A DNA stretch of 64,000 bases from Chiloscyllium plagiosum (taxonomy: Eukaryota), in contig NC_057718.1 of NCBI RefSeq assembly GCF_004010195.1, positions 103,729,963 to 103,793,962 on the forward strand. Direction: 5' to 3'. The translations under genes and the position numbers were made by a program. The notes beneath the pieces are model-generated. The model saw only the letters and a list, made by a program, of their open reading frames with translations, was not told the DNA's origin and did no database searches. Positions 1 to 64,000 of this stretch are shown in pieces (position 1 is the first letter of the stretch; each line of letters starts with the position of its first letter).

Positions 1-374
1 GATGAGCCATTCTTCTCTCACTGGAGGGGAGCGTGAGGTTCTGTAACCCTCAGGGTTATAAGTCATGAACTGGAATTGGGAATTGAACTGCAGAATGCTG
101 AGTTGACCAGTGGTGACACCATGAACTCCAACGCATCTGTCAAACTTTTCCGTTTCCATGAGAGGATTGGAGAGAGGTGGAGAGGGAATCGTGTTGAGGA
201 GGGAGGGAGGGAGTGCAGGGACTAAGTGAAATGGACAAGGAGAAGGGGAGGAGTTGGAGGAATAGGGAATCCGTGCAGCTGAGGCTGAGACTCCAGGGCC
301 AGCTATGATGAATGGCGGTGATTGGGAAACCTACTTCCTGCCTGCTCCCCATCCCTCAACCCCCCTCCCCCTCC

Positions 375-403
375 AACACACAAACACACACACACACACA
401 CAC
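375..403. repeat. (CA)n microsatellite
   Basis: Near-perfect CA dinucleotide run. Confidence 0.9.
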
Positions 404-816
404 AATTCTGAAGATCTTGGGTGCAGTTTTTAGCTTCTGTGAGGATTGGTGCTGAATGGTCCAATTCCAATTGTTTGACTCAATTCTGCCTGGTCCTGAG
501 ACCTGAAATCATGTGATCTGAGGAATGCTAATGGATATGAAGTGGATCATCTTGGATAAGGATTGATAGAGACCATCAATATTGGTAAATGATCTGGGCA
601 CCAGGGAGCCCTCAATTAGAGTCATTACAGTACGGAAACAGACCTTAAGGTCCAATTCCTCCATGCCATCCAGGTTTCCCAAACTAAAAACTGGTCCTAT
701 CTTCCTCCATTTGACCCATATCCCATCAAACCTTGCCGATCAACGTACCTGTCCAAATGCTGAAAATGTGTTGCTGGAAAAGCGCAGCAGGTCATGCAGC
801 GTCCAGGGAACAGGAG

Positions 817-852
817 AATCGACGTTTCGGGCATAAGCCCTTCTTCAGGAAT
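817..852 (-). ncRNA. Minimal hammerhead ribozyme motif (PLE family A)
   Basis: Reverse complement reads AUUC-CUGAAGA-A-GGGC-UUAU-GCCC-GAAAC-GUC-GAUU: intact core, 4-bp stem II, palindromic ACGU in place of stem III. Confidence 0.75.
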
Positions 853-933
853 GAGGAAAGTTTGTCCAGCAGGCTAAGATAAAAGGTAGGGAGGAGGGAC
901 TTGGGGGAGGGGAGTCGAAAATGTGATAGGTGG

Positions 934-1838
934 AGCTGGTCATTCAAAGTTAGTACTTGGTGAAATGAGAATCAAATGCATAACATGGTATATGAATTTC
1001 ATTGTCAGTGTAATGCTAGAAATATCAGCCACATATCCTAAAGGCTGGCAGATCTTATCAAATAGCATGTCCATTTGTTTGTTGGTCATTCAAAGCTGGT
1101 CATTCAAAGTTAGTACTTGGTGAAATGAGAATCAAATGCATAACATGGTATATGAATTTCATTGTCAGTGTAATGCTAGAAATATCAGCCACATATCCTA
1201 AAGGCTGGCAGATCTTATCAAATAGCATGTCCATTTGTTTGTTGGTCATTCAAAGCTGGTCATTCAAAGTTAGTACTTGGTGAAATGAGAATCAAATGCA
1301 TAACATGGTATATGAATTTCATTGTCAGTGTAATGCTAGAAATATCAGCCACATATCCTAAAGGCTGGCAGATCTTATCAAATAGCATGTCCATTTGTTT
1401 GTTGGTCATTCAAAGCTGGTCATTCAAAGTTAGTACTTGGTGAAATGAGAATCAAATGCATAACATGGTATATGAATTTCATTGTCAGTGTAATGCTAGA
1501 AATATCAGCCACATATCCTAAAGGCTGGCAGATCTTATCAAATAGCATGTCCATTTGTTTGTTGGTCATTCAAAGCTGGTCATTCAAAGTTAGTACTTGG
1601 TGAAATGAGAATCAAATGCATAACATGGTATATGAATTTCATTGTCAGTGTAATGCTAGAAATATCAGCCACATATCCTAAAGGCTGGCAGATCTTATCA
1701 AATAGCATGTCCATTTGTTTGTTGGTCATTCAAAGCTGGTCATTCAAAGTTAGTACTTGGTGAAATGAGAATCAAATGCATAACATGGTATATGAATTTC
1801 ATTGTCAGTGTAATGCTAGAAATATCAGCCACATATCC
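934..1838. repeat. Perfect tandem repeat, 160-bp unit, ~5.7 copies
   Basis: 'cattcaaagttagtacttgg' recurs at 941, 1101, 1261, 1421, 1581 and 1741. No differences between copies were seen by eye. Confidence 0.97.
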
Positions 1839-2744
1839 GGCGGCGCCGATACAGTCATCGATGTAGCGGAGGAAAAGGTGGGGGGTGGGGCCAGTGTAGT
1901 TGCGGAAGATGGACCTGTCCAAATGTCTTTTAGATGTTGTACTTGTACCCACAATCACCACTTCCTCTGGCAGTTCATTCCACACACAAACCACCCTTTG
2001 TTTTATAACATCGTCCCTTAGGTGTGTTTTAAATCTTTCCCCTCTCACCTTAAACCTGTGCCCTCTAGTTTTGGACACTTCCACCCTTGGGGAGAAGACC
2101 TTGGCTATTCATCTTAACTATAGCCCTCATAATTTTCTAAACCTTTATAATAGAGTCATAGAGATGTACACCATGGAAACAGACCCTTCAGTCCAACCCG
2201 TCCATTCTGACCAGATATCCCAACCCGATCTAGACCCACTTGCCAGCACCCGGCCCATAACCCTCCAAACCCTTCCTATTCATATACCCATCCAGATGCC
2301 TCTTAGCCTCCTGTGGTCCAGAGGTAAATAGCCCCAGCCTATCCAGCTTCTCTTTCTGACAATGTGCACACTAGTGTTAATACAGATAGAGCAATTTGAT
2401 TGGAAGCCTAATGGTCATCAATTCATCGATGTAGTTCGGGTGAAAGGCCACATAGTGGGAACTTGATTGAAAACGATCAGAGGTCATTACAGATCTTTTC
2501 TTCAGGGGATGATACGCCAAGATGTTAAGTCTTTTTCCTATGGATCTCACAGTGAGGCAAGATTGATGGGGGTTGGAATTGGAGGCAAGGATAGGGGGTG
2601 TGGCTCCCAGAGGCCAATCCCTTGCTCCACCCCCGCATGGGCTCAATTACCCTGTGGGTTGCTCTGGCTTTCCTCAGTCTCCTATCACTTGGCAGGGAAC
2701 TGGGCCAAGGGCAGTTCAAAACCATTCAATGGCCATTATTATAG

Positions 2745-3052
2745 AATCCCTGCAGTGTGGAAGCAAGCCATTTGGCCCATCAGTTCACACTGACCCTCTG
2801 AAGAGCATCCCACATACAGATCCACCCCACCCCCCCATTACCCTAGCCCCGTAAACCTGCATTTCCCATGGCCAATCCACCTAGCCTATACATCTTTAAA
2901 CTGTGGGAGAAAACTGCAGGACCTTGAGGAAACCCAACAGAGACAGGACAGAATGTGCAAACTTCACAAAGACAGTTATCCAAGGGTAGAATTGAACCTG
3001 GGTCCCTGGTGCAGTGAGGCAGCAGTGCTAACCACTGAGCCACCATGCCGCC
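2745..3052 (-). mobile_element. HE1-type V-SINE
   Basis: tRNA-like head (ggcggcatggtggctcagtggttagcactgctgcctcac), central V-domain-like core and HER1-like tail. Confidence 0.88.
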
Positions 3053-3994
3053 CTGTTAATTGACCATTTGAGCACCATAATTGATGAAAAGTCAAGAAGG
3101 TCACCCATAGACTTTCTCTCTCCCCGCACTTAATTGATGAGGTGGTGGGATGGGGTTGAACATCTCTCGGAGTCAATGAGCCCAATTAATTGCACTTCTC
3201 ATTTCTTCCTCCCCACCTCCATTGAGGGCCGTAGAGGATCTATTTGAAATAGCATTTTACCTTGTTCAATGAATGAACACAGAGTTCTAATGTTACTTTT
3301 GAGTTCAGCTTTGGCAATGTGATGTCAATGTTCCTTGCAATGTTGTGTTGCATAAATATTAAAGCAAGGAGGTAGCTCAGAGAGATTGAGAAGGAAAGCC
3401 CCATCATTGGAGTGTTAAAAGGACTCAACTCCCTTCTTTGGACAGGGCAGGACTGGGCTGCAGTCCACAAACTCTCAGGACGTTTACTGTGTTCTCAGAC
3501 CGTGTTTGAGATTCATGCAGGAAGAGAAACAAAGCGATCCCCTCCACTGCACTCCACTCACCACACTCAGTTTCTCTCTTTGATGTCCTGCATTTCCTCT
3601 CAAATTTCCTAATGGACATTTCAAGTTTCCTGACTGAATGATGTGAATTCCAGGTTTACATGCAGTCATTCCACTGCTCACAAAAAAATGCCTTTGTTGT
3701 TGGTTTAATGTTTTCCTCCAATTTTATCCCTTTTTAATGTCTCCTTTCATGAAAGTGCAGATTGTTGCAAAGTCTTAAGGTCACAATCCCAACTGCTCTG
3801 TGGTGGCGGATATCTCTCTGTTAGCATCAATACTGTAGACTTGTCGGTCATTGTGGATGATAGAGTGAGTCACTCCCTCAGTTCAATCTGATCCTCCTCA
3901 CAAACACATGTTATTCCAATCGGGATCTTGGACTGTAACCAAGAGCAGGAACATTGGCTGAAGTTTCCTTTCCTGGTTAGGAAGTGAAAGGTGG

Positions 3995-4320
3995 GAAGTG
4001 GATGCTTCCTCTTGGAGATCCCAGTACAAGGGGGCAGAGTTTAAACACAAAGTGTTTAAGATGGAGCTGAGGAATTTCTTCTCTCAGACATTTGTGAGTC
4101 TGTGGAATTCTCTTTCCCAGAAGGCTGTGGATGCTGGGTCCGTGAATATACTCAAGGGCTGAGTTTGACAGTGTTTTGATTGACTAAGGAGTCAAGGGCT
4201 ATGGCGAAAAGGCAGCAAAGTTGAGTTAAGGATGATCAGATCAACCATGATCTCATTTAATGGGGTAGCAGGCTTGATGGGCTGAATGGCTTTGTCCTAC
4301 TCCTATTACTCACAATTCCA
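3995..4320 (+). mobile_element. CR1 LINE 3' end, old
   Basis: 'aggaatttcttctctcag...ctgtggaattctctttcccagaaggctgtgga' followed by the typical 3' UTR 'gatgggctgaatggc...tcctactcctatt'. Confidence 0.8.
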
Positions 4321-4562
4321 TGAAGCACACATAAACCCAAATAGTGCCTCATCTGAGACTGATTCACTATTGGCAGCAGGCTATCAACATAGCCTAAAGC
4401 TGCAACAGGAGAACATTCCCTTCTGAGGAGCTTTATTCCTCATTTTGTATCTTTAGGAATCTGTGACTGAATATCTCGGATAATGTAATGGTCAAATAGA
4501 CACTAAGACTTGGCAATTTAATTACTCCTTCTCTTAATTCCATCTTAACTTCCTGAATATGT

Positions 4563-4700
4563 ATGCAGGGAGCCCTCACTTAAAGTTGTCACAATGTTCC
4601 TGAAAATCACAACTTTAAGCGAAACAACTTTAAGTGAAGCATTGATTCCCATTGAGATCAATGCTAAAATTAGAGATAGGTTCCCTAGGGCATGTTGTGT
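4563..4700. mobile_element. Tigger/pogo-like DNA transposon end (degenerate)
   Basis: 'cagggagccctcacttaaagttgt' with internal inverted copies 'acaactttaagcg/acaactttaagtg' and 'cccattgagatcaatg'. Family call is by recall. Confidence 0.45.
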
Positions 4701-6705
4701 AACCTGTAAGCACCCAGCTCCTCTTGGCAGGTGAGAGGGATATTCCCAACACTGGGTCTCTGACAGTGGAATGGCTATCAAACTCCCCTCTTCACTCCAG
4801 ATCAAATTCAGCACCTCCCCGGCATTATTTTACCATCTGTGAGCCATGATTGACTGCTGGAACCCACCTTTACAAATTCCATTCTGGTTGTAGACCCCAG
4901 CTCAAGAAGAGACAGATTTGGATAGGGGAGATGGGGTGGAGGAAATACTAATGCCCAACACCCAGCAGGAAGGAAGAGGAGGGGGTAGTCAGCAAGGTCC
5001 CACAGCTGGCTGGAAAGAGTAACTCCATTGCACCCGAGTGAATCCAACAGGCAGTGGTGGCCATCAAGCGGGGGGGGGGTGAGAGGGGCGTCTTCGGGGT
5101 CTCACGAACTGATCAGTCAGCAGCTACATCGTGATCAGGGACACACAAGAGAGTTGGACCAGACCTTGGGCAGATTATGTGGGACAGAGAGAGGTCACAG
5201 GTTGGACGGCGTGGCCCTGGAGTCTGGTGGTGGAGATTGGGGTGTGGGGTGGCAGGCTCAATCAGAGAGTGGGCGCTTTCTTGTGAAAATGGCACCAAAC
5301 TATTCTGGTCCTGTAAAATGGTATTAACACAGATTAGATCTTGCAACACTCAGTGAATATGAAAGACTCCAATATCAATGTTGAAGTGAGACAACAGTAA
5401 ACAGGATAACATTGAACAGCGACTTCCTCTAATAGACATGTAGGTAATGTACGGTTTTTCTAGAAAAGAGCTGAGCGCACATGCCAAGAGTATGTGGCAG
5501 AACGAATTTTAACCTTGTTTGACTTGCTGCCAAATGAAATCCTCAGTTTCACTTGTTTTAGCAGAACACTGAAACTGTAGCCAATTTAAATACCACAGAA
5601 GAAATAAAAGAAATAAAATAATTTCTGTAATATACCGGTGGAATAGGATCCAAATTAATTTCTATTCCAAGGTGAAATATTATTTTAAGTCATGCACAGC
5701 AATAACAACGTCCACATGTCAGTGTAACCAAGATTTTTAAAAGAGTTTATCTACACTTTTAGGTTCAACTCCCAAAGTTTGGGAACTATTTTGTGGACAT
5801 ACACCTCCACAATCACAGGCAAAGTTATCAGAAGGATTTTGTGTTCACTTGTTTGTGTGAATTTTCAGGACATGGGGAAAGTAATTTCACTTGCTGCTAG
5901 AATTCTTCAACATTATTAATGATTTACCGCCTTCTTTAGCAGCAGCTTTGCCTGCTTTCCACAGTCGCAATGTCTTTTCCCGAACCCAGGAGCCATGAAC
6001 TGAACTGAGACGGACTTTGGCTGAATTCTTTTTCTTATCTATGGTTTCTGTTACTAATACAGTCACTGTGGTATGGCAACTTAAACACTTTTCATTGTGC
6101 TTGTTTTGTAAAAAATACAAGTGACAATAAATGACTATCTATTCAAAGGCAGGCCTGTTGAAACAGTAGCTATTACTTACAATTGTATCAAAGGCAGGAA
6201 ATATGCTGTCTCAGTAATTTGAGGTTGATTTCAAATTGTTTGAGGATCCCCCCCCACCCCAACACCCCTGAGATTTCAGTGGGGGCTCTAAATTCGGTAA
6301 ATGAGTGTAAAGACATGTCATTCATACAATTACCATGCGATTAAAACATGAATGGATTGTGGTGGATCAAATTGGAATCGTGTCCAAGGCCCTAATAATA
6401 CATTATGCATTGGATCATCATTAAATGTAAAGCTAATGTGTCCAAAAGGACTGAACTGCAAATTAAATGTGATACCACGGAATTAACTAAGAAAATATGC
6501 AATCCTTGTACTAATCTCAAACAAGAGCCTCTAAGATTAATAGAGGCAAGGTCTGAATTACTTAAAATTCACAACTGAATCATAGGATTGTGAAATAGAC
6601 AAATTAAAGCTCCCATAAGTGGAATGTAAGATTTATGTGGAATGTGGCAATATTGTGTTTGTTTTTGTTAGTGACAGTCAAATCAAAATGTTCTTGAAAT
6701 ATATT

Positions 6706-6901
6706 TATAGGGGGGTCCCTGATTTACAAATGCCCAATTTAGGAATGCGAATACGTGATCCAATATGGGGTGTAAATTTAAAGATGCGATCTGAGAATGT
6801 TTCCTGTACTTACATTGTCGGCATTGAGTTTCAACTTGGGTACAAATTGACTTGCAAACAGACTCCACAATGGAATCTATTCACAGCTGGGACAGCCTGT
6901 A
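6706..6901. mobile_element. Tigger-like MITE (degenerate)
   Basis: TA-flanked ends 'tagggggtccctgattt...' and '...gctgggacagcctgta' resemble Tigger-type CAGG...CCTG terminal inverted repeats. Confidence 0.5.
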
Positions 6902-7004
6902 CCAACACTATATCACATAAGTATGGGTTAATCTTCATTAAATTTGAAAAACAGAATAGCCACAGAGTCTGCTGAGTTGATAAGACTTTATGTATCTCAC
7001 TTAT

Positions 7005-7276
7005 TCCCTACAGTGTGGAAACAGGCCCTTTGGCCCAACAAGTCCACACTGACCCTCCGAAGAGTAACCACCTAACACTATGGGCAATTTAGAGTGGCCA
7101 ATTCACCTGACCTGCACATCTTTGGACTGTGGGAGGAAACCGGAGCACCCAGAGGAAACCCACGCAGACACAGAGAGAATGTGCAAACTCCACACAGACA
7201 GTCACCCGAGGCCAGAAACGAACCTGGGTCCCTGGTACTGTGAGGCAGCAGTGCTAACCACTGAGCCACCGTTCCC
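7005..7276 (-). mobile_element. HE1-type V-SINE (internal deletion)
   Basis: Same head, core and tail as the other HE1 copies. Confidence 0.9.
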
Positions 7277-7734
7277 ATTGAACACTTTGTAGTAATTCTG
7301 TTAAACCAAAATCAGGGAGGCTCTGTGTTTGGAATGGGGAAATGGGATTGAAAAGGGGCAGAAGAGTGGCCCAGAGAAGCACCATTCTCAAATCCAGTTT
7401 TAGTGATACCACTGAGACAATCCTGGGAGAGTCAGTCTTCAGAGTACCATGGGGCATCAGCAATGCTACACAGAATTGTGGCCATACTGAAGGAGTGCAA
7501 AACAGAAAGGGATGGTAAAAAAATTAAAGAGATCTTTCAGAAATTATTATCATAACCTTTAACACACACATTCATTGAAACAGCCATTGGCAAAACAAAT
7601 GACATATTGGCCGAAGTGTCTATTATATCAATCCTCATCCTTCCTGTCCTCAATAGACAGAACACTGAGTAAATGATCATCCAGATCTGTTTGCTAACTG
7701 ATTTAATACCCCGAACTGTTTCTGAGTTTAGAGC

Positions 7735-7910
7735 ATTGTTGGCTAAGCCAGTATTTACTGTTTTCTCTGGTTGCCTTATGTGAAGATGATGGGGAGCACT
7801 ACCTGATTGCTGCAGTCTTGTTAGGGAGGAAGCTCATGATTTTGACCCACTGACAGTGAAGGGACATCAAATGGATTTCCAAGTTAGGATGGTGTGTGAC
7901 TTGGAAGTGT
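7735..7910 (-). mobile_element. Old non-LTR LINE 3' fragment (same family as 29230-29680)
   Basis: Shared motif 'gattttgacccactgacagtgaagg...tttccaagttaggatggtgtgtgacttgg'. Confidence 0.55.
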
Positions 7911-7924
7911 AAATACAGATGAAC

Positions 7925-8248
7925 AAAGAAGAAAGAGAAGTACAGCACATGAACAGGCCGTTCAGTGTTCCAAGCCTGTGCCGATCATCATGCCCTAACT
8001 AAACTAAAAAACAAACCTTCTGCCCTTATTCGGTCCATATCCCTCTATTCCCCCCCTATTCATGTAACCATCCAGATGCCTCTTAAATGTCACCAATGTA
8101 CCTGCTTCCACCCTCTCATCTGGCAGTACGTTCCAGGCTCGTACCAGTCTCTGTGTGAAAAACGTCCCTCTTACAGATCCCTTTAACTTTTCCCCCTCTC
8201 ACCTTGAACCTGTGACCCCCTTGTAATTGAAACTTCAACCCTGGGAGA
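7925..8248 (-). mobile_element. CR1 LINE 3' end
   Basis: Antisense CR1 ORF2 end and 3' UTR ('ccctctcaccttgaacctgtgaccc'). Confidence 0.8.
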
Positions 8249-8632
8249 AATGAAGTTGTTGTGACATACATGGAGCCTTTTTTTTTCCCAAATGGTTGAG
8301 ATGATGGGGTTCAGAAGCCTTGGAGACATCCTATAGTGAATCTTGTAGGTATACACATGCGATGTTGATCCTTTGCACCTTGTGATTTTTATACAACCTG
8401 CTACCTTCATTAAGCTTTTGCACATTGCTTTTTCCAAATAATTCTCCTTTGCACTTTGTTGAATCAAATACTTTTTTTAATATGTCCTGGAGAAAGAGTT
8501 GTTAGAGTATCTTGGGTCTTGGACATCAGATCCCTCAAACCACCACCAAAATACAAACTGAACCAATCACACTGTCTGGATACAACTGTAAAGCTTGTGT
8601 TAGGATGCAGCTTGACCCCAGTTATCATGGAG

Positions 8633-9141
8633 GCAAAAGTGAGGACTGCAGATGCTGGAGATTAGAACCAAGGGTGTGGTGCTGGAAAAGCACAGCTGGT
8701 CAGGCAGCATCTGAGGAGAAGGAAAATTGACTTTTCAGGCAAAAGCCCGTGGGCGGCACGGCGGCACAGTGGTTAGCACTGCTGCCTCACAGCGCCGGAG
8801 ACCCGGGTTCAATTCCCGCCTCAGGCGACTGACTGTGTGGAGTTTGCACGTTCTCCCCATGTCTGTGTGGGTTTCCTCCGGGTGCTCCGGTTTCCTCCCA
8901 CAGTCCAAAGATATGCAGGTCAGGTGAATTGGCCATGCTAAATTGCCCGTAGTGTTAGGTAAGGGGTAAATGTAGGGGTATGGGTGGGTTGCGCTTCGGC
9001 GGGTCGGTGTGGACTTGTTGGGCCAAAGGGCCTGTTTCCACACTGTAATGTAATGTAATCTAATCAGGAATGATCCCTTCCTGATGAAGGATTTTTGCCC
9101 GAAGCTTCGATTTTCCTGCTCCAGCAGCACCACACTCTTGG
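8633..9141. mobile_element. Inverted pair of PLE family-A terminal repeats with 17-bp TSD, interrupted by an HE1 SINE
   Basis: TSD ccccagtta(t/c)catggag at 8616-8632 and 9142-9158. Minus copy at 8633-8748, plus copy at ~9077-9141. Confidence 0.8.
8750..9064 (+). mobile_element. HE1-type V-SINE, full length, young
   Basis: Pol III A-box-like 'ggcacagtgg' and B box 'gggttcaattccc', CpGs retained, (taatg/taatc)n tail. Confidence 0.93.
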
Positions 9142-9284
9142 CCCCAGTTACCATGGAGATTATCACAACAAATCTTGCTGGCATTAGTTTCTGACTTTGT
9201 TTGGTATTAAACACCTGAAATATGATAACTGAGTTTGAAAGAAGTAGCTACTAAATCAAATATATGTCATTTTCATACATCAGG

Positions 9285-9595
9285 GGAAGTGATGGCTAGT
9301 GGGGTAGTATCACTGGACCATTAATTCAGAGACCTGGTCATAATCCAGGGACCCAGGTTCAAATCCCATCACGGCAGATGGTGGAATTTGAATTCTATAA
9401 GTACCTGGAATTAGGAATCTAATGCTGGCTATGAATCCATCTGGTTTATTAACATCCCTTAGGGAAGGAAACTGCCATCCTTACCCAGTCTGGCCAACAT
9501 GTGACTTCAGGTCAACAGCAATATGGTTGACTCTCTGGGCAATTAGGGATGGACAATAAATGCTGACTTTGCCAGCAATGTTCTCATCCTGTGTA
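9285..9595 (+). mobile_element. Deu-domain SINE (SacSINE1-like)
   Basis: B box 'ggttcaaatccc', core 'cccttagggaaggaaactgccatccttacccagtctggcc', tail 'gggcaattagggatggacaataaatgctg'. Confidence 0.7.
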
Positions 9596-10684
9596 GGAGT
9601 CTGGTTTATAATCAGCTACTTTACTGATCTTTAAGCAGGTCGAATCACTGCCAGAGCCCTGGTTCTGGACATTGGACTTATTCATGGGGATGTGAAATGA
9701 ATAGGCAGTGTTTAAGGGTAAAAGAACATCTGCATTTATTTAAGGTACAAAAGGTAATTATGATACAAGAAAATAGGTAATGCACCAAATCAAGGAAATT
9801 AACACCATTAACATACACAGGAACAGTAGAACTGTAAATGTACAGTTAACTAGATAAACACTATTAGACATTATCCTACTGACACACAGAAAAAACAACA
9901 GTGTGTTTACTGTCAGATCTTTGATCAGAATTCCTACCCGAAGTCCCAGTGCACTGTCTTCCCTTCCCTGTTAGCCAGGTCAGAACACTGGGGCCTCGGG
10001 AGTTTATGCTCACCATTCAGAACGTGGTTTTGAAGTGTGCCTGGCTGTTCTGACTTGCCATACCGGGAGCCTGGATGAAGAATTTGGACTGCGTAGGTTT
10101 TTCAGTTTGGGTTGAGCCTGCTGACACGGTAAGGTCTTGTGGCTGGTTTGGTATGGCCTCCACAATGTCACGTCACCGTGGGGTCAGGTCTTTATCCCAC
10201 ACTGGTCGGGCTCTAGGTTCTGGGTTTCCACAAGGGCCGGGCCTGCGAGAGGCTGGAAGGCCTCTGATCCCTCTGGATATGTTGTTCCAGCATTGGCAAG
10301 GTTGGTGGGTGTGTCCGATGGGGCCCTGGGCACTAGCTGTATTCATGATCGCTCCAGGGGTCTTGCAGCTGGCCTGTCAGACCTCCATGATGTCAGGTCA
10401 CTGTGAGGTCAGCTCCCATTCTCATGCTGGTCCACCCTCGGAAATTGGGCCTCATTTTTGGAGAATCTTTAAACCTAAAAGTTGATTTAAGACAACATTG
10501 TTGGTAATTCTGATAGACTTAGAATGGAGGTTTAGAAGAGGTGAATGATTATAAGATATGTTAGAACAAGATCTGCTGTAGACAGACCACAAAGAGTCTC
10601 CATCTTGATTGGTCTGAATATATTTGCTGGGGGTTTGGTCTGGTACATAACATGTGGTCCAATTGAATGGCAAATCATACTCAA

Positions 10685-10984
10685 TAGAATCATAGAATCC
10701 TGACAGTGTGGAAGCAGGCCATTCAGCCCATAGAATTCACATCAAACCTCTGGAGAGCATTCAGACTCACACTCCCCTATCCTGTTCCTATTACCCTACA
10801 TTTCCCATGGCTAATCCACTTAACCTGCACATCTTTGGTCTGTGGGAGGAAAGCGGGAGGAACCCACACAGCTATGGGGAGAATGTGCAAACTCCACACA
10901 GACAGTCGCTCGAGGGTGGAGTCGAATCCGGGTCCCTAGGGCTGTGAAGCAGCAGCGCTAACCACTGAGCCATCATGCCAGCCC
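10685..10984 (-). mobile_element. HE1-type V-SINE
   Basis: HE1 head, core and tail in antisense. Confidence 0.88.
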
Positions 10985-12909
10985 AAACATAAACACAATT
11001 AGAGATTGAACAAACCTGCGCTCGTCAAGCGGCAACGAGAGTGAGAGACGTGAGGCTTTCTCGAGTTCCTTTACATAGACACACGTATCTAATGGAATCT
11101 GAATGGCTACATATTTATGAAAGATAAATTCATGGAAGATTGGCTTATTCTGTTACTTTGGACAATTATATAAACGGTGAGCTAACAGGAGAGTTGCGAA
11201 AATGTGAAGACAGTCACCAATGCAGAACTGAAGTGAGAAATGGCTTGTTTTTGTTTTGCGCTGTTGTGAAGCGGTTTCTTATATAAAACATTGGATGCAA
11301 ATAAAAATGATGGCTTTCCATCTGTGTCGCTATGGGAAGTTTTCTGCATGATCAGTCAGCTTAGGCTGATCCATAGGAGAGCTTCTGAACAGAGGTTGGG
11401 GCGTGATCTATTAGACTGGGACTGATAATCAAACTAATGGTGGGTCTTCATCACTGTATAAGGGCAGAGACTGGGGAGCAAGCTGCCTCTGACCTATTTC
11501 ACATGACAACTGATGGATGGAGCCAGAGACATGTGAAGAGCTACTGTGGGATAAAATGACTGAACTGGATCACAATCATTAGTTGGGGGGGGGGGGGGGT
11601 GGGGGAAGGAAAGGTTATCTCATTATTGATAGTTTCACAAATGAAGGGAATATCATAATTTATTTATGGATTGGTCACTTGAACTTTTTGGAATTTACAT
11701 TCAAACTGTCAGTAAGATTCTTTGCTGTTGAATAGTACAGCATTAGTTGGATTCTTAGCACTGTTTTGCAAAGTGAAGAATATAGTTTGGAATTTTCATT
11801 GAGGATATCAAACTACTACAATACTCAAGTCGCTTGACAGATGGGTTTTCTGGTATTCTTGAAGAATTAAGGCAATTAATTGCAACAACATTATAAATAG
11901 CTGTTGGGCCTTTGGAATCTGAAATCAACACGTTTAGCATCATTCACCCTCATTAGCCTTGAAAGTAATTTTTATCAGCTGTAGAGCGTGCTCACACTCG
12001 TTCAACATGAGTCAAATCATCTTTCACATGATTAGAATAAAAGGCATTCTCGAAACAGGCAAGAGAGAATCAAATGAAACATGTATTTTCCATTTCTGAG
12101 CTCTGATTAAAGGGGGAGAAAAACTTAAAAATTCAAATCAACATAAAAACTGTTTTACTTTAAAAACCTAAAGGAGGGATTCAGTGAATTCCATTATTTT
12201 CACCCACTGTCAGTTTGAATAATTTAGGAAGGCAAACTAAATTATAGATAAAGTGTACTGTTGGAAGGAAAAGTTCATGCATAGCCTGAGGCTATAACCA
12301 TCCCCTAATGACATCTATAGTCAGAGGAAAGAACATGTTTGGTTAAGGATAATTTGCAAAGGGCTGTGACAACACTTCTTAAAGCCACACCGCTTTGAAA
12401 TGATGGAAAGAAAATGATGGAATGCAAGGACTGAAAAGTAATTTGGAAGAAAATGAATTGAGTGCAATATTGTTATTCAATCTTAAGTTTAACCCAAGGA
12501 ATGAGTTGATATCCCTAATCTTGTTCAAACAATAGTTCTAGTATCCACCACCTCAGCTGAATATATCTTTCATCCCTCTATAATGAAGCTTCAAAAGAAA
12601 CTAAACAGCGTAAATGTCTTTGTGTTTCTATTGATCAGTCCATCCAACCTGTACTCAAGTACATTCAACTTAGTTGAACTTTCAAAAGTTTGGCATTGTT
12701 AAATACTTGGTCAGAAATTAAAATTAGATACGTTTTAGGAGCATCTTTGTTTGAACAGGGAGTGGAGCTATCATCAGGGTGAAGTCACACCAGGACTTTA
12801 AAACAATGCGAAGCAGCCAAATCTGTGTACTTGAGGTGCTGAAACAATACAATTAGCATTAGTATTCCTGGTGGGCATAATTCACGAATTAAACTAGGTT
12901 AATTCAAAC

Positions 12910-13202
12910 TAGGTAAGGGAGTTTTGAGAAGATATGTAGATCAGGTTAAGGTTCTGGATTGTAAGATTGCTCGCTGAGCTGGAATGTTCGATTTGGACCC
13001 TTTCTACAATCCTCTCAGGAGAAGAACAGGAAATGGCATCACCAACACAGGAAATGACATCATCAACCCAAGGAAACCTGAACACATAAATAAAAAACAG
13101 GACATAACACCAGTCCCTTCACCAGAGGCTCACTGATGATGTCACCTAGTATCATGACGAAACGTCTGAAAATGAACCTTCCAGCTCAGTGAGCAAACAT
13201 AC
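12910..13202 (+). mobile_element. Short PLE-derived insertion (family D) with inverted 5' segment
   Basis: Inverted match ttgctcgctgagctggaatgttc (12967-12989) / gaaccttccagctcagtgagcaa (13174-13196). Direct repeat attcaaac at 12902-12909 and 13203-13210. Contains a hammerhead core. Confidence 0.65.
13130..13169 (+). ncRNA. Minimal hammerhead ribozyme motif (family D)
   Basis: UCA-CUGAUGA-U-GUCA-(loop)-UGAC-GAAAC-GUC-UGA: stem I UCA/UGA, stem II GUCA/UGAC, GUC cleavage triplet. Confidence 0.75.
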
Positions 13203-15149
13203 ATTCAAACGAGATAAATTAAACTCCAGACATTATTATTGGCACTTATAGAGTCATGGAGACGATACCACAGGAAAATGCCATTTGGCCCATCAAGTCT
13301 GTATTTGTCAAAAAAACACCTAACTATTCAAAACCCTTCTTTAAAAATGTGGGGGGCAAAATGGCAATGTGCTTACTTTGTAATTTTCCATTGATTTAAA
13401 TTTGATCAGGGTGGTGTCAGTGAGATGCCCCCCAGGATTAAGGATGGTAGCAAATTAGCAATAAGGTGTTTTCACGTTTATAACCAGGTCATTACGTTCA
13501 ATAAGTTAGTAAAAAGAGGGATGGGGTTAATTGGACAGCCATTTCAAAGAGTTGGCAGGGTACAATGGACAGAATGGTGTCCATCTGTACTGCATAGTTC
13601 TGTGGATGGAATTTAATTGAGCCCACTGGAGGTGACAGGGGGTATGAAGCCATGTGAATCAGCACTGGACTTCCAGTGTCTGAAAAACAGTCTTCAGTGA
13701 AATTAGGGATAGGTAGGGAGTGACAGAAGGATCCCATTAGCTGATGTGAGATATGAATTGTGTTCATCACAGAGCTGCTTAACACCATTTCTCTCCAAGC
13801 CCATTGGAATTCAGTGGTTAGGGAGCTCTTGTACACTATGCTGCACCCCTGCCCCAACCCCCGCCACTCAAAAACATAATCTCAGATCCACTCCATTCTC
13901 CCTCAAACCTTTTGGAAAGTTCAATCATATTATGATTGCTGTTACCACAGCTGTTCGACATGACACAATTAATTACATCTATCTTGTGTCACTGTGCTAG
14001 GCTGAGTTAGCCTGTTCTCTAGTCAGCTATGTTGCTGTTCTCAAAACTACCCTAAAAACATTCTTTGAGTTCCTCATCTGGGCTATTTTTGCCTACCAGA
14101 CTTTTCCAGTTTTAAACAGATTGAAATCTGCTTTGATTATTGCCAAATCTTTGAGCTCTTGTTATTTCTTTCTCTATGTTTCACTATACCATGTGGTTAC
14201 TGTTTAGAGACTTATATGCCACTCCCACATGTAACTTGTTGCACTTATCATTTCCCATCTCCACCCAAACTACATCCACATCTGAGTTTCCTGAACTTAG
14301 GTCAGGCCTTTCTATTGTATAATTATTGTAAGTCCTAGCAGTGTCACCCCTAGATCTTTACCTAATTTATTGACCTTCCTAAATGTCCAGGATCCTTCAG
14401 GTCTTTGGTCTTAATCAGTGTCATCTAGCAACAGCAGCATGTCTCAGCGACAGCCACCAAATTTTGTTTGTTTCCATCGCCAACTGGGAAGAAGCTGCAG
14501 CTTGAGCTTTTCTGCAACAGTGGAAATCTCTGACTGACAATCCTCCTCTAGCACAGAGACAGCTACCTCAGTAGGTACTCCATTTATATTTGATTTGGGT
14601 GTGCATCTGGTGAGTGAATCATTGACGGGTTCTCAGCTGGTGCAGGAAGAAATGCCCAAAGTCATTGACATTCAGAGGACTGCCAGCGACCTGATCAATG
14701 CTCTGCAGAAGAAGCGCCGCTGAAATTGGCAGGAAGTGAGCAAGAATGCAAGTCATATCAACTTGGATAGTATGAACATGTTAGCATCTACCTAGCCACA
14801 TTGTGACGATGTTCTGGAAGTCAAACTTGTTCCTGTAAGGTATGAGTAAAGGAGGTCTTTGTTCAACTCTCAAAGTAAAAGTCTCCAACTCCACAAAACT
14901 GCACACCCCAGAACATGCTGCAGTGAGCTAATCAGCATCTTGGCTTTCGAAGGGTTTGCTACTACAAATTAAACTTGTCCATCCTTTAACTAAAGCCCAG
15001 TCTCTATTGAGTCGGCAGCAGCAGCTACTGCACCAGATTATAATGACATCACTTCCTTCATACCTTGCATCTCTTCACAACTGAAAAGACAGTTTGGAAC
15101 AGGTGATATGTGCCAAACAGAGTGCTCCTAAGTAATCAACCTTGAAATA

Positions 15150-15290
15150 GAGTTCTGTGGAAGAATCACTGGACCAGAAATGTTAACTCTGATTTCTTCA
15201 CAGATGCTGCCAGACCTGCTGAACTTTTCCAGCAACTTATGTTTTTGTTTCTGATTTGTAGCATCCGCAGTTCTTTCAGTTTTTGTTTAG
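15150..15290 (+). mobile_element. PLE terminal-repeat fragment (family C), degenerate
   Basis: 'gttctgtggaag...gaaatgttaactctg...cacagatgctgccagacctgctgaac'. Related copies at 17855-17953 (-), 32274-32400, 35085-35245, 45710-45795 (-) and 55750-55850. Confidence 0.65.
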
Positions 15291-15809
15291 AAATGTGCAT
15301 AAGTAGCTGATTTGAATTCACAATTTACTATGGGAACATATAAACCCAGTTGTTTTAAAAAATACTGGAATAATGGTAAAAGTAAAGTTGGACCATACAG
15401 AGACTCATTGGAAAGGTACGACTGGTGGTGCTTTAACCTGAAGGTCACCATTCTTCAGGTGAGGATAAAGGTTGAGAAGCAGGATCTTCATGGTGACCTC
15501 AACTTTACCTTTAATACTAGAGTATAGATTATTGGAAAGCAACATTGGAACCCACTGACATTTTCTCAGAATATGGATGATCACAATCTTTCCATGGGAT
15601 TAAGAATGAACAATAATTCTGATACAATAAACAGAGGCACAAACAAAGCAATTCTTATAACACAATTAGATGGTCTATCAAACCTCCATGGCCAACACTA
15701 CTCAAGATGGGTCTTGAACCTGGAAGTCTGACCCCAGGGGTAGGTACGCTACCAACGCACCACAAGAACACTAATATGTTATATTCCATCGACTTTGTAT
15801 GAGACAAAC

Positions 15810-17440
15810 AAGGAATAAGATAAACCATCAGCCCCTCCAGCCAGTTCTGCTATTCAATGTGATCATGGCTGATCTGTGGCCTAACTCCATAAACCTGCCG
15901 TTGGCCCATATCCCATAACGGCTTTACTTAACAAAAGTTTATCTATCTTGGATTTAAAGGTAACAACTGATCCAGCATCCACTGCCATTTGTGGAAGAGA
16001 GTTCCAAACCTCTCCCACCCTTCGTGTTGAGAATTGCTTCCTAACATCTCTCCTGAACAGAGACAATGCCCCTGGTTCGAGGAACCTCAATTAATTGAAA
16101 TAGTTTATCTTTATCTCTCTTGTCTTTTCATGTTAATACCTTGAAGACTTCAATCCGATTACTCCTTAATCTTCTAAATGCTAGAGGAAATTTGTAATAT
16201 TCTCTTCTCATAACTTAACCCCTGAAGTCCAGGTCTCATTCTTGTAAACCTACATTGTGCTGCCTCCAAGGTCATTACCACCTTCCGAAGGTGTAGTGCC
16301 CAGATCTGCTCGCTATATTCCAAGTGGTGTTTAACTGAATTTTGTATAACTGCAGTATAACTCCTGCATTGCTATCTTTCAGTCCTCTAGACCTGAGGGC
16401 TGGTATTCCACTAACTGTCTTGATTATTTCCTGCACCTCTTCAAGGCATTTTAAAGATCTATGCACCTGAGTCCCCAAGTCTATTTAACTCCACACCATT
16501 TAGAAAGTACCCTCATTTATCCTTTTTCACACTCACACTTGTTTCCATTCAACTTCATCCCTTGGTCATTGAGAATCTATCTCCCTCAGCCTTAAAGATA
16601 TTTAAAGATTTTGCATCCACTGACTTTTAGAGTCAGAGATTCATGGAGCTGTGCAGCACAGAAACAGACCCTTCGGATCAACTCATCCATGCTGACCAGA
16701 TATCCTAAAATAATCTAGTCCCATTTGCCAGCATTTGTCCCATATCCCTCTAAACTCTTCCTATTCATCTACCCATCCAGATGCCTTTTAAGTGCTGTTA
16801 TTGTACCAGCCTCCACCACTTCCTCTGACAGCTCATTCTATTAACACAACACCCTCTGCGTGAAAACGTTGCCCCTTAGGTCCTTTTTAAATCTTCCGCC
16901 TCTCATCATAAACCTATGCCCTCAAGTTTTGGACGTTCCCACCCCTGGAAGAAGACTTTGTCCATTTACCCTACCCATGCCCCTCATGACTTTATAAACC
17001 TCTAAGGTTACCCCTCAGCCGCTGACACTCCAGGGAAAATAGCCCCAGTCTATTCAACCTCTCCCTATAGCTCAAATCCTCCAACTCTGGCAACATCCTT
17101 GTAAATCTTTTCTGAATCCTTTTGGGGAAAGGAATTCCAAAGACTCACAAGCCTCTGAGAAAGAAAACAAACTATGAGCTCCAGTTCTAGGTTCTCCAAC
17201 AAGAGGGACATCCTTTCAATACCCACTCAATCAAGTCTCCTCAGGAGCTTATGTGTCTCAATTAAGAAACCTCTGACACTTCTAAGATCCAGAGGATACT
17301 GGTCTAGCCTGTCTAGTCTTTCTGCATAAGTCAATCTGCTCATTCCAGGTATTAGTTCGGTAAGTGTTCTCTGACTGGCTTCCCACACATTACCATCCTT
17401 CAGTAAGTATGTTTACAATGTGCTGTGCATCTCACCAATG
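15810..17440 (-). mobile_element. Cluster of nested CR1 LINE 3' fragments
   Basis: Antisense ORF2 C-terminal peptides (FSTRRVGEVWNSLPQMAVDAGS). A younger HER1-type copy at ~16630-17122 sits inside an older one. Confidence 0.85.
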
Positions 17441-17854
17441 TGAGATTGTATCTAGAGTACAACTGAAATGTTCTTAAGATTGAGTTAACAATCTTTCGCA
17501 TCCACTATACCTCTGGAGCTGATAAAACTTGAAAAACTTCAGGGACAGAGGTAAGGACACTACCATTGTGCCACAAGACCCTGAAAGCCCAACAGTATGG
17601 ATCACAACACATGGATTAGAAACCCTACTGACTGAGCTAGCTTGGGCTAACACAACATGTCATTGTTTGCAACTCAATTACACGGGGAATATTCTTACAT
17701 GGAGTATTTGTCTATATTGTGCAAGGTTGGAAGATGGTGTATATTAAGGTTGAGCTTTTTATGGAACAAAATAAATTGATAAAGTTCCTATTTTAAGAAA
17801 TTCAGAGTTTACCTAGATGCAGAGCACAGCACAGCTGATCAGAATTATATTACA

Positions 17855-17953
17855 ACAAAAACAGAAGTTGCTGGAAAAGCTCAGTGGATCTGGCAGCATC
17901 TGTGGAGATAAATCGGAGTTAACGTTTTGGGTATACTGACCCTTCCTCAGAAC
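17855..17953 (-). mobile_element. PLE terminal repeat (family C) with hammerhead-like core
   Basis: Reverse complement of 17918-17953: GUU-CUGAGGA-A-GGGU-cagtat-ACCC-(A)AAAC-GUU-AAC. The G of GAAA is lost, consistent with CpG decay. Confidence 0.7.
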
Positions 17954-17980
17954 CACAGATGATGCAAATGCTCCACTTAC

Positions 17981-18081
17981 TCAGCTGTAGATTTATCACC
18001 CGAACATCATTACTCTCGGTTTGATATTCTGGCTTTTGCACGTTCAAAAGCTTTGGAAATCCGAGATATTTCTGCATCATC
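17981..18081 (-). CDS. Candidate coding exon (MMQKYLGFPKLLNVQKPEYQTESNDVRVINLQL), unidentified
   Basis: AG...GTAAGT boundaries in non-repeat sequence. Frame is open and compatible with 18660-18782. Acceptor is weak and no protein was recognised. Confidence 0.2.
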
Positions 18082-18659
18082 CTGCCCCAAATGAGCTGTG
18101 TGCATTCACCAATGTGTTAATACAATAGAATGAACCATGCTTTTTGCTAGATGGTTTATTAATGATACCATTATCACATCACTGAAATATTTTCAATGAT
18201 AAGTGGTAAAATCTCAAGGCTCCTGCATACTGTCATATTAAGTCACATTCAACAATTCAAATCCGATGTAAATCTGACAGCTTGCTTGAATTAAGGATTG
18301 AATTCAGCAAGTCTGAAACAAAAGGTGTATTCACCTGAAATCACAGGTAATGAGAGTCTGTGTTACTTCAATTGTCTACACGGAGCAGTTGTGGAGCAAC
18401 ATCCTTTACCTGAGAATGTTTAAACATAGTTGATCCCTCATTGACGAACTTCAATATCAAGTGTTAGTAGCTTGTTTTTATATCTTTCCAAGACATGACA
18501 GAGAAAGTAGTAGGGACAATTATATGCAGAATCTCAAATATTGAAAATAGTCAACTTAATGCTACCTCACTGCAGATGTTTGAAAGTGATCAGGAACTGT
18601 GTGGTTAAAGCCAGTTAACAGGGCTGAACACAGGGATGTGTTTGGATTCAAAGGCTTAC

Positions 18660-18782
18660 GTTTCCAGTGCCTGTCGGAAACAAGATAGACTTCTGTCTGC
18701 CTGAATACATTTTCCTTGGAGAACCTTAATGAAGAATGTAGCATGAGCTAAATACCACATATTAAATGGTGGCTTTCCGTTG
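18660..18782 (-). CDS. Candidate coding exon (NGKPPFNMWYLAHATFFIKVLQGKCIQADRSLSCFRQALE), unidentified
   Basis: Acceptor ttccttccttcccAG, donor GTAAGC, 123 nt, open phase 2-2 frame. Confidence 0.25.
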
Positions 18783-19899
18783 CTGGGAAGGAAGGAAATT
18801 TACTGCAGCAGAAATAATTAAAAGGCTAAGAATGAATTGCAATGCTGATAAGTACTTGGCAGCTGGATGATGCTCATTTTTGCACCTCACATTTGACTCA
18901 CTCAGTCACAGTTCATCGCATAAACTTTGTTGTCTCTGAATGTGAACACTGTGAATTCAAGGCCTACTCTAGACAGTTGGGAACAAAATGTCTTGGTTGA
19001 TCCAATCCTCTGCTGTATGGAGTGATTGCTGCACTTACAGTGATGTTGTCTCTTGGAATCCTACATTACCACAGTTCTGCATGCCAAACACACCTCACTG
19101 GCTGTCACACGTGTGTTTTGGGCATCCCGAGGTCACAGCAATTACTATGTAAATGCAAGTCGACACCTCCTTTATTCAAGCACCTTGCCAAATACTCCGA
19201 CAGTTAGGAATGACTGAGTGAAATGGTGGGTGTATCAAAGGCAGCAGAAAATTGAGATGTGGGTGACACAGAACAAGACACATCTGTCAGCAATGAGGCA
19301 TGGGCAAAACTGATCAACCTCAGCTGAGGAATTAAAATACAGATGGCCCAACTCTTTAATCAGACAGCGATTTTCTCTCTGTGAAATTCTGTATAAGATG
19401 ATGGCTCTGAAAGAGTTAAAGTTCATGCTGTCTTAAGCTCCACCCAATCTGGATGGAGCGTCATCTGGTAGTCTTTGTAAAGATGTCTAATTGGTCATTG
19501 TAACTTGTACCTTTTACTGCCATGTAATAAACTAAGTTTATGTAATAAACTTGTTGCTAAGATCAGCACTTATCCTTGTTAAGACTCAGTTGTGAACTCT
19601 CCTTTACATTTCCCTATTGGATAGACCCTTAACTCTGCATAGAAAGGAAAACTGGTGAGTGATGCTGTACCTCAGTCATAAACCCCTTAAATTTCTGCTG
19701 TAACCTGCAAAGTGAATGCAGTCAGGAAATCAAAACTGGCATCAGTCAATGGACATCAGTTTTACTGCTACAAATAGAATTTGTATTAGAATGACGAGGC
19801 ATATCTAGAATTTGCTTTTGTCCTATCTGTGAGCTAGTCATGAGAATTTGAGAATAAAGCTGGAACAAGCCAAGTGGGAGCACCTTAAGATTCTGGTTC

Positions 19900-20465
19900 A
19901 GGCAGGCAGTGGGCTGGCGCACATATGGAATATTGTGCACAGATTTGGGCCCTTTATCTTGGGAAGGATGCATGGCCTTGGAACGTGTTCAGGAGGTTCA
20001 CAAAAATGGTCCAGGAATGAAAAGCCTAACATATGAGGAATGGTTCAGGACTCTGGGTTTATACTCAATGGAGTTTAGAAGGATGAGGGAGGGATCAACT
20101 GAAACATATAAAATGCTGAATGGCCTGGACAGAGTGGATGTTGGGAAGATGTCTCCATTGGGAGGAGAGACTAGGACCCGAGGGCACAGCCTCAGAGGAA
20201 AGGGAAGACCTTTTAGAACGGAGATAAGGAGAAACTTCTTCAGCCAGAGAGTGGGGAATCTATGGAATTCATTGCCACAGAAGGCTGTGGAGGCCAGGTC
20301 ACTGAGTATATTTAAGACAGAGATAGATAGGTTCTTGAATATCAAGGGTTGCAGGGAGAAAATGGGAGAATGGGGTTGAGAAACTTATAAGCCATGATTG
20401 AATGGCAGAGGAGACTGGATGGGCTGAATGGTCTAATTTCTGCTCCTCTGTCTTTATGGTTTTAT
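19900..20465 (+). mobile_element. CR1 LINE 3' fragment
   Basis: ORF 19909-20379 'LGLYSMEFRRMR...RTRGHSL...RRNFFSQRVGNLWNSLPQKAVEA' is the CR1 ORF2 C-terminus. Confidence 0.92.
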
Positions 20466-21179
20466 CACTGATTGTAGGGAAATTCCAAGCCAGGCTAAAA
20501 CAAAATGTTCAAAGCTTTTCAGCCTTCACTGTAAACAAAAAGTTGACATAAACTACAGCTCTAGATATGGGAAAATCTTTACAAGATTGCAACAAAGGTG
20601 TCTGAGTCCTGCTACATTATGTGAACACCCCAGGGAACAGTGGAATCAATTACTGTGAGTAATTCTATAATTCAAGGGCAATCCAATAAACTACGACCAT
20701 GGGACACTCCAATTCATGACCAGTCTCTTTGCTTTTTCCAATAAAGTGACATCCCATTGGATTATGGAGTACCCAATGACACTGTCTGCTTTGACTCCTA
20801 GAAGAATCCAACAAGGTTCCTTGTGGCAAGAGCATAGTATAGCAACAGGAATACATGAAAGCATTTTGGAGTGTATAAAAACATTCGTGCGAGGGTTAAG
20901 CCTCTGGCCCTGTTTGGAGCAGTTGTCTCAATGTGAAGGGAATTTTACCAGGCAGTAGCTTGGGACTCCATGCCCAGGGTTTATAATTCACAATCAAAAC
21001 TTAGATTCAGAACACACAAAGCAACTTGATATCAGCTCTATTACTCTGATGTCCTTAAGAAAGGTAGAGTTTGTCTGGCTTGCATGCAAAACAATACTTT
21101 TTGCCGTATTTCAGCAAAATTGACAATAATAAATCAAATCAAATCAAAAAAATCAAAAACTCATCAGTTCTCTGGGAGA

Positions 21180-22630
21180 GTCCAGGACCTATAGACCAAT
21201 GAATCTCACATTCGTGGTTGGGAAGCTATTGGAGAGAGTTCTTAGGGATAGGATTTACATGTATTTGGAAAAGCATGGTCTAATTAGGGACAGTCAGCGT
21301 AGCTTTGTGCGGGGCAAGTCATGTCTTACTAACTTGATTGAATTTTTTGATGTGACAAAGGTGGTCGACGAGGGTAGAACAGTGGATGTTGTCTCCATGG
21401 ATTTTAGTAAGGCTTTCAACAGGTGTCTCACGGTAGGCTCATCCAGAAGATTAAGATGCATGGGATCCACGGTGACTTGGCCGTGTGGATTCAGAGTTGA
21501 CATTTCCACTGAAGGCAGGGGGTAATGGTGGAAAGGGGTTTTTCTGACTGGAGGTCCGTGACTATCGATGCTCTGCAGGGATCCATTCTGGGTCCTCCAC
21601 TGTTTGTGATATATATATAAATGACTTGTATGAAAATGTAGATGGGTGGGTTAGTAAGTTTGCAGGCGATACAAAGATCGGTGGAATTGTGGATCGTGTT
21701 GAAGTTTGTCTCAGTTGCAGATATGGGCGGGGAAATAGTAGATGAAGTTTAATCTGGGTAAGTGTGAGGTGTTGCACTTTGGGAGATCAAATGTTGTGGA
21801 AAAGTATATAGTTAATAGTAGGACCCTGAACAGCATTGATGTAGAGAGGGAACTTGGGGTTCAAGTCCCTAACTTCCTTAAAGTGACAACACAAGGTGGT
21901 AGAAAGGGTGGTAAAGAAGGCTTATGGCTTGCTTTCCTTTATTGTTTGGGGAATTGAGTACTAGAGTCAGGTGTTATGTTGCATCTTTATAAGACACTGG
22001 TTAGGCCACACTTAGAGTACTGTGTTCAATTCAATTACAGGAAGGAAGCGGAGGCTTTGGAGAGGGCGCAGAAGAGGTTTCCTGATGAAGAGTCTGGCTT
22101 GAAACATCGATTCTCCTGCTCCTCGAATGCTGCCTGACCTACTGTGCTTTTCCAGCAACACACACACAACCACAGAAGAGGTTTACCCTGCCTGGATTAG
22201 AGGGTATGAACTATAAGGACAGGCTTGAAAAACTCGGGTTGTTTTCTCTTGAGCAGTGGAGGCAGAGGGGAGACTTGATAGAAGTCTATAAAGTTATGAG
22301 ATGCATAGATAGGGTTGACAGATAGAATCTTTTTCCTGGAGTTGAAATATTTAATACAAGGGAGCATGCCATATTTAAGGTGAGAAGGGAAAGTTCTAAG
22401 GGGATGTCTATACATAGAGAGGAGTAGAAGTGTGGAATGCGCTGCTAGGAATGGTGGTAGTGATGACACATAAGATGGGGCAGAGAAGATACTTTTAGAT
22501 AAGCACATGGATATGCAAGGGATGGCGGGATATGGACAAAGAGCAGGTTTAATTTGGCGTCATGTTTGGTACAACATTGTAGACTGAAGGGCCTCTTCCT
22601 CTGCTGGACAATTCTATGTTCCATGTTCTA
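21180..22630 (+). mobile_element. CR1 LINE RT domain to 3' end (pseudogenised)
   Basis: 'GLIRDSQ..FVRGKSCLTNLIEFF', 'DFSKAF', 'FNLGKCEVLHFGRSN'. Multiple frameshifts. Confidence 0.92.
22081..22172 (+). mobile_element. Solo PLE family-A terminal fragment with 12-bp TSD, inside CR1
   Basis: TSD cagaagaggttt at 22069-22080 and 22173-22184. The insert starts cctgatga. Confidence 0.8.
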
Positions 22631-22709
22631 AAAATCTACATCTACAGGTAGTAAAAAGCAGAGGAAGCCCATTATCCTGATACCAGAAGAAGTTATAATC
22701 GATTCCTCT

Positions 22710-23362
22710 TTCTTTATTCTTTCACAGGACATGGGCACTGAGAGCCAGGCCAATATTTGATGCATATTCCTAATTGCCCTTGAACTGTGTGGCTTTCAGA
22801 GGGCAGTAACAAATCAACCACATCACTGTGGGTCTGCATTCACATCGAGCCAGACCAGGTAAGGATGGCAGATTTCCTTCCCAAGAAGGGAATTAATAAA
22901 CCAGATTGGGGTTTTTATGATCACAGCTTTGTAGTCACTGTCAGCATTGTCTAGCTTGTTTCATGAATTAAATTTCACTTAAGCGCTCAGGTGATTGTCT
23001 GCATGGAGTTTACACATTCTTTCCATGTCTGCTCCGGGTGCTCCGGTTTCCTCCAAAGATGTGCAGGTTAGGGTGGATCAGCCATGGGAAATTGCCTATA
23101 GTGTCTGGGGATGTGCAAGCCAGGTGAATTAGCCATGGGAAATGCAGGGTTACAGGGATGGGCTGGGGGTGTGGGTCTGGGTGGGACGCTCTTTGGAGGG
23201 TCGGTATGGACTTGATGGACCAAATGTCCTGCTTCCACACTGTAGTGATTCTATGATTGGGAAGATGCTGGCATCAGATTTGAACCCTTGCTCCCAAACT
23301 AATTGCCCAGGGTTTCTGGTTCACGAGTCCATAGACACGACCATTGTGCCACCACCTCCACT
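22710..23362 (-). mobile_element. Deu-domain SINE interrupted by a 5'-truncated plus-strand HE1 SINE (~23000-23256)
   Basis: 'ccagaccaggtaaggatggcagatttccttccc' core before the insertion and the tRNA-like head ('tttgaacccttgctccc') after it. Confidence 0.7.
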
Positions 23363-23988
23363 TCATGGTGAGGGCATTGCTCAGCGACCACAACAAGAAT
23401 TGAATAAAACAGGTAACTGAGTTAGGGGAGGCAAAGCAGACAAACTTAATCTATCAAGTTGTAGAATGCTGCTGACAGGAATGAAAGCATATTCAATAAA
23501 CTCCAATTTTCTGAAGTTAGTTTCAGTTACTGCCCATCTTGGATTTGCCCAAAAAGGAACATTTAACGGTAAACCTATAAATACAACACCCATGCTATTT
23601 AATAATCATCTTTCAAACTGGTCTCGCAATGAGAAATCCAATAGGAAACTTAGGAGGACCTTGTTAACCAGACACTGGTAAGAAGGTGGAACTTGCTACT
23701 GCAGGGAATCATTGAGACAAATAGAATGGATACATTTAAACACATAAGGGAGAAAGGGATAGGAGGATTTGTTGGCCAGATGAGATAAAGTAGGCCAGGA
23801 TGTGACTCCTGTGGACTATAAAGATAAATGGACCAACTGATTGGAACTTATCTGCTCTCTACATTCAATATAATTCCATGTCATCCTGCTGTTGCTCACA
23901 GTTCCGTGCACTAGGTCGTAATCCCCTGGAAAATGATTTGCTCAGCTCTTCCAATTACAGCAAAAAATCCTTTTGGAAATACTTGACT

Positions 23989-24323
23989 GGAAGGTTCCTG
24001 TCTGAACAGTGAAAACATATCTGCATTGCTGTTTTACTCCACATGAAATGTCAAAATGTACATGTCTCACATGGATCACCTTGGCCGCTAATGAATTACA
24101 GTCGAGTTATCTAGCTTTATTTTCTACAAACCAGTCTCTTCTGATCATTTACTTTTTGTGTCAATAACAGCAAACTGCAGTGCAATTCCCAAAAAAGGGG
24201 AGATTCCTTTCAATTTGTCATGAGCGGCGTAGGTGATCCATGTTGAACACCTATATTTTGGTGTTTCATGTGGAGTAAAACAGCAATGCGGATATTTTTT
24301 CACTGTTCAGACAGGAACCTTCC
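23989..24323. repeat. Long inverted repeat (~108-bp arms, ~120-bp spacer); MITE-like or hairpin
   Basis: ggaaggttcctgtctgaacagtgaaaa...ttttcactgttcagacaggaaccttcc. Pairing continues to tcaccttggccgctaatga / tcatgagcggcgtaggtga. Confidence 0.92.
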
Positions 24324-24475
24324 CTAATCCAGACTATCTGTGTTTCTTCCCTGCATTCAAACTGCACACAATCAAGTTTTCCTGAGATTCGGATCAATGT
24401 TTTGGTTGACAGCACATCCAGCTATTCCTGAACCTTTGAACTACATCATTTCAAAGTTGAACCTTTCCACTTTAT

Positions 24476-24520
24476 TTGGGTTCTAGTTGGGTTGGGTTCT
24501 AGTTGGGTTGGGTTCTAGTT
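24476..24520. repeat. 16-bp tandem repeat (ttgggttgggttctag) x ~2.8
   Basis: Directly visible. Confidence 0.85.
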
Positions 24521-25061
24521 CCAACAGTTGCCTGCCTTTTGTTTGTCAAAAACCAACCATTGTTCGGGTGAGCAGATGTATTTCTGTACCAGGAGTTGCC
24601 CGACATTTATTAAGTTGCAGTGGTGAGGGTGGAACGAGACTTATTTTCCAGCAGCCTACAATTATATTAAAGCAAATGACATCATCGTCTCAAGGGAAAT
24701 CATCCAGAAACTTCTGATTTCAAACTATTTTCAATAGAAATCTGCATTGCTTCCTGCATTTCCAGACAGCTCCAAATTATGTGCAGTTTGCACTTTAAGG
24801 AAACTCTATCTCTCTTCCAGTGACACCTACATTTAACCAGCCTAATTCTCACAGTTTTGCTATCTTTTGAAATTCTTCACTATTTGACTAAAGCCAAATT
24901 TCACATTAAATACACTTTCCAACGTTAGAAATAATTAAGATTCAGAGGGATTCCATTCAGGCCCCAATCTTCTGTTCCACCATTCAATTTGATCCTGGTT
25001 TAACTGTAAATTATGTTCATGTAATTAATCATATAATTAATTTCTTAAATAATACCCTTTT

Positions 25062-25835
25062 GATCCCTGTACAGTTTTGGTCTCCTTATCTAAAGAAAGA
25101 TATATTGGCATTGGAGGCAGTCCAGAGAAGGTTCACTTGGTTGAACCTGAGTATGGAGAGACTGTCTCATGGGGAGAGGTTGAGTAGGTTAGACCTGGAC
25201 TCATTGGAGTTTAGAAGAATGAGAGGCTACCTTCTTGAAACATACAAGATTCTTTGGGGACTTGGTAGGGTAGATGCAGAAAAGTTGTTTTCCCTCGTGG
25301 GAGAGATTGGGACCAAAGGGCATCATCTCACAGTAAGGAATCTCAAGTTGAAGACAGAGGTGGGGAGGAATGGCATATCTCAAAGGGCAATGAATTTAAG
25401 GAATTCTTTATCACAGAGGGCTATTGAGTCTGGGTCATTAACTATATTCAAAGCTGAGATAGACCAGGATCAGGCAGGGAATCGAGGGCTGTAGGGAAAA
25501 GCAGGAAAGTGGAGTTGAGGATGATCAAATCAGCCATGATCTCATTGAGTGGCAGAGCAGCCTCAATGGGCTGAATGGGAGAAAGTGAGGACTGCAGACG
25601 CTGGAGATCAGAGTTGAGAGTGTGGTGCTGGGGAATCACAGCAGGTCAGGCAGCATCCGAGGAGCAGGAGATTCGACGTTTCGGACATAAGCCCTTAATC
25701 AAGAATGCATGATGAAGGGCTCATGCCTGAAATGTCAATTCTCCTGCTCTTCAGGTGCTGCCTGATCTGCTGTGCTTTTCCAGCACCGTACTCTCGACTC
25801 AGTGCACTAAATGGTCTACTGCTGTTCCTAGATCT
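25062..25835 (+). mobile_element. CR1 LINE 3' fragment with an inverted PLE family-A pair (~25577-25799) in its 3' UTR
   Basis: 'VQFWSPYLKKDILALEAVQRRFT...LEFRRMRG'. PLE arms are inverted about ~25706, with a diverged TSD tcaatgggctgaatgg / tcagtgcactaaatgg. Confidence 0.85.
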
Positions 25836-26921
25836 TACCATCTTATTTGCGAGTTATGTTGTAATAAGAAATCTATTAATTTCAGTTTTCAATTGACATC
25901 AACCTAACAGTCTCAACAACTTTGTGGGGTGAGATTCGAAATATCTAGTCCCTTTGTGTAAAACAGTGCTTCCTGACACCACCACTGAACACACAGCTCC
26001 CATTTTAAGGTTACGTCCTCTTGTTTCTGACTCTCCCAAAAGAGGAAAATGATTTTTATCAAACCTTGTAAATGCTTTGATCATCTTCCGCCCACATGCA
26101 CTGTCCATGCCTGTATCCAGGTTCAAATCCTTCTAAAACTGCTATCCCTACCCAGATAATGGTTTCAAATCCTCCTGCAGGCCTCTCAGTGCTCACAACA
26201 GACACGTAAAAGAGCAGGGCACCAGAAAAAGAACAATAAGGACAATTGAGGACAGTGCCTAAAAACCAGTTCTATATTCCATCATCTTTATTGCTCTTTC
26301 AAAGACTTTATGGATTGGCCCCATTCCTGGAAAACAAAACATCTGGGAATGGTCATTTCATAGCAGATACTGATTGTTTTTCCTCCAAAATACTCAAGGC
26401 AAATATTATTGTTACTTTAATGGCCATCAGTTTCTCTCACAATGTTGAATCTGTTGCTTTTGCAAGCACTTAAGAAGATTAAAATATCTTTCATTTAATA
26501 GTGATGATTTTCAGTTCTATAGCACTCTTTATATAGTGGTGACCAATTAGCTTATGGTAGGAATCAGGATGATATCAACAGCCAATGCCAATGGCTATGA
26601 TTCCCTTTCCAGCCAAGGTAGGTTTGGGATCCACCTGTTAGCCCCTACTCAGAGAGTGGATCACACTAGCAATCCACTCCTGTCAAGGGTCAGCTAAGGG
26701 TGAATGTCAGAGTGAAATGAGGATCTCCTGGTCAGTGTCCACCGACAGGACTGTGCTGCTTTCCTGGAACCAGTCCTGCAATGTTCAAACCTCAGAGATT
26801 CTGCCTTCCACAAGGCCTGGGCACTGGGAGGTTTCTGTACCACAGTCTTGACACTGCTCCATATGTGACACATTTCTCCTACTCTGAGCCTGCTGCATGT
26901 CTATCCTTTGCCATGTTGCTC

Positions 26922-27286
26922 TTATTTATTCATTATCAGGATATGGGCATTACTGGCTAGACCACCATTTAATGCTCATTCCTAAATGCCCAGGCAGCAG
27001 TTAAGAGTGACTCACATAGCTATGGCTCTCGAATCACGTATAGGCCAGACCAGGTAAGGACATCAGATTTCCTTCCCTAAAGTGTATGAGTAAACCAGGT
27101 GAATATTTATTTTGTACAACAATCAACAATAATCATGCCATTAGACCAACTCTCTATTCCAGATTTTTATTGAATTCAAATTTCACCATCTGTCATGATG
27201 GAATTTGAACACATTTCCCCACAATATTAACCCGAGGTTTTGGATTGCTAATCCAACCACATTACCATTACACCACATCACCCCTT
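26922..27286 (-). mobile_element. Deu-domain SINE
   Basis: 'taggccagaccaggtaaggacatcagatttccttccctaaag' core and antisense tRNA-like head. Confidence 0.7.
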
Positions 27287-27397
27287 TGAAGAGTAAGTGG
27301 CATCCAACTCTTAGGAGTCCCAGTGAACTCTTTATTTATACATGGAGAGATGGAATATTGATGACAGCTCTCAGCGCAGTGGTTCAATACTTATCTA

Positions 27398-27632
27398 TGC
27401 AGCAATTAGAACAAGGTCAGCCAGGTGGACCTCATAGAATAGGAGTTTCCTGATTGGGGCTGTTAATCTGGTCCAATCAGGGGGCCCTGGCTGACAGATA
27501 GAAACAGTAGTATTAGGGGTTCTGTTCATTCTAGAGGTCAGCTCTGAGGGAGCTGGGTCGGTGTCATGTACTATGTACGTGTAAATAAAGGATGACTTAG
27601 TGACAGGATACAGGACTTTGTGGAGTTATTAC
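27398..27632 (+). mobile_element. Possible solo LTR
   Basis: TG...CA ends, inverted CCAAT boxes (ctgattgg / ccaatcag) and AATAAA ~45 nt before the end. No clean TSD. Confidence 0.45.
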
Positions 27633-27791
27633 AGTGTATTTTGAATCATGAGAGCATGAGGTGCTGGATGTCATAGTTGCATCAATAAGTACAGCACTGC
27701 CATGAGCACGTTCACTCCCATTATTCTATACCACCTACAGGCAAAGGTTTCATCACATTAACCATCTGAAGACGTTTCACCTGAGTAATTT

Positions 27792-28160
27792 AGAGTCACA
27801 GAGATGGACATCACAGAAACAGATTCTCTGGTCCACTCATCCATGCTGACCAGATATTCTAACCCAATCTAGTCCCATTTGTCAGCACTTGGCCCATATC
27901 CCTCTAAACCCTTCCTATTCATATACACATCCAAATGCCTTTTAAATGTAATTATACCAGCCTCCAACACATCCTCTGGCAGCTCATTCCACACACACAC
28001 CACCCTCTGTGTGAAAAGGTTGCCCCTTTGGTCCCTTTTAAATCTTTCCCCTCTCATCTTAAACCTATGTCCTCTAGTTTTGGACCTCCCTACCCTGGGA
28101 AAAAGAGCTTAACTATTTGCCCTATCCATACCCCTCATGGTTTTATAAACCTCCATAATG
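27792..28160 (-). mobile_element. CR1/HER1 LINE 3' end
   Basis: 'RGERFKRDQRGNLFTQRVVCVWNELPE...KGLEGYGP'. Confidence 0.9.
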
Positions 28161-29224
28161 TCAATTTGTTAAAGAAAACTCAACACCTGATCAGTCACAC
28201 TGTTAGGTGACAAGAAACTTGGTCAAAGTGATACATTTTAAGAAGCATCTTAAAAGATGGAGTGAGGAGTGCTTTGGTATCTGAAGACACGACCACTAAT
28301 GATGGAATCATTTGGGATGATTGAAAATTAAGATTGATATTGAGAGTGAGTGTTGAAACTGTACAAAGAAGGAGTTTCTTGAAAGTGAAGCATTTAGAAT
28401 GTTGAAGCCGTGAACATTTTCCATTATTGATTCTGTGATGAGCTCATCTGGTATAAATACCCAAACTGTCACCACATCAGAGAAACTTTCACAAATTTCC
28501 CTCATTTTATTATTGAGGAACATTATTTTTAAGAAGGAAAATTTTCTTGAATTCAAACACTTCAAAACAAAATTCCATTGTAATATGGAACTGTGTATTC
28601 GATTAGAAAAATATAATTCAGAATTCAAATTAATTAGATGCATCAAATATTCGTTTTGCACGGTGTGCTTTTGTTTTGTCCAGTCTTCTCTTTCGGGGTT
28701 TGAGATGGTTAATATCTAGGACTGCAAAGACATTCACAGCATTGAGACAGTCTAGTCATTCATCAGACGTTCCAGCTTCCATGTGTTCAGAAAACACACT
28801 GCTTGATTGAAACGGAAACTGAGCCAAAATAGAAACTAAAATGTTTGAAGTACATTTCCAGTCACACAAAATATTCATTTTCCACTGGACGAAATTATGT
28901 AGTTATCTGCAAAACTGAAGGAATACTTCAAACACATACAGTCATTACATGTACTTTTTTATTGCAACATTTAAATCAGTCTGATTTACCTACCAGTTTT
29001 ATTTGGCATATCAGAAAGGTACAGAAAAGTTACAATATGGAAACTACCCATTTAGCCTAAGTTTGTGTTTCCTCTCCATGTTAGTCATTATCAGATTTAC
29101 ATCCTGCATTCCCAAATCCCTTCTTGTCTTGAATCTTTACACAGTCTCTGCCTCAATCAGTAACCCCAAAACCGAAGTCTGCTGTCATAAAATTCCAGGT
29201 GGGCATCCCCGGTATTGTTCCTCT

Positions 29225-29680
29225 CCTTAATTGCCCTTGAGAAGGTGGTGGTGAGCTCTGTTGTTGATGCACCTCAATCCATGGGGTGTCAGGACACTCA
29301 CGATGTCTTTAGGGAGGGAATTCCAGGATTTTGACCCAGTGACAGTGAAGGAACAGCGATATATTCCCCACGGCAGCGTGGTAGATGAACTTGCAGGTGG
29401 TAGTGTATCTACTGCCCTTGTCCTTCTAGATAGGAGAGGTTGTAGATAATTTTAATCAATCTGTTCAGAGATGTTATTACACACCTCTCAAGCATGTGGG
29501 ACTTGATCCGAGACCTCCTGGCTCGGAGGTAGGACATTACAACTGTGCCCATAAGAACCAAAATGCTAGAGGTTGTAGATTTATTTGGAAAGTACTGTCA
29601 AAAGACCAGCAGTGGCTTGTTGCATCTTTCTGATGGTATACACCGCTGTAACTGCGCATTGGTGGTGGAGGGAGTGAACA
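29225..29680 (-). mobile_element. Old non-LTR LINE 3' fragment with a short tRNA-headed SINE piece (~29450-29560)
   Basis: 'ttaattgcccttgagaaggtggtgg...ttccaggattttgacccagtgacagtgaaggaac'. Same family as 7735 and 43925-44560. Confidence 0.55.
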
Positions 29681-30239
29681 TGAATGAAGTCTCTCACTCT
29701 CCTGTTCTCAAGGATCAATATTAATTGTGAGGGGAGGAAGGGTAAAGCTGAAACATCAAACTCCCCAAGTGATCTCAGCCTGAATGCAATAACATGCCTT
29801 TTGAAATGATGTTATTGGACAGAAACATCAAATTAGTCACTATTTGTCTGGGGAAATGACCCTTTCCCAAAACTAAAATGTCTCCAGTTAAAATGATGAT
29901 CATTATTAATGAATCAGGAACAGTGGACATGGAATCTTAATTTTAATCTGCTAGTTGTACCTCTCTCCTGAGTGAGGTTCAAACTCAATCATTAAATCTT
30001 TCACATATAATCTCAACTCCCAATCTGGATCAGTTAATCACTGTTTCTATTGACGTTGCCTGACCCGTCCAAAGCCTTAATTATTTATGTGTTCACTTTA
30101 CAATCTGTAACATTTTACAATCTTTACAACATTTGAATCAAAAAGCCCCAGTGGTTCAGATACTATGGAATAATGCAAATCGCTAAATACTATAGGCTGA
30201 CATACTACCGCGGGATAAGATTGTTGGTCTTTCTTGGAC

Positions 30240-30572
30240 TGTGGATATCACTGCCAAAGACAAATGTACTTACCCTTTATCTGAGTGACTTGCCAGGCTA
30301 AGGGCCAGCCACACAGTGTTGTGGGCCTGGAGTCACATGTAAATAAAGCTGGCAAATTTCTTCTTCCTAAAGAGCATTAGTGAATTGGATCGACTTTTGT
30401 GACAAATCAATGGTAGCTCTGACAGTCACAGGATTACTGACAGGAGCTCCAATTGCCGACATTTTAATTATTTGGAATTAAAATTCCAGCAGCTGCCATG
30501 GTGAGACTTGAACCAGCCTCCCCAGGACATCAGCTGGGGTTACCCGGCCAGCGGCATTTCCACTGTGCCTTC
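30240..30572 (-). mobile_element. Deu-domain SINE, degenerate
   Basis: 'ctggagtcacatgta...ggcaaatttcttcttcctaaagagcattagtgaa...cagctgccatggtgagacttgaacc'. Confidence 0.6.
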
Positions 30573-30632
30573 TCATATCATTAGGCTCCTGTATTGACAT
30601 TTTACATGAGGTCTTGTCTGTTTAAAATAATA

Positions 30633-30720
30633 GCTGAAAATGTGTTGCTGGAAAAGCGCAGCAGGTCAGGCAGCATCCAGGGAACAGGAGAATCGACGTT
30701 TCGGGCATGAGCCCTTCTTC
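30633..30720 (-). mobile_element. Solo PLE family-A terminal fragment with 15-bp TSD
   Basis: TSD ctgtttaaaataata at 30618-30632 and 30721-30735. The 5' end falls inside the CUGAAGA box. Confidence 0.9.
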
Positions 30721-30874
30721 CTGTTTAAAATAATAACATGTTTGACAATACTGACAATACTGTTCCTCTGAACAACAAAACACTGACTCTAGAAGGACTG
30801 AGCAGAGCAGTCGCATCTGTGTTGTGAGAAGGAGATAGTCACAGGACAGTGTGTCCAAAGAAAAGATTTCTAAG

Positions 30875-31422
30875 GATAGAAACATACACAGAAACATAGA
30901 ACATAGAAGCAGGAGGAAGCCATTCAGCCCTTCGAACCTGCTCCACCACTCATCACAATCATGGCTGATCACCCAACTCAATAACCTAATGCTGCTTTCT
31001 CCTCATAATATTGGATCCCATTCGCCCAAGGTGCTACATCTAGCCACCTCTTGAATACATTCAATGTTTTGGCATCAGTTACTTCCTGTGGTAATGAATC
31101 CCAAAGACTCCCCACTCTCTGGGTGAAGAAATGTCTCCTCATCTCTGTCCTAAATGGTCTACCCTGAATCCTCAGACTGTGACCCCCTGGTTCTGGACGC
31201 ACCCACCATTGGGAACATCCTCCCTGCATCTACCCTGTCAGGACTTGTTAGAATTTTATAAGTCTCTATGAGATCCCTCCTCATTCATCTGAGCTTCAGC
31301 GAAAACAATCCTAACTTGGTCAATCTCTCCTCATACCTCAGTCCCACCCCCCGGAATCAGCCTGGGGAACCTTTGCTGCTCTCCCTCGAGAGCAAAAGCA
31401 TCCTTCCTCAGACAGAAGGAGA
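30875..31422 (-). mobile_element. CR1 LINE 3' fragment
   Basis: 'GHSLRIQGRPFRTEMRRHFFTQRVGSLWDSLPQ' with a (catagaa)n tail. Confidence 0.9.
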
Positions 31423-31714
31423 CAGAGCTGTATGGGACTCAGGTGTGGTGACAGTGAGGTTGAAAGGAGTTGGGTGGTGAAGAGGTTGCAGATACAGACA
31501 GACCAGCAGGGAATTTGAGTGGGAGCAGCGGCCGAGTAAAGGCGAACCCGGGAGACTACAGCTAAGAAAGTGTACAGTCATGGCAGCGCAGGCGGTGAAA
31601 TGTTCCTAGCTGTGTGGGATTCAGGAACAGTGAGAGTGAAAAGATCTCAGAGGCAGACAGACCAGGTGAGTTGCTGTGTGGGACTCGGAGTGGTGACAGT
31701 GAGGTTTTTTTGAA

Positions 31715-32017
31715 TAGATTAGATTAGATTACTTACAGTTTGGAAACAGGCCCTTCGGCTCAACAAGTCCACACCGACCCGCCAAAGCGCACCCATCCAG
31801 ACCCATTCCCCTATGTTTACCCCTGCACCTAATACTACAGGCAATTTAGCATGGCCAATTCAACTGACCTGCACATCTTTGTGACTGTGGGAGGAAACCG
31901 GAGCACCCGGAGGAAACCCACACAGACACGGGGAGAACGTGCAAACTCTACACAGTCGCCTGAGGCGGGACTTGAACCCGGGTCTCTGGTGCTGTGAGGC
32001 AGCAGTGCTAACCACTG
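31715..32017 (-). mobile_element. HE1-type V-SINE
   Basis: (agatt)n tail, V core, head slightly truncated. Confidence 0.9.
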
Positions 32018-32449
32018 GGAGGAGTGTGAAGAGGTCCCGGAAGCAAAGACCTGCAAGGGAGCTGCTTCAACAAAATCAAAGTGTGACGCCAGAGAAGATC
32101 AGGTCAGTAATCGATGGGTATTTCTCTCTTGTCTCTGATTTAAATTAAGACTGTAAGTACAGCTTAAAAACTATGCACAGATAACTAATATTTTAGAACT
32201 TCAAAAGTAAGTTACTTTGTTTGATAGAGTTAATAGTTTGTTCAGTTGGTTCTCTGACATAAACAAGATTAAATTTCTGAAGAAGGTTCATATTGGACTC
32301 AAAATGTTAACTCTGTTTCTGTCTCCACAGATGCTGCCTGACCTGCTGGGTTTTCTCCAGCATTCTCCAGCATTCCAGTATCTGCAGCATTTTACTTTTA
32401 CATAAACGAGGGTAAGAGTTTTCAAGTCTATACTTAAGTCAGGGTAAGA

Positions 32450-32694
32450 GGTGGAGTTTGCACGTTCTCCCCGTGTCTGCGTGGGTTTCCTCCGAGTGCT
32501 CCGGTTTCCTACCACAGTCCAAACATGTGCAGGTCAGATGAATTGGCCACGCTAAATTGCCCATAGTGTTCGGTGCATTAGTCAGGGGCAAATTTAGGGG
32601 AATGAGTCTGGGTGGGTTGCTCTTCGGAGGGTCGGTGTGGACTTGTTGGGCTGAAGGGCCTGTTTCCACACTGTAGGAAATCTAATCTAATCTA
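32450..32694 (+). mobile_element. HE1-type V-SINE, 5'-truncated
   Basis: Starts in the core at 'gtggagtttgcacgttctcccc'; (aatct)n tail. Confidence 0.9.
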
Positions 32695-32859
32695 AAGAGT
32701 AAAATAAAAGTAAGGGTTAATATTTTGTTTCGTTAAGGTAGGTCTGGGAGGCGCAGGTCCGTGATGTGCACACACTGCACCGTGGAGGAAATCCTTGACT
32801 ATCTGCTGGTCAGGATGACCTGCTGCTGGAGGTGACTCTGGCTGGAGCCATCGCAGCTC

Positions 32860-34380
32860 TGGGTTTTGGAAAAGAATTCTGATGGACAGAATATTTCTGC
32901 ACTTGGAGAGACATGGATTAATCAGGGATAGTCAGGAAGGCTTTGCTAAGGGAAGGTCACATCTGACAAATCTGATTGAGGTTTTTGAGGTTTGTGGGCG
33001 GCACGGTGAAACAATGGTTAGCACTGCTGCCTCACAGCGCCAGAGACCCGGGTTCAATTCCCGCCTCAAGCGACTGACTGTGTGGAGTTTGCACATTCTC
33101 CCCGTGTCTGCGTGGGTTTCCTCGGGTGCTCCGGTTTCCTCCCACAGTCCAAAGATGTGCAGGTCAGGTGAATTGGCCATGCTAAATTGCCCGTAGTGTT
33201 AGGTAAGGGGTAGATGTAGTGGAATGGGTGTGGGCTTGTTGGGCCGAAGGGCCTGTCTCCACACTGTAAGTAATCTAAAAAATCTAATCTACCAGGAGTG
33301 TTGATGAGGGTGGTCAACAAGGACTTAAGAAAGGCTTATGATAATCTCCCTCATGGCAGACGGATGAAGACAGTAAGAGCCCACGGAATCTAAGGCAAAG
33401 TGGCACATTGGACCCAAAATTAGCCGAGAGGCAGGAAGCAGAGGGTGGGGTAGGGGGGTGATTCTGTAATGGGAATTCTGTTTCCAGTGGGCGTTCCACA
33501 GGCCTCAGGGCTCTTGGTGTACATTAACAATATGGACAGAAAGGTAAGGGATATGATTGAGAAATTCACAGATGACACAATAATTGGTGGGGGGTAAATT
33601 GAGGAGGGTAGCTGTAAACTACCGGAGGATATCAATGGACTGGTCAGCTGGGCAGGAGAGGGGCAAATGGAATTCAACCAGGAAAAGTGAGAGGGATTGC
33701 CCTTGGGAAGGGCCAACAAAGCAAGGATTTACACTCTGAATGGCAGGAGCCTGGGAAATCCTGAAGATCAGAGGGAGCTGGGTATCTATATCCACAGATC
33801 CCTGAAGGTAAAAGGGCAGGTGGTGAAGAAGGCAGATGGCAAACTTGGCTCGATTGGCTGAGCTGTGGAATACAGGAGCAGGGAGATTATGCTGAAACTG
33901 TATAAAACACTGATTAGACACAACTGGAATACTGTGTGTAGTTCAGATCACCATATTATGGAGAGGATGTGAATGTACTAGAGAGGCTGTAAGAGAGATG
34001 CTCCCTCAGGGACCTGATAGAGATGTACAAGATTATGAAGGACATAGATGGAGTGGATATTAAGGCATGTTTTTCCATTAGTAGTGGGGTTAATAGTGAA
34101 GGAGCATCAATTTAAAGGCAAAAGGTAGAAGCTGAGGAGGAGAGTTTTGGAAAATGTATTTTTTACTCACAGGGTGTTCAAAGTTTGAAATTCCTTACTT
34201 GAAAAGGTAGTTGAGTTAAAAACTCTTGAAACGTTTAAGCAGTATTTAGAAACCCGCTTTTGTTGTTATAGCCTCAAGGGCTATGGGCCAAGAGTTGGAA
34301 ACTGGGATGTAGCCAGATCTTTGTTGACTGATACAGATATGATAGGATGAATGGCCTCTCTCTGTGATCCAAATGTCAGA
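32860..34380 (+). mobile_element. CR1 LINE RT to 3' end (old) with an HE1 SINE inserted at ~32995-33290
   Basis: 'HLERHGLIRDSQEGFAKGRSHLTNLIEVFE', then decayed RT motifs downstream. Confidence 0.88.
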
Positions 34381-36352
34381 TATCAGAACAGTAGGGTTAA
34401 ACCATCAGGAAAGATGACATAAGCTGGTCTCCTTGTTCTTAAAGTAAAATACAAGCTAAGGTATAAACTGATACCGATGTCCTGATAGTTATGAAACGGT
34501 TTGATTGGGTAGGTGTAGAGATCACTTTTACACTTGCATGGGAGATTGAACTAAGGGTTAAAACTATATAATAAAGAATTCAAGAATACCTCGATGTTCA
34601 GAGAGTTGAGAGTGTGGAATGTTACTTAGTGGAATAAAGTTGAATGCATGTTAGGACAAGCTAGGAAAGTATACAGGGAGAAGGAAAGTAAAGGATGTAT
34701 TCACAGAGGGGCAAAGCTTGTGTGGAGCAGAAACACGATCACAGTATGGAATAATTTCGAGGCCTGATGGAAGTCAATAATTTGCAATTCCATGTAGCAA
34801 ATAAAGCAAAAATAATAATGTCAGACGAAGAAAGAAGTGTTGACACATGGGATGATCAAACTCCAGTGCAATCATTTTGGAAATGAACGAGTGTTTTAAC
34901 TGGCAGAATCTCTCTGTGTTCTGCCACTGACCACAGTAAAGGGCTGGGCTTCATATGGGAAACTATTTCACGGACGTACAGTACATTTCCCTGGCACCGA
35001 AGATGTGGTTGTCTCCAAGGTGGCTGTATGTCAGAGCCAACACGGATCTACCGCACAACTCATGACTTAACAAGTCAAAAGCAAAATGGTTTAAAAGCAA
35101 AATCTTGCAGGTGCTGAAAATCTGAAACAAACACAGAATGCTGGAGAAACTATAAAGAACAGTCATACCAGACTCAAGACACAAACTCTCTCCACAGATG
35201 CTGTGAGACCTGCTGAGTTTCTCCAGCATTCTCTGTGGTTTCCTCCAGTTTCTTGTCAGCTCCAGGAAATTTCAGACTCATTAAAGGACACAGTTTTCAT
35301 GATCTCTGTTTTCCACAAATCTCCAAATGAGAACATCTTTTCCATGTCTAACCTATCAAACAATTTAATTGGACTGAATCTGATGATATTTTGGTGAAGT
35401 TCCAGAGTTTTACAGAGTGTTTCTCTCTGCAAGGCCCAGGCATTTTTCTTATACTATTCCTCCCTCCAACCCCCCCCCCCCCCCCCCCCCCCATTAACTC
35501 CCTACCCTGCCCCTCACATCTGGTGCTGGCCTGATTTTCCCACACTCCGTGGTTGGAATTCCTCCCTACAGCTGGTATTCCCGGAATAGATGGCCATCCC
35601 TGGAGGAAGCAATGCCAACTTGTAACCTCAGCTGTTGGGTGGTGGCTCCCTGGGGTTACCCTTCACTGCTAATGTATCGGCACAGTGACCATTACCCAGT
35701 GGTTCACACAGCACAGAGGTGGTACAGCTGGTACTTCCTCAGACAGACAACTGCACGTTCCCAGTGCCCTCGCTGTTTAAACACCAGGCCCCACACCTCA
35801 GTGCTCCGTAGAGACATCCCATCTTACTACCGTCTCTAACTCACTGCTACTCTCTCCCTGATGTCCATGGCATCTCATCATTGTTCACTGGGGGAGCTAT
35901 CACTGACTGGGAAGACTTGGAGTAAAATGTAAAACATTAACTTCTATTTTCAAAAGGTAAATGTGAACAGAAATCAAACCAAAGGGGTTGCATTTCCCTC
36001 CCAGCATACAAAAGAACTTTTTTAACATATTTATTTCAAAAATATACTTTAATCATAAAATATTTTGATGATCTGTACAATTGGACATGCCATACATACG
36101 TAAACATTCCATTTCTTGGCATATAGAGACAGAGTAATCATTCATATACACAGGTCTGTACGATTACTCTCCACATATTTAGTAGGGGGGTTAGCAGAGC
36201 CCCCTTACTGCGTCAGACCCCTGTGCTTAGGCAGGCAGATGTTACACGGTGGTCTTGCCCCACTGCGCCTTGGCGGCAGCTGCCCCAACCCACCATACAA
36301 AAGAACAGCTTACTAGTGGTTTGCAGTCAGGGAAAGGCTCATATTGACTGGG

Positions 36353-37295
36353 CCTCACATACGTTCGACACACCACCCATGCCCTCCACCTCCTCCAAGA
36401 CTTCCGTTTCCCCGGCCCCCAACGCCTCATCTTCACCATGGATATCCAATCCCTCTATACCTCCATCCGCCATGACCAGGGCCTCCAAGCCCTCCGTTTT
36501 TTCCTCTCCAGACGTCCGCAACAGTACCCTTCCACCGACACTCTCATTCGTTTGGCCGAACTGGTCCTCACCCTTAACAATTTCTCCTTTGAATCCTCCC
36601 ACTTCCTCCAGACCAAAGGGGTAGCCATGGGCACACGTATGGGCCCCAGCTATGCCTGTATCTTTGTTGGCTACGTAGAACAGTTGATCTTCCATAATTA
36701 CACCGGCACCACTCCCCACCTCTTCCTCCGCTACATTGATGACTGCATTGGCGCCACCTCGTGCTCCCGCGAGGAGGTTGAGCAATTCATCAACTTCACC
36801 AACACATTCCACCCTGACCTTAAATTTACCTGGACCATCTCCGACACCTGGCTCCCCTTCCTGGACCTCTCCATCTCCATCAGTGACGACAGACTTGACA
36901 CTGACATTTTCTACAAACCCACCGACCCACAGCTACCTGGATTACACCTCTTCCCACCCGACCTCTTGCAAAAATGCCATCCCGTATTCCCAATTCCTCC
37001 GCCGTATCTGCTCCCAGGAGAAGCAGTTCCACCATAGACCACACCAGATGGCCTCCTTCTTTAGAGACCGCAATTTCCCTTCCCACGTGGTCAAAGATGC
37101 CCTCCAACGCATCTCATCCACATCCCGCACCTCCGCCCCCAGACCCAACCCCTCCAACCGCAACAAGGACAGAACGCCCCTGGTGCCCACCTTCCACCCT
37201 ACCAACCTTCGCATAAACCAAATCATCCGCCGACATTTCCGCCACCTCCAAACAGACCCCACCACCAGGGATATATTTCCCTCCCCACACCTTTC
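36353..37295 (+). pseudogene. Penelope-type reverse transcriptase fragment (frameshift near 36925)
   Basis: MDIQSLYTSI, QTKGVAMGTRMGPSYACIFV, LRYIDD, LKFT, LPFLDL and YKPT, then SYLDYTSSHPTSCKNAIPYSQFLR in another frame. These are PLE RT motifs. Confidence 0.92.
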
Positions 37296-37660
37296 NNNNN
37301 NNNNNNNNNNNNNNNNNNNNNNNNNNNNNNNNNNNNNNNNNNNNNNNNNNNNNNNNNNNNNNNNNNNNNNNNNNNNNNNNNNNNNNNNNNNNNNNNNNNN
37401 NNNNNNNNNNNNNNNNNNNNNNNNNNNNNNNNNNNNNNNNNNNNNNNNNNNNNNNNNNNNNNNNNNNNNNNNNNNNNNNNNNNNNNNNNNNNNNNNNNNN
37501 NNNNNNNNNNNNNNNNNNNNNNNNNNNNNNNNNNNNNNNNNNNNNNNNNNNNNNNNNNNNNNNNNNNNNNNNNNNNNNNNNNNNNNNNNNNNNNNNNNNN
37601 NNNNNNNNNNNNNNNNNNNNNNNNNNNNNNNNNNNNNNNNNNNNNNNNNNNNNNNNNNNN
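37296..37660. other. Assembly gap (365 N)
   Basis: Run of N. Confidence 1.
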
Positions 37661-37721
37661 CTCTCTCCCCACCCCCACCCTCCTCTAGCTTATCTCTCCA
37701 CGCTTCAGGCTCTCTGCCTTT

Positions 37722-37757
37722 ATTCCTGATGAAGGGCTTTTGCCCGAAACGTCGATT
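37722..37757 (+). ncRNA. Minimal hammerhead ribozyme motif (family A)
   Basis: AUUC-CUGAUGA-A-GGGC-UUUU-GCCC-GAAAC-GUC-GAUU. Confidence 0.8.
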
Positions 37758-39183
37758 TTTGCTGCTCGTCGGATGCTGCCTGAATTGCTGTGCTCTTCCA
37801 GCACCACTAATCCAGAATCTGGTTTCCAGCATCTGCAGTCATTGTTTTTACCTCATATTGACTGGGACCTGCTGTCAGTTTAGTCCTATCAGGTTTGGAG
37901 TGACTGACCCAGCTCCGCTCTGTCATGGAGAATGTGAGGGCTCCCTGCTCAATGTTCCCATCCTCCTCCTCCTCAATAACCTCCTCCCACTCTCCCAGAT
38001 CCTCGTAGTCCATCACATCGCCCAGCCGCCTGCTGTTGTTGTACAGAGCACAGCATGCTGGGATTATACACCATACTGTGTCTGGAGCATATTGCAGGGA
38101 TCACCCCCCAGCCCCTCCTCAAACTGGTCCGAGCAGCGGAGCCCCATCCTCAGGGTTTCATCGCCTGCTCCTCCACCCCGGGGGGAGGGAGGGGGTGAGG
38201 AATGGGCAACACGGTATTTCTGCTTCACCTCAGTCAGAGGGCCGTGTAACAGAGACATCAACCATGGTCACAGAGGGCAGCTCTGATCACCCAGTAATAA
38301 GCCCTGGGAGGGACCTGCACTCTTGAATGCAGCAGGAATACAAGAATTCCCGATGTTGCAGCTCCCAGGGGTCCAGGTGCAATCTTGTCTTATATAGCAT
38401 TGGCAATCACAGATCACTTAAGCATTGATAGAGTGGACTCTTGTGCAGTAAAAGGTCTTCTGTCTTAAACAGTGGAATCATGTGGCAGTATTCTTTAGCA
38501 AATAACTCAAATTTCGAAGTTCGTCTGCTATTTGAGAAAAAGCTACCGTTCTCTTGAGTGATCACACCACATGTTTCAGCATCAGTCACTGTCTTACATG
38601 CAAGGAGTGAAAATTCTGGTTTGACTGCCCTCCCCTAACCCCGAGATGTACAGACAAGTTATCACATTATTCCTGGTGCTGAGCATGAAATCATTCAACT
38701 GAACAAGGAGAAACCCAAGTCTCAAAACTTGTAACTTTCTGATCAGGATGCCTCAGTTCACTATTACGTATCACACTGATCATCTGGAGCAAGTTAATGA
38801 CCTCAGAATGTCCCAAAACTAATAAAGTAGTTTTCAAAATGCAATCATTGTCATCATGTCAGAAACATGACAGCCCTAAATTTACACAAAGCAAGATCTC
38901 AAAACCGGCAATGCGATAACTGCCAAGTATTGAGCATTTAACAATAAATTGAACACTACTTTTTTATTTTTCTGCATTTATATTCTAAGTTTTGGTTTAT
39001 TTTTCTCTGTTTTAAAATGGAGCTGGAGAATGGCAACACTGTACAACACATTTCGCTATATTTTATATAAAAAAATACACATGACAATTAATAAAATAAA
39101 TTAAAATTTAAAAAAAGTTGGTCGGCCTGGACCAGTTTGGGCCAAACACCTGTCTCCGTGCTGTAGGACTCTAAGTTAATCTG

Positions 39184-39385
39184 GTTATAGTCCAACAGGT
39201 TTAATTGGAAGCACACTAGCTTTTGGAGCAATGCTCCTTCATCAGGTGATTGTCAACCACCTGACGAAGGAGTGTCGCTCTGAAAGCTAGTGTGCTTCCA
39301 ATTAAACCTGTTGGACTATAACCTGGTGTTGTGTGATTTTTAACTTTGTACACCCCAGCCCAACACCGGCATCTCCAAATCATGA
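39184..39385. mobile_element. Palindromic PLE family-B insertion with 13-bp TSD
   Basis: TSD ctaagttaatctg at 39171-39183 and 39386-39398. ~70-bp arms inverted about 39253. Confidence 0.88.
39258..39292 (+). ncRNA. Minimal hammerhead ribozyme motif (family B)
   Basis: CAC-CUGACGA-A-GGAGU-guc-GCUCU-GAAAG-CUA-GUG: stem I CAC/GUG, palindromic AGCU, CUA triplet. Confidence 0.65.
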
Positions 39386-39957
39386 CTAAGTTAATCTGTT
39401 TTTGTTGATGCATATTGAGGAATAAGTGTTGGTGAGGACACTGGGGATCACTGTCTTTGAAAGTGGGATTTTAACTCCTATGTCAGAAAACAGAAGGGAT
39501 TTTGGTTTAATGCCAGAACCAAGAGGCAGCACTTCCATCAGGGTGGCACTCCCTCAGTACTGTCTGCCCAGATTTCCCTGCTCAATTCCCTGGAGATGAA
39601 CTTTGAAATTAGCACTTCTCTCCAGCAACATGAATGTGGTGTTACCACCTGAACTGGGGCGGACAAAACACCATCGATCAAACATACGGATAAGCTGCTG
39701 ATTTGGATCAGTGATGCATAAACTTGGCAAGCAGTAGTAGCCTTTCATGTACAGCACATAGCTGATACTTTCTTTCATATTAAAACCCATTCAATCAAAC
39801 AAACCTGTTCTTGAATCTTCAACTGAAGCTCTGGGTGATTAAAGAGCTCAAAGCTCTACACATTGAACTCCCTGATAAAAAAGGCCATACTTACTGACCC
39901 CAAGGTTCAGTTATAAGCTTCCACTGTCATCCAGAAAGTTTGTCACTATCTGAATAA

Positions 39958-41810
39958 AGTTGAAAATCACACAACATCAAGTTATAGCCCAACAGGTGTA
40001 TTTGGAAGCACTAGCTTTTGGAGCGTTGTTCCTTCATCAGATGACTAGTGGGGCAGGATCATAGGACACAGAATTTATAGTAAAAGATCACAGTGTCATA
40101 CAACCGATGCGATGTATTGAACAAACCCAGATTGCTGTTGAGTGAGTGTATCAGTGTAATCGTGTTTAAGAGTGTGTGAGCATGAGTGAGAGTGTGTAGT
40201 GCAGTGTGAAATGAACCCAAGGTCCCAGTTGAGGCCATCCCCATGGGTACTGAATTTGGCTATCAGCCTCTGCTCGGCCACTCTGCGCTGTTGCGTATCC
40301 CGAAGTCCACCTTGGAGGATGGTCACCCATTCTAAGTGATTAAAGATTTAACAGAATTCTAGGTTTGTTCAATACATTGCGTCATAGAGTCATAGAGCTG
40401 TACAGCACGGAAACAGACCCTTCGGTTCAACTCATCCATGCCAACTAGATATCCCAACCCAATCTAATCCTATTTGCCAGCACTTGGCCCATATCTCTCT
40501 AAACCCTTCCTATTCATATCCAGATGCCTTTTAAATGCTGTAATTGTATCAGCCTCCACCACTTCCACTGGCAGCTCCTTCCATACACGTACCACCATCT
40601 GCATGAAAAAGTTGTCCCTTAGGTCCCTTTTAAATCTTTCCCCTGTCACCCTAAACCTATCTCTAGTTCTTGACTGCCCCACCCCAGGGAAAATATCTCT
40701 TCCAATTACTCTATCCATTACCCTCATGATTTTATAAATCTCTATAAGGTCACCCCTCAGCTCTGACACTCCAGGGAAAACAACCCCGGCCTATTCAACC
40801 TGTCCATACAGCTCAAATCCTCCAACCCTGGCAATAAATCTTTTCTGAACCCTTTCAAGTTTCACAACATCCTTCCGATAGGAAGGAGACCAAAATTGCA
40901 TGCAATCTTCCAAAAGTGGCCTAACCAATGCCCTGTACAACCGCAACATGATGTCCCAACTCCTGTACTCAATACTCTGACCAATAAAGGAAAGCATACC
41001 AAATGCCTTCTTCACTATCCTATCTACCTGGGACTCTACTTTCAAGGAACAATGAACCTGCACTCCAAGGTCTCTTTGTTCATCAACACTCCCCAGGGCC
41101 CTACCATTAAGTGTATAAGTCCTGCTCTGATTTGCTTTTCCAAAATGCAGCACCTTGTATTTATCTAAATTAACTCCACCTGCCCTCTCCTTGGCCCATT
41201 GGCTCATCTGATCAAGATCCTGTTGTAATCTATGGTAACCTTCTTTGCTGTCCACTACACCTCCAATTTTGGTGTCATCTGCAAACTTAATAACTGTACC
41301 TCCTTTGTTCACATCCAAATCATTTATATAATTGAAGAAAAGCATTAGACCCAGCACCGATCCTTGTGACACTCCACTGGTCACAGGCCTCCAGTCTAAA
41401 ATGCAACCCTCCACCACCACCCTCTGCCTTCTACCTTTGAGCCAGTTCTGTATCCAAATGGCTAGTTCTCCCTGTATTCCATGAGATCTAACCTTGCTAA
41501 TCGGTCTACCATGGGGAACCTTGTCAAATGCCTTACTGATTTCATATAGATCATGTCCACCACTCTGCCCTCATCAATCCTCTTTGTTACTTCTTCCAAA
41601 AACTCAATGAAGTTCATAAGACATGATTTCTAACACTTTGATCTTTTGGCATAAATTCTGTGCCCTGTGATCCTGCCCCACTAACTACCAGGTGAAGGAA
41701 TAGTGCTCTGAAAGCTAGTACTTCCAAATAAACATGTTGGATTATAACCTGGTGATATGTGAGTTTTAACTTCGTCCACCCCAGTGCATCACCAGCACCT
41801 CCAAACCATG
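39958..41810. mobile_element. PLE family-B insertion with inverted 5' part and GIY-YIG C-terminus, interrupted by a CR1
   Basis: TSD actatctgaataa at 39945-39957 and 41811-41823. Minus strand 40205-40326 encodes TILQGGLRDTQQRRVAEQRLIAKFSTHGDGLN. Terminal repeats are in opposite orientation at the two ends. Confidence 0.85.
40382..41630 (-). mobile_element. CR1/HER1 LINE RT to 3' end
   Basis: ORF 40791-41420 'WRPVTSGVSQGSVLG...KFADDTKIGG...RDLGV...FWSPSYRKD'. Confidence 0.95.
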
Positions 41811-42859
41811 ACTATCTGAATAAGCAGCTGGATGTAACTCCACGTACTTAGTAGGAGGTGAACCTTATCCCATCACTGAACTGGAAAGTTATTCCTGCTT
41901 CTAACACCATTTACCTTAGAATGTTTTTTTTTAATGTTGGAAGCTAATACTAACACCTGCACAAATATCTGAGCAGCTTACGGCAGCAATGATTGCTTAT
42001 TTTGTGTTCAATATTGGAAAGAATATGTTGCTTTGACTCTTCATTATTTGCAGGAACTACCTTATCTTACATCGAATCCATTAGGCATCTGCAGCTCTTC
42101 ATTTGTAGAATCATCGAAATTTACAGCATAGAAGGAGGCTGCTCCCCCTCCAACTCTATTTTGATTTAATCGCTAACCCCCTCCCCCTCGCTTCACTTCC
42201 TTCATGTGAGCATTGCCTTTACCAGACTTTACTTCGTACTGGTTTCCTGGTGGTGGAAATAATGAATAAAGTTTTTTGTACACGGTGTCTTTACTGAGTC
42301 ACTGCACACGTGCGTACACACACACACACACCTCTGTGGGGGAAGAATAAACACCACTGCTGTGCAGTGGCAGTGCTGCAGGAAAAATATAGAAGAAGGC
42401 CATTTGGCCCTTTATCAGCCATGGTTGCATTTTCTAAGAGTAGCCATGCCGAATCCAACACTGCATTTTTTATTCAATGTCATGTATCATTTGTTTGTGC
42501 TGTTCAAACTCCAAAACTGTGCTCACAGGCCACACTCAATTAACATTTCCACCAGTCCCTTGGCTTGTTTTGAAAGATCTCAGCATGATATAAAAAATAA
42601 ATCAATATTTTACCAACTACAGCAATATTTGCATTTATTTCCCAGCTTTAATGAGGCAAAACCTTCAAGGAGCGATTACCGCACTGTTCGACACAGAGCT
42701 ACATAACCAGGTATTGGATCAATGATCAAAGGCTTGGTCAGTGAGATAGGCTTTGAAGCTGGAGGTTGGCCCAGAGGGGGTCTCCAAAGGTAGGTGGATG
42801 AATGTGGGGTCGGGGTGTGCGGGAAGGAGCTGGATGTTTCCTCTGTGTGCTCTCCCATG

Positions 42860-43008
42860 AGAGAGACGACTGATCGTGGTTTAACCTAAGGATCACTACA
42901 TCTCAGCAGAGGGACAATCCCTCATGGTAATCTCAGCCGGTGCAGGGAATTGAACCCATGCTGCTGGTATCACTCATTAGTCATCCAGCCAACTGAACTA
43001 ACCAAACC
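42860..43008 (-). mobile_element. Short tRNA-headed SINE (third family)
   Basis: Antisense head 'ggttagttcagttggctggatg...gggttcaattccc' and 'ggtttaacct.agg.tcac' tail. Related pieces at 15415-15500, 43760-43880 and 60390-60570 (+). Confidence 0.6.
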
Positions 43009-43239
43009 CTTTTAAAAAAACTAAACATTAAATAACAAAGGAAAATTGGATCAACGCTGAAAGGGAAAGAAAATAAAAGGACACAGGGAAAGAACAGAGA
43101 GGTGGGATACCAAAGAGCTCATGGAGGTACAATGGGATTGGTTTGTCACCTTCTTTAATTCTAAGTTATGAAAGATCGACCTAATTGCAATTTGTTGAGG
43201 GTTGAAAGTTCAGTATACCTTTGTAACATTTGAGAGGTT

Positions 43240-43522
43240 AGGTTTAGATTAGATTCCCTACAGCGTGGAAACAGGCCCAACAAGTCCACATCAACCCTCC
43301 GAAGAGTAACCCACCCTGACCCATTTCCCTCTGACTAATGCACCTAACACTATGGGCAATTTAGCATGGCCAATTCACTTGACCTGCACATCTTTGGATT
43401 GAGGGAGGAAACCCATGCAGACATGGGGAGAATGTGCAAACTCCACACAGATAGGCTGGAATCGAAGCTGGGACCCTGGTGCTGTGAGGCAGCAGTGCTA
43501 ACCACTGAGTCACCATCCTACC
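43240..43522 (-). mobile_element. HE1-type V-SINE
   Basis: HE1 head, core and tail. Confidence 0.9.
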
Positions 43523-43995
43523 CCAGGTTCTACAGTGCAAAAACACTGGCTAGTTCCATGGAAATGGTATTTCTACTTTGTGTGCTAAGAAGGGGAAGAC
43601 ATGGTTTTAGTTTAATTTTAGTTTGACCCTGTGAGTGATGATGATTTGCATGTCTTTAAATCCTATGGTGAACAGCTCTGTGCTTTAGGAAAGAAAAGGT
43701 AAGAGAACAAAAGAAAAGCTGCTGTTCCATAGTTACAAGGATTCCAGTGATAAAGGGCTGCTCTCTCAGACAGAGGGAGAGACTTGGGAGGGAGTGTGTG
43801 TGTTTACCTGAGAGTTACTGTGGTTCAGGGTGAGGGGAGAGATTGAGAAGGAGAGTCCTTCATGATAACCCCAGTCAGTAACAAAATCATTTCATATAGT
43901 ATGTCTATCGTATGGTATAGTGACAGTGACAGTGAAGGAATGGCAATATATTTCCAACTCAGGTTGGTGAATGACTTGGAGGGGAAGTTGCAGGG

Positions 43996-44283
43996 TTAGA
44001 TTAGATTACCTAGCCTAGATTACTTACAGTGAGGAAACAGGCCCTTCGGCTCAACAAGTCCACACCGACCCGTTAAAGCGCAACCCACCCAGACTCATTC
44101 CCCTACATTTACCCCTTCACCTAACACTACAGGCAATTTACCATGGCCAATTCACCTAACCTGCACATTTTTGGATTGTGGGAGGAAACCGGAGCACCTG
44201 GAGGAAACCCACACAGGCACGGGAAGAATGTGCAAACTCCACACAGACAGTTGCCTGAGGCAGGAATTGAACCCGGGTCTCTG
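43996..44283 (-). mobile_element. HE1-type V-SINE (5'-truncated) inside an old LINE fragment (43925-44560)
   Basis: HE1 core and tail. The flanks match the 29230 family. Confidence 0.85.
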
Positions 44284-44964
44284 AGTTGTGCCTTGTAGAT
44301 GGTGGACAGGCTTTGGGGAGTCAGGAGGTGAGCTACTTACACATGTACTCCTGACCTGCTCTTGTAGCCACTGTGTTTATATGGCAGTTCTGTTGAGTTC
44401 ACTTGAGTTTCTGGTCAATGGTAACCTCGGTGATGTTGATAGTGGGGTATTTAGTGTGTTAACATGGTAAGTGTGAAGGAGCGGTGGTTGGATTGTCTCT
44501 TACTGGAGATGGGGATCGCCGAGCATTTCTATGGCACAAATGTTACTTTCAACTTGCTCTTTGCCAGATTCATAGTGAATTCTAATTTCACCATCTGTTA
44601 TGCTGGGATTGGAACTCATTCCCCCAAAGCATTGATCTGGGGTTCTGGATTGCGAGTTCAGAGTCCACATCATGGCATCACCACCTCCCCCTGTAGGCCT
44701 GGGACAGTAATTACAGCTCTCGATTCATACTCTGTGGTGACTTTCATCCTGGTTAGGACTGTGGGCACAGCGTGTTCCTTCTGTTCCAAGTTGTCAACAT
44801 GCAGTGGCGTGGTGCTAAGACATGGTCAGGTAGTCACACCAGTGGACTTTACTGTATCCAAAGTGAAATTCTTTCTAGAACAGCTGCTTGATTGCAGTGC
44901 CCGTTTAATACCCAGGTACTGTAGTTAGCTGAATATCCACACCACTACACTTATAATTTCATAA

Positions 44965-46135
44965 AAATGTAGGAACCATGAGCATGAGGAGACCATTTGG
45001 CCCATTGAGACGGCACCACTGTTTAATATGATCATGGATGATCTTGTCTTTCAGCTCTATTTTCCCACATGCTCCTCCTATATCTCAATTCCCTAGGAGA
45101 CCAAAAATCATACTTCCTGAACATAAGTGTGTTCAATGTTAGAAACTCCATACTCCTCTAGAGTAGAGAATTCCAAAAATTCATGACCCTCGAGGCCAGA
45201 CTGTTCAGAAGAGATGTTAGGAAGAACTTCTACACACAAAGGGTGGGAGAGATTTGGAATTCTCTTCCACAAATGGCAGTGGATGCTGGATCAGTTGTTA
45301 GTTTCAAATGTAAGATAGTTTTTTTTTTTGCTCAAACGATTATCTTAAGGCACATGGGCCAAAGGCAGGTAGTTAGGACACGGATCAGCCAGGATCTCAT
45401 TGAATGGCAGAACAGGCTTGAGGGGCTGAATGGCCTCCTCCTGTTCCTACATCCCTTTGTGTGAACCAACCTTCCTTCACCTTACTCCAAAATGATGAGT
45501 CCCTTATCCTGAAATTGTATCCCCCATGTTCTAAATTCCCCAGCCAGGGGAGAAAATGTCTTAGTGTTGACCCTGTCCAGCCCATTCATTATTCTGAATG
45601 CTTGAATGAGATTGCCACTTATTCTGCTAAAACCCCAAGAATATTGACCTGATTTACTCAGCCTCTCATCAGAGGAGCACAGTCTCATTCCAGGAACCAA
45701 TCTAGTGAGAATGCTGGAAAATCCCACTGGATTTGGCAGCATCTGTGGAGGGAAAGTAAAACCAACATTTCGAATCTAGTGACCCCCTTCAGAACAATCT
45801 AGTGAGACTTCAGTTTACTGTGTCCAATGCAAGTGAATCCTTTCTGAAATACAGAGACCAAAACAGCTCATGGTATTCCACAAGTTGTCTTACTAAGGCC
45901 CTGTACAATTTTAGCAAGTTACTTCTATTCTTGTATTCCCAGTCTTTTGTAATAAAGCCCATCATGCTCGTTGCTTTCCTAATTACTTGCTACACCTGCA
46001 TACTAATCCTTTGTGTTCCTTATCGGAACACATCCCACTCTCTCTCAACAACAAGTTTCATGCCTCTAAAAAAAGTTCTGATTTTCTATTTGTGTGACCA
46101 ATTCGACACTATCTGCCACTCATGGCTCTCTCTGA
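44965..46135 (-). mobile_element. Old CR1 fragment with nested plus-strand CR1 3' piece (~45196-45452) and PLE family-C piece (~45710-45795)
   Basis: Antisense CR1 peptides on both sides; 'FRRDVRKNFYTQRVGEIWNSLPQ' on the plus strand. Confidence 0.8.
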
Positions 46136-46510
46136 GTCTCTTTGCAGTCTCTCTCTCAGTGTGTACTATAAGTGAAGCTTAGACACAAACACTCGCATTG
46201 CTGACATCAATTCTCACACGGGAACGTAAGTGTAACAATCAAGGCTGAAATTGCAGTGCCTGCCTTAGGCAGTGTTATCCGTCATGGCTGCAGTGTTGTG
46301 TAAAAAATACCAAAAATGTGCCTCATTTTTCAGCTCAGGTCTTATAGCAAGAAGAGGAGGGGAGTTCGCCCGACTATCTGTCAATCAGCATCCCATTGTT
46401 GTTTGTGGGATCTTGCTGTGTGCAAATTGGCTCTGTATTTCCTACATTACAACTGTGACCCCACCTCAAAAAGTACTCCATTGGGTTTGCAACACTTTGG
46501 GAAGTTCAGT

Positions 46511-47350
46511 GTCATAGAGTCATAGCGATGTACAGCACGGAAACAGACCCTTCAGTCCAACTCGTCCATGCCGACCAGATATCCCAACCCAACCTAGTCC
46601 CACCTGCCAGCACCTCTTCTCTATCCTATCTATTTGCAACTCTACTTTCAAGGAACTATGAACCTGTACTCCAAGGTTTCTATATTCAGCAACACTCCCT
46701 AGGACCTTACCATTAAACGCATAAGTCCTTCTAAGATTTGCTTTCCCAAAATGCAGCATCTCGCATTTATCTAAATTAAACTCCATTTGTCACTTCTCAG
46801 CCCATTTGGCCCATCTGGTCAAGATCCTGTTGTAATCTGAGGTAACCCTCTTCGCTGTCCACTACACCTCCAATTTTGGTGTCATCTGCAAACTTACTAA
46901 CTATACCTCTTACGCTCACACTCAAATCATTTACATAAATGATGAAAAGTAGTGGACCCAGCACTGATCCTTGTGGCACTCCACTGGTCACGGGCCTCCA
47001 GTCTGAAAACAATCCTCCAGCACCATCCTCTGTCTTCTACCTTTGAGCCAGTTCTGTATCCAAATGGCTAGTTCTTCCTGTATTCCATGAGCTCCAACCT
47101 TACTAACCAGTCTCCCATGGGGAACCTTGTTGAATGCCTTACTGAAGTCCATATAGATCATGTCCATCACTTTGCCCTCATCAATCTTCTTTGTTACTTC
47201 TTCAAAAAACTCAATTAAGTTTGTAAGACATGATTTCCCATGCACAAAACCATGTTGACTATCTCTAATCAGTCCTTGCCTTTCCAAATACATGTACATC
47301 TATCCCTCAGGATTCCCTCCAACAACTTGCCCACCACTGACATCAGGCTC
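46511..47350 (-). mobile_element. CR1/HER1 LINE RT fragment with internal deletion joining RT to the 3' UTR
   Basis: 'SQHGFVHGKSCLTNLIEFFEEV', 'SGVPQGSVLGPLLF', 'KFADDTK'. The sequence jumps to the 3' UTR at ~46615. Confidence 0.93.
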
Positions 47351-48133
47351 TGGCTGTGGAAAGTGCTATACAAATGCAAGTCTTCCCCTTTTGTTACTTT
47401 GCTATCTGCAGATTTTGTTTCCTCTTCTTCTTTGTCTAGTTGGCTACATCTGATTTGCTGCATATCTGAAAGAAGTGCCCCCCATCCACCCCCAAGAGGT
47501 CAAACTACCTCAACGGGATATTTGTACTTATTCACATTCCCTCAGGATGCAAGGGAACTCGGGAATTTTTAAACTCTGATTCACTACGAAAATTACAGTA
47601 CGCTGATGCTAAAACACACTTTAAAATGACCTCATTAATATGCATTGAGCAGCATGAAAAACTACTTAGTGCCATCAAATGAAACAGGTGAATCAGTACT
47701 TTGATATCCTGAAATGCAGCCGACAGATGGAAACGCAATAGAGTTTAGCCCATTTTAATAAAGGACCCATTGCAGTCTGAAGCGAAACTATGGGAATATC
47801 ATAGAAAACCAGCTCATAAACAGCGTCCCTGGATTTAACTAAAACAAGAATCGTGCAGCCAAGAAAATGGGCTTCGATGCAAAAGGAAATACTGTACTCT
47901 TGAAACAACTAATTACATTAATGAACAGTTGGGGCCCTCCAGCTTATTCAGCTACTCAGGCTGTGCCTCATACTTTGGCTAAATCCCAACACTCAACCTG
48001 GCACAAATTATATTGCCTTCATTACAGCCATAACATCTACCATTGAAAGCACTACCTTTTGAGCAAAATGCAATGCCTCGACAGTCAAACAGGTTAAATC
48101 TACCTTTGATCTTAAAGCAAGGGCTTACTCTCA

Positions 48134-48202
48134 TACACGCACATACGCACACACACGCGCACACTCATGCACACGCACACAGGCACACACAGATACACAC
48201 AC
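48134..48202. repeat. Degenerate (CA/CG)n microsatellite
   Basis: Alternating purine-pyrimidine tract. Confidence 0.85.
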
Positions 48203-48296
48203 TTCAAAAAAAGGCCATTAGGATACAAAACAATTTTTGCAAATTAATAAAATCTGCTTCTGAAAGCCATAGTGATGGAGACCCTTAACCTCACAT

Positions 48297-48625
48297 TCAT
48301 AGAATCCCTAAGTGTGGAAGTAGGTCATTCAGCCCATCGAGTCCACACTGACCCTCCAAAGACTAAACCAACCAGATCCATTCCCCTACCCTATCACTGT
48401 AACCCTGCACATTCCTGAACACTATGGAAAATTTAGCACGGCCAATCCACCCGAACCTGCACATCTTTGGACAGTGGGAGGAAACCAGAGCACTCAGAGG
48501 AAACCCATGCAGACACGGGGAGAATGTGCAAACTCCACACAGATTGTCGCATGAGGCGGGAATTAAACCCATGTCCCTCGGGCTGTGAGGGAACATGGCT
48601 AACCAATGAGCCACCAAGCCACCCA
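48297..48625 (-). mobile_element. HE1-type V-SINE
   Basis: HE1 core, diverged head. Confidence 0.85.
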
Positions 48626-49426
48626 AATGTGCAGTTTAACAATGTGAAGAAGTAAAGAAATGACTTTATTTCAGACTTGTTCTCTGCTACATTTAACGTA
48701 AATATCACATCTCTGATCTGAAACCATCACGACAACTTGAAGCAGTTGTATTTTTGTTCAGGTTTTCCTACAGTATGCAACATAACAACAGGCCACTTGG
48801 GTCTGGGTGGTGTATGCACCTTGTGTAAATTTGACATTAAAAAGTAAATCGACACACTTCCAGCCATGGTGATCCACAGAATAGGAACTTAGCTTTAAAC
48901 CTACATCCAGTTCTATGTCTTAGACATGGGGAATGAAGCTTTTACTTGTGATAGTGATACAGGATTGACCCATAGTTTCAAGTTCCACTCCCGAGGTTTG
49001 AGCACAGGCACCTTAGACAACACCTTCCAGATGCACAACTGTTTCCACCACCTCCACTGACGGTCCATTCCAGTCACCCAGCACCCTCTGTGTGAAAGAT
49101 TGCCCCCTTCTCACCTTGAATCCATGCCCTCTTGTGATTGACCTTTCCACCCTCTGACTGTCTACCTTACCCATGCCTCTCCTAGTTTTGTAGACCTCTA
49201 TCAGGTTGCTACTCCAGCCTCTGACTTTGTTTTGTGTAATGTGAAACTTGAAACACAAACAGACCAGCCACCATTTTATTGAATGGTGGAGGACATTCAA
49301 TGCACCGAATGTCTTCCTGCTTTTCTTTCATTCGTTGGCAGGGGTTGTTGGAGGAGAGGGGTGAGGTCTGAAGGGCCACTGTGGTCTGGTGAGGGGTGGG
49401 TCAGGACTAGCATCATGGTCAATGGT

Positions 49427-49524
49427 CAAGATTAGAATGGTGCTGGAAAAGCACAGCAGGTCAGGTAGCATCCGAGGAGCAGGAAAATCGACGTTTTGGG
49501 AAAAAGCCCTGAATGAGGAATTAA
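49427..49524 (-). mobile_element. Solo PLE family-A terminal fragment with 10-bp TSD
   Basis: TSD ggtcaatggt at 49417-49426 and 49525-49534. Confidence 0.78.
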
Positions 49525-49794
49525 GGTCAATGGTTCCTGCCCCTGCCCCTCAGTAACAATGAGCCCTAGCCTGTACAGTTGAGAAACAAATTCAGAAAGT
49601 TGTTGATCCGAACTCCTAGCTTCACTTCTCTCCACAGATACTGTCTGATCTACTGAGTATTTTCATCTTTTGTTTTACTTTCCCTTTCTGCTCATGGAGT
49701 TTTAAGGAGAGTACAGAAAACAACAAAATGGCTAATAGTTGTTTGCATGTTGCCTCTATTCCATCAAAGAAATTACCTCTAATTTAACAAAGAT

Positions 49795-52700
49795 TTGTAA
49801 AAGCAAAAGAAAAAGTGTACAATGTTTTGAAAGATAGTGGGAAGTCAGAGGATTGGGAAACCATTTAAGACCAGCTGAGGATAAGTAAATAGCAATGGAG
49901 GGATGGGTAGAAAATGAAATGTGATGAGTAAGCTGGTTTTAATATTAAACAAGATTGCAAGAGCTTTCTTTAGGTATATAAAAAGATAAGAGAGAGGCAA
50001 AAGTGGATATTGGACTGTTGGAAAACGAGGCTGGGGCAGTAGTAATGGGGATTAAAGAAATGGCAGAGGAACTGAGTAGGTACTTTGCATCAGTTTTCAC
50101 AGCAGAAGACATCAACAGCATACCAGAGCTTCAACAAATGGTGGAGGTGAGTGTAACGGTCATCACTAAGGAGAAGGTGCTGGGGAAGCTGAAAGGTCTG
50201 AAGGTGGATAAATCACCAAGATCAGACGGACTATATTCCAGAGTTCTAAAAGAGATAGCTGAGGAGATTGTAGAGACATTGGCAGTGATCTTTCATGAAT
50301 CACTAGAGTCAGGCAGGATCCTAGAGGATTAGAAAATGGTGATTGGAACACCTCTGTTTAAAAGTGAAGGGAGCAGAGGTAGAAAGCTACAGGCGAGAGC
50401 TAGTCTGATCTTAGCCATTGATAAGATTTTACAGTCCATTATTGAAGATGAGATTGCAGAGCACTTAAGCTCGGGTGGAGTAAACACAGCTTTGTCAAGG
50501 GGAGGCCCTGCCTGACAAATTTGTTAGAATTTGTTAAGTGTGTACAAGAACATTTTCTGATTCGGTATGTGGATGTACCTACTAGAGAAGGTGCAAAACT
50601 TGACCTACTCTTGGAAAATAAGACAGGGCAGGTGACTGAGGTGTCAATGGGGGAGCACTTTGGGGCCAGCGACCATAATTCCATTAGATTTAAAATAGTG
50701 ATGGAAAAGGATAGACCAGATCTAAAAGTTGAAGTTCTAAATTGGAGAAAGGCCAATTTTGATGGTATTAGGCAAGAACTTTCAAGATCTGATTGGGGGC
50801 AGATGTTCACAGGTAAGGGATGGCTGGAAAATGGGAAGCCTTCAGAAATGAGATAACAAGAATCCAGAGAATCCTGTTAGGATGAAAGGAAAGGCTGGTA
50901 GATATAGGGAATGCTGGATGACTAAAGGAAGGCCCCAAGGGATCCTTCCATATCCGTCACAAATTCACCTGCACCTCCACACACGTCATTTACTGCATCC
51001 GCTGTACCCGATGTGGCCTCCTATACATTGGGGAGACAGGCCGCCAACTTGCAGAATGTTTCAGAGAACACCTCTGGGACACCTGCACCAACCAACCCAA
51101 CCACCCCGTGGCTGAACATTTTAACTCCCCCTCCCACTCTGCCAAGGACATGCAGGTTCTTGGCCTCCTCCATCGCCAGACCATGGCAACAAGACGCCTG
51201 GAGGAAGAGCACCTCATCTTCCGCCTAGGAACTCTCCAACCACAAGGGATGAATGCAGATTTCTCCAGCTTCCTCATTTCCCCTCCCCCCACCTTATCTC
51301 AGTCCCAACCCTCGGACTCAGCACCGCCTTCTTGACCTGCAATCTTCTTCCTGACCTCTCCGCCCCACCCCCTCTCCGGCCTATCACCCTCACCTTAACC
51401 TCCTTCCACCTATCGCATTCCCAACGCCCCTCCCCCAAGTCCCTCCTCCCTACCTTTTATCTTAGCCTGCTTGGCACACCCTCCTCATTCCTGAAGAAGA
51501 GCTTATACCCGAAACGTCGATTCTCCTGCTCCTTAGATGCTGCCTGACCTGCTGCGCTTTTCCAGCAACACATTTTTCAGCTCTGATCTCCAGCATCTGC
51601 AGTCCTCACTTTCTCCTAAAGAAATTGAGGGTTTGGTTAAGAAAAAGAAGGAAGCATACGTCAGGTATAGATAGGATAGATTGAGTGAATCCTTAGAAGA
51701 GTACAAAGGCCGTAAGAGTATACTTAAGAGGGAAATCAGGAGAGCAAAAAGGGGATATGAGATAGCTTTGGCAAATAGAATTAAGGAGAATCCAAAGAGT
51801 GTTTACAAGTACATTAAGGACAAAAGGGTAACTAGGGAGGGAATAGGGCCCCTCAAAGATCAGCAAGGCGGCCTTTGTGTGGAGCCGCAGAAAATGGGGG
51901 TGACACTAAATGAATATTTTGCATCAGTATTTACTGTGGAAAAGGATATGGAAGATATAGATGTAGGGAAATAGATGGTGACAACTTGCAAAACGTCTAT
52001 ATTACAGAGGAGGAAGTGCTGGATGTCTTGAAACACATAAAGGTGGATAAATCCCCAGGACCTGGTCAGGTGTACCCTAGAACTCTGTGGGAAGCTAGAG
52101 AAGTGATTGTTGGGCCTCTTGCTGAGATATTTGTATCATCGATAGTCGCAGGTGAGGTGCCAGAAGACGGGAGGTTGGCTAATGTGGTGCCACTGTTTAA
52201 GAAGGGTGGTAAGGACAAGTCAGGGAACTATAGACTGGTGAGTCTGACCTCGTTGTTGGCAAGTAGTTGGAGGGAATCCTGAGGGACAGGATGTACATGT
52301 ATTTGGAAAGGCAAGGACTGATTAGGGATAGTCAATATGGCTTTGTGCGTAGGAAATCATGTCTCACAAACTTGATTGAGTATTTTGAAGAAGTAATAAA
52401 GAGGATTGATGAGGGCAGAGCAGTAGATGTGATCCAAATGGACTTCAGTAAGGCGTTCGACATGGTTCCACATGGGAGACTGATTAGCGAGGTTAGATCA
52501 CATGGAACACAGGGAGAACTAGCCATTTGGATACAGAACTGGCTCAAAGGTAGAAGACAGAGGGTGGTGGTGGAGGGTTGTTTTTCAGACTGGAGGCCTG
52601 TGACCAGTGGAGCGATCGGTGCTGGGTCCTCTACTTCTTGTCATTTACATAAATGACTTGGATGCGAGCGTAAGAGGTACAGTTAGTAAGTTTGCAGATG

Positions 52701-54262
52701 ACACCAAAATTTGAGGTGTAGTGGACAGCGAAGAGGATTACCTCAGATTACAACAGGATCTGGACCAGATGGACCAATGGGCTGAGAAGTGGCAGATGGA
52801 GTTTAATTTAGATAAATGCGTGGTGCTGCATTTTGGGAAAGCAAATCTTAGCAGGACTTATACCCTTAATGGTAAGGTCCTAGGGAGTGTTGCTGAACAA
52901 AGAGACCTTGGAGTGCAGGTTCACAGCTCCTTGAAAGTGGAGTCGCAGATGGATAGGATAGTGAAGAAGTGTTTGGTATGCTTTCCTTTATTCATCAGAG
53001 TATTGAGAACAGGAGTCGGGAGGTCATGTTGCGGCTTTACAGGACATTGGTTAGCTATAGAGGTTTCACAAAATCATGAAGGGCATGGATAGGGTAAATA
53101 GACAAAGTCTTTTCCCTGGGGTCAGGGTGTCCAGAACTAGGGGCCTAGGTTTAGGGTGAGAGGAGAACAATATAAAAGAGACCTAAGGGGCAACCTTTTC
53201 ACATAGAGGGTGGTACGTGTATGGAATGAGCTGCCAGAGGAAGTGGTGGAGGCTGGTACAATTGCAACATTTAAGAGGCATTTGGATGGGTATATGAATA
53301 GGAAGGGTTTGGAGGGATATGGGCCGGGTGCTGGCAGGTGGGACTAGATTGGGTCAGCATGAATGGGTTGGACCGAAGGGTCTGTTTCCACGCTGTCGGG
53401 CAGGACGTGTTGAGGAAACAAGGAGCTGCAGAAGGATTTGTAAAAGCTAGGAGAGTGGGAGAAGAAGGGACAGTGCAATACAATGGGGGAAAGTGTGAGG
53501 CGATGCACTTTGGTCGGAAGAATTAGAGACGTAGGCAATTACTCTAAGGGGAAAGGCTTGGGAAATCTGAAGTGCAAAGGAAATTAGAGGTCTCTTAAGG
53601 TTAACATGTAGGTTTAGTTGGCAGTTAGGAAGGCAAATGCAATGTTAGCATTCATTTCAAGAGGGTTAGAATACAAGAGCAGAGATGTACTGCTGAGACT
53701 GCATAAGGCACATTTGAAATATTTTAAGCTGCTTTGGCCCTATGTCTAAGGAAGGATATGTTAGTGTTGAAGGGCATCCAGAGGAGATTTACAAGAATGA
53801 TCCCAGGGATGAAGGGCTTGTCATGTGAGGAGCAATTGAGGACTCTGGGCCTGTACTCGATGGAGTTTAGAAGGATAAGGGGGGAGGGATCCCATTGAAA
53901 CTTACAGAATACTGAGAGGCCTGGATAGAGTGGGAGCGGAGAATATGTTTCCACTGGTAGAAGAGACTAGGACCTGAGGGCACAGCCTCAGAGTGAAGAG
54001 ACAACCCTTTAGAATTGAGATGAGGAGGAATTTCTTCAGCCGGAGGGTGGAGAATCTGTGGGACTCATTACCATAAAGAGCTGTGCAGGCCAAGACATTG
54101 AGTATATTTAACACAGAGATAGATAGGCTATTGATTAGTGAGGGGATTGAGGGTTACAGGGAGAAGGCAGGAGAATGGGGTTGAGAAACATACCAACCAT
54201 GATGGAATGGTGGAGCAGACTCGATGGGCCGAATGATCTAATACTGTTCCTCTATCTTATGG
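49795..54262 (+). mobile_element. Nested CR1 LINEs: older copy (49795-50530, 53400-54262) hosting a younger HER1-type copy (~50523-53395)
   Basis: Older copy: 'LKVDKSPRSDG..RVLKE'. Younger copy: endonuclease end 'PTREGAKLDLLL...GASDH', tether, RT and 3' UTR. Many stops and frameshifts. Confidence 0.92.
50928..51615 (+). mobile_element. 5'-truncated PLE: GIY-YIG endonuclease domain plus family-A terminal repeat
   Basis: Encodes FTCTSTHVIYCIRCTRCGLLYIGETGR...FREH and AEHFN...RRLEEEHLIFRLGTLQPQGMN. TSD ctaaag at 50922-50927 and 51616-51621. Hammerhead boxes at 51491-51518 with a damaged stem II. Confidence 0.92.
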
Positions 54263-56499
54263 AATATATTCCCTAAAGAATCTCCTCAGCTTCAGATCCA
54301 AAACTAGGATTAAATAAGCTCCTTGAATTAATTTACTGTTGCCACATCTCACTGGAACTATGCATAGGAATCGAGTCCTATTATTGTCAAGTCTTTACAA
54401 CATTTAAAGATTGTATCAAAGTAACAGTGTTCCCTTATTTTCCATCTGTGTAGACCCAGCCTGACAGAAAGCACAGTCCCATTTTGTGTACTTAATAAAA
54501 ATGAGTACTTATTACAAATAAATAGATTCTAGTTACGTGTAAACAACTATGGACTGTCGATATAACTGCTGACGTGTCTACTCTAAGCTCCTTCAAAAAT
54601 GCCCCCGACGCACATATACTCAAAAGAAATTGGCGTTTTGGATAGAGGAACAAGCTAGAAAGGCTGTTCAATGGTTCCTGGTCATAGGGTTCCTTGAGAT
54701 GATCCTTTTACTTGTTAGAACTTGCTGTTCTTTAATGTCTATTCTCTGGGTATTTTTTAACTTCCTTGCAGAATGCACAGAGCAACTGGTTCACTTCTTA
54801 TAAAGTCTCTAATTTATTGACTGAAAGCAAAAGTTACAGCAACTGCTTGAAGAGGAAAAGTGGCTTTGTACAGGTTTCAGGTATTTTCTGTTGCAGAGAG
54901 ACATATTACCTCTCCTTTCAGAGGTCCAAAGACTTCTGACAATATCGTTCACACCCACAGCTTGTTCCTGTACCCTCGAGCCAATCCCCTTGCTGCTGGT
55001 AGGCAGATGGCCTTCGTCAACTATAGCGGGGCTCAACTTCACAAACAAATCCAATCAGCAACTTGTTGCTGGCAGAATCTCTCTCTGTTCACATGCTTTG
55101 TCTACTCTGCAGTAACCAGCCTCTTCTGGATCAATAAAGCAACTGTGTAAACAACACCTCCAATGAGTTTCAGTAACTCGCCTTTAAAAGGTGCAGCAAT
55201 CTTTCAACCATCAATGATTCTTTTCTCCCTTCAATCCACAATCAAAAATATGGAAAAATAAAAAAAAAATAGTCTTCAGACGGCTACAGAAATGAATATA
55301 AAATGTAAATACTACAATGTTACATCTGCTCATATCTGCTTCAGATAAACCACACAATCAGCGAAATCACCTCCTGTTTCAATCCCAGTCCCAGCAGGAA
55401 CTTGTTCTGACTGATTGAAACTACTGTTTTCTGTTAACACTGCCCTGTTCAAATGCGTTAACCAATTGGTCACTAATTTTGTGAGCTTTAAACCTTCTTT
55501 AACGAAAGTAAATATGAAAATTTTCAGGTTAGAAGAGATGGTGAATTCAGCTTCTATCTTTTCAATAATTATGGGTTTGTAGGGATTGTGGGTAGACGGG
55601 GACATACAGACACAGCTTTCCGCTTTCCGCGGTGCTTTCCGCGGGAGTATAATTAATGGATAGGAAGGAGCTGTACTGGAATTGCATGTTGGCCAAACGT
55701 AACAAAGAAATGTTCACTGGGTTTTATGTGCTGCATTTCATTTAATATAAAAACATTAACTCTGTTTCCACAGATGCTGCTAGACCTGCTGAGTTTCTCC
55801 AGCAATTTCTTTTGTTCGAGACTTCCAGCATCCACAATTCTTTGTTTTATTCAACAAAGGAATGGTTTGTTAAGTAGCCTTTGGTGAGTCTGTACATTTG
55901 GCCAAACCTGCTAATTGCAACATAGCTGTATAATTCTCGACTGGAACTTGACTTCTTGTTCAATAGATTAACTGAACCTGGAATATTTGTTATGATTGAT
56001 TTTTTGCATTACTGTTGAGAAACTATACACTTTAATGATTAAGCTACATCACCTCATTCCTGACAATTGTGTTGCTCTTTGTAATTTAAGCTTGCTGACA
56101 TTCAATGAACAATACACATCCTTTCTAATATAAATAGCGTGTGCAAACATCCATGTGTATCTGCCAACAATTCCTATTTTACCAGCTGTGTGTAGTCATT
56201 CGTCACTAGAGAGTGATAAATTTCTTTGTAATTGTTTCAATACAGAGGTATCTCTGCTGAATACTGGAGTAGGAAATTTGAAAGATGTCATGTTTTGCAA
56301 GAGTCCCCCCATTAACAAACATTTGCTTTCAGTTTATTTTCCAATGACTTCCCATGTAAGTAATTATAAAGACATCAAATGCTTCAAGCATCAAGTTACA
56401 GATTGATATTTAAAAAGGGAGAACACTTAAGATCACAAGCAACAGCATCCTTGGAATGACAGAGGGTCTTAGTAATCATTTCTTGGACACTGTAACTTG

Positions 56500-57232
56500 T
56501 AGAATAGAATCAAAGTAATCTTAGGCATGTCCGACCACAGAACAGGCCACCCAGCCCATCGTATCTAGTGCTGGCTTTTTGAGAGAAGGCCCATATCCCT
56601 GTTTTTGGACTGTGACACCATGAGTTTCTCAACTTCAAGAACCTATCCAACACCTTTACAAATTATTCAAGGACTTGGCTTCAGGCCCAGAGCTCCAGAC
56701 CCCAACAGCTCTTGGAGTGAAGATGTTTCCTCTCAACCCGTCCTCGAGATCTTCCTCCTGGTGAGTTTCTATCTCTCGCCACTGGTTATTGAGCCACTCA
56801 CCAAAGGCCAGACGCTTTCTGTATCCGTCATCAAACCCTATCAGCATTTTGAAAACCTCTGTTTCAATAAGAACAGTCTGAACCTTTCCAACCTCCCCCA
56901 AAACTGTAGAACACCCCCCCTCCCCCCCCCCATCCCAGACTGAGGCAGGCACTCTGCAGGGGCTATCGCCTTCTTTCTTTAACAAATGGAGAGGGAGCTT
57001 TCAGATACTCTTTCACCCAGAGGCTGGTGCAATTACAGCATTTAAAAGGCATCTGGATGGGTCGATAAATAGGAAGGGTTTACATAGAACATAGAACAGT
57101 AGCACAGGACAGGCCGAAAGAGGGATGTGGGCCAAGTGCTGGCAAATGGGACTAGATGAGGTTAGGATGTCTGGACGGGCTGGATGAGTTGGATGAAGGG
57201 TCTGTTTCTTTGCTGTACATCTCTATGACTCT
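56500..57232. mobile_element. CR1 3' fragments (minus ~56500-56905; plus ~57005-57232)
   Basis: 'LRGNIFTPRAVGVWSS' in antisense; HER1 3' UTR ending 'ctctatgactct'. Confidence 0.75.
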
Positions 57233-58035
57233 GTAGCTCTGTCACTGTCTGGTTCAGTGACAATACTAACAGACAGTTGATTCTTCCAAGCTAATGAATG
57301 AGATGGGCTTGGTAAGAAAGGTAGGAAACTCATGGGATGTCTGCAAATAGGGGGATTCATCACCTTGGGAGCAAACCCGTCCACCTTCCATCCAGGTGTT
57401 GAATAGCATGGTGGGATTCTTGCTGGTGAACAACAAGAGGCCAATGTGCATTCATTATGAGTTAATCTCACCCCACCAACACGCAGTTCCCCATTCTCCC
57501 ACATGTTGGGCGGAATAAAGATGGTGACAATTCCCAACATGAATGTCAGAGCAAGTCAGATCTCAGCCTGCAATTCCAGCTCACAAATGCTGCCTAGTCA
57601 GCGATGCCCTCATCCCATGAATGAGTTAAAAAAAGGTGCCAATTATCCTCTGTCAGACACGCCAAGGGCAATCCATCAGCACCGCATAGGGCAGCTGTGG
57701 ACAGTCAGCACTTGATTGGATACATGACTGGGTTTTAAAGATGCACTGGTGTCAGGAATCATGGAAGGTGCCAACACTGGGCAGTACTCCCCACTGTGGT
57801 GAGTGGGATGTTATGGGGACATGGTGCTTGGGTCATAAGGTAAGCGTGGGAGGACAGCGTGAGAAAACTCACTCGGGTTCACAGAGAGAAATCCCCTTTG
57901 ACACCCACCAAAACTCAGACTTAGCCGATATCTGTAACATTTCAGCCAAGAGAGTATTGAAAACAGAATTAGTAATGGAAGGACAAGAGGATGCAAAACT
58001 CAAACAAAATCTGACTGCAAAAAGAATGTACTTAC

Positions 58036-58091
58036 CTGTTACAGGCAATAAGCTCCACGAGTGAAATTTGTGCAATGGAATAAAAACAGAC
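58036..58091 (-). CDS. Candidate 56-nt exon, unidentified
   Basis: Acceptor cccatttcactttctcctgaAG and consensus donor CAG/GTAAGT. Two frames are open (VCFYSIAQISLVELIACN or SVFIPLHKFHSWSLLPVT). Confidence 0.2.
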
Positions 58092-59309
58092 CTTCAGGAG
58101 AAAGTGAAATGGGCTGAGGTGTGTCATAAACTCTTACCCCATTTAAACAGAGACCTTCCCCGTGATTGTAAACATGGGGTACAGCACTTTGAAGATCTGC
58201 TGGCACTGGATTATTCATCGTAGAAGACGAACTGTGCCTATGGTGAGGGAATCCTACTTGAGATTCCTCCAATAAAATATGAGATCAAAAGAAATACGAG
58301 AGTCGATAATTCTAAAGGATTCAAATTAATGCCTCAGTGTAAAAATGGCAGTTTTATACACCAGCTTTAAGTTAAGAATCTTTCCTGTTACCTCAAATGA
58401 ATTCTGAACAAAGGAAAGATTTCACATGTGTTTGCTGCTTCCCATTAAAGATGCAGTATATCAAAAACATTTAGAGACCTAATCAATATTCTCACCCATG
58501 GAAACTATTTAACAGCTTCATGTTCTTTCTATTTTACCTTCTTTATTTATGGATCTTGCTCTGAAACCCATTATTTTATTTTTTGCTGAGCGAGAGGAAT
58601 GAGACAGTAAAGGTAAGGCCGCCATAGTCCCAGAGGAACATAGGGCTACGCTCTCATTAGAAACAGTACAGAGATAGTGGTTACATTAGTTCAATATACA
58701 GCATCAAGGTTCAAGGTTCACCTCCTCACCCTCCTGGCACTGCAGGTTTTAAAAAGAGGGATAGCATGGATCTGGCTTTATCTATCTAAAGTTGAGGTGA
58801 TCAGGCTACTTGGATTATCTGTTCTCAAATGTGTGGTTTGAGCGTGACCCATCTCACCCTCAGTGCTGACTCTCGGTGTGCAAACTCTCAGATTAAACAA
58901 CATCAGGCAGACCTAACCAGATGATTTAAACCCAGTTAGTTGGCACTATTGAGTTTTAACATCAGCCATAATCTCCCCAATAAAACCCCAGAGGTACAAG
59001 TGTGCATCTTTACATTGTACTTGCACTGTTGTTTAGTGATATGAAACTGACAGTGACTTTGAGACAGGACTTTATCTGAGCCTGAACGAGGTGGACCATG
59101 ATGGGAAATGTGCCAGACTCACACGAGAACTCAGTGAGACCTACCTCAACCTCACTGTATTACAGAAATGCGAGAAACTCCACATTAATGAAAATTATTG
59201 CTTTTTAATGATTTCACTAACTGCATATCTGACCTCATTAACATGCAGCTTTCTTTTATAGCACCTAACATGAGCAAGAAAGATACTAAGAATTCTAGAA
59301 GGGCTTATG

Positions 59310-59902
59310 CATAGAAATATTGATAAACATAGACAATAGGTGCAGACAACAGTATCTTTCCAGCCTGCACCACCGTTCAATATGATTATGGCTGATCATG
59401 CAATGTCAGTATTCCCATTCCCACTTTCTCTCCATATTCCTTGATTCCTTTAGCCACAAAGGCAACGTCCAGCTCCCTCTTGAATATATCGTGTGAACTG
59501 GCCCCAACAGCTTCCTGTGGGAGAGAATTCCACAGGTTCCCAACTCTCTGAGTGAAGAAATCCTTCCCCATCTCTGTCCTGAATGGCGCACCGCTTATTC
59601 TTAGACTGTGACCCCTAGTTTTGGACTTCTTCAACATCGGGAACATTCTTTTTGCATCTGGCCTGTCCAGTTCCATCAGGATTTTAAATGCTTCTATGAG
59701 AACCCCCCACCCCCATTCTTCTAAATTCCAGCCAGTATAAGCCCAGTCGATCCAGTATTTCCTCATATGTCAGTCCTACCTTCCCAGGGATCAGTCTGGT
59801 GAACCCTCTCTGGACTCCCTCAAGAGCAAGAATGTCTTTCCTCAGGCTAGGAGACCAAAACTGCACACAATACTCAAGGTATGGCCTCACCAAGACCCTG
59901 TT
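59310..59902 (-). mobile_element. CR1 LINE 3' fragment
   Basis: 'LVRPYLEYCVQFWSPSLRKDILALEGVQRGFTRLIPG', 'FFTQRVGNLWNSLPQ'. Confidence 0.92.
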
Positions 59903-61277
59903 TGACATCTCTACTCCTATACTCAAACCTTCTGACTCTGAAAGCCAGCATGTCATTAACTATACTACTCAGCTCTCCCACTGCCTGTTGGATCGAGTTC
60001 CACATTATCATCCCTCTGGCTAGAAACATTTCTCTGATTTATTAATGTCTGCCTTATGTTTAAAATTAGCCTTGCTTACCCCCACAAGTTTTCACTACAT
60101 CTGATGTGTCAACCTGACTCTTAATTTCAAAGACTTCTAATCAGGTTACCCACTCTGCTATAAAGGGTCTTGTGGGTGCAGAGGCAGTGTCCCTGAGCCA
60201 GAAAATCTGGGTTCAAGTGCCACCTGCCCCAGAGGTGCGAATAAAGTAATTACCTCTTGGCCTTCCTTTTCCTGAGAAAAAGAGTGTCAGATTGTTCAGC
60301 CTTTCCACAGGGTTCACAACAGATGATTCAACAAAGTCACATTGCTATCATTCTTGCCATTTTCCTGTCCCTTATTTTCCATTAGAGGGGTTCAGTAACT
60401 GTACAGCTGGTTTGTGATAGCAACAAGGAGGGTTTAAACCCCGTTCTGGCTGAGTGGACCATAAAGGACACTCCTTCTCAACCTCTCCCCCGCCCCGCAC
60501 ACCCCCCCGCCCAGTTGAGTCATGGTGACCCTCAGGTTAAACCACCGCTGGTCATCTCTAATGAGAGAGTAGAACCACAACACTTTAACATTTACCTTTT
60601 ACTCATTTGCTTTGAATTCTGTCCATTCTTTTACTGAGCAATTCACTTTTGCGAAAAAGGAAGAAAGATTCCCAAGCAATCATAAATAAGGGCAGTAGGG
60701 TTCTCAGTATAACTGCAGTGTTGCAAGGCAATGAAAGTCTTTAGCAAAGTGGACCTCCTGCTGAGTTCACTCTTAATGTGTAGCTGGGAATGTTTCATAA
60801 ACACTGGCAATACTCAACTCATCTCTGTAGAGAGATAGAGATCAGATACAATGAGATTTCAATGTCTGCCATTACTGCAACAATTACAGGAATGGGCTAA
60901 TCAGGAATCACTAGTTACAAGTCAATTAGCTGCTAAATTAATGCTTCCTCTTGATCTGTGGAGCCATTAATTTTAAGCGTTTTTTTTCCACCACATGTAT
61001 TGTGCTGCCTTATTTGAATTCGTCTGTTGTATGATGAAAGTACACGCTCACGCTAAGATATCAAACAAATAGGCTGTGATTTTCTTTTCCTTCAAACAGT
61101 TCGAATTCAGGAAATCTGACACAATGTGGAATGGCATAATTCCTGGGGCGTGGGCGGGAGGTGTGCGGGAGGGGCAGCAACATTTGGAAGATAATATCCT
61201 TTTCGGAATTTGGCACCAGGATTCTGTTGGTGCTTGGTGTTCCCTTTGCTGTGACCCCACTCTCTAAATTCATGCTA

Positions 61278-61812
61278 TCACGGATTTCTTACAATGCAGA
61301 TTTAGGCCATTCAGCCCATCATGTCTACACCGGCTCTTAGAATGAGCATTGTAACTTAGTGCCATTCTCTACTGCCTTTACCCCGATGATGATGGACGAT
61401 TATTTAATTAAAAGCAGTGCCCGTTGAGGAATGCACCAATTGAACCTGCCTTCACCACCATTTCAAGGCAGTATATTCCAGGTCGTAACTACGTATTGTT
61501 AAAAAGTTAAGTTGTGTGTCACATTTGAGATTTTTGCAATTCACTTTAAATCTATGCCCTCTTCTTTGTCTTACAAATGGAAACAGTTACTCCTTATCTA
61601 CTGTGCCCAGAAGCCCCCCACCCCGATTTTGAAATCTTTTATTAAATTTCCTCTTAACCCTCTCCTTTTCATGGAGAAGAGTCCCAATCTCTCTGATCTA
61701 CTGTCAAACTGAAGCTTCTCAATGATGGAACCCCTCTACCGAACACTCTAACGTGTTCATATCATTCCATAGTGTGGAGCCTGGAACTACACACAATGCT
61801 GTAACTGAGATC
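61278..61812 (-). mobile_element. Old CR1 3' fragment
   Basis: 'aggccattcagcccatc' tail and decayed ORF2 end. Confidence 0.65.
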
Positions 61813-61999
61813 AACATTGTGCATGCATTTTAATGACCAGAATTGACAAATGGACAGAAATAACTAACACCTGAAAGACACTAACAATTCTAATATTTAA
61901 AAGAATCTTTGACATTTTTTTGCAAGACATTTATAATTGCTTTTTCTTCTCTTGTAAGACTAGATGCCAGGATCTTTCCAAATTGAGGTCCTGTGTTTC

Positions 62000-62636
62000 A
62001 ACAATTGACACAAAGCTGGATGGGAGGGTGAGCTGTGAGGACAATGCAGAGGTGTTGCAGTGGACAGGCTGCATGTGTGGGAAAACGCATGGCAGATGCA
62101 GTTTGATGTGGATAACTGTTAGGTTATCCATTTTGGGAGTAAAAATAAGAATCAGATTATTATTTGAATGCCTGTAAACTGACAGAGGGGAATATTCAAT
62201 GAGACCTGGGTGTCTTCATGCACCAGTCGCTAAAGTAAGTGTGCGGGTACAGCAGGCGATAAAGAAGGTGAATTATATGTTAGTCTTCATAACAAGAGGA
62301 TTCAAGTATAGGGACAAGGATGTCTTGCTGTAATTATACAGGGAATTGTTGAGGACACACTCAGAGTTTTGTGAGCAGTTTTGGTCCCCTTATATGAGGA
62401 AGGATGTTCTTGCTGAGGAGGGAGTGTAGCGAAGGTTTACCAGACTGAGTCCTGGGATGGGAGGGCTGACTTATGAGAAGACATTGAATCGGTTTGGATT
62501 ATATTTACTAGAAGTTAGGAGAATGAGAGGGAGATCTCATAGAAACCTGTGAAATTTGTACAGGACTAAACAGGGTAAATACAGGAAGGGTATTCCCAAT
62601 GGTGGGGTAGCCCAAAATTGGACATCATTGTTGAAG
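62000..62636 (+). mobile_element. Old CR1 RT C-terminal fragment
   Basis: 'gacacaaagctgg...gacctgggtgtc...gcagttttggtccccttat...gaatgagaggg'. Confidence 0.85.
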
Positions 62637-62637
62637 G

Positions 62638-62720
62638 TGATGAAGGAGCAGTGCTCTGAAAGCTAGTGCTTCCAATTAAACCTGTTGGACTATAACCTGG
62701 TGTTGTGTGATTTTTAATTT
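62638..62720 (+). mobile_element. Solo PLE family-B terminal fragment
   Basis: tgatgaaggagcagtgctctgaaagctagtgcttccaattaaacctgttggactataacctggtg. Matches 39262-39345. Confidence 0.85.
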
Positions 62721-62990
62721 AATTGAATGGGGGTAGCAGTCCCTCTCTCAGTGTTATAAACGTGGCTTGCGATACGTCAGTCTAAAAAAAAACAAATGCA
62801 GCTTCATACATTTGAGTTCTTTATATTCCCTACCACTCCCAGTAATCTTAAATATCATTCCAAACTTTTCCCTGATGTTGACAGTCCTGAACGTACTGTA
62901 TCATCGTTGGTGTGTGTGTGTGTGTCTCTGCTTGTTACTAGTCTGATCCTCACTTCCTCGGCAGCAGTCTCTGTCTGGTTTGTCCATTAG

Positions 62991-63053
62991 CAAGAAGCCT
63001 GCTGTCTGAAAGTAACGGCCTGAAAGAGGATCCATCCAGCAAACACAAAACAG
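62991..63053 (+). CDS. Candidate 63-nt symmetric exon (xRSLLSESNGLKEDPSSKHKT), unidentified
   Basis: Acceptor ctctgtctggtttgtccattAG, donor CAG/GTTAGT, length divisible by 3, only the phase-1 frame open. Confidence 0.25.
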
Positions 63054-63654
63054 GTTAGTTGCACCTGACTTCAAGATGACACCGGGCAATTTGATCAAGA
63101 ATTTACTTGCTGTGAACTAGTACACCAAATCTAAAGGCCAGGTTCCTCAGAAGAGTTGAGTAATAAGCTCACTACTTAATACATGCAAAACAAAATTACC
63201 AGGAAAGTATGAAGGCCCCAAGGCAAAGGAGGAATTCATCTGGGTATTATATTGCAGGATGACTTTACATAGAGTATAGAAGGCAACATGCACTTACCTG
63301 GAGCTGCACCTAACCTGCTATAACCCGAAAAACAGTAGATTTGGAAAATGAGATTAGAACTGGTGGCTAGTCTATCCAGCCATAATGGGCTGAATGGTCT
63401 TTTTCTAGAGCAGAGGTCACACAGCTTTCAAATAAAGCTGTTGGACTATAGCCTAGTGTCATGTGACTTCTGACCTTGTCCACTCCAGTCCAACACTGGC
63501 ACCCCCACTTCATACCTTTGTAGATATTTTCTAATCAACCCATTCATTAATGTTTTTACATGCTTCAGCAGCAAGTAGAGGAGAATGTGAATCTGGTCCT
63601 CCCAGCTCAGAGATAGGGACACTACCACTACACCACAAGAACTCCAAAAAGGTT

Positions 63655-63945
63655 CTAATGTACAGCATAGTTAAAATCACTTGTCCCATGTTCCAGTCCT
63701 CCTACTGTTCATTCTATCGACCTATCCTTCTCGTCCTCTCCCCCTCGAGCTTTTATGCAGCTGCCCCTTCCAAGTGTCTCTATTATTCATGTCAACCACT
63801 CCATGTAGCATTGAGTCCCACACTCTCTGGGTGAAGAGGCTTCTTTATTGGCTCTGGGTGAACAGCCTCATGTTTTGTTCTTTCCCATGAGTGGAAACAT
63901 TCGGTCTCTGCAGATCTGTTTTGTCAAAGCCTCCTCATTTTTAAA
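63655..63945 (-). mobile_element. Old CR1 3' fragment
   Basis: 'ccacactctctgggtgaagagg' and related antisense motifs. Confidence 0.55.
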
Positions 63946-64000
63946 AATTTTTGTTTTGCCCGATTACTTTTTTTTCATACCCCTACATTACTGCCATACA

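Follow-up and report, generated by a model that had tools for sequence, protein, structure and literature searches.

The window, a stretch of 64,000 nucleotides from the shark Chiloscyllium plagiosum, contains 24 terminal-repeat copies that fall into four families (A, 10 copies; C, 7; B, 6; D, 1), so the original prediction's figure of roughly 20 in 64 kb holds. Fifteen of the copies lie on the plus strand and nine on the minus strand, and beyond them there is one inverted piece of the D repeat, which carries no motif. The features are as follows.

760-934, minus: family A 3′ end and terminal repeat (pLTR) holding the 817 motif, 90% identical to 51405-51576
817-852, minus: family A hammerhead; complete core, 4-bp stem II, ACGU, GUC, 2-bp stem I
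934-1838, no strand assigned: array of a foreign 160-bp unit, 5.7 identical copies inside the 817-bearing insertion
1839-1912, minus: PLE reverse-transcriptase fragment (YIDD), 85% identical to 36687-36758, at the 5′ end of the composite insertion
12957-12994, minus: inverted partial copy of the 3′ part of the D repeat, 84% identical over 38 nt to 13170-13206
12990-13133, plus: 48-codon open frame that stops at TGA TGA inside the D core; homologue not found
13130-13169, plus: family D hammerhead; complete core, ACGU, GUC, 3-bp stem I
15150-15265, plus: family C copy whose core is broken by A6>U and C15.2>U; organism B has this insertion too
17918-17953, minus: family C motif; broken (G12>A), ACGU, GUU, 4-bp stem I; 3′ junction of its insertion found in organism B too
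22079-22172, plus: family A stub that begins 1 nt before C3; its core is complete but its palindrome is not (ACAU), and its target duplication measures 12 bp
25587-25796, both strands: two family A repeats, each with a broken core, arranged head to head around a centre near 25705
30634-30720, minus: family A stub; begins at G5 (without C3 and U4), 15-bp target duplication
36353-37851, plus: family A PLE, 5′-truncated and frameshifted; RT region, 365-N gap, pLTR; flanked at 36338 and 37852 by a target duplication of 13-15 bp
37722-37757, plus: family A hammerhead, complete, in the pLTR of the preceding element
39184-39385, both strands: insertion of family B in which the plus copy and an inverted partial repeat on the minus strand (G12>A) lie head to head; flanked at 39171 and 39386 by a target duplication of 13 bp
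39258-39292, plus: family B hammerhead; complete core, AGCU, CUA, 3-bp stem I, in a predicted hairpin of about 70 bp
39956-40329, minus: family B 3′ end; GIY-YIG C-terminal codons, AC-rich UTR, pLTR with G12>A
45707-45794, minus: family C stub that begins 2 nt before C3, with a broken core and a target duplication of 13 bp
50931-51606, plus: family A 3′ end; GIY-YIG region, then pLTR at 51487 (core complete, stem II broken)
62637-62720, plus: family B stub; lacks C3 and begins at U4 (letters G-UGAUGA)

The two complete family A motifs read UUC CUGAAGA A GGGC-UUAU-GCCC GAAA CG UC GA (817-852, minus) and UUC CUGAUGA A GGGC-UUUU-GCCC GAAA CG UC GA (37722-37757, plus), that of family B reads CAC CUGACGA A GGAGU-GUC-GCUCU GAAA GC UA GUG (39258-39292, plus), with G.U rather than G-C closing stem II, and that of family D reads UCA CUGAUGA U GUCA-..-UGAC GAAA CG UC UGA (13130-13169, plus). 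For A, B and D the letters thus bear out the claim of PLE-type minimal hammerheads of type I, and the high density first stated for this shark DNA holds as well. The further claim that each family carries a hammerhead stands for these three but not for C, whose example at 17918-17953 reads CCC-AAAACGUU on the minus strand, with A in place of the catalytic G12, and in which none of the seven copies has a complete core; the source core of C was probably intact, because a complementary TG/CA/CG spread is found at both CpGs. The core CUGANGA...GAAA.NUH, with the extra base before stem II, is kept in 6 of the 24 copies (817, 13130, 22079, 37722, 39258 and 51487), and core plus stems in four, from A, B and D. 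As anticipated, stem III is a palindrome without loop 3, ACGU in A, C and D and AGCU in B; since the core sets A15.1 and U16.1, only the middle two of its four letters are free. The differing cleavage triplets were likewise seen (GUC in A and D, GUU in C, CUA in B).

A strict descriptor (core, stem II of at least 4 bp, palindrome, stem I of at least 2 bp), which was written with the motifs known, gave exactly four matches on both strands (817, 13130, 37722 and 39258), against 0.007 per shuffle (maximum 1) in 300 dinucleotide shuffles, so the motifs do not arise by chance. A relaxed descriptor, without palindrome and stem I, gave 5 matches against 0.11 expected, all five of which have a stem I of at least 2 bp and four the palindrome. 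An Infernal-type check, which the original prediction had named, came back empty, as no Rfam hammerhead model matched across the window (E<=1) or in short stretches around 817, 13130 and 37722 (E<=10). An accidental resemblance of the motifs to the hammerhead core is a reading that could draw on the silent Rfam models, the short stems and a descriptor composed with the motifs already known. It is next to untenable in view of these counts and of the fact that every motif occupies the corresponding position within its repeat family, two of the families being tied to PLE frames; it is already refuted for A and B, whereas D, as a single copy, keeps a small residual chance.

Two coding regions immediately precede family A repeats on the 5′ side. 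One is a PLE RT region at 36357-37296 (RVT_1, E 5e-8; 97% to P0003), whose protein matches carry RVT_1 and in some cases GIY-YIG too. The other is a GIY-YIG endonuclease region at 50931-51308 (64% to P0008), for which the Pfam GIY-YIG match at 50925-51332 scores 16.9 bits, under the curated cut-off of 22.6 bits. For family B, 40204-40326 on the minus strand encodes the C-terminus of a GIY-YIG endonuclease and matches the ends of P0123-P0126 at 76-85% identity. By sequence similarity, A has a PLE reading frame (RT, GIY-YIG) and so does B (endonuclease tail). The closest named protein match is from Chiloscyllium punctatum (97%), the proteins of A's and B's relatives share 31% identity over 318 aa, and the CX2-5CxxC linker is present in the nearest relatives (P0008, P0124) but not within the window. 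A family C query fetches A copies by nhmmer (lowest E 7e-8), and the two share, in the 3′ part of the repeat, the block that follows the motif; by these likenesses A and C are sister, homologous families. The tie of C to PLEs runs only through this homology, as none of its seven copies has upstream coding sequence. For the D peptide, protein searches found no homologue, and Atlas matches, all below 0.8, were disregarded; its open frame may resemble a PLE C-terminus, and the D repeat has an adjacent inverted partial copy, as in PLE insertions. Of the "four PLE lineages" first proposed, A and B stand, whereas C is A's sister without a frame here and D is without a PLE protein tie.

The claim of a co-varying stem I was also upheld in part. 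Stem I is paired in each family, over 2-4 bp within its own family, and 73.5% of cells are paired against 19-44% when the alignment is slid, a contrast that reflects few independent events; in A there are just two contiguous pairs, then U.U, then A-U. Between A and C, the stem I closing pair is C-G in 8 and U-A in 6 of 17 rows, and the outer stem II pair is C-G in 6 and U-A in 6 of 17 rows. True covariation is found only between these sisters, with one event per pair.

Damage to the core falls mainly on two CpGs, matching what neutral decay predicts. Of 14 changes seen at the 11.1-12 site in 22 copies, 12 are to TG or CA, as are 7 of 10 in the middle of ACGU in 17 A and C copies. In these counts three family C rows align poorly, the rows B 63424 and the last are omitted as non-homologous at the core, and the row B 62638 is misaligned at C3. 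The non-CpG palindrome AGCU is intact in five of five family B copies. The core CpGs would leave each genomic copy self-silencing through mutation. In predicted folding, the closing pair of stem I forms in 1.5-16% of monomers and in at most 0.1% in a context of ±150 nt, the context fold of 37722 being unreliable as it spans 85 positions of the assembly gap; stem II of the D copy is only 3% formed. The intact B copy and its inverted twin are predicted to form the hairpin of about 70 bp (−114 kcal/mol, z −19), in which the hammerhead would be locked. An Rfam match to mir-875 at 39224-39282 (28 bits against a gathering score of 84) is this inverted pair. Because of their differences in stem I and palindrome, the families are predicted to be unable to cut each other in mixed dimers, with none for B or D and possibly one between a C front half and an A back half.

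Exact target duplications of 12-15 bp surround 6 of the 23 copies searched, against 2% of random sites, and none was found for 15 of the 23. A 10-nt match beside 49521 is only suggestive, and 11-nt long-range matches at 49521 and 13130 were treated as chance. The three stubs bracketed by duplications begin at −2, −1 and +2 relative to C3. Their starts lie some 28 nt upstream of the position of cleavage, which argues that the template RNA was uncut. Adjacent inverted partial copies occur in B (39184-39385), A (25587-25796) and D (12957-13206). We consider it highly probable that the motifs are minimal type I hammerheads in PLE terminal repeats, shown for A and B and likely for C and D, and that the window copies are inert, decaying insertion products. 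By analogy with described elements, the motif in an active donor would work only as a double hammerhead, in which two copies pair via ACGU or AGCU, and dimer cleavage may be aided by the element's protein. The element's reverse transcriptase likely used uncut RNA as its template, starting 80-130 nt downstream of the motif, and mostly halted early. The products would be stubs of 85-130 bp, pairs in head-to-head arrangement and a few longer pieces, all of them set between 12-15-bp target duplications. Loss of the motif after insertion would likely be neutral, and fastest at the two core CpGs.

The short stubs, those of C above all and perhaps D, could instead represent a self-standing non-autonomous family, SINE- or retrozyme-like, which we regard as unlikely; such a family would be made from a short RNA that starts at the hammerhead's 5′ edge, and it would borrow PLE enzymes. 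Stubs and inversion centres do begin within about 8 nt of C3, no C copy has upstream coding sequence, and in two species C and D reach very high copy levels (depth of about 1e5 against 20-40 on unique DNA, a summed contig depth and not a copy number). In addition, a bioRxiv report (10.64898/2026.07.22.740005) derives non-LTR retrozymes from pLTRs. However, the tandem arrays with hammerheads that the same report requires are absent from the window, and the A and B stubs have the same sequence as the termini of coding copies; they are accounted for by 5′ truncation that tends to stop at a preferred point. The non-autonomous reading is a refinement of the truncated-PLE explanation more than a replacement.

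The original prediction had also proposed that intact copies in an intron could cut host pre-mRNA, which found no support, because no host gene was identified and no reads of a shallow RNA run fell on unique DNA at 12.8-18.3 kb. Cutting from a transcribed intron, alone or with a partner, whether as regulation or as burden, is very improbable, even though 4 of the 24 copies pass the descriptor and polyA RNA contains family-like reads (4574). Decayed A copies that retain ACGUC-GA, at 51487 (plus) and at 25706, 30720 and 49521 (minus), could in principle be the cut strand for a same-strand intact copy 14-49 kb off. However, none of 330 stop-to-stop frames of at least 60 aa holds a host protein domain: Pfam found only RT, GIY-YIG and two sub-cut-off chance matches, in a search that short exons or a long intron could escape, and a crude splice-site screen gave no convincing exon in the window. 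Reads fell on repeat bins only, with none on unique DNA within 12800-18300 (5.5 kb), and no read-end pile-up was seen in this shallow run, a polyA single-cell library of which about 2% was read and which is ill-suited to show cut ends. Copies lie on both strands, stem I is predicted to form in at most 16% of monomers, and the intact B copy would be sequestered. In published work, monomers show no activity and dimers little (PMC4209133), and anole RNA-seq is described as lacking cut-site ends (PMC11167929).

Minimal hammerheads were described for the PLE pLTRs of metazoans in 2014 (Cervera & De la Pena, PMC4209133), and that paper's motifs share with the window CUGANGA-H, a G-C pair closing stem II, GAAA, a palindromic 15.2/16.2 without loop 3, a short variable stem I, mostly solo copies and opposite-strand pairs. 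Its alignment also has the triplets GUC, GUU and CUA and, in turtle, the AGCU palindrome. Several co-varying hammerhead families in one vertebrate genome are already in print there, with 6 in coelacanth and 8 in Xenopus. We note three differences. First, the host differs, as its supplementary file 2 contains no shark term. Second, stem II is 4 bp in A, C and D, whereas 7-8 bp are given for Schistosoma. Third, stem I of family A has two contiguous pairs, unlike the published minimal motif. With the endonuclease-bearing, Neptune-type PLEs described by Craig et al. 2021 (PMC8557442), the window shares RT followed by GIY-YIG, strong 5′ truncation, an inverted partial copy at the 5′ end, a layout matched at B 39184, A 25705 and D 12957, and a hammerhead in the pLTR, whereas no full-length copy lies in the window. 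The CX2-5CxxC linker of A's and B's nearest relatives agrees as well, and the paper gives it for both Neptune and Nematis.

For the Poseidon element PAc of Anolis, Frangieh et al. 2024 (PMC11167929) report an uncut RNA template in vitro and copying that begins downstream of the hammerhead, which fits stubs holding the whole motif; PAc differs in belonging to another clade, and its cleavage is assisted by protein. Animal non-LTR retrozymes, reported in one chondrichthyan (10.64898/2026.07.22.740005), share short non-coding, pLTR-derived type I hammerhead units but form tandem arrays with a hammerhead per unit, whereas the window copies are solo or head to head and none of 12 TRF rows from the window shows tandem units each with a complete hammerhead. 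A search of paper listings gave nothing on point for sharks with hammerhead ribozymes or Penelope. Through the window, one shark joins the animals in which minimal hammerheads are carried by PLE repeats, and its copies offer clean natural variants for assays.

The 817 copy ends a single insertion made up of an RT scrap, the foreign 160-bp array and a PLE 3′ end, within one 13-bp target duplication (1913-1925 and 747-759). This insertion could be a fossil of rolling-circle retrocopying by a Penelope reverse transcriptase, a reading that we hold to be decidedly doubtful, in which the enzyme would have jumped from its own RNA to a small circular RNA, gone 5.7 rounds and jumped back; a search of paper listings gave nothing on point for circle capture by PLEs. 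If true, it would mean that PLE enzymes retrotranspose host RNA circles, and it would back the circular-template model proposed for PLE hammerheads.

A minimal type I hammerhead descriptor (CUGANGA, stem II ≥4 bp, GAAA, a complementary middle dinucleotide, UH and stem I ≥2 bp) matched four sites when both strands of the whole window were scanned, i.e., 817(−), 13130(+), 37722(+) and 39258(+), whereas 300 dinucleotide shuffles gave a mean of 0.007. When the stem III palindrome and stem I were dropped from the descriptor, five sites were found against 0.11 expected; all five carry a stem I of 2–3 bp, and four carry the palindrome. Rfam models matched none of these minimal forms in an Rfam search. 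The five stretches named in the original prediction have the sequences described there, except that the family C example, 17918–17953(−), fails the descriptor with an A at G12. The motifs of the window are real, were correctly recognised and are of a known kind, adding at most a new host member.

The same motif was reported in PLE repeats by Cervera and De la Pena in 2014, in thousands of mostly solo copies, with six families in coelacanth and eight in Xenopus that are "full of covariations" and with a palindromic 15.2–16.2 (PMC4209133). Those hammerheads showed no activity as monomers and low activity as dimers, and the published alignment includes the GUC, GUU and CUA triplets and the AGCU palindrome that also occur in the families of the window. 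The available text of supplementary file 2 of PMC4209133 contains no shark terms, and a literature search combining shark with hammerhead ribozyme or Penelope listed no paper on point. A 2026 preprint describes tandem retrozymes derived from pLTRs in one chondrichthyan (10.64898/2026.07.22.740005).

BLAST, nhmmer and anchor searches of the window found 24 copies of the terminal repeats, of which ten belong to family A, seven to C, six to B and one to D (15 on the plus and 9 on the minus strand), besides one inverted D piece without the motif. The full core is kept in six copies and the stems as well in four; stem II is broken in the copy at 51487, the palindrome is broken in that at 22079, and none of the seven C copies is complete. 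A block downstream of the motif that is common to A and C marks them, judged by sequence, as sister families, and 73.5% of cells pair in their joint alignment, versus 19–44% in slid controls. Covariation had been claimed for all four families; what stands is the C–G/U–A swaps between A and C at two pairs, the one that closes stem I and the outer one of stem II. Each swap is a single event between two families rather than many, and B and D share no homology with A/C beyond the core.

PLE membership, likewise proposed for all four families, is borne out for A and B by adjoining coding frames. The 37722 motif ends a 5′-truncated, frameshifted 1.5-kb family A element with a reverse transcriptase (RT) region (RVT_1, E 5e-8), whose best relatives are 89–97% identical proteins named from Chiloscyllium punctatum and whose more distant relatives carry RVT_1 and GIY-YIG. 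A 365-N assembly gap (37296–37660) within the longest PLE copy hides the endonuclease region. A GIY-YIG region precedes the 51487 copy, at 64% to P0008, a GIY-YIG-bearing relative protein of family A, with a Pfam score below the cut-off. The 40043(−) copy of B is preceded by 41 codons that match the ends of GIY-YIG proteins at 76–85% identity. Relatives of A and of B share 31% identity across 318 aa; the CX2-5CxxC linker, which has been attributed to Neptune and Nematis (PMC8557442), is present in both. In contrast, no coding sequence is attached to any C copy in the window, and the 48-codon frame of D, with its stop within the core, matched nothing in three protein searches; membership of D would thus rest on its motif and layout, the latter including an inverted partial copy on the 5′ side of the repeat. 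A 21-bp tandem unit (2.4 copies, 13026–13076) lies upstream of the motif in the D sequence. In DNA contigs from two species, C and D each occur at very high copy. Contigs from a second organism (~5% diverged) extend into the C copies at 15152 and at 17953, so both insertions are older than the split.

Most damage in A, B and C copies falls on one or two core CpGs. The conserved G10.1–C11.1 pair followed by G12 makes the first, and ACGU supplies the second. Among 22 copies, the first reads CG in 8, TG in 6, CA in 6 and otherwise in 2, and half of the changes remove the catalytic G12; among 17 A/C copies, the second reads CG in 7, TG in 4, CA in 3 and otherwise in 3. The AGCU of B, which contains no CpG, shows no change in any of five copies. 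In the alignment behind these counts, three C rows are poorly aligned. Methylation-driven neutral decay is expected to give TG and CA changes at CpG, and the pattern is consistent with such decay.

For isolated monomers, folding predictions give the pair that closes stem I a 1.5–16% chance of being formed, and within the surrounding sequence it is predicted almost never to form; stem II of D is predicted to be 3% formed. The B motif at 39258 is predicted to be paired with its inverted twin in a hairpin of ~70 bp (−114 kcal/mol, z −19). This near-perfect 70-bp RNA hairpin of the head-to-head B pair (39183–39323), the source of a spurious mir-875 Rfam match, could give double-stranded RNA if transcribed. 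In a table of double-hammerhead pairings, helix III of B is incompatible with A, C and D, and D lacks stem I against A or C; only the front half of C could pair with the back half of A, over 4 bp (three G·U). The two intact A copies lie on opposite strands, 37 kb apart, and decayed same-strand A copies that keep ACGUC–GA are 14–49 kb from them.

Exact direct repeats of 12–15 bp flank six of 23 copies searched (817, 22079, 30720, 37722, 39258 and 45796), whereas random sites yield such matches ~2% of the time.

Insertion products in the window
747–1925, minus strand: composite insertion, comprising a 74-bp RT scrap, then 5.7 copies of a 160-bp unit (934–1838), and lastly 175 bp from the 3′ end of family A, including an intact hammerhead
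747, 22069, 30620, 36338, 39171, 45700: duplications of the target site, 12–15 bp long, at insertions of A, B and C
22079, 30720, 45796, 39252, 25705: short copies or inversion centres that start at most ~8 nt from the first base of the core rather than at the cut site

Three short bracketed stubs begin at −1, +2 and −2 of C3, and head-to-head pairs turn ~8 nt (B) and ~4 nt (A) before C3. The cut site is ~28 nt downstream of the stub starts, suggesting that the copied RNA was uncut; the 5′ edge may represent the RNA start or an enzyme stall. The stub starts agree with the anole element, for which uncut RNA is described as the main in vitro template, with copying beginning downstream of the motif (PMC11167929).

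Cutting of host pre-mRNA by intact intronic copies, also proposed originally, finds no support here. No host gene was found: across all 330 frames of at least 60 aa, matches were confined to RT, GIY-YIG and two others below the cut-off, and a splice-site screen of the window gave no convincing exons. In a polyA single-cell run read at ~2%, all 4574 reads over 12800–18300 (D and two C copies, with A and B copies outside) fell on repeat bins, with none on unique DNA and no pile-up of read ends, which is weak negative evidence.

A single insertion into a LINE remnant, flanked by an identical 13 bp at 1913–1925 and 747–759, has the 817 copy as its 3′ end. Its foreign 160-bp units are 100% identical, occur nowhere else in the window, contain stop codons in every frame and match nothing in Rfam, and their junction on the element's strand, CUUUAG/GAUAUG, resembles a splice junction. 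The array is more likely a later expansion or an assembly artefact, since it contains no differences where equal age would predict ~20 over 905 bp, the pLTR part having 2 private changes in 87 bp versus two sister copies. Rolling-circle copying from a small circular RNA would account for such an array, but these counts speak against it. Elsewhere, many decayed LINE-type RT fragments with RVT_1 matches, which we take to be CR1-like, occur at 19858–21525, 40467–41570, 46500–47300, 51600–53350 and other places, a SINE-like repeat recurs at 2843, 7069, 10861, 31878, 44118 and 48414, and internal repeats make up ~28% of the window.
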